Shown here in pieces: positions 1-64,000 of a DNA stretch of 64,000 nt. The stretch lies in NCBI GenBank assembly GCA_964036045.1, contig OZ038379.1, positions 25,854,001 through 25,918,000 of the forward strand, given 5' to 3'. How positions within the stretch are numbered: the stretch's first letter is position 1; every line of letters begins with the position of its first letter. The notes under the pieces were generated by a model. That model was not told the DNA's origin. It saw only the letters and a program-made list of their open reading frames with translations, and did no database searches. This DNA is from Eutreptiella sp. 'Long Island Sound 2002' (taxonomy: Eukaryota > Protista > Euglenida). The translations under genes were made by a program, and so were the position numbers.

Positions 1-162
1 AGCATGCAATTTCGCGGGGCTTGCAAGTTTGGGACAATTTGAACTCAGTGCCCTCCCCCAGGCCTTTGACGGTTGTCCTTTTTGATGAGGGTGCTGCAGC
101 TATCGAATAATGTGCGGCGGGTGCAATGCGGGGATGCAATCCGATCACCCTTTCGCACTCAG

Positions 163-351
163 GCGAGGTTGCTGGCGCACGAGAAGGAGCTGGACACAAT
201 TATGTCTCAGTGCGCAGAAGTCGTGTACGCAAGTTCTGAGGCAGCGGACACAGCAGCGGCCTGCGGACCCAAACTGGTGAAGCTGGAGGCCGAGCTGCGG
301 CACTGCCTCCCCGCCAGTCCAATGTCGCTGGGAAGTGAACCTGCCTCGCCG
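163..351 (+). CDS. Dynein heavy chain-like gene, first exon in window (stalk coiled coil CC1); gene starts upstream of the window
   Basis: Acceptor CAG at 160-162, donor GT at 352, phase 0/0. Coiled-coil-like peptide ARLLAHEKELDTIMSQC...KLEAELRH joins in frame to 1316. Confidence 0.7.
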
Positions 352-381
352 GTGTGTGTCTGTGTGCCAGCGCGTGTGTTG

Positions 382-578
382 TCTCTCCCCCTCCCCCTCC
401 CTCTCCCTCTCCCTCTCCCTCTCCCTCTCCCTCTCCCTCTCCCTCTCCCTCTCCCTCTCCCTCTCCCTCTCCCTCTCCCTCTCCCCCTCCCTCTCCCTCT
501 CCCTCTCCCTCTCCCCCTCCCTCTCCTTCTTCCTCTCCCTCTCCCTCTCCCTCTCCTTCTCTCTCTCTGTCTCTCTCT

Positions 579-628
<50 letters not shown>
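382..628. repeat. (CTCTCC)n microsatellite followed by (GT)n
   Basis: Directly visible tandem repeats; they explain the LP/SL/EG/RG/CV-repeat ORFs in the track. Confidence 0.98.
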
Positions 629-630
<2 letters not shown>

Positions 631-1315
631 AGTAGCTGAAGTGCTCCGAGTGAAGGTCTACCAGAGCCCTGGGGCAAATGCGGGAGGTCTTTCTTTTCTT
701 CTCCTGCTCGTGTGCTGCGGTGACACGTGTGTGGACTTGAGCCTCTTTTTTCCACTGCATTTTGCCGCTTCCACGTCCCCAGCAGTCCAGCCCACCTGTG
801 GATGGCATCGAAGCCGTAAAGCTGGCACAAAATGTTTATGGGCCATTTCTTCTGGCCTTTGGGCCAGTTGCTCTGCGTAGCTGCACAGTCCAATCTGGAC
901 GGTGCTATCGAAACTGCATACCCGGGGGGCCGGGAAACAGAGTCCGAAATTTTTGGACGCAATTTGCAATATGGGTTGTCGAGGGAATGTGTTTCCACAC
1001 GCACACAACATTCTGGGAAGGATCGGTCCTCTTTATGACCAAGCAGCCGTTGTGGGCCGACAGAAAGAAGCCCCCGTGGCTGACCCCATGCCTGCAGCTG
1101 CATCGTGTCAGTGATGGCTTTGCAATTCGGAAGTTGATGAAACGTCCTTTAGGGTCTGGCCGCCATACTCTCTCACCTTGCACCAGATTGTACAGGCCAC
1201 TTTGTTTTAGCCATCGCCACCCACACCACCAAACTGGTCCCGTACCCCTGGTGCCTGTCCAGAACACAGGGCTGATGGGAATGTCGTCCAAGGCCACACA
1301 CGCCGCACTCCTCAG

Positions 1316-1727
1316 GTCTCCTTTTCTGTCGACCCTGAGGCCGTTGTGCAGGCCCAAGACGAGGCAGACGAGGCAGACGAGGCGCTGCACAAAGCCCTGA
1401 AGAGCCTGAAGAAGGCTCAGCTGCAGCCGCTAAAGGCCCTGTCCTCTGCCGCACCCGTCGCCCATGGGACGAAGCTGGTGCTCGAGGCATATTGTTTGGC
1501 GCAGGGGCTGGCGTCACCGCAGGCTGTGGCCTGCAACGAGGTCGACGTGGGCGCCATCGTGGCCAAGGCCGCGGCCGACCCGGGGCCGTTCATGGCATCG
1601 CTCGCGGACATTGGAACGGTGCCGGAGGACGTGGCGGCAGCACTGGAGGAGCGTGTGGCATCGCCTGACTTCCGCAGCCCCGGCCGCGGGAAGGCTCTGC
1701 ACGTCGTTGCGCAGTACGTCATGGCAG
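1316..1727 (+). CDS. Dynein heavy chain-like exon: microtubule-binding domain of the stalk
   Basis: Acceptor CTCAG at 1311-1315, donor GCAG|GTGTGC at 1728 (phase 1). EALHKALKSLKKAQLQPLK...GTKLVLEAYCL...PDF resembles the dynein MTBD pattern AL..L.K..I.E.K...P..V..V.EAV...P.F. Confidence 0.8.
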
Positions 1728-2045
1728 GTGTGCGCAGAGGGTGTTGGGGAAGGAGGGGACGCTTGGCAACCCGGTCAGGGGTGGGCAGGTGCCCTGACCA
1801 GTTTGGCCTCTGCTACCCCTTGCTATTGGCGGTCAAATGGCGGCCGTTGTCGGTTGACTGGATATCGACTTGGTGCCCAAATGCTATGGGGCGGTCTTTA
1901 ATTTGTCTTTTATGTGAGGGACAGGGTCTTTCATGAGACACACGCTTGTCTGCATGGGGCATCACTGGGGGAATGATGGGGTGGCACGGCAGAGAGGCAG
2001 AAAGGGAAGGAGGGGGCCGGGGCAGAGGCAGGGGTGGGGAGGGGT

Positions 2046-2068
2046 CTTTCTGAGTGTCTACTTTTTTG
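2046..2068 (+). other. Euglenid spliced-leader (SL)-like relic
   Basis: CTTTCTGAGTGTCTACTTTTTTG versus the recalled Euglena SL ACTTTCTGAGTGTCTATTTTTTTTCG: 15-nt exact match plus T-run. No GT donor follows, so it is not an SL RNA gene. Confidence 0.7.
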
Positions 2069-2250
2069 GACCTGTCTGCAAAAGGTGTCTCAGGTCGTCT
2101 CCTGGGCCCTTGACCTTGGTACTGGGGTACTTGTGGTGGAGGATGGGCCACAGAGATCATCAGTGGCATCGTGGCATCGCTTTCGCCATGTTCAACATGA
2201 ATACTGTGCTTTATGGCACTGGCACCACAAATCCGCACCCCCAAGAGTAA

Positions 2251-2980
2251 GGGGGAGCAGGGCGCACCTTGCGCACACCGTGCATCTTTTTTATTTGGAT
2301 AATTTACTGTACCCCATTGTTTTGCTTGGTCGTTGCCCCATGAGGTGGTGTGTTGCTGAGCTGGTGCCCCATTTCACCCTAAATACCTTGAGGGTTACAT
2401 TGTACATGTTATCCTTTGGTCTTTGGCTCAGCAACACGATGTCGTTGTTTTGGGTTCAAGCTGGTGCCTGTGTCTTCTATCACCGCAGCAGTGCAGATGA
2501 GCGGGTTCCTGCTATTGTTCTGGCCCCCTCGCAGCTTGTGATTACGTGCGCATACAATATGAGGTGAATGGGAAGGCGGTGATTCATGATGCTGCTGCAC
2601 TCCACCGACTCAAGTTCCACATTCGGAGCCCAGCCCCATCACCTTCAACCTCTTTTACAATTGAATGTGATGAACAGCATGCCTCGGCGGATGGTCGCCC
2701 ACTGTCCCCACACCCAAAACCTGATGGACAGCATGCTTCTACAGCACTACTTGCGCGGTCTATGCTCCAGATTCTTCGCCGGTTTTCATATTCTGCAAGG
2801 CTTTGACTGCGGAATGTCAGTTCAGACTGTTCAGACTGTGAGTACCTGATCGGATGCCCATTTGCCGGCTGTTTTCTTGGTGCCCATGTTGCTAACTGGG
2901 GGGCTTTCTGTGAGGGTCTGTTTGGGGGGTGAAAGCTGTGAAATTGCCCAAAAGGGTGTGCACCATGCACCCGTCACCCC
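2251..2980. mobile_element. Non-autonomous TIR element, GGGG termini, TAA TSD (PIF/Harbinger- or Zator-like), carrying a Tudor-like ORF relic
   Basis: TAA|GGGGGAGCAGGGCGCACC ... GTGCACCATGCACCCGTCACCCC|TAA; subterminal GCGCACC(G/T)TG 10-mers. Confidence 0.7.
2439..2806 (+). pseudogene. Frameshifted Tudor/SH3-like small ORF (copy A)
   Basis: MSLFWVQAGACVFYHRSSADERVPAIVLAPS [frameshift near 2545] VRIQYEVNGKAVIHDAAALHRLKFHI aligns by eye with the intact ORF at 25631. Confidence 0.7.
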
Positions 2981-3169
2981 TAAGACTGGGGCGTCATTTG
3001 CAAGTCAGCGGGTCCTGGGGTCCAAAGGGCAGGTCCTACCTTTTAGGCAGCGCTCTTATTTTCGGGGGGGGGGTCACCCCCTTTTGATCTGATGACTTTA
3101 GGCCCATGACCCATGGACCATTGTGACACACACCTCCCTCCATCTCTCACTGCATTTGCGTTGTGGCAG

Positions 3170-4080
3170 TGCACCTCAAGTCGAGAGCTGTGGCCCTGAC
3201 ACAACGGGTCCAGCTCCCCCAAGAAGGCGCCTCAGAGCCGAGCCCAGACGGCACCCCCGAGCCAGTCCCCCTCGCCCCCGGCGCGCAGATCCAGCAGCAG
3301 ATGGCGGCGGTGGAGGCAGAGCGGAAGGCCGCGCTCCAGCGGCAGTCTGACGCGCAGGCGCTGTCCGAGGCTCTTGCCGGGGAGGCAGCGGCCTGCCGAA
3401 GGGACCTCACCGCATGCATTGCGCGGCAGTGCACTCTGCTGGGCGACGCGCTCCGCGCCGCGCTCACGCTGTGCTACCTCGGGACATTCCCACAGGGTGT
3501 TCGCGACATGCTCCTGAATTGGACCCAGGCGCAGGCGGTGAGCAGCGGGTTCCCTTGCGCCGCAGTGCCGGACCCCGTCGTGGCGGTGTGTCATCTTGGC
3601 GACGCGCCTCCGCGGGTGCCGCGGCGCAAGGGCAGCCTCGGGCTGCCGGACTGCGACCGTGTGCGCGACAACTTCGCCGTTGTTGCCCACGGATCGCGAT
3701 TCCCGGTGCTGATCGACCCGCAGGGCGTCGCGCGCGCATGGCTGCGGCGCACTGCGCCCGACCTGCTCACGCTCCAGCACGACGCAGTTGCTCAGCAGAT
3801 CAAGAAGACGCTCGCGTTCGCACTGCCGCGGTCCCTTCCGGTGCTCGTGGAGGGGGGTCTGCCGCGGACGCTGCCGCCCGTGCTGCACACCCTCGTGCAT
3901 GCTGTGCCCTTCAGTGGCGGTAAGAACGGCACCCCTCATGTCATGATCGATGAGGATGCGATAGAGCTCGGGCCGGAGGCGCGGGTGTACTTTGCGTGTC
4001 TGTCCGCAGATGACCTGTCGTCGGAGCTTGTGGCGGTGCTGAGCCCCGTTGATTTCACGCTGGATGCTGCAGCGCTGCAG
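3170..4080 (+). CDS. Dynein heavy chain-like exon: stalk CC2 and AAA5
   Basis: Phase-1 acceptor matches the previous phase-1 donor. Motifs LLGDALRAALTLCYLGTFP, GLPDCD, RFPVLIDPQG, VDFTL match dynein GD.LL.A....YLGPF, GLP.D, R.PL.IDPQ, NFT. Donor CAG|GT at 4081. Confidence 0.92.
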
Positions 4081-4294
4081 GTGCCCGTGCCTCCCCACCC
4101 CCCACCACCGCTCCCCAGACCCACCGCCCACTTTGTGCGGCAGATATACCGGCAAAGTGAGACAAGCGGTGGGCACATTCGGTATCGATAACCGTAAAAC
4201 AAATGGTGGGTTTGAGGGCAGTCCACGGCGAAGGCAGCAATGCGCCCCTGGCCTCCGAGGGTGGCACCCACACACCCGAAGACACCCAGCACGC

Positions 4295-4634
4295 CCACAC
4301 ACACACACACACACACACCCACACACCCACACCCACACACCCACCAACACACACCCACGCACCGACACGCACCCACCCACCCACACCCACACATACCCAC
4401 CCACCCACACACACACACCCACCCACCCACCCACACACACACACACACACCCACCCACATACACACACCCACACACCCACACACCCACACCCACGCACCC
4501 ACACGCACCCGCCCACCCACCCACCCACCCACACCCACACACACACACCCACCAACACACACACACGCCACACACACCCACCCACCCACACACACACCCA
4601 CACCCACCCACACACACACACCCACACACACACG

Positions 4635-4665
<31 letters not shown>

Positions 4666-4692
4666 CCACACACACACAGCCACACACACACG

Positions 4693-4723
<31 letters not shown>

Positions 4724-4740
4724 CCACACACACACACACA
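4295..4740. repeat. Degenerate (CA)n/(CACC)n microsatellite
   Basis: Directly visible; source of the HT/VC-repeat ORFs. Confidence 0.97.
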
Positions 4741-6679
4741 AGCTGTGTACCTGCGCGATGCACCTGCACAATGAGACAGCACTCAGGTCCCCACAGATAC
4801 CCCACCACCAGCCCCCAGGCAACGGGTAAGTGCCCAGCTTGTGTGGGTTGTTGGACTTGCGATTTGGTGCAGCAAAGAGATGCAGACCCTGGCACTGGAA
4901 CGACAGCCCTGCAGGTACGTTGTCAACGGCTTGCTCCGTTGCTCTGACGGTGGTGTGGAAGCGCTCGAACAGCTTCGCACCACCGTTGCTGGGGCCCATC
5001 CTCGCCAGCACCAGTTCCGCAGGACATGCAGGAGCACAGACACAGGGAGCCCGTATCTGGGGGGCACAAAACAGAAGCAAATGGAAGCACAACGGTGTGG
5101 AAGCCTGACAGAACCTTCAGCATTACAGATCATCCGAATCCAGGTCTCTGACGTCAGTGCAGTATATGGACATGTGCATGTGGACTAAGCATGCCATTCA
5201 GAAGACCTATGCTCCTCGTGTGCAGGGGTCCTACGCCCCATTCAAGTGGCGTGTGTCGTGCAGAGTGCAGCAAACATCCCCTGACCACCGCTTCCGGGCC
5301 CCTCGCATCTTGAACACTCTGTTCTCACGTTGGCTGCACCACGGGCCCGCACAATCCCTCATCCCTTGGACCATCTCCGGGCGGCTTTTCTGTCACAGCG
5401 ACAGGCGTATGACAATGCTACTGACGTGACTCGTGCAGGGCCCAGGGGTTGCAGCTGCTTCGCACTGCGCGGGACGAGAGAGGGGGGCGGACCCTTTTCT
5501 TAACGCAGCAGGTTTCGCAGTGGAATGGAGGCCCCCAGGGCTGCCCCCTCACAGTGGTAGGGGTCCATTGGTGCGAGAGCGGGCCGGTGGATCGAGGGGC
5601 AGGGCGGTGGGTGCTACGCAAGGCTTTCATTGAGGATTGTGTTTTTGTTTTGCACCGACGACAGCCTCGGGCTTCAGGTGGCAGAAACGCGATGTACGGA
5701 CGGCGGTTGTTGCTGAACCGACGGTAGTTGATGGTCAACAGACACACACCGTTGGCCGATGACCCACAGCGGTTGCTGATCGGCTGATGCTTTGCTAATA
5801 TCCGCACGCACCGGAGTCGGATCCTTTCTTTTCTTCTCAAATTGATCAAATTAAGGACAGCTCTCGTCAGTGGGGGGTGGGGTAGCTGCGGCCCTTGACC
5901 CCCACCCTCCCCACCCCACACCTCAAAATGGCCAAAATGTTTAGAAGGTCTGCACCACATTTGGTGCCAATTTTGCGCTGAAGGCGCCGGAATTTTTTTT
6001 TAAGAGCAAATGGTGGGGGGTAACTTTTCCTTCTTACCCATGTGTTTATACTCAAAATGCACAGAATTTCATGGGGAATCCGAATATGTTTGCAAAACAT
6101 GAAAAATGTTTTGACCCCTGACCTCCCCCATCCAGCCCCCCAATCCTGGCTGCTATGACCGGACCCCCCTGGGGGTAGAATTCTTTTTTCAAAACCCCCA
6201 CATATCTGTGTTCAAACCACTGCAACAAGGGAATCCTTTTGAGGTATGTATGTTGGGGTACCGGGGACCCCAGCCTGGCTGCCCCCCCCCCCCCCCTCCC
6301 GAGCCCCTCCCCCGCCACCTTTCAGGGGGCCAAAATGGTTAGGGGGTTTCGGTGCCGGGGGCTGCACCTGGGCACCCCCCGTGGCTCTGGTCCTACGTTC
6401 CTTTAGTACCCTCCCTCAGTCGGTGACTGGGTTGGTGCCTTGCTTGCCTGAGTACCCCTTGCCCCAGCCTGTGCTTGTGGCGGTGGTGTACCCCCCTCCC
6501 TGAGGACCTGTTGTACCCCCCCGCCCCAACCGCTTTTGTTTGCCCCATGACCGATCCAACTGTTTTGCAACTGCCCGAGTTTGTCCTCAACCGCTTTTCG
6601 AATTGCAAAGCCCCCCTTTAGTTTCCCCATTCTTCAAGCCCCCACTCTTTCGCCCACACCCCTCTTCCATTGCCAACAG

Positions 6680-6928
6680 GTGGAACTGGATCGGCATGCA
6701 GTTCAGAGACTGGAGCCGGAGGTGTGCCAGCAGGCAGACCGCCTGGAGACCACCCTCCGCGGGTGTCAGGAGCATTTGCGGGCGCTACGCACAGGTGTGC
6801 GCAAGCGGATGCAGACGTTGTTGAAGGAGGTGGGCAACGGCGCGGCGTTGCAAGAGGTCAAGCGCATCTGCCCCATCATAGAAGAGGAGGAGGCCCGCCA
6901 GTGTGACCTCCAGAAAGCCGTGCAGGAG
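6680..6928 (+). CDS. Dynein heavy chain-like exon: AAA5 extension/buttress coiled coil
   Basis: CAG|GTG acceptor, GAG|GTATGT donor, phase 0/0. The joined peptide DFTLDAAALQ|VELDRHAVQRLEPEV parallels dynein NFT.T..GLE.QLL..VV..E.PELE. Confidence 0.85.
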
Positions 6929-7045
6929 GTATGTGACATGGCATGGCAGAGCACATGATTGTTAGATCATGGGCACGCCGAAGCAACTGCGCTTGGGTCT
7001 CTTGCGGCCTGAATAGGGGGTATCCGCTTAGACTACCCAGGCAAT

Positions 7046-7270
7046 TGGTGTGGTGTGGTGTGGTGTGGTGTGGTGTGGTGTGGTGTGGTGTGGTGTGGTG
7101 TGGTGTGGTGTGGTGTGGTGTGGTGTGGTGTGGTGTGGTGTGGTGTGGTGTGTCGTGGTGTGGTGTGGTGTGGTGTGGTGTGGTGTGGTGTGGTGTGGTG
7201 TGGTGTGGTGTGGTGTGGTGTGGTGTGGTGTGGTGTGGTGTGGTGTGGTGTGGTGTGGTGTGGTGTGGTG
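7046..7270. repeat. (TGGTG)n pentamer array
   Basis: Near-perfect tandem array, directly visible. Confidence 0.98.
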
Positions 7271-7403
7271 CACGGGCGCTGCCAAGGGGGCCAGCCAGTT
7301 CGAATCTAGACACCCAACTGCGCCCCCCTCCAGACCCCCCCAAGTTTTGGAACAGGTCTTTCTCGAAATTGAGATTTTGGGGAAAACTATGGGCGCCACA
7401 GGC

Positions 7404-8385
7404 CAGGGACTTGCTTTAATTTTCATTCCAGCAGGGGGGGGGGGGGGCCTCCCCCCTGGACCCCCTCCCCCCCTCCCCTGGACCCCCTCCCCCCTCCCCC
7501 CTCAGCTCAAGTGCACCCGAAAACCTGGGGTTTGAGAACATTTTTTAGTCATGGGAAAAAATTTTCGGCGCCTTCGGCGCATGCCATACACTGTGTACAT
7601 ATTGCTCCATGTACCTTGTTTTCCAGACTACCATGCCCCAACGCTCGTTGTCAGTGTATTTCAGCTCCCCGGTCCCACCATTGCCACACACAAAACATGA
7701 AGACGTAATTGACGCGCTGCTCTATTTCACGTTTAAAGATAGGATCACCGATCATAAAAGACAAAAAGCCTACAACGAGGCACAAAAGGCATGTGCCACA
7801 CTTTTTTTAAGCGTACCAATGGCCACACTGTGCGAGTTTGTCGCTGTGGCACAAAAAATGGCCACACGCGACCGGTTCAGGCGAGGGTTAGGCTGAATGA
7901 CAAGAAAGATCACTGTCCTCTGGTCCGAGCCCGGCCAGGCTGCACCGGGGACCATGGCAAACGTCACCCGGCCATGGAAGCAACCGGTGAAAGGCGAGCC
8001 GGTACACAGCTTAGGAGGGGGTCGCCTGCCAAGCAGCGGGATCCCGCAACTCAAGCCACAGGGGTGAGGCAGTCGTACCGTAGACAGCGGGAGCAATACC
8101 CCTTGTGGCGAGAGATACTCCACACGGCTGATGGTGAATGTCCTGCTTTGTTGTAGTTGTTGTGTATTGGTGAGATGTGGGAACCCTAAATTGACATTCA
8201 ATGATGAATTTCCTTTTTTTACGGCCGACAACATGACATTTCCATGTGCTGAGTTGTTTGTTCTCCAATAATTTTTCTGTTCCCTTTGGATTGGGTATGT
8301 TCTGGCGGGGGGCTCCCCCCTGGACCCCCTCCCCCCTCCCCTAGACCCCCTCCCCCCCTCCCCCCCTCGCTCAAGCAAGTCCCTG
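7404..8385. mobile_element. Non-autonomous TIR element inserted into another repeat
   Basis: 12-bp TIR CAGGGACTTGCT/AGCAAGTCCCTG, flanked by GCCACAGGC on both sides (7395-7403, 8386-8394). Confidence 0.8.
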
Positions 8386-8754
8386 GCCACAGGCGCCGAA
8401 GAGTTTTTTCTGGACACATGGTATGGAGTGAAATTGTTCATCCCCCTCATGTGTGTATACTCAAAATGCTCAGCTCACATTGGGGATTTCAAGAGTAGTG
8501 CATAGTATGCTTAGTTGGAACTACTTTGATCTATCCCCACTATGGGGACCCCCAAGAAAGTAGGGGTGATGTAATACTGATCTCTCCCCACCCATTGCCG
8601 GAAATACCGAAGCCGATGGCTACACTATCCATTTGGGTAGGTGCGTGAGTTAGGCTACCTGGGCCAGCCGCAGACCCAAGTGTTCTGAGATACCTACCCC
8701 CCCCCCCCCTTTCAAACTACCCAGAACCACGGGGGGGGGGGGGCGGCCGGGCCC

Positions 8755-8915
8755 GGTCCTTGTATGCAACACCCCCCAGCCCCCCACCCCCCCAGGTTTT
8801 GAGAGATAGTGGTGTTGGGGCCATGGCACCAACGGCGCCAAAGTTTTTTTGTGCCTGCTTCCCTTTCATCAAACCATCCATGTTTTGAGTGCCAAATTAG
8901 CAAGACGATGCAAAC
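8755..8915. repeat. Dispersed repeat; inverted copy at about 52885-53050
   Basis: TTTTGAGAGATAGTGGTGTTGGGGCCATGGC...CATCAAACCATCCATGTTTTGAG matches the reverse complement of 52885-53050. Confidence 0.8.
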
Positions 8916-9182
8916 GTCGTTTGTTGTCAAGTGAAAGATCACCACAACCACTGTGGACACACCTAGCCATCTGCAGCCGTTGCTTCACAACAGCCACCAG
9001 CAGCTTCCCCAAACCCGCCCCAGACACACATCCCCCCTGGAGGTATGCATGTGCTAGTAGTGGGTCGTGCGTAGGCCCCCCCACCTTGGGACCCCCCCCC
9101 CCCACGGGTGAACCCCCCCCCACACCCTCCAGCCGAGCCCCCCCCCCCCCCCCCCCCCCACACCCTCTAGCCCTTCAGGGCC

Positions 9183-11697
9183 ATGTGCGCCCTGCTGCGG
9201 TCCCGGGGTTATGCCGTATGCTGGCGTGACTCCCTAGGGGCCACGGTCTACGACAAAGCAGGCCGCACCTCGCTTTGAGGCTAGCGCGGGACGAGGACGT
9301 GGTCGTGCAGTCCGAGAGCGCCGCCTGGGATGTGGCCATCACGTGGTCCGGGCTCATGTGGGCCAGGGCCCCGCTGCCCTGGCCTGCCCGCGAGCGCGCC
9401 GCCCTGATGACGGGGTACCTGCGGGCAGTGGCGGACTGGGTGGTGCTTCCACCGCCCGCCCGGTGGGCGCGCCTGATGCGCGCCGGCGGCAGCGGGTGGC
9501 CGGCGGGCCTGTCCCGCCCCGTCGCTGACACTGGCACCCTGCTACGCTACGCCATGGGCGAATCCGCGTGCGCGGTAGCTGGGCCGCGCCCTGAGCTGGT
9601 GGGCCACGCCATCCCCGTGTCCGTGCTGGACCCGGCGGAACGTGGGGCGTGCCCGGACGTGGTCCTCAGTGTGGGCACCCCGCCGTCCCTGCAGGGAGCC
9701 ACCCCGGAGGTGGTCCTGGCCCCGCTAGCAACTAGCCGGGCGCTGTTCCCGGGCTTTACGCTCCAGCCGTTCAGGGACGGACTCCTGCTGGCGTTCCCGG
9801 CGGGCGCGGTGCCACCCAGCCTCCTCGCGGCCCTGCACGCCTTCTTCCCCGTGGAGGCGGCGCTCCCGGGGGACCTGCCAGGGGAGGGCGAGGGTCCCGA
9901 GCCCGAGGCTGGCGACCCCGACGTGGGCCTACAGCTCGACGTCGATGAGGACGATGAGTACCTCCTCAGCTAGTCGCCCCCCCCCTCCCCCCCCTCCCCC
10001 TCCCTCCTGCCCCATCCCCCCCCCTAGGTCCCAACCCGGCCTCGGGGGGGGGGGGGGGGGCGTCGGCTCAGCCCGCGGCCGGGCACCCCCCCGCCAGGGC
10101 TGGGATCCCCGGTGCTGCGCACAGCCCAGCCGCCAGGACCCGCAGGGTAGCGCCACCCCGGTGGGCCATGACCTTGCCCCCCCGGGCAGCAGCGCGCTCC
10201 CGCACACCGCCCTCCTCTCTCGTGACCGGCGTGCCGCGCCTGGGCACGCAGTGCACGCGGACCTCAGTGGGCCATGACCTCGCCCCCTGTGGCCGGGGAT
10301 GGCGGCGGGAGGGCGCGGTACGGAGGGTACGCGACGTCGCGCCGCGGCATGGTGCCAAGTTGTACCCCTGCGGAGCGAGAGAACGTCGCCATGCCTGCCG
10401 GGGGGGGGGGGTGCCGTGCAGGCATGACCGGGTCCATGACTGAGGTCGCGCCTTGCCCTAACATCTCTCCGGGGTGGCCGTGCCCCTAGGCCTGGTGAAG
10501 GGTGGCGGTGGGCTAGGCCCGCGACGGCGCTCGCCGAAACTTGGGGCGTCCCTGTAGAGTGGGGGGGGGTCGGGAGCAAGTGTCTCCCCTCCTCGCCGAC
10601 TCGGCTGTTGCCGGTGCTGCCTGGGCGCCGCTCCCAGACCCCAGCCTCTACCCGAACCCTCCCCCCGTGCCCCCCCCCCCCCCGCCCCTGCAGGTCGCCC
10701 TAACCTCCTGGTGCTCGTCCCTCGGTAGCATGGGCGGATGCACGTGACACGGGCAGGCAGAGCGGGCACGGGGCTGGCCATTCGCTGCAATACGGAAGCT
10801 CTGTCAGTGGTACTCGTGCAGGCGCCGCCGGCGGCCCACAGTGGGGCCGACGGTGCGCTCGTCTGCCTGCTCAGACTGAGCCAGCCGTGTGCGTCGGGGA
10901 GGTCAGGGAGGGCCAGGCAGTGGTGCGCGTACCGGATGGGCCGTCGCGGGCTGCAGCCGGTTTCCCGCAGCCGCCTGAACACCTGGGAGCAGCAGACGCG
11001 CTGCTGGATGGCACGGCCCTCCGCCTCTGGCTCGCCCATGTGAGCCACGCGCTAACCCCCCCCCTCCGCCTCCCGCGCACAGAAAGGTCCCTCGCGAGCA
11101 TCGCCTGTGCGCTGCACGCCCTCGGGGAGCGGCCCCCCGGCCTCCTCAGCCTGGAGGACATCCTCATGGGGTGCTTGCTCCACTGGACGGCTACGGGGGC
11201 GGACCCCGGATGGGGGCTGTCAGCCCTGCAGCGCGTCCCCCAGGGCCTTGCAGTAACAGGGCCAGCGCTCCACGAGGCCCTCGGCTGGCGCTGCGGCACC
11301 CCTCTGGGACCTGGGTCCCCTTCCCGTCCGCCGCGGCGGGGCCGCCACCCCGCAGGCCTGGACCAGCGGCCCCCAGCGCCGGGTGCTCCTGATCGAGGGG
11401 TGGGACAGCAAGGAGGAGGGCTCCGGGGGCTGTTGGGTGGGTGTCACCCGCGAAGGCGCCGTCCGGTGCCTCTCCCGGGGCAATAGGTCCCTTGCCGCGC
11501 CCCCGGACCTGCATGCGGCCACCGGCGCAATGCTGGCCTCGATCCCGAGGGTGTATGCCGTGTGGTATGCGGTGTTGCCCGCCCCAAGGTCGCCCCCGCT
11601 GCCCCCGCAGCACCAGTACCCCCGCGCGGGGGACGACGCCACCGCGCCCGCATGGCGGCTGCGCCGCAGGGTGCATGTCGCTTTTCACGCGCCCTGA
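9183..11697 (+). pseudogene. GC-rich insert in dynein intron 4 with two frameshifted coding-like ORFs of unknown origin
   Basis: ORF1 about 9183-9973 (frameshift near 9272, acidic tail DVDEDDEYLLS). ORF2 about 10740-11697 (frameshifts near 10880 and 11300). The flanking dynein exons join in frame without this region. Confidence 0.55.
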
Positions 11698-12654
11698 CCC
11701 AGGTGTGGGGGCACCGGGCGGCCGTCCGCTGAGGCTACCGTGACCCCCCCCCCCCCTCTCCCCCCCCCCCCCCGCCCAACCCGCGGCACGGCGACAGGCC
11801 TCCCCCCCCCCCCCCCGGCCCGCGGTCGCGGCCGGGAGCGCATAGCATTTATGGCCGGCCGATATGCAGAGTCGTCGGGACAGCCATCGAGCGCCCCCCA
11901 GGCGGCCTGTGAGCCTCCAGATCGGCCCTCAAATCAAATCAAATCAATCCAGCCGACCCCCCCCCCCCCCCCAACTGCCCACCAGCCCCCCCCCCCCAGG
12001 TTTTAACAGATAGCCGGGGGGTGTCGCATCAGGACCGGTTGTAGTCGCCCCCCGTGCCCGGAACCCTCCACCCCCCCAACCCCCCCTTACACTCCCCCGG
12101 GGCGCCCTCCCAGACCCCCCCCACCAACAACAACCCTCCCCCCCCCCTACAGACCCCCAAAAGTTTTCGCACACGGTAGGGTGTCAATATTCGAACAGGC
12201 CGCCCTGGCCTCGCATGAGTGCCCAGCCGCATGTACAGGCGCTATGGGGCAGATCGCCACTCATGGGATTGCACCAGGCGTTCCCACAAACCCCGCGCTG
12301 TCTCCGGGCTCTGGCTGCATAATAGGCAAGTGTGCATAGCTATACTTTGCGGTGCTCTGAGCGCTCTGCCAACACCGTCATGGTGGGCAGGTTGCGCATG
12401 CGGTGGGCCACTAGGTGCTGCTGCTTGTCACTAGTGAGTCAGTCCAGCAGCAACCCGAGGCCCCGCCAATAATTGAGGCCCCAGGGGTGCTCGTACTGCA
12501 CCCGTGCCGGCACTGCCACTTGCTCCTGGAGCCACTTCAGCAGGTCCGATGGGGCTAGCTGGCAGTGGTCATGGTATTTGCCCGGCGGCACAAAAGATTT
12601 GGGGTGGTGGAGCATCTAGGTCAGATCCGCTTGCGGCTTGTCACGAGTCGCGGT

Positions 12655-12835
12655 GTCGGTGTGGTGCGGTATGGTGTGGTGTGGTGTGGTGTGCTGGCGT
12701 TCGGTGTGGTGTGCTTTGGTGTGGTGTGGTGCGGTGTGGTGTGCTCTTGAAACACTACACCACACCACACCACACCGCACTACACAGCGCTTTATAGTGC
12801 CGCACAACAGGACACGGCACAACACATTATGACAC
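12655..12835. repeat. (GTGTG)n followed by its complement (CACAC)n, forming an inverted repeat
   Basis: GGTGTGGTG... tract switches to CACCACACC... across CTCTTGAAA. Confidence 0.8.
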
Positions 12836-12869
12836 AACACCGAAACAACAATGCTTCTTGGCCCTGCAG

Positions 12870-13553
12870 GTCAGACAGGCCGCAGAGAAGTATGCCCCAT
12901 TCACTGCAACAACCGCAAGCCTCTTTGTAAATGTGGTCCTGCCACTGACCACGCCCCATGGCAGCTTCCACCTTTTGCCCAACTGGCACATCACCGTCTT
13001 CGACCGCTTCCTTGAACAACGTCTTCTTGATCCCTCGGGTGAGGTCCTCAGTCCAGATCCCGCCAAAACAAAAGCCTCCCTCGTGGGCCTGATCCACACA
13101 GAGCTCAGTGCCATCCTGCCGGCATCCGATCACATCCCCTTGGCACTGCTGCTGCTGGCGGAGGGCCTCGGCTTTACCGAAGACGCGGGCAGTCCCACTG
13201 CACGCTGTTGGGCTACGCTCCTGGCGCTGGGGCAGGGCTTGCCACCTCCTGCTGGCCCGATGCCAGGGGTACAGCTCTCGGCGACACGTGCGCGTGACCT
13301 CAAGTTCGTGGTGGACCGGCACCCGCGGCTGCAGGCGTTGTGGGAGGCCTTTGCGAATGCGGCCCCGGAGCAGCAGCTGCCACCTGCAATGCTGCTCCAG
13401 CAGCACCAAGGGGGCAGCTTCAATTTCCAGGCCTCCGCCATGCTGGACCTGAACGCGGCGGCAGAGGAGGAGCTGGACCCCGCCACAGCACTGCATCCGG
13501 AATGCGACGCACTGCTGACAGACAGTCCGCCCTTGCCCAAAGACCTGCGGCAG
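12870..13553 (+). CDS. Dynein heavy chain-like exon: AAA5 lid / AAA5-AAA6 region
   Basis: CTGCAG|GTC acceptor, CAG|GT donor, phase 0/0. VQE|VRQAAEKYAPFTATTASLFV parallels dynein I...R..Y.P.A.R.S.LYF. Confidence 0.85.
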
Positions 13554-13664
13554 GTGCTGGAGTGTGGGTGTCGTGGAGTCTGAATGTTCAACGATATAGA
13601 TGGGTTCTTTTCTCGATGGGGATTGGGATGGGATCACCAGTCGTGGTTCTGGTGCTCCAGATCG

Positions 13665-13845
13665 CTGCATACATGTATGCAGGCATGAATGCATACTGTG
13701 CCACGCATGCACACATCCATGCACATTTATGCATGCATGTGTTTATGCACATGTGTATGTGTGCAGTATGCATACATGCAAACATATGTGATATGTGTGT
13801 GCGGACAGTATGCATCCACATATGCATGTATGGATGCATATGTAT
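13665..13845. repeat. Alternating purine-pyrimidine (ATGC/ATAC-like) minisatellite; continues at 15314-15460 after a TE insertion
   Basis: Directly visible low-complexity RY tract on both sides of the 13846-15313 element. Confidence 0.85.
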
Positions 13846-15313
13846 CAGGGGCGCATCGACTGTCAACTTTTGGTCGTAGAGCTAGTTTTGCCAAAGGGGG
13901 TTTTTTTCCAAGGGCGGATTTTTGGTGTTTTTTGGCCATTTGCCATTTTTCAACCCCCCCCCCCCTTTTAAAGCTGTGTGGTTACGACCCCTAGGGATTG
14001 TGTATATGGCAAATTTGATCAGCAGAGGTTGCTCACATGTGCCGCATAGTGCATATATGTCTAAGAGTTCAACCAGTCTGTCGTTGTTGCCCCGGTAGTT
14101 CCCCATTTCTTATGTGCATAATTTCCACTGTGTCACAGCCCCATGAAAAATGATTGTCATTGTCACGGCCCCCCTCCCGCAGGGGGTGTAGGTAGGGGCC
14201 ATCGACTTTGGGGGTTTCCAGACACGCTGATGGTATGGGCAAACCCCCCGGTTTTTTCCACGTCCCCAAAATTAGTGAAAAATGACAGTATGCATGTTAA
14301 CCAACCCCCCCCCCCTTTTTTTAGCTAGGATTAAGGTGACACGTGGTCAAAGTGGAAAACCTTTGATTGTTGGTTGTGTTTGTACACTTGCTGTCTTTCT
14401 TTCCCTCTCATCCCATGTGCCATGTTGAACCCCATGAGCACTTCTGTTTTGCTATTGATCTCAGTTCAATGAAGCGCAATGAATTGCACTCTTTTCTCGT
14501 TGGAGACATATGGGGTGGCCAATGCATGCAGTGTGTTTGGGGTCGTGGGTTGCATTGCTGATGACTTTAAGGAAACAGCCCCCCTCCTGGTAGGGGGTGT
14601 GGCTAGCTTTCTATAGCTTGGTGAGGGCTTAGAGTGGAGGAGCTCGCTTCCTAAATGCTTACCCATTTAGGCCACCGCGTCCTTGCCTAGGGTATCTTGC
14701 TATGAACACTGGGTGAAAGCATTTATGTCCGGATTTTTGGGCAGAATTTGCCTTTCTATGTGCAACTTTTGGTACAATACAGAACCCCCCCCTTTTTTCC
14801 AAGGCCCAAATTTTAGGGGTAATTTTTTAAATAACCCCCCCCTTTTTTGGACCCCCCAAAAGTAGACAAAACATCAGTGTGTCCAAAATTACCCATATCG
14901 ATGGCCCCTGGGTGTGGGCAACTTGAGGCACCCAAATTTTCTTGGGTGGGGGCCTTGAGTGGACGGACCCGCTCCTCAAGTGGGCCCCTTAAGCCACCAC
15001 GTCCTTGCGATCTAAAATCATTCCTCTGTTTTGCCATTGTCCGCAATTTCCTTGATTTTCGAGCATAACCCTCTCCTTTTTTCCAAGGGCGCAATTTTAA
15101 GGTGCATTCCCCCCCCCTTTTTCTAACCCCTGAAAATTGATGAAACAACCCCTTTGTCCGCAATTTCCTTGATGATTTTTTCGAGCAACCCCCCCCCCTT
15201 TTTCCAAGGGCCCAATTTTTAAGATGCATTTTTTAAAACCCCCTTTTTTTAAACCCCATTGATAATTGATGAAACGGCACCCATGTCCGAAATTTAAAAG
15301 TCCATGTGCCCTG
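13846..15313. mobile_element. Non-autonomous hAT-type element with 8-bp TSD
   Basis: ATATGTAT|CAGGGGCGCATCGACT ... AGTCCATGTGCCCTG|ATATGTAT. CAGGG start and 8-bp TSD are typical of hAT. Internal tandem subrepeats at about 14780-15260. Confidence 0.85.
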
Positions 15314-16763
15314 ATATGTATACAAAACGTAAACATGCACGTGCATGTATGCAGATATGCAGACATGTGTGTGTGTTTGTGTATGTGCAAACATGCATAC
15401 ATGCATGCATGCATGCTTGTACACTACGTAGAACATGTGCTTACATGCATGCATACACACAGGACAAGCAATGGCACGATGCACCCAAATTGGGTGTGTC
15501 TCCCGCAACATCATAGCCGAGTGGGAAATAGGGGGGGATGGCGGCTCAAAGAGGGATATGACTAGAATATTGAGCGAAATTGGTGGCGAATGGGGGAGGG
15601 AAAATGAGATGAGGTGGTGGGGCAGCAAGCCACTGAAATTGGTTGAAAGTGGGGATGGGCATGGGAATTGTTGTGTGCTTTGTGCCATCCTCGCCACCAT
15701 GGAATGCCTTGTGTATGCCCCAATGAAGGCCATCACCAACAAAAGGGGTCACTCTGCTGGTTTTCAAAGCGATCGGGCAAGGCAATCAAGATGTCCGCTG
15801 TGGGTTTGCATGGGAAGGTCTACCGCTTGGGAGATGCCTGCTCCCCGCATTTTTCTTGCGGGTGTAACGCAATACCTGCAGGTACACCGTCACAAAATCT
15901 ACTGGGTAAGCCCCCGCCCCAGACCACTCCATCCCAGACTGTCCAGACTCCGCTGCATTGCGCGCACCTCCGTTGGCCCAGCCCGAGACACACTTAGTGA
16001 GCCCTGATGCGCGCACACATGTGACCCTGTATCGCACTTTGTGCACGGTTGGAATCAAGTGCTGTGGGCTTTCCCTGTGGCAACAGGCAAAATCTGTCTA
16101 AGTGAAATGGGCTGTGTCTCAATTAAAACAACGTGCGTTGTTCATGAAATCACAAAAAAACATTCAAGCTGTTTTTTTTCAACCGAGATACTGTACTTAA
16201 GACACAGGCAAATGCAGGTTTAAGACCGTGCGTTTCTCTTCATGTTGAGTTTCACCCATTCCTCGCCTTTTCGCACGCTTTTTGCTCATTTCCACCACAT
16301 CCACTTGATCCATGTATGGCACAAAACTCTGGCAACGTAGCTTCAAGCATGTTGCCATGGGTGAGTTCGGGGGGCGTCTGCCATTGGGGTCATGGGTGCT
16401 GCTCCAAAGTTTGGAGACCACCTGTATTCTTCGCAATCTGGCCCACCAAGAGAATCCGAACCTTGATGTCTTTGATGTCAACACGATGCAAGTTGTTGAT
16501 GAGGGAGGGTTTGCTGCTTCTGTGGTATGTGTGATCATTGCCGACAACAAGGCCCAAGTTGCCCTCTCAGGATGTCGGAATTTTAAAAACACGGCACCTT
16601 TGACAATGGATACTTGGGGTGGCGACCATCGCCGTTCATGGTTGCTCACAGTTTGCATGATGTGTTGTGTGGAGGGAAGGAAGTTTGCAAGTTCTTGAGC
16701 TAGGGTAGTTGGGGTTGCCTAATTTTAAGGCCGTTTGCAAGGGGCGTGCCTGAGGCCTCTTTA

Positions 16764-16818
16764 GGGGGAACCTAGTTTAAAGGTAGCGCACAGTGCGCGC
16801 GCAGTGCAAAGATTCCCC
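16764..16818. mobile_element. 55-bp minimal member of the GGG/3-bp-TSD family
   Basis: TTA|GGGGGAA...GCGCACAGTGCGCGCGCAGTGCAAAGATTCCCC|TGA. Confidence 0.5.
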
Positions 16819-17061
16819 TGAGGACAAGTACGCAGGCCCTGTGATTTTTGTAAAAAAAGATTTTGATTTTGGTAAAAAGGATTTTGGTAACAAGGTAATT
16901 GATTTTGGTAGAAAGATTTTGGTAAAAAGGATGTAGGTCTAGAGAAATGTTCATGCGTTTTTCATCAACTCCGCAACCCCAGACCACATGAACAGAATGT
17001 CATTGACGTCCGGTGTGATGGCTCAGGGGGTCGTGGGCGCGCCCCTGGTCTCTTATGACAG

Positions 17062-17286
17062 GTGCTGGGGATCCCTGTGGCGGCCCCCGCCGGGCACATG
17101 ACCCTGCAGAAGCTGCTGCTGATCCGCGCCGTGCGGCCTGACCTCCTGCTCCATGCCCTCCACGCACTACTGAAGACATACCTCGGGGACGAGTTCCTCC
17201 TGCCTCCCGGCACCGGCGGCGGCATGGCTCTGCAGAGAGTGAAGGCTGCCAACCCGCAGACGCCGCTGGTGCTGCTGACGGAAAAG
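17062..17286 (+). CDS. Dynein heavy chain-like exon: entry to AAA6
   Basis: LQKLLLIRAVRPDLLLHAL...LGDEF...TPLVLL matches dynein FQKLLLIR.LRPDR...LG..F...TPLIFIL. Donor AAG|GT at 17287. Confidence 0.9.
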
Positions 17287-17513
17287 GTTGACCCGTTGCG
17301 TGTCCTCATGTGAAGTGTGTCTGCGTTGTGGCCGAGAGACGAAGTCGGTTGAGAGGGACGCGCCCCCCTGGCACAAATGTAGGGGGGTCTTTACAGACAT
17401 CGGGTCTCTTCAATTGTGTTCAAGACTGCAACGAATGTCTGACGCTGTGTGCGAGTGCCGTGCAGGCGGGCGGTCACGTGTGTGTGTGTCCCCTGCGTCC
17501 GCTCATCCCGCAG

Positions 17514-18086
17514 GATCCGGCCCCAAGCCTCCCTCAGATCTTGGAAGCCGCACGCGCCGCCGACACGCCCTGCGCCGTGCTGCCCCTTGCGCGCTGCGAG
17601 CCTGCAGCCCTCCGGGACGCCCTGACCAAGCGCTGCTGGACCGTTGTGCCCCACGCCGATGCCGCCGCGCTCTGCATGGCCCTGCAGGTGCTGCGGGGGG
17701 GCCGGCAGCCCCACGCCGACTGCCGCCTGCTCCTTCTGGCCGCCGCCCCCGCCCTCCGGGAGATGCCCAAAGACGCCGACTTCCAAACCTGCGCCCTCCC
17801 CCCGCCCACCGTCAGTGCGGAGCTGCACGCAGCCCGCACCGCCGCCGTGGCCCATGTCGTGAACTACCCGGTGCTGAGCGACACGCCGGCCGTGGCGCAG
17901 CTGTGCACTGCGCTGGCGCTGTTCCACGGGCTCATGCGCGCGCGGCAGTCCCGGCGGTCCGCACCGGGCCCGACGCGCCCGTGGCCCATCGGGACGCACG
18001 CCCTGCGGCGGACCCTGGCGTTCCTCGCGTGGGCGACGGGGCATGAGACGGAGCCGGTGATGGACTTTGACATGATCGTGTCCCTC
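17514..18086 (+). CDS. Dynein heavy chain-like exon: degenerate AAA6
   Basis: CCCGCAG|GAT acceptor. HADCRLLL and LCTALALFHGLMRAR match H..FRLWL and L.F.L..FHA...ER. The donor position is uncertain by a few codons (18087 or 18093). Confidence 0.8.
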
Positions 18087-18894
18087 GTGCGGGTCTGCGC
18101 TGTCGTGTGTCGTGCGGCCGGGGTCTGTGAGGGATGTGTCCCGTTGTGACACCCCCTGAGGGGGCGGGGGGGGGGGGGGGGCAGCGAGGCGTGACGGGTC
18201 ACGACCATACAGCACAGCCCCCGAGGACTGGCAGCAGACAGATACAGGCCGACCGTCAAGGGCTGGGACGTGCTGCCCAACGCCCGGCAGCAATGGTTTG
18301 AGGGTTTGGTCTGGGAGTTCCTTCAGGTGGCCTTTGATGCCACTGCCCCGTGGGGCGGGGGGCTGGGGAGCTGTGCTGGGACCTCTGCTGGACGGCCGCG
18401 CCTCCGAGAGCAGGTGTGCCAAGTTGTGGCTGTCCAGGGCCATACATCAATGTGTAGGGGAATGGTCGTGCAGGGCGTCGCTGGAGCCCCCCAAAAGACA
18501 GGGGGTGTGTCTGGGACAGAGGGGCACATGGGGGCGTGCTGGCGGTGAGGGCAATGTTGACAAGTCTCTGTTGGGGTGCATCTATCTGGAGTCAGTACCG
18601 AGGGATGTTCGGTCACAAATGCCGTTGGGCCTGGCAGTTGGGGAAACGAAGAGAGCCGTCGGGTTCGCAGGCCCGGCCTACGGACCACCCTGCCTCAGGC
18701 ACCTCGGGGCTTTCGGGGTGCGTTCCGCCCCAACCGCTTCTGGCCGCCTGCCGCCCTGCGTACTGAAAGTGACCACCTGCATTGATTTGGAACCACTTCA
18801 GGGTGCCTTCCAGGTGGCTTCGAGGCCGCTTCGAGGCCGCTTCGAGGCCGCTTCGAGGTGCTTCGAGGAGCGAAAACATAGGTGGTCATTTCAG

Positions 18895-20160
18895 GTACGG
18901 AGGGCGATGGTCCTTCTCTCCGCCGATTACCCTCAGGACGTCGCGCTGCAACTCCACGGCGTAGTGGACGCTTCGGATCCCCACGCCGCGCTGCTGTCGC
19001 GTCTTGTCGAGTATTTCACCACCGATTCGCCTGCGGCGGTGTTGCTGCCCTCGAACTGCGCGTTACCAGAGCTCGCGGCTCCCGCCCTCGCCGATGCCAC
19101 GGAGCTCTTCAATGCCGTCGCCGCAGACCCACTTGCGCTCGCGCTGTCCCCGGCAGCGCAGCGGGCGAGCGACGCGCGCGAGGGGGCGCGGGTGCTGCGG
19201 CAGCTCGCGCAGCCCCCGGCCCCGCGCCCCCCCGGCACAGCTCCGTGGAGCAAGGCGCGGTTCGCAGCCACCATCAAGTGCCTCGAGGACGTCTGCCGGC
19301 AGCTGCCGCGCGCGCTCACCGCGTTTCCGGACGCACTGCTGCCGCCGCACGCCGCGGGCCGCGTGGACTACCTCGCGCACTGCTTCAGCCGCGAGCTCGT
19401 GCACCACAACCGCGGGCTTCGCCGCATCTTCACGGACCTGAACGCGCTGCGGGACGGGCTCTTGGGCCTCGGTCCACTGCCCCCTGCGCTCGCGACCCTC
19501 GCCACTGCCCTTCTGGAGGACCGCGTGCCGGACGCCTGGCATCGGGACCTCACTGCGCGGCACCGCTGGCTCCCGCTCCGGGCGCTCTGCGCGCAGCTCT
19601 GTGCGATCTCCGAGTGTCTCGGGCACTGGGCGGCCAAGCGGCGGTTGCCGACGCCGCTGCGCCTCTCCCACTTCCACGACCCCGCGGCGCTGCTCCGCGG
19701 CGTGCGCGCGGCGGCCCCGCGCCGCCACGGCATGCCCCTCCACACGCTAGGCCTCGAGGCGACGCTGTGTACGGAGCGGGTGGTGACGTTCGAGGACGAG
19801 GGGCTCGTGCGCGTCACGGGGCTGTGGTCCATCGGCTTCGCATTGACCCCGGACCACGTGATGGCGCCCGCCGGGCTCGACCTGCCCGCCCCTTTCCCGG
19901 ACCTCCTCCTGCGCCCCCGCGTGTGCGCGACGGCCCCCGCGGACCGGGAGGCGGGGCCGTACCTGTGCCCCGTGCGACTGTGCGGCGGGGCCTGGGACGG
20001 GGGCGAGCAGGCCCAGGGGGGGGAGGTGTTGCTGCGGGTGCCACTGACGCTGGGGCTGGGGCAGGAGGGGTCTGAGTGGCAGGCGTTGGGCGCGCAGCTC
20101 GTGTGCGACTACAGGCCTTTGGAGGATCAGGGCAGCGCCGTGACGCTGGGGGACGCCTGA
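18895..20160 (+). CDS. Dynein heavy chain-like terminal exon: AAA6 lid and C-terminal domain, TGA stop
   Basis: RELVHHNRGL, RVPDAW, LSHFHDPAALL, VTGLWSIG, YLCPV, WQALGAQL match dynein C-terminal motifs E..R.N.LL, .VP..W, L..FF.P.AFL, .GL.LEG, Y.CP.Y, W..RG.AL. Confidence 0.92.
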   Translation, partial: VRRAMVLLSADYPQDVALQLHGVVDASDPHAALLSRLVEYFTTDSPAAVLLPSNCALPELAAPALADATELFNAVAADPLALALSPAAQRASDAREGARVLRQLAQPPAPRPPGTAPWSKARFAATIKCLEDVCRQLPRALTAFPDALLPPHAAGRVDYLAHCFSRELVHHNRGLRRIFTDLNALRDGLLGLGPLPPALATLATALLEDRVPDAWHRDLTARHRWLPLRALCAQLCAISECLGHWAAKRRLPTPLRLSHFHDPAALLRGVRAAAPRRHGMPLHTLGLEATLCTERVVTFEDEGLVRVTGLWSIGFALTPDHVMAPAGLDLPAPFPDLLLRPRVCATAPADREAGPYLCPVRLCGGAWDGGEQAQGGEVLLRVPLTLGLGQEGSEWQALGAQLVCDYRPLEDQGSAVTLGDA

Positions 20161-23100
20161 GGGTCGTGGGCGGGTGTCGGCAAAGGGCCTGCGCCTACAG
20201 CCCCCCCCCCCCCCCCCCCGCAGCTGCTGCACGAGATGGACCCGTGACCCGCTGCACCTCCGTAGCACAGGGGGACCCACGCCGATGCGGCGGACGAGCC
20301 GCGGGTACGACGGGCAGCAACGTCCCTTGGGCGTAGCGGGGGGTCGGCAAAGGGAGCTCGACCCTGTCACAAGGCGGTGCACGTCTCACCGACACGAGGG
20401 ACGACGTGGTCTGAGTTGATGCAAAGGGGCGGGGGGGGGGGGTTTGGGTTGCTCACCCTCGGGTGGGGAGGGGGGGGGGTAACACCCCTGGCCTCCAGTA
20501 GGACCCGGTCTCTGTTTGTCGTGGCGTTTGGGCACTGGGGCTCGAACTCCCGGTCTTCTGACCCGGGATTGTACATTATGCCATTGAGACGCCAAGGCCT
20601 CGCTAGCAGGGGGCTGTTTGCGTCGGATGCAGCGCTTATTCTGGGCGATGGTGTTGGATCTGCCCCCCTGAGGCCGGTGTGACTCCGGAAGTGGATAGGG
20701 AGGGACTCTTTGAGCCCCCTGCGAATAGCAGCGGGAATGCTCCGGAACAGGGGCTCCACGCCCCCCCCCCCTTCCCGCGGGCCCTACCAGGTGCTTGAAG
20801 GGGGGCGAGGCACTGCAACCCTTCGGAAGTGATGGTCCACCTTGCCCCAACCCGTTCCCAATTGCCTATGACCGTTCTGTGCCCGCCTGCCTTCGCCAAG
20901 TGACCGCTCTCCCACCGCAACTCACCCCATTTGTAACCGCTCTGCATCCCCCCCCCCCCCCCTGGGCGGGGGCATTGGGGCGGGACGTGAGCTGCACAGG
21001 AAGTTTACAGACTTGCAAAGATGAGAAGACATGCCAGGCCTGAACGGCCCCATAATCCCCATAACTCGACTGTACACTGAGTATGCGGTCCTCAGCAGAA
21101 AAACCCGAACCCTAACCCCAGCAGACAGATGGGCAACAGACCTCATTTTTGTGTCTACTTGTGTCCGTCGAGGCAGTCTGTCACCGTTGTGATGTGCCCG
21201 TCCACCCGAACTGTGACTTTGGATGGTGCTTTTTGGAGGTATCCACCGCCACTGGGGGGCACCAGGGGTGCCCAATGCTACTGCATCCGAAAGGGACTGT
21301 ACCGTACACCCATCAAAGCAGGACGGCACGAAATGTGCACCCACAAGCCACCACCTGGCAAGATCAACGTGCCACACACCACTCCCGATGGACAGAATCA
21401 CCATGTTGTGGGCCGTTGTTTCCCGTCGTTTTAGCCCCCTTTTCTTCATGTTTGCTTGACCTGATGCAGGTCTTGGGGCTTTGCTACGGATGGCACGGGG
21501 GCTGTAGGAGGTCATTTGGGCATCACGTCCAGTGAGTGGAATTGAGAAGTTCCGACCAGCACCGTTCGGGTGACCACGGGGTTGGCATACACGTGGTCCC
21601 TGTGCGGTGACGGCGGGCCCGAAATGCGCCGGGCCCTTTTTGGCGCTGGGTGCTGCGGTCGGACTACCGCATGGATCTCTACCGCGTGTTCCAGTATGCA
21701 ACAGGAGTTGAGGTGTTCAAGAGCGGGGGTGTTGTTGCAGTCCGTTGGCCCTGATGCGCGATGCACCCCCCAAATGTATAACACCCCCTGGGGCCGTCAC
21801 TTTTTTGATGTACCCATCCTTCTGACTGTGGTGATGCAGGGCCGCCACGTGTCCACCGGTCAGAGTGCTGGTGCATGGAGAAGGGCGCTGCGCCCCGATT
21901 ATACATCGCCTGGTGGCACTGGAGGAGACATCCTCCTCCGAACCCACCTTCTTGCATACGTTGGAAGGGTAACACGCGGAGGGGGGGGGGCTCATGATGC
22001 CCCTCTGGTCCCCCTTCCCACCGCCCTGCGGGTTGGCCTGAGTCTCACCCACATCCGATGTCCCCACACAATTACTGCCCTTCTGAGTCCGGGATTCTCT
22101 GTCCCGCTCCACATCCCAATCCCTCTGGGTTGAACCCGAGCGCCCTCTTCTCTGGTTGCATTGGGTAGCCCCCGCTGGTCAGCCCCCCTGCCCTTGCGCT
22201 GGCATGGCCTTGTCTAGGGGGGCTACGACTTGATTGGCAGCCGCCTCCCACTGCTCTCGACACCCGTGCTCCGTAATTGGGCCCATCTTTAAGCCCATGC
22301 AAACGCAGTCCATACCCTCCGCCCATGCCCATCCATGGGGCTGAGTGTAGGGGAAGGGGCATTATCCTCCTCCATGTTGTGTATGTTTTCGTTGCATGGC
22401 TCCACACACACCCCGTGGCACGTCCCCCCCAATGACCCGAAGCTGTTGTTGAGCCTGACCCATGACGCCAGGACATTCGATGCCATTCAAGGCAACATTT
22501 GCTGCGGCCCAGACGACGGACACCCAACAGATCATTCTGGTTGTGAACCCTGCTTTGTGGAAGAACGATCAGAGCCCAACCCCAGGTCCCAGAATGCCCC
22601 GCCGTTGGTTCGGCCACAACTGCTGTCAATTAGCTTACAACCGCCGTTTGCTTGGCCTACAGTTGCCGTCGCTCAGCCCATTGCTGTCGGTTCGGCCAGA
22701 AGTGCTGTTCGTTAGCTCACAATTGTTGTCGTCTGGCTCACAGGCACCCCAAGCGGATTCCCCTGCAAGACTCGTATCCTCGTGTCTAGTACACTGAGCC
22801 GGCCGTCAGACACAGCCATTAGATGGCCCCAATTTCTGTACACAAACAAGTTTGGACCCGCCCAACTCACACGGATCTCCGTCCCCCATGTCATGGCAGA
22901 ACTTCCCACGAAGAGACTCAGTCTCCGCACGTCAGTCCCTCCTTCCACCTGCTTCAACCCGCTTTACACGGGGGTAGTCAGGCTCACACGTCACCCGCTC
23001 TCTAACTCCGCCGCTTACCCTCCAATGCAATAGTGACCTTAAGTGGTCACTTCCCACACCTGTGATCCACAACTGTTGGGCCTGTCGCCAGGTCCACATC

Positions 23101-23471
23101 GAAACGTAGGCTCCATCAGAGGGGCCCCCAGGAGGGACGGGTTCAGGCAGGGACGCAGTTGTCCATGGGGTTCACCCAGGGTGCACCGCCAGCCCCCATG
23201 AGAAGGCACCTTGGGCGGGCCTCTGGAGAGCTTTCAGTTCCTCTGTCACGACGTGCCTCATAGGGTTAGCCTAGAGGGCCAAGGAGTGGGTGACACCGCC
23301 TCTTGACCTGCAACCCTGACACCTTGGCGTCCTGCACTGTAGTAACCTTGTGCACTGTAGTAACCTCGTGCTTGCGATGCGCTCAAGGGCAGGAGGAAGG
23401 CAACGCTTCTCCTGAACTCTGCAACGGACCACTCTGCAACTGACCACTGGCTCAAAAGCGTCCTGGACCTT

Positions 23472-24690
23472 GGGGGAGCATTAGTGCGCCGGGCGCGCGC
23501 CGGGCATCTTTTTGGGCCACTTTTGATACGGAGCCCTAATCCACACCTTTTGCCTGGGTCATGTAGCCATATTCATTTCTCCCCACCATGGGGACCCCGA
23601 GAAGGCAGGGGTTATGTAGCCATATTGATCTCTCCCCACCACGGGGACCCCGGGAAGGCAGGGGGTATGTAGCCATATTGATCTCTCCCCACCATGGGGA
23701 CCCTGAGAAGGCAAGGGTGATGTAGCTATATTGATTCCTCCGCACCAAGAAATTCGCTTGGCCGACAGGTTGAATCTTTCATTCATTGTCCCCATTTCCA
23801 TTTTTTATGACACATTTCATGGACTCCATGCCCATCAATTCCATTGGTGGCATATGGAGTGCCAACTTGTGGATTCCTAAGTATGTTTTGCATGTTTACA
23901 AGATATCGGTTGCCGTTGATATGTTGGGCAACATTGTATGGATTTGCCCTGGGACATCTGCAGATGTTTTGATTTGGGAGGGGTATGGATCGTCTCGTGG
24001 TGATTTCTTTGATTTTGAGGTTGGGGGCCATGATGGCGCTTATACAAGCCTGATTCGTGTTGTTGTGCCATTCACTGGAAAAAAGAATTGAAGTTTGACG
24101 GCCCGGCAATAGTCGTACAATGATGTGCATGGGTCGTATCCGGCATGCATTGAGTATTTGTTTGGACGGTTGTGGCATTGGGGTTTGGTTAGGAATATTT
24201 AGCGTGATGGCCGTGATGAGCTGCACTAGTCTGTGCGTGTTTTGTTGCATTCCACACAATTTTTGCACCCAGAGACAAGTCCGCCACCCTCCTTATGGAC
24301 CATGGGACCATGTCCTGCCTCATGTTTGGACCGATAAAAGCAACTCAGCCGCCATGCTAGATGAAGGAGAGGATGGGGCAGATATGTGTGCCTTGTGTTA
24401 TCAGAAGTGTTCCACCATCACAGGTTGTGGTGAGTGCCAAGAGCATTATTCTGATGAATACATTGATGCCCGCACTTGTGAGGAAAAGATTGTGAGCAAA
24501 ATATTAGCAAATACACGAGTGACACACATTGATATCGAATCTAGCTATTTCGCCTTTTGCGGCGTGCTTTGTAGGGAAGGTTTGCCGTCCACTCTTGGTC
24601 AATGTGGGGGGCTATTCTAGGGGAGGGTAAATTCGGGGTTAAAGTTGGGATAGTGAATACAAAAGTAGCACGCCGGGCAACCCCCCCCCC
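23472..24690. mobile_element. GGG-terminus family element carrying 53-bp tandem repeats and a Cys-rich ORF relic
   Basis: Starts GGGGGAGCATTAGTGCGCCGGGCGCGCGCCGGGCATC and ends GTAGCACGCCGGGCAAC(C)n. Shares both ends and internal blocks with 60426-61187. TSD only approximate. Confidence 0.6.
23563..23730. repeat. 53-bp tandem repeat, about 3 units
   Basis: GTAGCCATATT...CTCCCCACCATGGGGACCCCGAGAAGGCAGGGG units start at 23563, 23616, 23669 and 23722. Single units near 8535 and 56490; degenerate units at about 38100-38230. Confidence 0.92.
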
Positions 24691-25558
24691 TCTTAACAGA
24701 CTCATGCCATTCTGCATTCAATGCCCCCCCCACCCCCCTACACACACCACAAAAGGTCACCCCCCATGCTCGTGATCCATGGTGTTTGGGCCCATCTTCA
24801 GGTCCACATGGACAACCGGGAACAAGCCACAGCCCAACCAATTAGCGGTTCCATTCGGGACGAAAAGAAAACACACTCCGGGCATGGACATTTGTTAGAG
24901 ACAAGAAGAAACGGGCACTTGTTGTTCTTGGAAAAAATCAAATCAGGGGCCAATATTTTAGGTGTCAATTTTGGAGAAAAATGTGTCGGCAAACCTATAT
25001 CTCCCTGCAACCATCATCAGGGTTTCAGCAATGGTAGCTGCAAGATCTCTGTTGTGTTTGGTCAAGCCTAGAAACACTGAAAGTATCCCCTGCTGTAATT
25101 TTCAATGTAATTTTGAAACCTCTGATGCCCAAAAGTAGTATGTTTCCTCTGCCCAAGCACCCGAAGATCAAACGTAAGCAGCAACACACAAGGGGAGGAG
25201 GAGCGTAGCGAGTCCTTCCCAAGCCTAGTCACGAAACTAATGGCATTAATTGGCTTATGTTTCATTTCTCCATCTTTTTTCGATTGCCTTTGTTGGTTTT
25301 TATGTAAGATGGGGAAAATTTCGCTGCTATGTACATTTTGCTTCATGAGTCTGCACTGTTGTGTCCAACCATGGGTCGTAGAAAGTTAGAAGAAGTTTTT
25401 GTGGGAAGTTGTGGCAGCATGTAGTGAGGTTCTTTGCACCCTCCCCCCCCCCTTGCACAAGCACGGCCGCGGTCCCAAAAGCCAGGTCAAAACGGCGGTT
25501 CAACGCCCACCCCGTGTTTAGACAAAGCCGTGCATGCGCGTGACACCCGTGACATCAA

Positions 25559-26364
25559 GGGGGTGTTGCCTGAACCGTGCGCGCACCGTGCACGCACCGT
25601 GCGCGCACCGTGCGTCCTTTTGCGTATTCTATGTCCACCAGATCCACAATGCCTGAATCTGAGCTGCCCTGGCTTGTCGCCGGACTGCCTGTGTACTACC
25701 ACCGCTCCAACGGGGATAGGGTGTCGGCCACTGTCGTTGACCCTTCTCCAAGAGGTGGGCGTCGCGTCTCTATTCGGTACGAATTGGGTGGTGAAGAGGT
25801 CTTGTACGAGCATGCACCCGAGGAGCGGTTGGAGTTTGCAATTGTGACTGCTGAGAGCCCCGATTCCCCCCAACCTGTGCACCATGAGGCGCCGATGGAC
25901 GCTTTGCTGGAGCCCCAATTACCTGAAGTGGAAACTAAAGCCCCTAGAATTGATGATCATGAGCCAGAATGCTGTGGCGGATGAAATTGAAATTCCCGTA
26001 ACCCAACCAGTGTTGTCGCTTGTGTTGTCGCCTGTGCATGGTTTGTAACGGAGGTGCGTGCAAGGTGCAGAAATTGGGAGCCTGGAACCTGTGACAAGCA
26101 TCAGATTCAAAAAAAAAATTCCCGGTACGCCAATAGGGGCTGCAGGGTGCAGAAAATAGGACCCTGGAACCTGTGACAAGCATCAGACTAAAAATTGAAG
26201 AATCCTGGTATGCCAGTATGGACTGCAAGGTGCAGAAATCAGGACCCTGGGTGTGTTTCTATGGGGGCCATTCAACGGGGTACAAGTTGGGCAACCATCC
26301 CAAAAACATTGAACCGTGCGCGCACCGTGCACGCACCGTGCGCGCACCGTGCGACAACGCCCCC
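25559..26364. mobile_element. GGG-terminus family element nested in the poly-C element; carries an intact Tudor-like ORF
   Basis: CAA|GGGGGTGTTGCC ... GACAACGCCCCC|AAA. The block GAACCGTGCGCGCACCGTGCACGCACCGTGCGCGCACCGTGCG occurs near both ends (about 25572 and 26311). Confidence 0.7.
25631..25984 (+). CDS. Intact 117-aa ORF with Tudor/SH3-like N-terminal domain and acidic/Pro-rich tail (copy B)
   Basis: MSTRSTMPESELPWLVAGLPVYYHRSNGDRVSATVVDPSPRGGRRVSIRYELGGEEVLYEHAPEERLEFAIV; homologues at 2439 and 40021. The fold is inferred from the beta-strand pattern only. Confidence 0.6.
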   Translation: MSTRSTMPESELPWLVAGLPVYYHRSNGDRVSATVVDPSPRGGRRVSIRYELGGEEVLYEHAPEERLEFAIVTAESPDSPQPVHHEAPMDALLEPQLPEVETKAPRIDDHEPECCGG

Positions 26365-27200
26365 CAAACGTGTGGGGGAGCCCTCAGATGGGCATGGCGA
26401 GGGGCTGCGAATGGGGAAGAGCACTTTATCAAAAGCGGCCATGTGCTCAATCTCCTTCTCATTCCGCATGTGCTTCAAATGGATGTAGTTGTCCCCATGA
26501 CGAGAGGGACCAAAAATATTGGCAGACACATGTTCCCCAGTGCTTCGAACGTAAGTGCCAGCCATGGTGGGAATAACATTGTTAGCCATGGCTGAAAGTC
26601 ACATCAGAACAAACGGCATGGGGTTGCAACATGTGGTATAATGTTGTTATGGACACAATGCACAATCACAAACATGACTGAGCCCCTCTTTCCCTGTACA
26701 AGCGCTCTACAAACACCCAATCCTCCATTCTGGACCACAAAAACCCCAAATTTCCTTAACACGGCAGTTCAACGCCCACCCTGTGCTTAGACAAGGCCGT
26801 GCATGCGCAAGGGGGGGGGTACCACACATTATCGTTATGGTTGCACAGGAATATAATGTGTCGTGAAATCATTCTATGCGGGAAAAGTATCATCTTAGAG
26901 CATCGATTTCACCAATCAACAATATGAATTGTGCATCCTTTTTCACCAAGTGTGTTGATTAGTTTCTCTAAGAGAACATAATATAGGCCAATCGAACTAT
27001 AATAATGGTTTAGTTTAACTTAGAAAACAAAAGCGTGTTAATGGTACACTTGTATAAATATTCCTAGGTACATGACATGGAAGATGAGTCTCTAAACTCT
27101 TGAACCCCTTTGCCGGGTCTTGTCGCGGGTGGGCGGGCCGGGCTTTTGGACCACCTTGTTGAAATAGCACTTTTAGACATACAAAATCCCTTACGCTGAT

Positions 27201-27488
27201 GTGGAACTCACAAATTTTGTCTTATGCAATGTGCTTTGTAGAGAAGATTTGCGGTGCATTCTATTGTGCTAGGGGAGCCTTCTCTAGGGCAGGGTAAAAC
27301 AAGGGCTAAAATTGAGAGAGTGTATGCAAAAGTAGCCCCGGGTGCACACTCAGCCACTTGTGTATTAAATATCCGAAGTTTAACCACTATTTTACCCTCC
27401 CCTAGAGAAAGCCCCCCAACCACAGCAGAATGTACAACAACCCTTCCCTACAAAGCACATTGCATGAAACGAGACTTGTGAATTCCAC
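27201..27488. mobile_element. MITE/foldback with roughly 95-bp inverted arms
   Basis: GTGGAACTCACAA...ATGCAATGTGCTTTGTAG...TCTCTAGGGCAGGGTAAAA mirrored by TTTTACCCTCCCCTAGAGA...CTACAAAGCACATTGCAT...TTGTGAATTCCAC. Confidence 0.8.
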
Positions 27489-30400
27489 TTCAACACAAGT
27501 GACATTTCATGTCTCTAATAAACAGTGTTATCACCACAAGTGTGACAGTCATGACATTTTGAAGAATAATGTTCCTTGCACTCACCACAAACCTTGGCGG
27601 TGGAGCACCTATTGCACCACCATGCACACACCACCGCCTCATTCTGTCCCTCACCTTGCGTGGTGGCTGAAATGCTTGCATCACTACAAACCTAAGGCGC
27701 GACATGCTCCCATAGTCCCATGGGCCGCGGGCATTGCACTATGGGCTTCAAACATGATGAGTGGTCTAAAAGGAGACAAAATAAAGCTAACAACCCCAAA
27801 GAGCACCCAAAAGTGTATGACTGTATCACCTTCATACCGTACTTAGGGTGTCCCTTTCACAATTGCGGAAGCACCACACATCGTCTCAGTCTCCAAAGTG
27901 TGAAAGAATCAAAGTGGATGAATGATTCAGAATTGAAGGAATGAATGGAGGAACTTCCTTTCACACCTCTCCCTCCTTTGAAGCCCTCATTCCACAAAGG
28001 TAGTGATCAAGATTGCGTTAGGTTCTGTCGGGAGTATACTTCTTCATTAACCCTTTAACATCCGCCTTGGCCCGAGGACTTACAACCTAGCACCCACTCA
28101 ACCATATTGCGAAAACGGTCGTTGGTTGTGACGCAAAAAAAGTACCTTTTCGCGTAATTTTTACGACGAATATTCAGAGCTACCAAATACTACCCCCGGT
28201 CATTCTCTCCTACATCTCTCAAGGATCGTAATGAGCTACGTTTCGTGGCCTAACTCCACAACATATCCAAATGCCATCCAAAATACGCAACTGCGCAACT
28301 TGAAAAAATTGCCAATTGTCAAACCTCCGGCGCATAAAATGGCTGCCTTTTATCACCTCTCGGACCCAAATACCAACCCAACACGTGGTACCCACCACGA
28401 AGGACCTTGATGAAAAGGGTCTGAAGGGAGGTGGATCCGGGGCACCTTGCAACACCAGTTGGGGGGAGACCCATGATGGCCAAAAAACGCAGCCTGGTTC
28501 CGGTGTTGACAGCATGCTCTGAAACCCTTCATTATACCGCTCCTGTTATATGACCATATGAAGGCGAAGGCACACACAAGACCACATAGTAAAGATGGAA
28601 GGGCAACAGTAGGGCTTCAATTTGACCGGGGGGCGGCCTCGTACCTCAACGTTGTATTCGCGCGGCGCCGAATTCCGTTAGGTCCACGACCGAAAAAACT
28701 GATCTTTCACCCAAATCGGTCTCACTCAAAAGGCCGTATCTTGGCGCCATCGGGTCGTTTGGAGCCAATCCCCCCCCCCCCCCCCCCGACCCTTTGAGGT
28801 GTCCTAAGGTGATGGTGCTTGAATCTGGGCCAATTAAGCCACAGGCGCGGCGCTACTCCTGTCGCCAAATGACCCGCGTTTCGAAATCTTCGAGTTTTTC
28901 CCAATGTGAACCCTTCGCCAAACTACGAAATCGGATGGGGTTTTCGAAATATTAAATGCTATATGGATCGTTTTTTGATGGCGTTCACAAAATCGGATTT
29001 CATTTCCTGCCATTTTTCTCTAGACCTCTGTAATCTGGCCAAGAAAAAAAAGGTGCTTATACAACGTTGTAGGGGTTGACATGCCATTCATAAATGTGCC
29101 TTCGGTTCGTTCTAAAACGCGTGCGTTACCAACAGTATGAGAGGGCCAATCCGCCAACATAATCACAGGGGTGAGCATTACAGTTGAATGTCGCTGGGTG
29201 GCCGCGGGGCCTCTCCCCCACTGCCGGACAGTGAACAGCGGGCCTTGGGCCCCTGGAGCAACAGGCATGATGTGCAAACATTCCCCCAAAGTGATCAGCA
29301 ATCCCCCAGCCCCCCCACTACCTTGCAATGGGGAGCGTCGCTGCTCGTGCGTCACACATCTTTTTGGGCTTGTTCCCCAACCATGACCATTCTCGACTCC
29401 TCCCTGTACATACTTTGATTGGTTGAAAAGATTGCGCGGCGCGGGCGCGCACACACAAACACACACAACTCCGTGCGCCCCACAATTGTTTTCTAGGCTT
29501 CAGAAGTACCTAGGGTCTTGTCCAACGACCACCTGCTAGTCAAACAGCACTTTTTGAGCCGCGAACACTGTCCTACTACCACCTGCTGGTTCAGCGGTTA
29601 GAAGTTGCTGTTCATTGTGCAAGGGGTGGGGGTGGACACGTCCCACTGAGTGTTGAGGTACGCCTTTAAAGGGACCGTGACCCCCTGGGCTTCGGTTCGT
29701 TGGGGCCCGGTGTCCAAGTTTGTTCGATGACTTTGGCCCCCAACCCCTTGCTGCACCAGACAGGGGGTCTGGAGGGGGGGCTTCTCCACAATGCAACTTA
29801 TGCAACATATGTCTAGAATTGTGCATCAGAGCCAGGCCTGCCATGGCTCGGATGTACCAACGAGGGCAACAAGATGGTGCACAGTATGGTCGTGGCACAT
29901 TCTGCATTTGGCATGCTCTCAATGATCGCCAGCGGCGAAATTGGTTGATGGTTGCCATAATTCATATCCTCTTGGTGGTTTTTTCATCGCGATGCCAATC
30001 TCGGGCCTTGCTGCACTGTCACACAATTATTCCAGTCAATTTCCATTTTTTGGTATCCCAGTTCGGTGACATGTTCAATGTTCGGCCAAGAACATCAAAT
30101 CGGGTGCTTGTCCAACAAAATTTGATTTGATTTTGGGCAACAGCTTGTCTAATGCCACACCCAAGTGTGCATTGCACTTTCATCAGTGACGAGAATTAGC
30201 CTTGCACATTCACGGAACAAAATAATGCCACAAGCCTAGTGTAAGGACACTGTGGTGAGCCGTGCACGCTCAGGCAGAAACATGTGGTTGACGGTCTCCA
30301 CCAAATGCACTTGGAGGAGGTGATGTCACACATTCTTGTCACGCCTTGTGGTGCGTGTCAGTGGAACATGTGGCCCAATGGCAGGGAAGACTCGAGTGTT

Positions 30401-31839
30401 CTAGAAAGTGGGCTGCTGTGCTGCAGGGCACATGTGGTCCAGGTGCAGTGCAACAGGTAGTCCATTGTGCAGTTTTCATTCAGTATGTCATCCTCACCTC
30501 TTGAGATAGCATGGCTTGTCTAAACAACGGCGATCTTGTTTACTCGCTGTTTTGCTGATCAGAGTCTTTGTGGCTAAGACAGCGACATCACATGTTTGTG
30601 AGCACCTTATAGTGGGAAAGAGGGGCTGGATCATGTCCGTGAAGAGTTGTTGATTCTGCTCTGAACAATTTTCTGTGTTAGGCTACACGGCACTCTTTTG
30701 ACATAACCCCGCTTAGGTGTAAATTAGGGGGTTTGCCACAAATATTGGACACATATATGTAATGGAGTGATGGGTTGTCGTCACGGGAGGGCGGGTTCAT
30801 GGATCAGTGATACTTGGGGTAAACGGAGCGAATGGGACACATTTGAATGCAAGGCACCCAATCCGTGTGGCATAGAAGGATGGAGGGCAGATGAATGGAG
30901 AAATCACGAGGGGATTGGCAGAAACACACCTTCATGGGCACATGCATCCACACACACCTCACCAACGGAGGGTTCCAGAGTGGCTTGCTATGATGGGCAA
31001 GCTGCTGTTTTTGCGTCTTGTGATGGTATATGGTGATGATGCTTGTGCCATTTTGCCTCAACCGTGACAGGGTACAGATCTGTAGCACAAACACATGTGT
31101 CCATGCCACTTTTGCCATGGAGCTAAAAAACCCCACGATTGGGGTTAGCCCCATCTGTATCGTGCCACAAGTTGTGTGTGTGTGCTGAAGGGGGAGGAGG
31201 GGCGTAGCCTCTACTTGTGCACAGGCAGAACCATGTACCACATGCCAACGTTTGGCGGGAGGTTGTCTCAGGGGCCATCAAGGCACTGAGATGAGCAGCA
31301 TGCAAGTGCACAATTGGGCACTAAGCTTGGCCACCAAATGCAGATTGTGACTGGGCTGGAGCATTTCGGTGAATGAATGTTGGCCTCCCACAGAATCGCC
31401 TACACCAATGCAGCCGCATGATGAATTGTGCAAGCACACCAATACGATCCTGTTTAGGTCCCGACAAATGTTCGGACCGCCTCTACCTCCAGCACTGCAG
31501 AGTGTGAAGCTGTAATCTTCCCTCCCTGTCAGCCGCTAGGCATACTTGCAGATGCTGAGAAGCATGAGCCCAACCTCTTCAACTCTTTGGCTTAGGAGGG
31601 CACAGGAGACCCGGCACAGAAATGTGATCTCAAAATTGACTGTATGAGGTTTTAACTCCACAGAAGGGCATATCAAGGCTATATGGCGGTACTTGTTCGT
31701 AAGTGATGCCAAATATGTGTGCTACCTCAGCGCTACATATGGGTCTCCCTCGGTAATAGTGCCCAAGGTGCTAGCTTCAAGGGATACCGCTGGCACCCAC
31801 CTTAGGACCAAGCTGGCACGGCCGTGCCATCCTAAATGG

Positions 31840-32872
31840 TCCAGGATCACTTTTGGAAGAACGCATTTTTGACCCATTTTTGACCCATTTTTGGTCGCGA
31901 AACGGCCCATTTTCAAGGCATTTGGGGATTTTCAATGGGCCAAAACACGTCACCACGGGCTCAAAACAGGCCAAAAACACTTGTTTGAGCATCCCGAATG
32001 GTTCAGTATCACTTTTGGAAAAACACTTTTTGACCCATTTTTGGTCCCAAAACGGCCCATTTTTAAGGCATTTTGGGATTTTCTATGGGCCAAAATGCGT
32101 CACCACAGGCTCAAAACGGGCTAAAAACAGTTGTTTGAGCATCCTAAGTGGTCTAGGAACAACTTTGGAAAAAATCTTTTTTTCGCCCCGGGGACCCTGG
32201 TGGACCCACCGTTGGCCCCCACCGTGCACGGCTCGGGTTGCCCTCCGGCTCCACCAAGTGACCACTGATATAGGGGTCAAGGCCTCTCATTTGGCGACTC
32301 TAAGGCTTGGAAACCAGAAAAAGTGGGGGGTTGCGGGTGGACTAGGTGCCCTCGGAATTTGGGTCTCACCCACATAGCCCAAGATACGCTCTGCTCTTGG
32401 TTTTGGGGCTGTTTGACACAAACAGCGCACATTCCGGGCCATTTTTAGCCATTTTTGGGCCGTTCCTCGGACATATCGTAGAGTTAGAGGGCAACAAAGG
32501 GCTCTTTGTCACGAGGAAGTCAAGGCGCACGTGGTGTTTATGGACCGTTCCCCTTCGTTTCTCCATTTTGAATGGGTTTCGGGGCCGTTTTGGACCAAAA
32601 AAGGCTGTTTTGGGGCACAAAAATGCGTAGTTTTGGGAGGGCACCTCCCGACTTGGCACCCCCGCCGCGGGGCACCACCGGTGAGTTTTTGGCTCAAATT
32701 TTGGATTTGGCAAGGGCACCACTAAGGGAATAAGGGAATACGATGGCTAGATTAGGGAAAGATCCAAGGCATTGGGATGGAGTAACAGCCAAAACGGAAA
32801 CGTGATGTGCTTGCTTGCTGTTGTTGGTGTTGTTGTTAGCTAAAGTTAAGGGGAGAGGGGTGTCGTAATATA
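31840..32872 (+). mobile_element. Copy 1 of a long foldback repeat family (partial)
   Basis: TTTTGACCCATTTTTGGTC.../AAAACGGCCCATTTT internal repeats; ends (CTTG)n...AAGGGGAGAGGGGTGT; homologous to 35960-36839. Confidence 0.8.
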
Positions 32873-33729
32873 TATTGGCTTTTGATGGGGGGGGGGGGGT
32901 CAAAACAGATATATTAACCCGCACCCGACCGGTTGTGTAGTGTCGCCCAATTTCTTTAAAAAAAATTGGTGTTTCATGGGGGGGGTGGGTATGTAATAAC
33001 TTTTTGGATAGCCCTCAAAGATGGCTTTACAGAGACTTAGGGTTTGGGGAGGGCTGGATTTTTTAAAAATACCGTCCACTGTTCGGTCTGGTTTAACCTG
33101 CATGCAGACTTGTATACATAGTTTTCGTTAGTGTACGCCATTCGACACTAAAGGCCAACACAAGCACAAATCCATAGGCGTTTTGAACCACAAATGGTTG
33201 TTTCTCATACGTTCCCATCCTCTCATAACAGTTTTTGTCCTTCTTTTTGGGACACATGGCTCCCGATATTTTGGCGGATGTGGTCCACACGAGCCTGCTG
33301 CATGCTAGTGGTCATGGACTGGCTCAAGTTGCGGAGGTTAATCCCAGTGCAGTTGCCAAAGGGACCTCCATCGGCCACTTTGCGGTCCCGTTTGCTAGGG
33401 GACTGGCTAGGGGATGAGCAAGATGAAGATTTCGATGGGGAATGCATTTTGGATGGGGAAGACATTGCAGTGTTTGTGAAACACAAAAACAGTGCCTACA
33501 ATACACCAGTGCAGAGAAAATGCACAAAAATTCAGCACAACACCCCGAACCAGCCCCCCTAGCCATCCCAATTTCCTCCGAAACCATCAAAAATGAATTC
33601 AGCACCCTCAAAGTAGGGGGGGGGGGGTCATGGGAGAAGCCCCAAATAATCCTCTGTGGTGACCTGAAATTGAAAAAGGTCAGTTGCACGGTAGTCCCCC
33701 CCCCCCCCCCGTCAAACGCCCATAGATAT

Positions 33730-34890
33730 TAACCCTAGGTAACAACCAACAAGCAAGCAAGCAACAAGCAAGCAACGAGCAATCAGCATGCAACAAGGAG
33801 TTCTCCTTTCCGTTTTGGCTATTGCTTTGTCTCATTGCTCGGGGCTCTACACCACTCTAGCCATCCTTTACCCTATGTGGTAGCTTTGCCAAATCCAATT
33901 TTTGAGCCAAAAACTCACCGGTGGCGCCCCAGGGCGGTGGCACCAAGTTGGGAGGTGCTCTCCTAAAACTGCGCATTTTCTGCCCCAAAACACCCTTTTT
34001 TGCCCTAAAACAGCCCTGGAAACCATTCAAAACACCCAAACAAAGGGAAGTGGTTGCTACATTGCACGTGCGCCTTGACTTCCCTGTGACAAAGAGCCCT
34101 TTGTTGCCCTCTAACTCCACAATATGTCCGAGAAACGGCCCCAAAATGGCCCGAAATGTGCGCAATATTTGTCAAACAACCTCAAAACCAAGAACGGGCC
34201 GTATCTTGGGCTGCGTGGCTAAAATTCGAGAGCACCTAGTCCACCCGCAATCCCCCACTTTTTGTCGTTTCCAAGCCTCAGAATTGCCCAACGAGATGTC
34301 TAGGCCCCCATACCAATTAGTCACTTGGCGGAGCCGGAGGGCAGCCCGGGCCGCGCACGGTGGGGGCCAACGGTGGGTCCACCAGGTGCCCCGGGGCGAA
34401 AAAATGATTTTTTCCCAAGTTGTTACCAGACCACTTAGGATGCTCAAACAAGTGTTTTCAGCCCGTTTCGAGCGTGTGATGACGCACTTTGGACCAAGGA
34501 AAATCCCCCAATGCCCTGAAAATGGGCCTTTTTGGGGCCAAAGATGGGTCAAAAATGGGTAAAAAATATGTTTTTCCAAAAGTGATCCCGGACGATTTGG
34601 GGTACACAAACAAGTGAAACCAGCCCATTTTGAGCCCATTTTGAGGCATTTTGGCCCCTCTAAGGTCCCAAAAGGCCTTGAAAATGGGACGTTTTGGGAC
34701 CAAAGATGGGTCAAAAGAGGGTCAAAAACAAATTTTTCCAAAAGTGTTCGTGGGCCATTTGGGGTGCATAAACAACTTTAACAAGCCCATTATGAGACCG
34801 TTTTGAGCCATTTTGGCCCCTCTAAGGTCCCCAAAAGGCTTGAAAAGGCGCCATTTTGTAAAGAAAAATAGGTCAAAAATGGGTCCAACA
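33730..34890 (-). mobile_element. Copy 2 of the same foldback family, inverted
   Basis: (CAAG)n start followed by the reverse complement of the blocks at 31840-32700. Confidence 0.8.
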
Positions 34891-35548
34891 CATGTACCAC
34901 CGGTGCCCAGCACAGAACATTGAAAGAGAGACCAATATTGTCCGGTTACCGGTGGCAATTTTAGGAAATCTGTACCGACGTGCATGCGATATGCTTCGGT
35001 CCGTCGCTTAGAAGTTTTCGAAAACCCTTGGAAAGATGCTCGGAAGTTTTGGCAGCCAGATCGGCCCCCCAAAACGCAACCGATATCGGTAGGAATGTTC
35101 CATGGGCTTCCCAGCCGACCGTGCCGGGGGAGCTCGGAAGAAATTTTTCAGCCCGAACCCAGTGGAATTTTGGTTGGATGCTTGGTGGAAAGATGCTCGG
35201 AAGTTTTGGCTGGGACTTCCGAGATCAACCCTGCAATATGAGTCCCATTTGCTGAGCATGAATGCTGAGCATCCCCAAATATCCTGAGCAATATGCTCAG
35301 CATTTTCCTGCCACTTTTTACCTTCTATGCTGTGCGTCCCAGCACCATGTGAAATGTGGTTTTTTCAAAAATGATCTTGGACCGTTTAGGGTGCTCAAAC
35401 GGGACAATAGCGCCCATTTTGAGCGCATTTGGACCCAATTTAGCCCATTTCGCCACATGTATGCACCAAGTTGTACACTTCGCATGCATCTTACAGTGAT
35501 ATTGTGGAGCCACCTAGAGTTGGGGAGAGGGATGTAGATTAGAGGATA

Positions 35549-35583
35549 TATTACTGCACCCCTCTCCCCTTAAATCTAGCTAA

Positions 35584-35614
<31 letters not shown>

Positions 35615-36839
35615 TACTTCTGCTTCCCGTTTTGGCTATTGCTCTATCTCATCGCCCCGGGCTCTACTCTACTCTAGCCATCCTAGACCCTAGGTTGTGG
35701 CCAAATCCAAGTTTTGAGCCAAAAACTCACCGGCGGTGCCTCGGGGCAGTGGCACAAAGTGGGGAGGTGCCCTCCTAAAACTGCACATTTTCTGCCCCAA
35801 AACAGCCTTTTTTGGCCCAACACGGCCCCAAAACCCATTCAAAACGGACAAACGAAGGGAAACGGTTGCTACACTACACGTGCACCTGGACTTCCCAAGG
35901 AGCCCTTTGTTGTCCTCTAACTCCACGATATGTCCGAGAAACGGGTTATTTGTGCACCGCAAATGGTCCACGATCGCTTTTGGAAAACATATTTTTTACC
36001 CATTTTTGACCCATTTTTGGCCCCAAAACGGCCCATTTTCAAGGCACTGGGGGATTTTCCACAGTCCAAAGTGTGTCACCACGACCTCAAAACGGGCCAA
36101 AAACACTTGTTTGAGCATCCCAGGTGGTCTAGGCACAACTTGGAAAAAAATTTTTTTCACCCTGGGGCACCTGGTGGACCCACCGTTGGCCCCCACCGTG
36201 CGCGGCTCAGGCTCCACCACCAAGTGACCACTGTCACGGGGGTCTAGGCGTCTTGTTGGGCGATTCTAAGGCTTGGAAACGACAACAAGTTGGGGTTGCG
36301 GGTGGACTAGGTGCCCTTGGATTTCGGATTTGAGCCATGTAGCCCAAGATACGGCCCGTTGTTGATTTTGGGGCTGGGTGACACAAACTACGCACATTCA
36401 CGGCCATTTTTAGCCATCTTTAGGCCGTTTCTGAGACATATCGTGGAATGTCGAGGGCAACAAAGGGCTCTTTTACGCGAGGAAGTCAAGGCGCACGTGT
36501 AGTGTAGGAATCGTTTCCCTTCGTTTGTCCATTTTAAATGGGTTCAGGGGGCGCGTTGGGCCAAAAAAGGGTGTTTTGGGGCAGAAGTTGCGCAGTTTTG
36601 GGAGGGCACCTCCCGACTTGGCACCACCGCCCCGGGGCGCCACCGGTGATTTTTTGGCTCAAAAGTTGTAATGGGCAAGGCCACCACCTAGGGTCCGTGA
36701 TGGCTAGAGTAGAGTAGAGCCAGTAGCATTGAGAGGGTGCGATGGCCAAAATGGAAAGGAGAAGTGCTTGCTTGCTTGCTTGTTGCTTGCTTGTTGCTTG
36801 CTTGTTAGCTAGTTTTAAGGGGAGAGGGGTGTAGTAGTA
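35549..36839. mobile_element. Complete foldback element with about 400-bp inverted arms
   Basis: TATTACTGCACCCCTCTCCCCTTAAATCTAGCTAACAAGC versus GCTTGTTAGCTAGTTTTAAGGGGAGAGGGGTGTAGTAGTA; arms about 35550-35945 and 36430-36839. Confidence 0.85.
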
Positions 36840-36840
36840 T

Positions 36841-37853
36841 ATGGCCTATGTGGCGATCCCCACCCCCACCCTTGGCCAACCGGTGCACTTTGGGGTGGGG
36901 TTAGGGACCCCCCCCTATTTATGGGTCGGGAAACACAGAAACAACATGTTTTAGAATGCATTTGGACACTCTACATTGGGTAATTGCCCCCATAAAGGTG
37001 TAAGAAGGATTAAAATAGGCTAAAAATAGGGTATGGCATCACAGCTGCCACAATGTGAACAACTCGACTATAAATAGCCCCATTTCCCCTAAAGATAGTC
37101 TTGATAGGCCCTACCCCCCCCCCCCCCTTGTATAAGCTACGCCCTTGTCCAAGCTACAGTAGGCGTAGGGACCGTATTAATTTGGGACCTAATTTTAATT
37201 CGGTACCAAACATAGTGCAGCCACATAAGACATGGGTTTGGTGACGGATTTGCGAGTCGCATAGAGTCGTGGACACATTTGTTGTGAGTATTTGCCCACT
37301 TGAACCCACATAGCTCTGATTTTGGGGATGTTTGTGCATTATATGCCCCTTTCTTGCACCAGCTCACCATGCAATCCTCTCTTTTTGAACCTGGGCGCCC
37401 GGTGTTGCTAGTAGTATGTGTCGCGCGCAAGCTACGCCCGTGTCCAAGCTACAGTAGGCGTAGGGACTGTATTTATTTGGGACATTGGCGTAGCTTATAC
37501 AAGGGGGGGGGGGGTACTAATGCACCTTGAACCATATTAGTGAGGGGAAATGTACAACACAATCCCACGTTATGTATTTTGAGTGGATAAAAGGGTTGGA
37601 TGGGATATTTCTCGTGAAAAAGGGGCTATTTTTAGTATTTTTGTTAGGATCCTAATTATAGTGATGCCATACCCTATTTTAGACACCATGAGCCCTTCAT
37701 TAGGGCAAATACCCTCTAAAGACGATCCAATTCACTTCTAAAACATGATTTTTGTGTTTCCTGACCTCAAAATAGAGGGGGGGGTTCCCTAACCCCGCCC
37801 CTAAGTGCACCAGTTGGCGCAGGGTAGGGGCGGGGGATCGCCGTATACACCAT
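36841..37853. mobile_element. MITE with long imperfect TIRs, hosting a nested poly-C MITE
   Basis: GGCGATCCCC...GCCAACCGGTGCACTTTGGGGTGGGGTTAGGGACCCCCCC mirrored by GGGGGGTTCCCTAACCCCGCCCCTAAGTGCACCAGTTGGC...GGGGATCGCC. Confidence 0.75.
37114..37514. mobile_element. Poly-C/TTG-TIR MITE with TA TSD
   Basis: TA|(C)14TTGTATAAGCTACGCC ... GGCGTAGCTTATACAA(G)12|TA; internal direct repeat TGTCCAAGCTACAGTAGGCGTAGGGAC. Confidence 0.9.
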
Positions 37854-38492
37854 GTGTGTGTGTGTGTGTATTTATATGGTATATGGTATATGCTAGCTCT
37901 GCCCCCCCCCCCCCTCCCCATCAGAGGCCCCCCCTTCCCCTTGGGGGTCAGAAGGACCCCCCGGGCTAGGCACATTTTGCTCCCCTCAGCCAGGCTTGGA
38001 GGGAACGGTAGCGTACCAAGCATCCTGTTCGGCCAAAATGCCCCCGACCAACACTATACGCAGCACTATCCAAGGCGTCCTTGCCCTCGGGACCCTGAGA
38101 AGGAAAGGATTATGCAGCCACTTCGATTTATCTCTCTTGTGGGGGGCCAGAGACAGCAGGGGATGTGTCGCCATTTTGATGTACCCCCCTCTTTGGGCAC
38201 CATGAGGCAGCAGGGTTTACATGGCCACTTTGATTTATCTGCCTTTCGGGGAAACCCGAGATTCTGCTTGGCGGGCTTTTCTAAGGGGAAGGTAACACTG
38301 GGACAATGTCGGGATCCTTGGCACAACAGTAGCGGGCTGGGCAAACACTAGCTGTTGGTACTGCGCATGGCTTTTCTCAATGTAGTTGTGATCTTCCTCC
38401 ATATCAGAGCATGTGGTGCTGAAGATTCTCTGTGACATATGCTGCGCCGACCCCAACGGAAGCTGAGAGACTGACCAGTGGGTGGTGAGGCC

Positions 38493-38618
38493 ATGGGGCG
38501 CAAACCGCAGCACCACATCCAGGCGGAGATCCAGAGGGAAAAGAAGCTGAAGCAAAAGCTCTCCAGACATGCTGATCCGAGCCCGGAAGTCAATTTGCAG
38601 GACCTGACAGAGCAGCAG
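38493..38618 (+). CDS. Gene 2 (unknown; possible axonemal microtubule-binding repeat protein), putative first exon
   Basis: GCCATGG start; MGRKPQHHIQAEIQREKKLKQKLSRHADPSPEVNLQDLTEQQ; donor CAG|GTACAT, phase 0, joins 41722 in frame. Confidence 0.55.
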
Positions 38619-39780
38619 GTACATGCCGGTGCCCTGGGGTGAGGGGCTCTGCTTACAGAAGAGGGTGGACTGATGTGGTGAGAAATGCCACCACCGGGTG
38701 TATCAAAAAACGCAGTCCTATCCCAATAAGCCCCCCCGCAAGAAAAGTTCTCCAAAAAAGAACTGAAATTGAGATTTTTTTTGTCTTGGTCACCAAAGTT
38801 AAGATGTCCATTCAGTCTGGAGATGTCATCGTGGGTGCTCTTTTCGTCATCTCATGGCTTTGCAGACTTTTCACAAGCATTTGTGTGTCCTTGAAGGACG
38901 AAGTTTGCTGGTGCCGTTCGTCACAGGCCACCTTCGTCACAGGCCACCGTGGGCCAGCTTCAATCTCTTCGCAATGTCCCGGACCCTGCAATGCTCATCC
39001 TTGTCACAAACCGCCCACTCAGCCCAGTTCCCCCTGGTCATTTATTGGTTCCTCGTCACCAGAGGCTTCATCATGATCCGTTACCAGTTTACTCCACCAG
39101 TCCACTGGAATTCACATGGCACGCGCCCCTTTCCCATGCTCTGCTGCTCTTCCCATTGCCACATGACCAGTGGGTGCTCGTTCCCGAAAAAATGGGGGGA
39201 AAAAGGCGAGTTTGTTGTCTCCCTCCACGCTGGGGGGGTCTCTGGGCAGGAGCCAAAGGAACAAAGCGCCCAGCAGAGAGCGTGGACATGAACATGCGGT
39301 CTCTTGCTTCTAGATTGTCGCAGTCTGAGCAGCGATGGAATCCCCCCCCCCCCCCCCGCGCGCCGCCGCCACTGGAAGCCCTGGCCCTGTTAAAATTTCC
39401 AACATCAGCGATGAAGGGCACCCTCCAAACCCCACGGTCATCGGAATGGCTCAGTGTGACGCGTGTCGGGTCTGGCAGGGGGATGGAATATTGCAATTGG
39501 GAGCATGGGGACCGACGTTCTCCTCTTACCCACAAGATTGCCTAGCACCCGACACTACCCCAGAACTGATCTCAACCAACAAGCAGGTCATCTAAAAGAC
39601 ACGCCACTGGACGCCAGTTGTACTGCACAGTACATGCAGCCGTGCCAAGATGACACTATGGCAGTTTCCGTTCGAGTCAGCTCATTATCACTACATGTCA
39701 GATCCACTACCACAGTCATTTGTGGGATCATCACAGAACTGGACAGCTCTGAACCTTGATCCCAGGAGTTATCTCAGGTA

Positions 39781-40620
39781 CCCCCCCCCCCCCCCTTGCA
39801 AACTCCCACCCCTTGCAATCCCCCCCCCCCCCCCGGGAGACCATCACTTCCATGTTTTTCTACTTAACATGTATTGTGCTCGTTTGTGTTGCCCATCTGC
39901 TTTCCGCATGGCCTTGCATTGCTTTCCCATTACTTCAAATCAAGCACCTGTGTGTGTTCTGTGGTATTCTGTGTCCAAAGGCGTTGTATGGGTGTGTTGT
40001 GTTGCTACTTCAGACCCAAGATGTTTTCTCCTGGTGACCATGTACGGTACCACTCACGCACACTTGGTGCACATGTGTTGGCCACTGTCATGGGCCCTTC
40101 ACCAAATGGGCCACAGTTTTGCCGCATTTGGTGCCTCCAAAGAAGTTGGTGGCTGCCCCCAAGGCAAGAGCAAAGGCTGCCCCCCAGCCAAGAGCAAAGC
40201 CAGCCGCCAAACGGACTGGTCTGGCTGTGCAAGCGGGTGCTAAAGCGGCTGCCAAACCAGCCCAACGCGCCATTGCCTCCTCCTCATCAGCCAGTGCAAC
40301 ACACCCCGTGCCTGTCATGCAAACTGAGCATGTGCAACAGTTCAACGTGTGTTATTCTCGTACCCAGAAGTTCTTTACTGTTCCTTTGGATCCTCAATAA
40401 CATTTGTGTTGGATGAAACACATTGGCACCGCATCAATGCAAAAGTCGCTTCACACATGTTCTCTTTGCTTGCATCAGTGGAGGGTACCACAGTTTGCCT
40501 TGAAATACCCTTGCAATCCCCCCCCCCCCCGGGGAGACCGTCACTTGGCGACCGTCTCCCCCCCCCCCCACCCGGGAGACCGTCGCGCGCGAACCCGGGA
40601 CTTTGCAAGGGGGGGGAGGG
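39781..40620. mobile_element. Poly-C/TTG-TIR element with TA TSD, carrying a Tudor-like and Lys/Ala-rich ORF fragment
   Basis: TA|(C)13TTGCAAACTCCC ... GGGACTTTGCAAGGGGGGGGAGGG|TA. Shorter relative at 47652-48100 lacks about 39905-40295. Confidence 0.85.
40021..40300 (+). pseudogene. Truncated Tudor-like ORF (copy C) fused out of frame to a K/A/P-rich stretch
   Basis: MFSPGDHVRYHSRTLGAHVLATVMGPSPNGPQFCRI, then in another frame PKKLVAAPKARAKAAPQPRAKPAAK. Confidence 0.6.
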
Positions 40621-41721
40621 TACCATACAGTGAGCAGGCTATGCCAGCTCATCTCGGTCTCCTCCCCCTAAAGCAATGTGGCCGGGCCATGATGGAGGCT
40701 GCGGCAAGCACTAGCAAGCAGAGGCCATCCTATGCAATGCAGACTTAGTATGATCGGATCCGTGGCCATTGGAATCACTGAAATCACTAACTAATCACAC
40801 CAAGAGCGCTTTGTACTCGTTGCAGTGACCCCAGGTGAACCATCAAGGTGGACAGGGGCTTCCTTTGGGATGCCTCTTTCTGAAGGACTCCCACCTCCCT
40901 TGATCATTCTGAACCACCAACCGCTGTCGATTAACCGCCACCCGCCGATGTTGAGCCGTAGCCAGTCCAGACACCACAAATACCGGCGGCAGGTTTTTTT
41001 TTAAGGACCCCCCTGAAGGTGGAGTTGGGACTCTTCAAAGCATTTGGTTGTGTTTTGTGGAGCGTGCCTCTGGCCTGTGGACCGCCGATTCCTTGGTGGT
41101 GCAATATTTCTGCTGCTCGCCGCGCATCGAGTCTGAGTTTGTTTGTGTGCTGACCGGGGGGCTGTGCTTTGGAACGGAATTTTTTTTTCAAAGGAGGACC
41201 GCCACTGCCGCTGCAGGGGCGGGGTCCATGGAAGTCGATGGAGCAGATGCTTCCCTTCCATTGGGGGGTATGGCAGTGGTATTAGCAAATTTGATGGTCA
41301 TGAGATCCACATGCCGACTCCCATTTGGCACTGGGTGCAGCCTGACCAGTCCATCAGGGCGTCGCACGCATCAGAGCCCAAATGCACAGGGCTTCATAGC
41401 CCCTGCAGTCCAGTTCAGCCGCAGTCCAGATTCCGAAGGAAAGCCCCCCCCCCCCCTCTGTCGGCGGGTCAAAATACTTGGCCGAACCTCCAAAGCGCAG
41501 TCCAACGCGGTCCCATTCACTGGACAAGCCCATCGCCAGGGGCGCACCCGTGCGCACGGCGCTTTTGCTGAAACCCACCGTCACGAGACCGTCCTTGTTT
41601 CTGTCGCGATGACACGTTTGACCAGAGTGTGTTCTGCCACATCGTGGCCGGCCCGCCGTGCCTCGAGGTCTCCAAACTGCCTGCACCGCCCCGCACACCT
41701 CTGCCACTCCGTTGTGTTCAG

Positions 41722-41946
41722 GCCGAAGTGGCAAAGTACTTCAAGAGGCAGCCCCTGGAGCCCCCCATCAGCCGCAACAACTACGCCACGGTACAGGACT
41801 TCACGCTGTACAAGTTCTACAATGAGGCGGTGGTGACGGGCGCTCACGCAAAGCACGACGCCCCACAGGCTGGGCGCATGACCGGGATGTTTGCCGCCAG
41901 CCCCCCGTACAAGCCCAAGGCCGTTCTTTCCCCCAACAGTGCGAAG
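41722..41946 (+). CDS. Gene 2 exon
   Basis: TTCAG|GCC acceptor, AAG|GTAGTG donor, phase 0/0, strong GC3 bias; AEVAKYFKRQPLEPPISRNNYATVQDFTLYKFYNEAVV. Confidence 0.7.
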
Positions 41947-42877
41947 GTAGTGTGGTCGGGTGCCTCTGGCGTGTGAGGGCCGTGGATGTGGTGCCGGCTC
42001 TGGCCCGGGCCCCGCCCTCGCCCTGACCCTGACCCGACCTGACCGGACGCATTCAAACATTACACTGGTGACGCATGAATTTCGTGTGGCTACAACACCG
42101 CAGGGGGCGAACCACGACATCAGTCATCAAATGTGTTTGCGGTTTTTGAAGACGTGCAGAACGTGTCAATATTTGCCATTTGCTGCTGCTGAGGCTGTGG
42201 TTGTGGGGCTGCTGCCGTGCACAACGCCGGAGTCGATGCTTTGCAGGGGCGAGCGTGAGAATCGGATAGTGGGAGTCGGCTGCACGTTCGCTGAGTGACA
42301 TTGCCCGAGCGAAATGGCAGCGTAGAGTGACACTGCAGAGTGTGGGAGCCAGAGTGACGGTACAGTGTGTAGGGCGAAAGTGTAGAGGCGCAGTGACAGG
42401 AGAGTGGCATTATGGAGTGCCAGTATGGCATAGAGAGTGGAACAGGTAGTGGCATTGTAGAGGGTGACAGTGATTGGAGTGGCAGTATTGATTGGCAGTA
42501 TTGACAGTGTGTCAGTGGCTTATGTAAAGTGACAGCGTAGGGGCCACTTGTTGGGGGGCATTTCTGAGGGTCTGAGCAGCAGCTGCTGCATGGGCACAGT
42601 GACGCAGTGCCTCCAATGCCCTGGAGAGCGGATGCTTCAGACCGCTGAGCACTGTCTATATAGATCTAGAGCAAGTCGCTGGACGGCACAGGAGGACGGA
42701 GAAGCAATGCCTGCCTCCCCAGGCCCTGTAAGAAGTACAGTCCCTGCGGTGTGTGGTGTGTTGTGTGTGGTGTGTGGGCACAGGGGCATGTGCTCGTACA
42801 TGATCAGTACGTGCAGGTTGGCCTGTACATGTGCACTGCTGCCGAGGCCTGACTCCCCTGGAATGGCCCTCTCACAG

Positions 42878-43093
42878 GCTCCTGTGACACTGCTCCAGCG
42901 AAAGGCTGGAGACCCAGAGAAGGAAGGGAAAGTGGCCTTCAGCTCCGAGTATGCGCAGGGCTTTCCGGACTGGAAGGACTGGCGTCAGAAGCGTCCCCAC
43001 GAGGGGCCATCCAAATACGTCCCCCGGGATTATTCTCCGCTGGAGCTGTTCCCGTACATGGGCCCCAACAACACGTATGCCCCGTGGGCCGAG
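42878..43093 (+). CDS. Gene 2 exon
   Basis: CACAG|GCT acceptor, GAG|GT donor, phase 0/0; KVAFSSEYAQGFPDWKDWRQKRPHEGPSKYVPRDY. Confidence 0.7.
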
Positions 43094-43890
43094 GTGGTGT
43101 TCTTGCGCACGTGTCTTGTGTTTTGCGTGTCTTGTGTTTGACGCTGTGCTGTGTGTCTGTGTGTGTGCGCGCGCATGCGGGTGTTTCCGTTGTGTGGATT
43201 CAGCTGAAAGACTGGGTGACGCGCAGGCTGTTGGTCCGACAAGAAGTCTTGACCTCTGCTGCTCTGAGGGTTTTTGTTTTTCAGCATCAAGGTGGTGGTG
43301 TTCGTTCTCCCTCGTGGTGTGTGTAGTGTGTGCGGCATACTTGGGTCATGCTACATCGTTCGTGTGTGTTGGGGGGGGGGGAGATGGACAAACCCAACAA
43401 ACAGAAACAGAGGGATGGATGTGGGCCGATGTGGTAGATGCCGAAGATTCCCGGGCCCTACTTGTGCAAGCCAGCCCCCAAAATGGCGGCCGAATTCGGC
43501 CGATTTCGCCGATTTGTTATGCCAATTTGTTGGGTTTCTGAATTCCGCCGATTTGTTTTGTCGATTTGTGGGGTTTCTGTGATTTAGCCGATTTGTTCTG
43601 CCGACTTGTTGGGGTTTCTGGGATTCTAGGACACCTGAGGGTGGGGGAAAATTGGCTTGCGCGGGGGGGGGGTCGTTGGAGCCCCTTTCCCGGACCCCCC
43701 CCCCCTTGGCTCCCGTGACGGGGCCTTGAAAAAGGTCATAGATGGTGGCAAATAAAGATGAACTTCCATTGAGGGGGAAGGGGGGGGGCAGCAGTGGTGG
43801 TATTTATGTCCGGTTAGAGAGAAACACACAGTTTGGGTTTTCGTCAGTAGCGGACTTGGATCCAAGCAGTGGGGAGGCACTGCATGCCGT

Positions 43891-43958
43891 GACCGGTTGT
43901 GGCCGAATGGTAGTGCAGCCGGCGGCAGTTTTTTTGTCGGCGGTTCGAACCCCGGTCA
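43891..43958 (+). other. tRNA-like sequence (A box, B box, 6-bp acceptor stem); not a credible functional tRNA
   Basis: GACCGG...GTGGCCGAATGGTA...GGTTCGAACC...CCGGTC; internal T7 run and no clean anticodon arm. Confidence 0.55.
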
Positions 43959-43995
43959 GGTGCACGTGCCGGCGGCGCCGCCGATAGTATTGCAC

Positions 43996-44062
43996 TGGCA
44001 AGGATTCGAACCGCCGACCGCAAAAACTGCAGGCGGCTGCGCTACCATTCGGCCATGGGTTG
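43996..44062 (-). other. Second tRNA-like sequence, inverted partner of 43891-43958
   Basis: Minus strand reads ATGGCCGAATGGTAGCGCAGCCGCCTGCAGTTTTTGCGGTCGGCGGTTCGAATCCTTGCCAG. Confidence 0.55.
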
Positions 44063-45866
44063 TTGCGGTTGCACTATGCATCCCCATTGCTTGGAGCCTT
44101 CTGACCACAAATTATTACACCATGCCTTGGGGTATGCTACGTGAATGACCCCAAAAAAGGGGAGTATACAACGCCCACGCCCGCGCTTGATCTAACAACC
44201 TCTCTTCGAGGTGATTGGTACTTTACCAAGGGTTCTGTCACAGGAGCCCCATTGCCAGACACCCCCCCCCCCTCCTTCGGGGGGCTCCCACGACCCCCCC
44301 CCCCCCCCCCGCGCAAGCCAATTTTCCCCTCGCCTGATTGGGTGGTGTCACTCTGAGATGTGCATCATTTCTTTTGGGACACTGGATAATACCTTTTCTT
44401 TCTATATTGGTTGTTCAGATTGGCACCATGAAGTGTTTTTACTGCCCACAAAAAGATGAGCCTGTGGTCCCCTGGGATTCATTGTCCCCTGATGATCAAA
44501 CTTTTCTGCGGGACAAGTACCCTGATGCTGGTCAGGGGGCAGTTTGCGACTTGTGTATTTGCTCTGCACGCCCCAGTTCGTTCTTCAGCCGCCGTTCTCT
44601 GAGCACCTCATCATCAGCCCCCCAATCACTGGATTCTGGGCTGCAAGTGCCTTCGGCTCCTCTAGTTGTGTCTGGTACAGCCACGCCTTTGGCCACAGAG
44701 TCAGTGGAACCTGGGGTTGTGGAGCCTTCAGCGTCTGGTGCAGAGTCTTCTACTGCTGCCACAGGGTCTGCCACAGTGTCAGATGGTCAGAAGGTGCGTG
44801 CAAAACCTTTGCGTCCGGACACGTTGACGAAGGCCAAACAAACCCGTGTGCTCAAAAGAGTTACAATTGCACAGAGGGTTGAAAAGTACGGTAAGTATGG
44901 TTTGTATGACAACAACGGTGCACTGTACTGCAAGCCATGTGGAAAAAAGATGGATGAGGCACGGGAGGACTCACTGACGAAGCATGTTACCTGAGGCATT
45001 CATGATGCTGCGTGCGCCAACCATATTCGTGCTAGTGCAAAGTTTGTGCTTGCTGCGGGATATCAGCGAGAGGAAAGGCGCAAGGTAAAGGAAAAAGTGG
45101 CCAAGGAACGTACAGATAAAAAGAGGAAACACGAGTATGGGACAAAGACAGAGACCAGAAATATAAGGAGGAGGTTGTGGAGTTGCAACGGGGTAAACGC
45201 AGGGCTTTCCGTGAGGAGGAGCCAGTTTCCCATCCTGCGGAGCTGGCATCAAAGCCATCATGGCAAACCATTTTGGACCTGAAGGATCCGCGAGACCTCC
45301 CGGAAGAGTTTGTGTTTTGCCTCATGGAAGGTGGGCGACCCTTGACGGTTCTTGACGACATTCGTCCAATTTTCACGACGTATACCCCAGTGGGTGGTCA
45401 CGTTTGTGGAAGCAATCAAGCTGAAGACTATTACCGCCCAACCATCATTCGCAAACAATGGGCTGCGGCTTTGCGTCTTTTGAATGAGGATGTGATGCGA
45501 GGCGGTTGCCTAGGAGTTGTTTTCGATGAGACCACTGACTGTTGTGGTCGTCATCCGGTGAACATCATTGTGCACACCCCTAAGCGTGTTTGCTACACGA
45601 CGACTGCATTCATTGGTTGCAAGGAGTCAACAGCTTTACAATTGCTACGGCTGTCATGGACGCATGGGACCAACTAGGCTTGCCGCGGGACCATGTAGGA
45701 GTGGTTGTGGTTGACAATGCTTGGTAATGTGCAAAGGCATTTAAGGACCACTTGGCAGCCTTTTTTGGCAATGCACGGTTGCGCATGTGCTAGGCTCATT
45801 GGCTAATAGGTTTGGTGCAGCCATGCAGGACCACAAGGAATTGGCAAACATGTCCAATTACATGCG

Positions 45867-46788
45867 CAACCCCCCCCCCCCCCAATCAGCGGCCGAATTC
45901 GGCCGACCTCACTGATTTGTTCCGCCGATTTGTTGGGTTTCTGAATTTCGCCGATTTGTTTTGCCGATTCTTTGGGTTTCTATGATTTAGCCGATTCGTT
46001 CTGCTGACTTGTTGGGGCCAATGGGATTGTAAAACCTTCGCGCCCTGACACTTTGAAGAAGGCCAAACAGCCCCGTGTGCTAAAAAACATTACAGTTGCA
46101 CAGAGGGTTGAGAAGTACGGTTCCTCTTCTTCTGGCAAGCTTTGTGTGTGCATGGAAAACCAAATTTCTCAGCAAGACAAGTGACAAAAAATGCCAAAAA
46201 AATCGGTCCTAGATTTGATCCCACGGGTGATCCCATGGTGCATACCATTGGACCATTGCCTATTACTGCCATGTACTCAGGTCAGGTCAGCTCAGCTCAG
46301 GGACCATGTACAGACTGAGAGACAATCGCAAATGAGTGCTGCACACCCACCCAGCACACATTGGGATGCAAATGGGAAGCCTGTGTGCATTTATCTTCTT
46401 CCAGCAGGCTTTGTTTGTCCATGGAGAACCAATTTCTCAGGAAGACAAGTGAAAAAAAATGCAAAAAAAAATTCCGGTTTGTAACAGTGGGAATTGAACC
46501 CACACCAGCAAAAATTTGTGTCTAGGCCTATACCACTGGGCCACCACTGTGCACTGCTAGACTAGTGCTCAGGGACCATGTAGAGACCGAGAGACGAATT
46601 TTTTTTTCGAAAATTGAGAGATATTTTGCGTTTCCACATGACTGCAACTATTGAGCAACCATAAGGAAGGTGTGTTTGGGGCCTGGGACTGAGATCCAGG
46701 GCACTAGGAGCCTGTTTTGCTGAAAAATTGGTCCACCGATTTGTTCACCGATTTGTTGGGATTTCTTCGCCGATTTTGGGGGGGGTTG
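45867..46788 (+). mobile_element. Internally deleted derivative of the same hAT-like element, inserted into its parent's transposase ORF; 6-bp TSD
   Basis: CATGCG|CAAC(C)nAATC ... GATTTTGGGGGGGGTTG|CATGCG. Shares the left end with 43467, a transposase piece (46035-46130 resembles 44805-44890) and 3' units with 48900-49530. Removing it restores ...NYMR|WM... Confidence 0.85.
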
Positions 46789-47651
46789 CATGCGGTGGAT
46801 GTGTTCCCTGCGGTGGGGTGCTCAGCAAGCGCAACGTAGGTAGGAGTATATTGATTTCATTGGTGAAAATCCCCCGGACTACACGGACACACGCTGGTCT
46901 TCGTCCATGGAAACTGCACGACACCATAGCAAGTATCTACGTGGTGAGTATCAATGGCTAAAACAGGAGGCTGAGGATCACAAAAAGAAAAGGGTAAACG
47001 AAACAGATGAGAACGGTGAGGTTGGGCAACTCCCCACTGTACTTCGAAACGCTCCGGATGTGTTAGAAAAGAAGCGCATGCTTCTGCATCTGTCTCTCAC
47101 CTTCTACGCAAGTATGGGGGATCCCGTTTACAAGTTCATTGAGGGAATTTAGGTTGATGTTGTGCCCAAAGGTGGCAGAGATGGTGAGAGGCGTCCCATT
47201 GCCCATCGGCTGCACGCGCGAGTGCTTGAACTAGAGGCAAAGCTAGAAACCTATGTCCAAGACGTAACTCAGGTTCCCGGGGTACTTGCCCTCCTTGACT
47301 TGTTGAAACAGCCTGAGCCGGCGCGTCCCGCATTAGTCTATTGCAATTGGTGGGACAGAAGGTGTTGGCTGTGGTGGAGAAGTACAAGCGCAACCAACTA
47401 GCCTTTTTCGATCAGGTGCGAGTTTTTGACCCCCGTCAGCATGGCTCAATGCCACGTGATATTAGCCACTACACCCTCTTGTTCCCGGACGACACAGTTC
47501 GTTAGGAAGTGCGGCAGTTGGGGGAGTGGGCGTTGTACTGGAAGCAAGAGGTTCCTGTTCAGGAGGGGTTCCAGCTGTTGAAGTCGTGGGGGAATGCAGC
47601 TGAGTTCAAGGGTTTGCCCGGTTTGGCACAGCACGCAATGAATGCTCTTTA

Positions 47652-48100
47652 CCCCCCTGCAAACCCCCCCCCCCTCTTGCAATCCCCCCCGCCACCCGGG
47701 AGACCGTCACTTCCATGTTTTTCTAGTTAACATGTATTGTGCTGGTTTGTGTTGCCCATCTGCTTTACACCTGCTTAGCAACACACCACGTGCCTATCAT
47801 GCAAATTGAGCATGTGCAACAGTTCAACGTGTGTTATTCTCGTACCCAGAAGTTCTTTACTGTTCCTTTGGATCCCCAATAACATTTGTGTTAGATAAAG
47901 CACATTGGCATCAACACGAAAGTCGCTTCACACATGTTCTCTTTGCTTGCATTAGTGGAGGGTACCACAGTTTGCCTTGAAATACCCCTTGCAATCCCCC
48001 CCCCCCCCCGGGAGACCGTCACTTGGCGACCGTCTCCCCCCCCCCCCCACCCGGGAGACCGTCGCGTGCTAACCCGGGAGTTTGCAAGGGGGGCGGCGGG
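47652..48100. mobile_element. Poly-C/TTG-TIR MITE with TA TSD, inserted in the transposase C-terminus
   Basis: TA|CCCCCCTGCAAA ... TTTGCAAGGGGGGCGGCGGG|TA; internally homologous to 39781-40620. Confidence 0.8.
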
Positions 48101-49280
48101 TACCTTCCCAGTGACCAGCACTGTAGTCAAGGGGTCTTTCCGGATTTTGAAGGGTTTGCTGACCCCAGATCATCGGTACATGGAACGAGACACCCAGATT
48201 GGGTACCTTCTCTGCATGATCAATGGCAATGTCACTAGGCGAATCCCTCAATTTGCTTGGGAGTACAGAAGAAGGGGCAAGGGGTAGGGGATCAGGGAAG
48301 TGAGTTGTCTTGTCTGTGCCCTGCAGAGTCTTAAATTTTTGAACATGCACAACGACCCCGTCGATGTGCCATCCATTGGTGATGCTAAGCCGCTTGAGGA
48401 GCCTGGACCTCATGCTGAAAGGCAGAAAGAAGAAAACAAACCAAAAGAAGAAGAATGGGAGGAATGGGAAGAGTGGGGGGATGAGGGGGAGAGGAGGTGC
48501 TACCTGCTGGGGCAGGAGCATGACTCCCGGGAGGTGCAGGAAAGGGAGGCCGGGGAACGGCCTATCTAGGTGGAGCCAAAGGACGAGGAAGAGATACCAG
48601 CACTGACCTAGGGTAGTGACTTTGACTAAATGTCCCCAATGCTGCAGCACTTCTCAAGTGCGACAGTGTCGTTCTGAGACCTTTTGCAATTGAGCCCTAT
48701 CTGGACTCTTTTTGTTATGTCCTCTGTCACTCACTGTTCAGAACTTTCTTGTTGTGACTTTGGTTGGCCAGCAATATTTCAATGGGATTCTTGTGTGCAG
48801 TTGTCTTCTTGTGGCAGGGTGTGTTGGTGCATGCAACAACAATTTTCCCATCAAATTGACTACTGCAGGACAACTTTGTTTGCAGATCAGAGCTACACAC
48901 GCACCCAGCACACAGTGAGATGCAACTGGTTCTGGCTGGCTTTGTTTGCGAATGGAAAACCCAATTTTCTCAGCAAGACAAGTGACAAAAAAAATGAAAA
49001 AAATCGGCCCAAGAATTGAACCGACACTTGCCAATTGCATGATAAGGGCATATACCACTGGACCATTGCCTTGCACCGCCATAGTACTGCACAGGGATCA
49101 TGTACAGACCGAAAATTTGGTTGCAGATCAGAGCTGCACACCCACCCAGCACATGAGGAGATGCAAATGGCCAGTCTGTGTGCACTGATCTTCTTCTGGC
49201 AGGCTTTGTTTGTGCATGGAAAACCGATTTTCTCAGCAAGACAGGTGACAAAAAGTGCAAAAAAAAATACGGGTCCATAA

Positions 49281-49345
49281 CCAGTGGGGATTGAACCCAC
49301 ACCAGCAGTTCTGAAGTCCTGGGTATATACCACTAGACCACCACC
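49281..49345 (-). other. tRNA-like unit in the hAT 3' subterminal tandem repeat (other copies about 49012-49075, 46484-46545, 46210-46260)
   Basis: Minus strand: GGTGGTCTAGTGGTATATACC (A box/D arm) and GTGGG-TTCAATC-CCCAC (perfect T arm, B box), followed by a T-run. No acceptor stem. Confidence 0.6.
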
Positions 49346-49953
49346 TCGCACTGCCACAATATTGCTCAGGGACCATGTACAGACCGAGAGACGAAAATTT
49401 TTTTTGAAAATTGAGACATAATTTGGGTTACCACATGACTCCAACAACTGAGCAACCAAAAAGAAGGTGTGTTTGGGCCCTGGGACTGAGATCCAGGTGA
49501 CTGGGACCGATTTGTTGGGATTTCTTCGCTGATTTGGAGGCTGTCTAGCTTGTGGGGTGGGCAATCCTCAAAATGGGGTTCAGAGTGACTGGAGGACCCT
49601 CGAGGCCCCCACATGAGCGCTCAATATGCGGTATGATATCGCTAGGACAAGTGGTGTGTGCCTGATGCCTCTCAGACAGGCAAAGGTGGTGTTTTGTGGC
49701 ACAATGCCCCCCCCCCCCCCTCGACACCCGTCAAAACAATCAGCGAGCGCCCGTGTAGCCACGGAGTACACAAAGCGGAAAGGGGGGCTCAGCAGACCTG
49801 TTGCTGGCAGACAGCTGAAAGTGGGTTCGTGGCGCGGGGGTGCGCTCCGTAACCCCGTGTAGTGCCCCGCTGGGTCCACGGGCACAGCACCGCACCGCGT
49901 GCCGTCAACCAGCACAAGTGGAAACAGGTCTGTGCACAGGGCTAGTGCAACAG

Positions 49954-50292
49954 ATCCCCATAACAGAGGCCTCTCTGGGTCTCCGTCTCTGGATCTTTCC
50001 GGAGCTCAAGGACGTCAGGGGAAGGGTTCTGCCCCCCGCCCCCCGGATCGCAATGGTGCCGCCCGCGTGTCATATCCGAGGCCTCTCCAGCCACGTCCCA
50101 TGTCCAACGGCCCGTGTCCGCAGCGTATACAACAGCGATTACCAAGACGCCCCTCCCAATGCGAAGCCCAACGCTTTGGGCCGCTCGGCGTTGGACTTCA
50201 GCAAGTTCAGTCGAGAGGTGTCGCAGCGGGACATGTGGGACACCATGACTGTGTCATGTGGCGCAGGGATGAAGGACCAGCATCAAGACAAG
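49954..50292 (+). CDS. Probable further exon of gene 2 (5' boundary uncertain)
   Basis: Coding-like RSVYNSDYQDAPPNAKPNALGRSALDFSKFSREVSQRDMWDTM; donor AAG|GT at 50293; several candidate acceptors (49954, 49966, 50091, 50124). Confidence 0.4.
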
Positions 50293-53201
50293 GTTGTTTC
50301 CTGCTGCCTGACCCACTCGTGTGCTTGGGAGGGGACCGCGCCCCCCCCCCCCCCCGTTTACCACCCCCTCCCCCTGACTCACAGGGCTGATCCCACAAGC
50401 GGTCCGCTCTGCCAAGCGCTTCTCTAGCCCCCAAAAGTCGCCTGCCGACCGCTTTTCCATCCCCAAGTAACCCCCTCCCCCTCTCTGAACTTCACCGTTT
50501 TGGACAGATTTCGTGGAGAGCATTGCCAGCGCCCACGTGGGGTGGGGGCATGGGGCAGCAGCAGCACCTGCGAGCGGAGGGACAGATGTCCCACTCCCAC
50601 AAACCCCAAATACCTTTCCCCGGTGGCTTGGGACAAGCCATGCAGACAATATCCTCCTGAAAACTCAAAGCAGTGCGCACACTCGGAGACCAGTCGGCAC
50701 ATTTCCTGAGCCTTTTTGCCAACCCCCCCCCCCTCAAGCGCAAGATCCCAAGTCTCGCAAGGCCCCAGATCGAACGTGCACCACCCCCCTCCTGGACGTG
50801 GAGGACTGCACACCAACCTCCAAGAGACCAAGGGTCTCCGTAGGTGGTGGGACTCCCGCCACAGGGTGGCGCTCAAGGGCTCTATTGCGGTCCCCATGCG
50901 ACCACCCACCGACTTGTGGAACCAGGCAGGCGCTGTGCATTGACCCTGCCATGACACCACACCCGCACAGTGCCGAGACAAGTAATGATGATGAGTGGCT
51001 GGCCCCGCACTCCCCGGGCACGGCCACCATCACGTGCAGCACAGAGAGTTCGCGTTGCTGCACCCCAATTGTGCACACACATCTCCTGTACACCCCCTGA
51101 GCCCGCCCTCTCCCCAGTACACCTATTCCTACATGTGTGGCTGTGTGTTTTGACCTGCCACGTTCCAGTACCCACTGGGGTTTTTCAATCCTAAGGACCA
51201 CCCAGAAAGCCATTGTCGCTGATAGCGATCAGCTCGGCTGACCTTTGACCTATACCCCGTACCCTGACCCGGTGACAGCCGAATCAAAGGAGTGTGGCCG
51301 AATGGGGCCAGCACAAGTAAGCACGCCAGACAAACGGTAGGAACCAACATGGAACACAATCAAAGCCACGGCTCCAACACAACCTCTAGCCCCATTCAGG
51401 GAGGTGAGGGAGCAGCGCATTGGCCTGGACTTGGCGAAAGCCTCAAACACAATGAACTGAGAAGGCAATGAAGGCCGTGCAAGGCAGGCGCGGCTGGAGC
51501 TGAGTGGCGGGTCCACACCTGACCTTTTTGAGGCCCTCAAGTGCATCGCTGGCAACCCCTTCCCCCATGTTCGCTGTTCTGGGCCACACCCCCCAGCAGC
51601 AGCCTCCAGGGCACACCATTCCTGGATCTGCACACACACACACACACGTCACGGGGGTGTTGCACCCGCTGGCACGTGGCGTGCACTCAGGTCTGTGCTG
51701 TGTGCAGTTGCCCGGTTGTAGGGAAGGCCCCTGCCCCTTCCGTGGGCCTCTGCCGCAACCCTGCCCCCCCCCCCCCCCCCAACCACCACCCCTCGCCAAC
51801 GGGGGACCGGCAGTGGCTGCCCCGTGGGATGATCCCCGGCGCTGTTGCCTCGTGAATGGCCATTTTCGTGGTTGTGCCACGAGGCGTCCGCTCCCCCAAC
51901 ACTTGTCGTCGGTCCAGTGCACACTGCCGCACGGTGGTACCGGACGGTCCCACTGTCGCTGGGAGCGCTGCACTTCAACACAAGGCAATGCAAAGTGACG
52001 TCACATCCAGGACTGAGTCTGAAAACACTTCAAATGACGCCACAAGCAGCCAGATTTGATCAACAGGGCATGCTGGGCACAATGCCTGTAAGTCTTTCAC
52101 CAACTTTTCGTCCTTTCCCGCTTCCCCACACCGTTTGACCAGGCGGGATTGCCTACTGCACGGCGTGAAAGTGTGCTTGCTGCACGGTGTCACACAGTGC
52201 GTCCTGCACGGTGTGATAGTCTGCTAGTTGCACTAGGTGACGGTGAGCCAGCTGCACAGTGTGACGGAGTGTGTGGTGCACACCGTCACAGAGCGCTTGC
52301 TGCGCAGCGTGACAATGTACACACACAGCACAATGACAAATTGTGACCGTGAGCCAGCTGCACGTCTACAACAGAATTAATGATTTCTAAAGGAACCATT
52401 CGGATCCACGGCACATGGTGTGACGCCCGGAACAGGACCACGCTTGACAGTGGCAACCGTTCGGCACGCGGGTTGTGTGTTGTTTTCCCCACCAGTCCCT
52501 GTGGGGGTGTTGTGGCCTTGCTGGCCTCTCATTAAAAGACAATCTCTGAGGTTCAAACAGTCAAACACAAAATGCAACAGACCAATCACAGTCACGGACA
52601 GACATAATTCCCTTGCCCGAACTTCAGTTCGCTAGCACAAACTACATTGTGGGGGGGGGGGGTTCGGCGGGGGGGGGGGGGGGTTCCGAAGGTGGGGGGG
52701 GCTTGCGCGCGACCCACAACTACCACATGCATACCTCTAGGGGGGATGTAGGTCTGCGGGTTTTGGGGGTACGGAGGTATGTATGTGATAAAATAGCGCT
52801 TTCTCGTCTTTGCCACGAAGAAAGTCTTAAGAGTCGCATGTAGGATGCAGGATCTTCACTTCGCAAGAAGCGACATTTTTATAGCGCCTTGTCTTGCTAA
52901 TCTGGTGCTCAAAACATGGATGGTTTGATGAAAAGGAAGCATGCACAAAAAACCTTCGGTGCCGTTGGGGCCATGGCCCCAACACTACTATCTCTCAAAA
53001 CCCGGGGGGGGGGGAGGGGGCTGGGCTAGGGGGTGTCGCATACAAGACGTCAGATTTATTTATTGTTTTTAAGGCTAGACAGCCTGGTGGCCCCTCGCAC
53101 CCGCCCTACCGTCTAATTCACTGTGTTGGCAAAGAGTGCCAACACTTTTCTTCCTGCACAGCGCTACCAATTGATCAACAACACTGAGTGCTACAGTCGC
53201 T

Positions 53202-53342
53202 ATGCCGAGCGACGCTAAGAAACGACCTGCCCAGGAGGAGCCTGAGTTGGCAGTGGTACGGGCCTTCATGGAGCATGCCTATCCGTTGTGGGCAGCCCGA
53301 GTTCCACAGGAAAAGTTGGCAGCAGCAGTGGCTGAGATGTCA
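53202..53342 (+). CDS. Gene 3 (unknown protein), first exon
   Basis: TACAG just upstream of the ATG (possible trans-splice acceptor); MPSDAKKRPAQEEPELAVVRAFMEHAYPLW; donor TCA|GTACGT, phase 0. Confidence 0.5.
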
Positions 53343-53654
53343 GTACGTTGGGCACAGTCAGAGGCTAATATGCCTCAGGTCACTGCGCTTCAGGCCCAAC
53401 TGGTGGAGCGGGGGAGGGGTCATGTTGAGGCAGGGGGTTTGTTCCACAGAGTTGTCCTTTTACGTTTGGTGTGGGGGTTCCCATGCACGACACGATGGCC
53501 TCCCAGCCCCGAGGTTTGTCGGTCGGTTGAGTGGTCGTTGGATGGCCCATCGCCGGCGTTTGGGGGGGGTGCACTGCAGAGGGTCGATGGTCAACGGCCG
53601 GTGCGCGGTGCCCCTGCCATTCCGCACGCCCCCTGCCTCACGGCCCCTCCTCAG

Positions 53655-54263
53655 GTCAAGACTCAAGCCGCGCGCGCTGCCGCGCCCCCCCCTGCCCCCG
53701 TCAGTGACAACCCCGCCCCCCACGCCGTCTCACAACCGCCGCAGTTGCCCCGCGCCCACAGCCCCAAGGCCCGGGCGGTGCCGGAGCGCCGGGCCTCCGA
53801 AGTGTCGCTCCCGGGCCTGTCCCGGCGGCACATCTACAGCCTCGACCCGGGGACAGACCCGTCCCGCAGCGCCTCCGGCGGGCAGGAGGTGGGCCTGGGC
53901 CTTGCGTGCATGACCACCGACCCCCCCTGCCCCGGGGCCGCACCCCGCATCGCCCGCCCAGACGCGCACGCCGCGCACCGTCAGGCGAGGGCCGCGAGCT
54001 ACGAGTCCGGTGAGCGCCTCCCCCGTGGCGCCGCGGCGGCGCAGGCGCGCGACAACCGGCTCAAACGGCTGGAGAAGCTGGCGACGCTGCGCGGCAGCCG
54101 CCGGCCGTCGGTGGTCGGGCGGACCCCGTCCCCGGTCCCGTCCAAGGCCCCGGCCCCGGCCCCCCCCAAGGCCGTGCAGAAGCAGATGCTGCAGTCCCTG
54201 GACGCCATCCTCCAGTCCACCTACTTCAAACCAACTGCGAGCACCAGCACCAAAACGGCGTAG
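53655..54263 (+). CDS. Gene 3, Pro/Ala-rich remainder (possible in-frame intron 53889-53984)
   Basis: CCTCAG|GTC acceptor, phase 0; GC-rich codons; ends MLQSLDAILQSTYFKPTASTSTKTA*. Confidence 0.55.
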   Translation, partial: VKTQAARAAAPPPAPVSDNPAPHAVSQPPQLPRAHSPKARAVPERRASEVSLPGLSRRHIYSLDPGTDPSRSASGGQEVGLGLACMTTDPPCPGAAPRIARPDAHAAHRQARAASYESGERLPRGAAAAQARDNRLKRLEKLATLRGSRRPSVVGRTPSPVPSKAPAPAPPKAVQKQMLQSLDAILQSTYFKPTASTSTKTA

Positions 54264-56274
54264 CGCCCGAAGAGAGAGTCACGTCGGTATTGCGCGCCAA
54301 CGGACCGTTGGCACACGCCCCCACGACTGCAAGGCGCATGAACAGCGGGGTCCACCCGAGGCGCCAGCAACAACACGCCCTGTCGTATGACGCAGTGATG
54401 CCTTTGGCCCCATCAGTCAGCGTAACTGAATTATTGCGGAGGAGCCCCTCCCCAAAACGCCGCTGTGCATGACGCGTGGTGTTGTGACCAGGTTCTGTCT
54501 TTGCCATAGCCCCCCCCCACCCTCCCCCAAACACTCGGTTTCCATTCCCATAACGGCGCTTAAAGTCGGTGGCGGTGTACATCGGTTGCTGCATGGATTT
54601 CTGCACTCATTGCTGCACGCGTCCGAAGTGCGTCCGAGTGGATTGATTCCAGTCTGCCCCTGAAGTTGTCGGCTCTGTTGCGCGGCAAGCGCAGGTTCCA
54701 TCCGCTCGCTTGGCCTGTCTAACCTGATGTATTGTACCCGCTCTGCTCACTGGCTCTCCCCCATTGGCCACTGTGACCCTCCCACACACCCCCACACACC
54801 CCCATCACCACCACCAGGATGTCCAGCAACAAGTCCTGTGAACACAAAAGCCACAGAACAGAGCCCAGCGTATTCTGCGTACTGCCGGAAGTATTACTGG
54901 TCCCCTTTTCTTGACCTGGAGGAGGGGGGAAGGGGGTTCAGGCCCCCCTTCCCCCCTCCTCCTACGGATGAGGGGGAGCAGTTGGGAGTGTCTCTCACCT
55001 CACCTCAACTCACAGAACCCTCAAAATCTCTTGAAACAGAGGAATGTATTGTGCAGGTGCTCACGGGGTGACGTCAGGTGAGTTCATTTTCGGTCGTTCA
55101 ACGAGCTCCTTCGGATGGCAGCCGATGACGGTGTGCTGTGCCATTGCGGACTGGCGTCCGTTGAATGCCCTAATACCGAGTGTCACCCTTAAAAGTCCCT
55201 CAAGGCGACAGAAGTGAGCATCCACCTTCGCACAACCACCAACCAACAGTTTCGTCCCTAACGCTTCCTCATCGAGCTGTACGCTCTTGATGCTGATGCA
55301 ATCTCTTGCCGGCAGCTTCTCCTCCTTTTTGGCTGCACAAGGCTGCTGAAACGCCGGAACAATAGCATAATTGCCTGCGCCTCATGGCAACATCGATATG
55401 GGGCGCATTGCTTCCGCTTTGCAAAGTCCATTTTGTGAATTTCTGCATTTTTGTTGTCGCATGCTTTTTGCCCGTAATGATATTTCTGTGAATAACCCAC
55501 CCGTTGCTGGAGAGGAGATCTCTTTGCCCCTCGGAGGGTCTGAGGGTTGGTGATGCATCGTTCCAGGGGGATGGATGGTCGGTGATGGATATGGAAGGCA
55601 TGGGCATTGCTGAGGGTTGTTGAGGGTTGTGGTTGTGAGGGGTTTTCTGACTGTCATGGCAGGTCACCGTGGCCTTGAAGGGTTCAGGACCGCCCTGCTT
55701 CAGATAGGGGCTTCCAGAGGAGGTGCTTCCGTCAAAGGGGACGTTTGAGACACATGGAGCTTGTTGCCTGGCCTAGTGAGTGGTGAGGGGCAGGCTTTAT
55801 GGTGATGGGGCTGTTGCATTGTGGGTGTGGGATTGCGGTGGTGACTGTGGATTTGCGGTGTGTTTTAGTGGTGGGCAGTGTTGGTTTCGTGGATGCAGCA
55901 GCACAGGGCATGGCGTGATACTCTGACACAGTGTTTCGCCGCGGTGATGTGCTGTCTGCTGTGCATTTCTGTCATATCCATGGAGGGAACCTGCTGCACG
56001 AGACAGCGTGCAGCCTGAATGAAGTGCCACTTCCCTTTTTGAGCCTTGTTCTGCCCCTTTTGACCCGCATGTGTGTGTGCGTGTGTGTGTGTGTGTGCCC
56101 GTCCCCTGTGCTCTATTTGTTTGTATATGCGTCCTTGCGGCCCAGAGGTACCCCCCACTGCAAGGGACTGACATGCGGTGGGGCGTGGTATGCCGTCACT
56201 GGCGTCGTCAAACCGCCGTCCTGAGATGTATCTGATAGGCGCATACCCTAAGCCCCTGTTCCCAGTAACTATAA

Positions 56275-57033
56275 GGGAATGCCATGCACGCAGTGCGCAC
56301 GCAGTGCGAAGTTTTGAATGTCGGCCAATACTCAGACCCTACTTTTGGCCCCTTTTGACAAGTTTTTGGTTCCATACTGGGGTTTTTTTTTAGCTTCCTA
56401 TGCATTTGGGATGTGGCACATTTGAATTGTCACCCTTTGTTGCCCAATGTCAACCATTTTTACCCATTTTCCATCCCCCACATTGAACTCTCCCCACTAT
56501 GGGGACCCCGAGAAGGCAGGGGTGTTGTAGCCATACATAGCCCGTGGACCTTGAGGAGTTTGTGGTACGGCCTTCATCCCCACCACATCACTGACCTCGC
56601 TCGCCATCAACAAGTGTGTCGCGTCCACGCTCAGAATCACCACCGCCCTCCCCTTCACCCTATTCGCGGTCCCCATCACCCAAGAGACCCCGGACAACGC
56701 ATTCCCCGCGCTCCGAGTCAAGGGACACCTCATCGCTGCCTTCAAGAGCGAAGCCACGGGCACCGAAGCACTCGAAGCAAGCGGACTTTACAAGGCTGAG
56801 TGGTTTGTTCATAGGGACAGTGGAGTACCAAGTTGAAGGCAGTTTCGTCGTTCTCATGTGGGCTTTGCTGCTTCGCCGTGCAACCAGTCAAGTGACAGGT
56901 ATTCTTGGGTGAGTATCCCGGCCTCTGCGTGCGCAGTATGCACGCAGTGCGCACGCAGTGCCCACACAGTGCACACGCAGTGCAACGACTTGGCCTAAGT
57001 GTCGCCCCAAGAAGCGCGATGCCCCCCCCCCCC
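56275..57033. mobile_element. GGG-terminus element with TAA TSD; carries one 53-bp unit and a Ser/Arg/Pro-rich ORF fragment
   Basis: TAA|GGGAATGCC...GCAGTGCGCACGCAGTGC ... GCGCGATG(C)n|TAA. Confidence 0.75.
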
Positions 57034-57375
57034 TAAACACAACAAGTGTCCCCCATGAAATCTTAAGTCCTGAAGGTAATGAGCCACTGCGGATGCGGGG
57101 ATGAGGGCCAGTTTGGCACTTTTGGGGCATCACATCTGTTCGGCCCGGGTTTGGCGCACGGAAACTAAGCAATTCATGTCGTTCAAGTGTCCGTCCGCTC
57201 AAACGCCTGTTGCAAGAGCTTGCTCAGTTCTCAGTTGCCCCACCGCTTTCAAAGAGGCCGAAGCGCTGGGGAGCTGGAACTCGCATTCCGTGCCCACGTG
57301 CCATGACTGTGCCCTGCATTTAACACGCCATATGTACCGAGGCAAGCCGAAAGGAGGGTGGGTGTGTCAGTCTAA

Positions 57376-58003
57376 GGGAATGCCGTTTACGCGCAGTGCA
57401 CTCAGTGCAAAGTTTTGAACGTCGGCACCGACCCGAACCCTACTTTTATAGTTTTGTGGGCCTTTCCACAAGCTGCTGGGTTTCTTGGGTGGAAGGTGAA
57501 TTCTACGGATGGCATCCGTGTGATAAGAATTTGTGTCGGAGGGGATTATTAGAAGGGTGTTGCATGGTTTGGAGGGTTTGGCCGACGCAGTTGGCACACA
57601 GCGTACGGGGCACTCTTCGTGCGCTGTGCCCATTTTTCATATTGTGCCGTACAACAGACCCATAGTTTGTGGTATTGGGAGCATTGTTGTTTGGGAGCAG
57701 CTATTTAGGAGGTTCTTCCTCACTAGGGATAGGCATAGCTTAATTTTCACTCATTTACACCCAAGTTCAGCCATTTTCGTCCTTCTTGTCCTTTGTGCTA
57801 CTGTGCCATGGCCATTGTGCCCTCCACTAGAATTGGGTCAACCAACTCGTGGGATGGTAGCAGATAGCATTTTTTCAGCCTCTTCCCCCAGCACCAGAAA
57901 GCTCCAGAGATGGTGGGTGGTTTTCGAGGGCTTTCTATCTTGCGGGTCGTGTTAATTTTGTACACAGTGCCCATGCAGTGCGCACACAATGCGCGATATT
58001 CCC
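57376..58003. mobile_element. GGG-terminus element with TAA TSD, same left end as 56275 but a different interior
   Basis: TAA|GGGAATGCC ... GCGCGATATTCCC|TAA. Confidence 0.85.
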
Positions 58004-58099
58004 TAAAATTCAACTCAATTCAATAAAACTCAGACTCTTATGACTGCCGTCACGGGAGCCCATGGTGCCTTTCCTGAGCTATGCCCTCGTCCGGGCAAT

Positions 58100-58450
58100 C
58101 CCCAGCGCCGAGCAAGCGAACACCAATTCCATGCCTCCAGGTACACGGCTGCAAGGGGCGCTCGCGCCAGGTCTCGAATCCATGATGTGCAAGCCATTGA
58201 GCGAGTGTGACATGATTGCAGCCGTTGATGTTATTGAGCAAATGTCACTGGCGAGGTCGGGGGGCAGTGCGGTGAAGGCTCAGCCTGAAAAATCGCTGCA
58301 ATCAAAGAGACCCAGTGTCGAATGCGGCTGGCGATGAGTCCTGCCTGGTGCAATTGCAACAGGTATGGTCTCTGGGGCATATGGCAGTCCGCAGTAACGA
58401 GCGCGCGGACCACGTTGCTGCATCGTTTTTCGAGTACGTGTCTTCTGATG
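58100..58450 (+). pseudogene. RNase H relic of a non-LTR retrotransposon
   Basis: VQLQQVWSLGHMAVRSNERADHVAA matches the RNase H C-terminal motif V.L.WV.GH.G..GNE.AD.LA; upstream frames are decayed. Confidence 0.5.
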
Positions 58451-60425
58451 TTTGTATTTTGTTTGTCCAATTTTTGGAAAAGCCCCAACCGAACCGCCGG
58501 TGCAGAGGTTTATGTTCACCCCAAGTTCTATCACTGTCCCCTCTAACGCTTTTGCAATGCCATGGCCTGCGTTCCCCGCAGTCCCTCATTGGGTAGCACC
58601 CAAGCTAACCCTGAAACCCTCCCCCCTCCCCACCCCAAAAATTGGTTTCAGTTCACCTCACAAAACAATCCTCCTCCAACGCGATCTTATTGCTATTCGT
58701 TTGTTTCTTGGTGAGTGGCACAAAATAACGCTTCTCAGCCCGGATCTTGTTGCGACTGAACGCTATGGAGATCAACGCCCTCATCAGAACAACAGCAGGT
58801 GTTGTTTCCACAACTATTGGAACCATGTCCACCTTTGCCCTTTGTGAAGCCCCCCCCCCCCCTTTGTCAGAACAGCACTAGGTGCCGTTTCCGTCATTTT
58901 TTGCGATCCATTTGCTTGTCCATTACCTGCACATGGGGGTCTCTCCACTCTATGAACTTCAGGTAGTACAATTCTGGGTTGTGCAGGCGTTCGGTCTGGT
59001 GCCTCAGGGATGAGGTTGCACAAGGGTGTGGTGCCCTTTGGGCTCATGGGGCACACTGCTCATGTACCTGATCACTGGTTCGCTGTGACTGACGTGTCTG
59101 TTAAGGGGAGGGGGGCGTTGGCAGCTCTTGGACAGCCCCTTGAGGAAAACCAAAGTTTAGCAATAAGTATTGGTTTGACTCGGGCAATGACGGGTCGGTG
59201 TCAGGGCAGATGCAACCTTCCTTTTGATGATTGTTGCCGCCAGTCAGCCTTTCCATTAGCCCGCACCTGTGTCCATACGCTTTCGGAACATACTCCCAGA
59301 ACAGTCCATTTATGGACCCCGACAAAATGGCACCGGATGCCAGGTGCTGGGCCATCCATTATGGCTCCATCATGCTCGTTTCGAGCCAAAGCAAAGGATG
59401 CATTTTTGCTGCATCTTGATTCGCTGCTTGAGCTAGGCCTACGCATTGTTTGTGTTTGTATGGTCTGTGGTCTGTGGTCTGTGACGGGACAGATTGGGGG
59501 AGGGTTTGGAACGCTACCATGTATCACTTAAACACCCCACCACCACCTTGGCCAGGCATGGGTTTGTCCAAGCGCAGGGATCATGTCGGACGATCTTCGC
59601 GGTGCTGGGTTCAAAAGAAGCACAGGTGTACCCAGTAGTGCAATTTTCTTTGTGTTATGCTTTGGGTTTTTTCAAGTTCCTCTCAAGTACGCCACCTTTC
59701 AGGCCGGCCGTCCCGTGAAGGGGCTCAAGTGACCCCCCCCCCCCCCCAACACCACCACACAGACACCGCTTGAAGACACCGGCGCTGGCCAGACGCGCCT
59801 AACCGAAGAGCTTGCCTGCACAAATGGTGCACCCCCCCCACACACACACGTACCATAAAACGGTGGACAGGTTGCCAGCATCGCTGCCAACAGTAGTTCC
59901 GCAAGGAACGAAGGTTCCGTGCAACCGGGGCGGGGGGTGCGATGAATAGTGTATACGTACTGCACATACAAACATACACTCCCTCTCAGTGGCTTTCTTT
60001 GTGCACATTTGGGTTACCTCATGGCTGCAGAAGAAGTGACTGCCAGTTGACTTGAGTTTGCTCATGCCGTCAGTGGGAATGCCTCAGGGGACGTAAAGGA
60101 AGCAGTGCGCACGCCGCGCTCCAACAAACGGAACCCAATTGCTGTGTGCTTGACTGCAGTCGTGGCTTTGGTGGCATGGCACAGGCTTCGGGGGCTTGCC
60201 CCAAGTGGTGCCCGGGGCCCGACGTGCTTTCTGAGTGCTGAGCTGATGATTCCATGTGGTGCTTGTGGTTTGAAAGTCCAACCCCCTGTTTTGTCACAAA
60301 CCGGTGCATGCGCCTGTGGCACAGGCTTTTCCAAGCCCAAGAGCGCTTTTTGGGGTTGGGCTGGATAATTGGTACCGGGGAAGGCAGGGGCGATGGCCGC
60401 ATGTCGGGCGTGATGGATGGCCATA

Positions 60426-61187
60426 GGGGGAGCGTTAGCGCACTGGGCGCGCGCCGGGCATCTTTTTTGACCCGTGCCCCACCGGTGACCTTTTAGGGGG
60501 TGCAATAAGCGCAATGCACGCGCAGTGCAACTATTTGGACATGTAGCCATCCTAGAACCCCATACTTTGTGATACTATGGGCATTATTGTTGTTTGACAA
60601 CGGGTATTTTGATGCTTCTTTCACATTCGGGATGTGGTATATTTGTATTCTCACCCAATGCCACCCATTTTCATCCATTTTTTGCTCGCTTCCACCGCAT
60701 CCACTCCTTTCTAGGTCGATTTCTCCCCACCATGGGGACTCCAAGAAAGCAGGGGTGATGCAGCCATATTGATTTCTCCCCACCATGGGGACCCCGAGAA
60801 GGCAGGGGTGATGCAGCCATTCTGCCCGACTTTTGGGCCCCTAAGAAGGCAGGGGTGATGTAGCCAATGCTGAGTTTGCGCTTCGTTCTTGTGATGTGAG
60901 GCAGAAACGCCATCCAAACCGCTTGCGGCTTGGGGACTCATCACCGTAGCGAAATCTATGGGAAGGTAAAGGCAAAGTACCATTTCTTCAGTACAATACA
61001 AATGACATTTGGAGCTGTTGAATTCACAGCTATTGCCGAATTATGCAACGTGCTTTGTAGGGAAGGTGCGCAGTCCATCATGGTCTATTTGGGGGGCCTT
61101 CTCCATCAGAGGGTAAATCTGGGGCTGAAGTCGGGATAGTTGATAGAAAGGTAGCACGCCGGGCGCACGCCGGGCAAACATTCCCCC
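60426..61187. mobile_element. GGG-terminus element with ATA TSD, relative of 23472-24690
   Basis: ATA|GGGGGAG ... CATTCCCCC|ATA; shared GTGCTTTGTAGGGAAGG block and 53-bp repeats; a second family left end is nested at about 60496. Confidence 0.75.
60716..60866. repeat. 53-bp tandem repeat, about 3 units
   Basis: TTTCTCCCCACCATGGGGAC(T/C)CC(A/G)AGAA(A/G)GCAGGGGTGATGCAGCCAT units. Confidence 0.88.
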
Positions 61188-63066
61188 ATAGACATGCGAC
61201 CTGTGAGCGGACCTGATCGATGTGACAGGGAGGCTCTCGCTCCACCGGCGCTACCGGCGCGGGGGCAGCCTTTATCGCCCGCCGGCGAGTCGCCTGGGCA
61301 GATGGGGGAGCAATCACCCGACCTATGCCCTACAATGTGATGTCCTCCCCGGGGAAGGGCCATGTGACACCTGGTCCTCATAGAACTGACCCTTAATGAA
61401 TGTTCCCTGTCGTTGTGTGCCAAGCCCCTGGGCCTGCCCTCTCTACCCCACGGCAGCAGCTGTGCATCCGCATGGAATCTGCCACTGACCCTGTCCTCCC
61501 ACGTCCCCTGGCAGTCCACCTGCAGAAGTCCGCTTAGGGCTCCAAAAAAGTCCCATGACTCGCGATGATGCCCACCGGCACCGTCTTTCACGTCTCAACA
61601 TTTGACCTCTCTTCCTGTCGCTGTTGTTGTGTGTCCAGTCACCCACAGCAGTACCCCCCCCCCCCCACCCATCCCCGCACCCCCCTTTCCATGCGAACCT
61701 TGTCAGCGCTGGCAGCGCTGTGGCCGCCAGGGGCGGAACGCTGCAACGGGGAGCAGTGCGCAGCCTCTGTGGGCAATAGTCACCATTGATGCGGTGCAAT
61801 TTGTCGGCCGGTCTGATGAGGAAAGTCGCCATCTTGAGTAGTGGCAGCCGTAAACCAAGATCAATCCCGGAAGCCTCCACTCGATTTGTGCTTCTGTGTG
61901 CTACCTTCCACAGTCCTCGGCCCTGAGCCAGGGCGGTCTTCACTTTCTGCCCTTGCCCATCGCTCGGGTTTTGTGATGGGCTGGCGGAGGTTATTTAAGT
62001 GGTTGAGGGTCGATTGATTTCGGTTAGCGGGTACCCGTGGATATGGCTGGTGGACGGACGCTTTGTGGCGATTCAGATAATGGGCCCATCAGTCAATTTG
62101 CAGAACAGGCCGCTGTGCCCCCCCTCCCCCCTTCATGATGGAAGGATATCTGCAGCCACAGGTAGGGGAAGTGAGGGTTGTGATGGCAGGTGCATTTTGG
62201 GAGAATACGCTCGTGACCCCTTGGGTATACTGTTCGGTACCGCTTCAGCACAGAAGTGGCCGGAGGTTGAGAAAGGGGCGATGTCCTCCCCTTTTGTGGC
62301 TTGGTTGTGCCTGATCGCGCCGTGCACAGTTCTTCTCCACCCATTGCAGGCACAGAACAGCTGCCTGATATGCCCTTTGCACCGTTCTGGTACAAACGGA
62401 ATGCACAGTGGGATTGGGATCGCAAGATGTCTCTTGCTCGATTTGTGTTTTGTGTTGCACACCGCGAAATGTGAGTGGTGTTCCGTGTTGTGTCCAAAAT
62501 ATGTTGTGTGCCGTGATTTGTTTGCTGCGTGCGGAGTGGCCACATATGAAGGATTGGTACACATATCACAGTGACTTGCGGGCTGCATGCGAAACGGAAG
62601 CGGCAGTTGCTGTTTTCATTCCACCCACAGAAATGCTCTAAGAAAAAACACTTTCCCAGCGCTTGTGGATGCGCAGTATCCAACTGTCAAAAGGTCAATT
62701 TTTCAAGCTTTTTTCGTTTCTGGCCGAAATTTGCTCGAGTTTTTTGGGAGGCTGAGGAAAATTGTTGGCTAGATTTTTTAGTTTTGCAAGTATGAGGGTT
62801 TCTTTTGGCGCTGTTTGGGATGCTTGGGTAATTTTTGGCTAATTTGCATATCTTCTGTTGTTTGTATTTTTAACACGTTATCAAACAGCTTGGGTAAATT
62901 TCGGCCACCTTGAGTATTTTTTCAAATTTTTGGGTTTCTTTTTATCTTTTGGGATGCTGGAGGTAAATTTTGGCCAGCTGCGAGTTTGCTGCATCTTTTC
63001 GGGTAGTTCTGGGCTATTTTGATGGTTAAGCTGGGGAAAATTTCAGCAAATTTTGGTTTCTTGGTA

Positions 63067-63450
63067 CCCCCCCCCCCCTTGCGCATGCACGGCCTTGTCT
63101 AAGCACGGGGTGGGCGTTGAACCGCCGTTTTGAGGAAATTTTGGGACCGCTGTTTTTGTGGTCCAGAATGGAGGGTTGGGTGTTTGTAGAGTGTTTGTAC
63201 AGGGAAAGAGGAGCTCAGTTATGTCTGTGATGGTGCATTCTGTTCATAACAACATTTTACTACACATTGGAACCCCATGCTGCTTGTTCTGATGTGATTT
63301 TCAGCCATGGCTAACAATGTTATTCCCGGTCTGGCTGTCACATGTGTCACGCGCATGCACAGCCTTGTCTAAGCACGGGGTGGGCGTTGAACCGCCGTTT
63401 TGGCCTGACTGCTGGGACCGCGGCCGTGCTTGTGCAAGGGGGGGGGGGGG
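63067..63450. mobile_element. Poly-C/TTG-TIR MITE with TA TSD, short form of 25439-26819 (inverted)
   Basis: TA|(C)12TTGCGCATGCACGGCC ... GGCCGTGCTTGTGCAA(G)13|TA; internal direct repeat GCATGCAC(G/A)GCCTTGTCTAAGCACGGGGTGGGCGTTGAACCGCCGTTTTG. Confidence 0.9.
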
Positions 63451-64000
63451 TAATTTGGGTGTTTCTGTTGACAAGTTTTCAACGGCTGGGTAAAATGTGA
63501 CCAGCTCTGGGATTTTGCTTGCTATAAGGGGTGAGTTTGGATATGTTCTTCAAGCTGTGGTAAATCACCCCGAAGAGAGGTTATGCAGGCATGGGCGCAT
63601 ACCCCAGTTTCTGGGGGTCATTCGCATCAGATACCCTATTATATGTCCAACCCCTTGTAAAATGATCCCTTTGGGGGACAAAATTCTCCCCCAACGAATT
63701 TTTTGATTTTGACCCCCCCCCCAAGCCTTAATTGATCAACCGGGGCGCTGTCCGAATGGCAAATCTACACGTAAGTGGGTGAATTTTACGAAAACGGCCA
63801 CTGTTTGGGCCACGGCGGTGTTTACAGGTGTAAATTGCGTGTAAATTGGTGTAAATTGATATGGCTCCACCATTTCTTGATGCAATTGAGCTTCTTTGTC
63901 TTGCAAGTTGTGTGCTTTTTGACATTTTCTCCACACTGTTGCCATTCGCACATGGTTGTCGCGGCACGTTTCGCGCGCACGGTGGGGTAGTGTAATCTAT

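Follow-up and report, generated by a model that had tools for sequence, protein, structure and literature searches.

The 64-kb stretch of DNA analyzed here (the window), from a euglenid-like alga, holds four short open reading frames (ORFs), A to D, that share one small domain, called the barrel below after its predicted fold. A first-pass annotation had described three of them as a single Tudor/SH3-like family and had placed them correctly: the ATG codons that open A and C are at 2439 and 40021, and B spans 25631–25984. Its count of three stands for A, B and C, but the window holds four copies, D having been overlooked. A family profile made from 128 members was run against the six-frame translation of the window and matched D (E = 4e-30), B (4e-26), C (2e-19) and, in two frames, A (5e-16 and 1e-8); this search gave no matches beyond these four. 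The matches are far beyond chance and, with E values from 1e-8 to 1e-30 for all copies, indicate that A, B, C and D form one homologous domain family, as had been proposed for the first three.

The A barrel (2439–2650, plus strand), located by its profile match and by alignment with family members, is frameshifted because of a 4-nt deletion after about position 2535, seen against four family members (alignment with L065, L073 and L068); a different frame encodes its second half and runs on through a Ser/Pro linker. ORF B (plus strand), defined by its profile match and an AlphaFold model, is intact and encodes 117 aa, with the barrel at residues ~14–71 followed by an acidic tail. The C copy (40021–40128, plus strand) is half a barrel, the first ~36 residues, which correspond to strands 1 and 2 and a loop. 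It matches profile positions 2–42 only, because an internal deletion took out the remainder; the deletion junction lies at ~40126–40132, beyond which the frame reads the 3′ part of the C element. ORF D (26589–26365, minus strand), also found by its profile match, encodes 75 residues comprising an N-terminal barrel and a Ser/Pro linker. It directly adjoins B, and its frame, which is 100 aa long in other D copies, runs into the B insertion in the window.

All four copies lie within elements bounded by terminal inverted repeats (TIRs), and the two TIR classes of the annotation were recovered, A and B having GGGG(G) termini and 3-bp duplications and C and D having poly-C/TTGCA termini and TA duplications. 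The A element (2251–2980, plus strand) is a 730-bp non-autonomous element with GGGGG...CCCC termini, delimited by homology limits shared with 11 other copies and flanked on both sides by TAA (2248–2250 and 2981–2983). Its family is old, and many copies contain stops. The 806-bp non-autonomous B element (25559–26364, plus strand) has the TIRs GGGGGTGTTGCC / GACAACGCCCCC and a 3-bp duplication, CAA (25556–25558 and 26365–26367); each end also carries four 11-bp direct units in subterminal position. Of 29 B copies, 26 have the same triplet on both sides, and these 26 matched duplications comprise 17 different, A-rich triplets, with TAA present only twice and TTA never. The B element is very young, the identical protein being encoded by more than 50 genomic copies. 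The 840-bp C element (39781–40620, plus strand), delimited by homology and by its ends, has poly-C-TTGCAA TIRs and is flanked by TA on both sides (39779–39780 and 40621–40622); TA also adjoins the poly-C end in most other C copies. The D element (25439–26819, minus strand; poly-C-TTGCRCA TIRs) was recognized by homology to L032–L042, which covers 25443–25558 and 26365–26819. It is ~575 bp long without its insert and is split by the B insertion; its right flank reads TA and its left flank CA.

Longer relatives of these elements revealed where the barrel belongs. L057:5316-2212 is a 3.1-kb autonomous D-type element whose ends match the short D element, the latter consisting of the 5′ 455 bp and the 3′ 113 bp of the former. 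In its transposase reading frame the barrel occupies residues 1–60 and is followed by WW, HTH and DDE_1 regions. The first frame opens with the barrel and contains a WW domain (PF00397, 6.8e-9); its match to HTH_Tnp_Tc5 is weak, the 18.2 bits falling short of the 22.2-bit cut-off. The second frame (L057:2402-3820, minus strand) carries a DDE_1 match (PF03184, E = 6.9e-5) whose 22.9 bits are barely above the cut-off of 22. Co-occurrence of the barrel with a transposase, a check suggested with the annotation, was thus found in L057, where barrel and DDE_1 share one element; the genome has 789 first-look DDE_1 candidates. Both ends of the C element match longer coding relatives, L058 and L059, which carry N- and C-terminal parts of a transposase, and the internal part is missing from C. 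The C and D elements are classed as pogo-like by their TA duplications, their TIRs and a DDE_1 match that narrowly passes the cut-off. The barrel heads a putative pogo-like transposase in the families that duplicate TA, namely C, D and at least three other lineages. From the N-terminus, these proteins comprise the barrel, a disordered Ser/Pro linker, a WW domain, a PIP-box-like motif, HTH and DDE_1, of which the part from the barrel to the PIP-like motif is conserved across lineages only 39–68% identical.

With pogo/Tigger-like elements (DDE_1, IS630-Tc1-mariner group), C and D share TA duplications, short TIRs, a putative CENP-B/Tc5-type HTH region (a sub-cut-off match), DDE_1 and the PIP-box-like motif, as well as short derivatives that arise by internal deletion. 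They differ in having TIRs that start with long poly-C runs and an N-terminal Tudor-like barrel and a WW domain ahead of the HTH, an arrangement of which a literature search found no report in pogo elements. The pogo transposase binds PCNA.

The A and B barrels belong to a different kind of parent. A 2.1-kb B-type element in L074 begins its ~560-aa coding region with the barrel, and the short B element, a deletion derivative of it, retains its 5′ 412 bp and 3′ ~350 bp. ORF B is a truncated N-terminus, made of the first 112 residues of this coding region and 5 junction residues. Close homologues of the second frame of L074 have ~325–344 extra residues exactly at the junction, placed inside open frames of 654 and 670 aa by coordinates and frame lengths only. 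A homologue that is 41% identical shares a 411-aa frame with a DDE_Tnp_4 match (C21:29371025-29371861) and lies 33 codons upstream of it, again by coordinates only. The same zinc-finger C-terminus follows A-type barrels at four loci, and the genome is rich in DDE_Tnp_4 transposases, with 3193 first-look candidates. The coordinates suggest that, in A- and B-type elements, the downstream frame preserves the N- and C-terminal remainders of a transposase of the DDE_Tnp_4 type that ended in a zinc finger. The A/B barrel would then head a Harbinger-like coding region, a class assignment based partly on coordinates and frame lengths only.

In common with PIF/Harbinger elements and Tourist-like MITEs, A and B create 3-bp duplications, end in short, G-rich TIRs and contain subterminal motifs that are repeated, and the second frame of the long B element is co-linear with DDE_Tnp_4 in its homologues, as judged from coordinates only. 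TWA target triplets are typical of Harbinger. The B triplets differ, showing no preference for TWA (TTA/TAA), and the putative transposase differs in its C-terminal Cys/His zinc finger, which follows a canonical-looking PIP box. In addition, the upstream frame of these elements begins with the barrel; in L074 this frame is without a Pfam match, a Myb/SANT-like second protein was not detected, and an ESM Atlas look-up for a Harbinger-type second protein gave scores of at most 0.83.

Together, the comparisons of D with L057, B with L074 and C with L058–L059 show ends that match a longer element, a missing interior and a high copy number, and A, B, C and D all lie in short, MITE-like internal-deletion derivatives. 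The annotation had expected a high genomic copy number, and we obtained thousands of candidates per family for B, C and D: first-look counts in the 2.28-Gb genome were 4364 for B, 3969 for C, 3323 for D and 1050 for A, in sets that may overlap, and all 150 scored candidates per family were significant. It is likely that the shared ORF is a lineage-specific, Tudor-like N-terminal domain of proteins from two DNA-transposon superfamilies and that the window copies are deletion derivatives of such elements. Internal deletions would leave in place the 5′ inverted repeat together with the leader and the adjacent part of the first coding exon; the short derivatives, amplified to thousands of copies, would have spread the barrel through the genome and would now decay roughly neutrally.

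The annotation had instead viewed the ORF as a separate accessory module, and as an independent cargo, for example an anti-silencing factor, it might be selected for itself. This would account for the complete, stop-free barrels in most copies (149 of 150 for B and ~137 of 150 for D) and for the ORF start being kept in four different families. However, in L057 and L074 the barrel forms the N-terminal domain of proteins that the elements themselves encode, and in the autonomous element its frame continues into WW, HTH and DDE_1. Moreover, C derivatives with half a barrel still reached thousands of copies; because C keeps only this half, retention of the barrel in short copies needs no function of its own. 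The B copies, at least 94% identical, are too young for stops to have accumulated, whereas the A family is full of them. Changes in D copies are nearly equal at the three codon positions (25/25/34) with a dN/dS of ~0.56, the sample being skewed towards conserved copies. Across families, within-family dN/dS values of 0.4–0.9 and even changes over codon positions fit near-neutral decay of the short copies. The cargo explanation is therefore largely refuted, and we regard it as very improbable. By contrast, comparison between families revealed 39–63% identity at codon positions 1 and 2 versus 30–45% at position 3, and the core residues are shared by ~29 clusters formed at 70% identity, suggesting long-term constraint on the barrel.

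A profile search of 1.84 billion representative proteins yielded 420 matches, and the barrel domain was found in this organism only. The only long match among the best 150 of the 420, P0153, was rejected as a low-complexity artefact. That most copies are short and many broken could also be explained if transposons had captured fragments of a host gene (Pack-type capture) that then decayed neutrally, but no longer multi-domain host protein with the barrel was present among the best 150 of the 420 matches. Furthermore, in ~29 lineages the element's own protein always has the barrel at its extreme N-terminus, beginning with the initiator Met, which leaves host-gene capture extremely improbable. 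The likely origin thus remains an N-terminal domain of the transposons themselves, and the barrel may have been kept in these ~29 diverged lineages because autonomous elements need it.

The fold proposed in the annotation was supported by structure prediction. AlphaFold models B as a five-stranded Tudor/SH3-like β-barrel (pLDDT 79), and an independent D-type model has a pLDDT of ~90 over the barrel. Both models rank the PHF19/MTF2/PHF1 Tudor, a PWWP, TDRD3, LBR and SMN Tudor domains on top, with Z scores of 7.4–8.3, although Z 7–8 is common for small domains, and rmsd values of 1.4–2.2 over 51–56 residues. Further matches include two-domain structures of RSV integrase, the C-terminal domain of MLV integrase, NusG/KOW and an ssDNA-binding PWWP. 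Polycomb-like (PHF1/MTF2/PHF19) Tudor domains are the best structural match to both models (Z 7.4–8.3, rmsd 1.4–2.9 over 51–56 residues), but sequence identity to them is 11–16%. None of five ORF pieces matched Pfam over the barrel even at E = 10, nor did the barrel part of longer proteins, and no sequence-profile match to Tudor, Agenet, PWWP, chromo or MBT was found in Pfam at E values up to 10. In the 128-member profile, four aromatic or His columns, candidates for an aromatic cage of the kind that binds methylated residues such as H3K36me3, are well conserved (Y in 119, F/Y in 106, Y in 109 and H/Y in 116 of 128). We conclude that the domain is predicted to be a ~60-residue, Tudor-like small β-barrel, closest to Polycomb-like Tudor domains.

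The annotation had suggested a chromatin reader that might serve in insertion targeting or anti-silencing; what the barrel does can be stated only tentatively. Its most likely role, itself less probable than not, would be to anchor the transposition complex on chromatin or on some other host factor, by analogy with chromodomains on integrases, and in pogo lineages the WW domain may be a second adaptor. Chromodomains occur on the integrases of Ty3/gypsy chromoviruses, and reader fusions in DNA transposons are documented mostly as chromo or PHD. Chromo and PHD fusions to DNA transposons have been surveyed (bioRxiv 10.1101/2021.11.30.470311). The barrel resembles these fusions as a small fold of the histone-reader type on an integrating enzyme that recurs in independent lineages, and by analogy it may share their likely meaning, chromatin tethering. 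It differs in being Tudor-like, N-terminal and without a detectable sequence family, and in that one homologous domain is common to two unrelated superfamilies in a single genome. Given the same origin, the barrel could alternatively be a DNA-binding or multimerization module of the transpososome, comparable to KOW/NusG barrels or to the SH3-like domain at the C-terminus of retroviral integrases. The RSV and MLV integrase domains, NusG/KOW and the ssDNA-binding PWWP among the fold matches agree with this, and for small barrels of this fold nucleic acids are as common a ligand as histone tails. Yet the best-ranked folds are histone-tail readers, and for end recognition the pogo-type proteins would already possess HTH domains (a match below the cut-off). 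Because the same barrel serves two superfamilies with sequence-unrelated ends, sequence-specific end binding is argued against, and we consider a transpososome module somewhat unlikely. It is less probable still, and rather doubtful, that the barrel was exchanged between pogo and Harbinger as an adaptor to the same host mark or factor, with the barrel-only peptides of B and D acting as dominant-negative regulators of transposition; such peptides, which might work by titrating the adaptor site, would resemble the KP repressors of P elements.

Chromatin readers fused to mobile-element enzymes are the principal known means by which elements select their landing sites. Here, a previously unclassified, Tudor-like domain probably heads proteins of two cut-and-paste superfamilies that are unrelated but share one genome, and in pogo lineages a WW domain and a PCNA-type motif accompany it. 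The apparently conserved small ORFs across this 2.3-Gb genome would be a by-product of how deletion derivatives form, which matters for gene annotation, as hundreds of them have already been called as proteins in public databases (420 clusters). If the barrel tethers the enzymes, it would be a compact natural targeting module and a test case for module exchange between transposon superfamilies. To our knowledge, little is known about chromatin in euglenids, and a tethering barrel would also provide a handle on it.

We ran a barrel profile built from 128 family members against the six-frame translation of the window (G000:C2:25854001-25918000, part of a 2.28-Gb eukaryotic assembly). The three ORFs located by the first-pass annotation, A (ATG at 2439), B (25631-25984, 117 aa) and C (ATG at 40021), were all found again, together with a fourth that it had not listed, D, on the minus strand at 26589-26365. 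The E-values were 4e-30 for D, 4e-26 for B, 2e-19 for C and, in two frames, 5e-16 and 1e-8 for A; no further barrel match was detected in the window with this profile. Comparison with other family members showed that the A barrel is frameshifted by a 4-nt deletion after about position 2535, and the match of C was limited to the first 40 profile positions. The fourth copy and the profile E-values thus confirm and extend the original observation, while a Pfam scan of the barrel ORFs matched nothing.

To set the element ends, each copy and its flanks were aligned with 11-30 other genomic copies. The A element (2251-2980) is bounded by GGGGG/CCCC termini, with TAA on either side, and the B element (25559-26364) has 12-bp TIRs, GGGGGTGTTGCC and GACAACGCCCCC, with CAA on both flanks; the 3-bp flanks of B are identical in 26 of 29 copies and comprise 17 different triplets. 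The C element (39781-40620) has poly-C-TTGCAA TIRs flanked on both sides by TA, which also borders most other copies of its family, and the D element (25439-26819), interrupted by B, has poly-C-TTGCRCA TIRs resembling those of C. These ends and flanks indicate that the two element classes proposed earlier are real, A and B belonging to a class with 3-bp duplications and C and D to a TA class. B is nested in D: homology to D ends at 25558 and restarts at 26365, the 3-bp overlap being the duplication made by B. A young B lies inside an older D, the barrel ORF of which is interrupted after codon 75.

Just inside each end of B are four direct 11-bp units, forming arrays directly within both TIRs (25571-25614 and 26310-26353); they may be candidate binding sites for an element protein. 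The 3′ array holds four or five units, giving an element length of 806 or 817 bp. A reading of B as lacking TIRs and ending in direct repeats of 44 bp was ruled out, the repeats being the subterminal 11-bp units and the real ends the 12-bp TIRs with their 3-bp duplications. In the non-coding 3′ half of B (26052-26250) a unit of about 83-117 bp occurs twice in tandem, the two being 82% identical.

Longer genomic copies settled the parent protein of the ORF for the TA class. The short D element corresponds to the first 455 bp and the last 113 bp of a 3.1-kb element elsewhere in the genome (L057:5316-2212). The first frame of this element (337 aa) begins with a D-type barrel, followed by a Ser/Pro-rich linker, a WW domain (PF00397, E 6.8e-9) and a weak HTH_Tnp_Tc5 match, and the next frame (473 aa) carries a DDE_1 domain (PF03184) at 22.9 bits, barely above the cut-off. 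Two other loci, L058 and L059, give the same picture for the C family, in which the 840-bp element retains only the first ~36 barrel residues, fused to its 3′ end. Lineages that are only 39-68% identical keep one arrangement of barrel, linker, WW, PIP-box-like motif and basic/HTH region, in that order. In at least four pogo-like lineages (alignment A3) the WW domain (L057:4700-4800(-)) lies behind the barrel and a disordered SPSPSP-type linker, which resembles phospho-Ser/Pro WW ligands.

In the 3-bp class, the short B element (806 bp) consists of the first 412 bp and the last ~350 bp of a 2.1-kb element in locus L074. There a 320-aa frame starts with the barrel and shares 61 nt with a second frame of 289 aa, at the end of which lie a PIP-like box (QRTLTGFF) and a Cys/His zinc finger; Pfam found no catalytic domain in either frame. 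Searching the genome with the second frame returned near-identical copies at C17:8025798-8027603 and C1:66842038-66843837, within open frames of 654 and 670 aa, which contain ~344 and ~325 extra residues exactly at query residues ~190 and 189, respectively. At the C17 locus, a candidate full-length element (C17:8024900-8027700), the 654-aa frame is accompanied by a 263-aa barrel frame. A 41%-identical homologue (C21:29371523-29371861) shares a 411-aa frame with a DDE_Tnp_4 match (C21:29371025-29371423) and lies 33 codons upstream of it, and at four loci A-type barrels are followed 0.3-1.3 kb further on by the L074-type zinc-finger C-terminus. Taken together, these extra residues, the shared frame and the C-terminus make Harbinger-like elements the most likely source of A and B, and the L074 element itself most likely a deletion derivative without the catalytic core. 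Unlike those of classical Harbinger elements, the target triplets of B copies are non-TWA.

The zinc finger that ends the Harbinger-like frame (L074:1927-2020(-)) gave a weak ANCHR-like B-box match (E 0.008). Longer relatives of the L074 frames were sought by word search, which returned just short same-organism fragments without Pfam annotation, and an ESM Atlas look-up of a possible Myb-like region gave no informative match. An apparent open frame of 650 aa that spans a B-like barrel was rejected as belonging to the 650-aa DDE_1 family, since it joined two frames over one stop and lacked DDE_1. The long open frames that cover B copies at L055 and L060 were uninformative read-through into adjacent retroelements; in L055, B is inserted in the gag region of a Copia-like LTR retrotransposon (L055:1360-6832(-); gag, integrase and RT frames), which accounts for a spurious open frame of 460 aa. 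In both classes, motifs resembling PIP boxes, Qxx[L]xxF[FL], recur behind the barrel or the WW domain (L074:1927-2793(-); L058:4910-5878(-); database proteins P0109 and P0123). A PCNA link has been reported for Drosophila pogo, and such a link may be general in these elements.

Searched with the profile, 1.84 billion representative proteins yielded 420 clusters at 50% identity, and among the best 150 of these the lengths were 48-317 aa, except for one 1,569-aa protein (P0153, 11 stretches) that proved to be a low-complexity artefact. The eight clusters whose origin was looked up came from ENA assemblies that have megabase contigs and are presumably of the same organism, except for two short ENA contigs and one 1.3-kb JGI metagenome contig. 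Gene callers have made hundreds of transposon remnants into database 'proteins' (P0010-P0158), an annotation artefact. Clustering at 70% identity gave about 29 barrel lineages, nearly all beginning at an initiator Met. In a tree of the 29 clusters every A/B-type barrel fell on one side of a branch with weak support (77/21), and this tree neither proves nor excludes a single transfer of the barrel between the superfamilies.

The first-pass annotation had called the ORF Tudor/SH3-like, a call that Pfam did not match and that structure prediction supports at fold level for B and D. The B-type model, from an eight-sequence alignment, has five strands (pLDDT 79); in the D-type N-terminus the barrel (pLDDT ~90) is followed by a disordered linker (63-92) and a three-stranded WW sheet (pLDDT ~85). 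Foldseek ranked highest the PHF1/PHF19/Pcl Tudor, RSV integrase C-terminal, SND1 Tudor, Agenet and PWWP domains (TM ~0.6, E 0.02-0.15). An aligner independent of Foldseek matched the B model to the PHF19 Tudor (Z 8.3, rmsd 1.8 over 55 residues), a PWWP (Z 8.2) and the MTF2 Tudor (Z 7.8, rmsd 1.4 over 51 residues), Z values of 7-8 being common for small domains by its own warning, and also to TDRD3, PHF20L1, SGF29, SAWADEE, MRG15, LBR, SMN and 53BP1; the D model returned the same set. The barrel profile contains conserved aromatic columns. The models thus support a Tudor-like SH3 barrel at the level of fold only.

In the D family, changes from the consensus were distributed 25/25/34 over codon positions 1/2/3, and mean dN/dS was 0.56, the sampled copies being biased towards conserved ones; between autonomous and short copies it was 0.4-0.9. 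These values come close to those of individual copies decaying neutrally. Between families, identity was 39-63% at positions 1 and 2 and 30-45%, near saturation, at position 3, as would be expected if the autonomous lineages were under long-term constraint.

The elements' own proteins include the barrel as a domain, and short derivatives keep it because it adjoins the 5′ end. The proposal of a TE-borne accessory module therefore holds for the two TIR classes and the predicted Tudor-like fold, but not for a separate module, since the barrel heads these proteins. Mobile elements with fused reader domains are a generally known phenomenon (bioRxiv 10.1101/2021.11.30.470311). For pogo or Harbinger proteins, our literature search turned up no mention of a Tudor-like domain. 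From the predicted fold and the neighbouring WW, the most economical reading is that the barrel would tether the transposition proteins to chromatin or to a host factor, with WW as an adjacent adaptor. A serious alternative is that the barrel is instead a DNA-binding or multimerisation module. Its retention in about 29 lineages of two superfamilies argues that the barrel is important for transposition.
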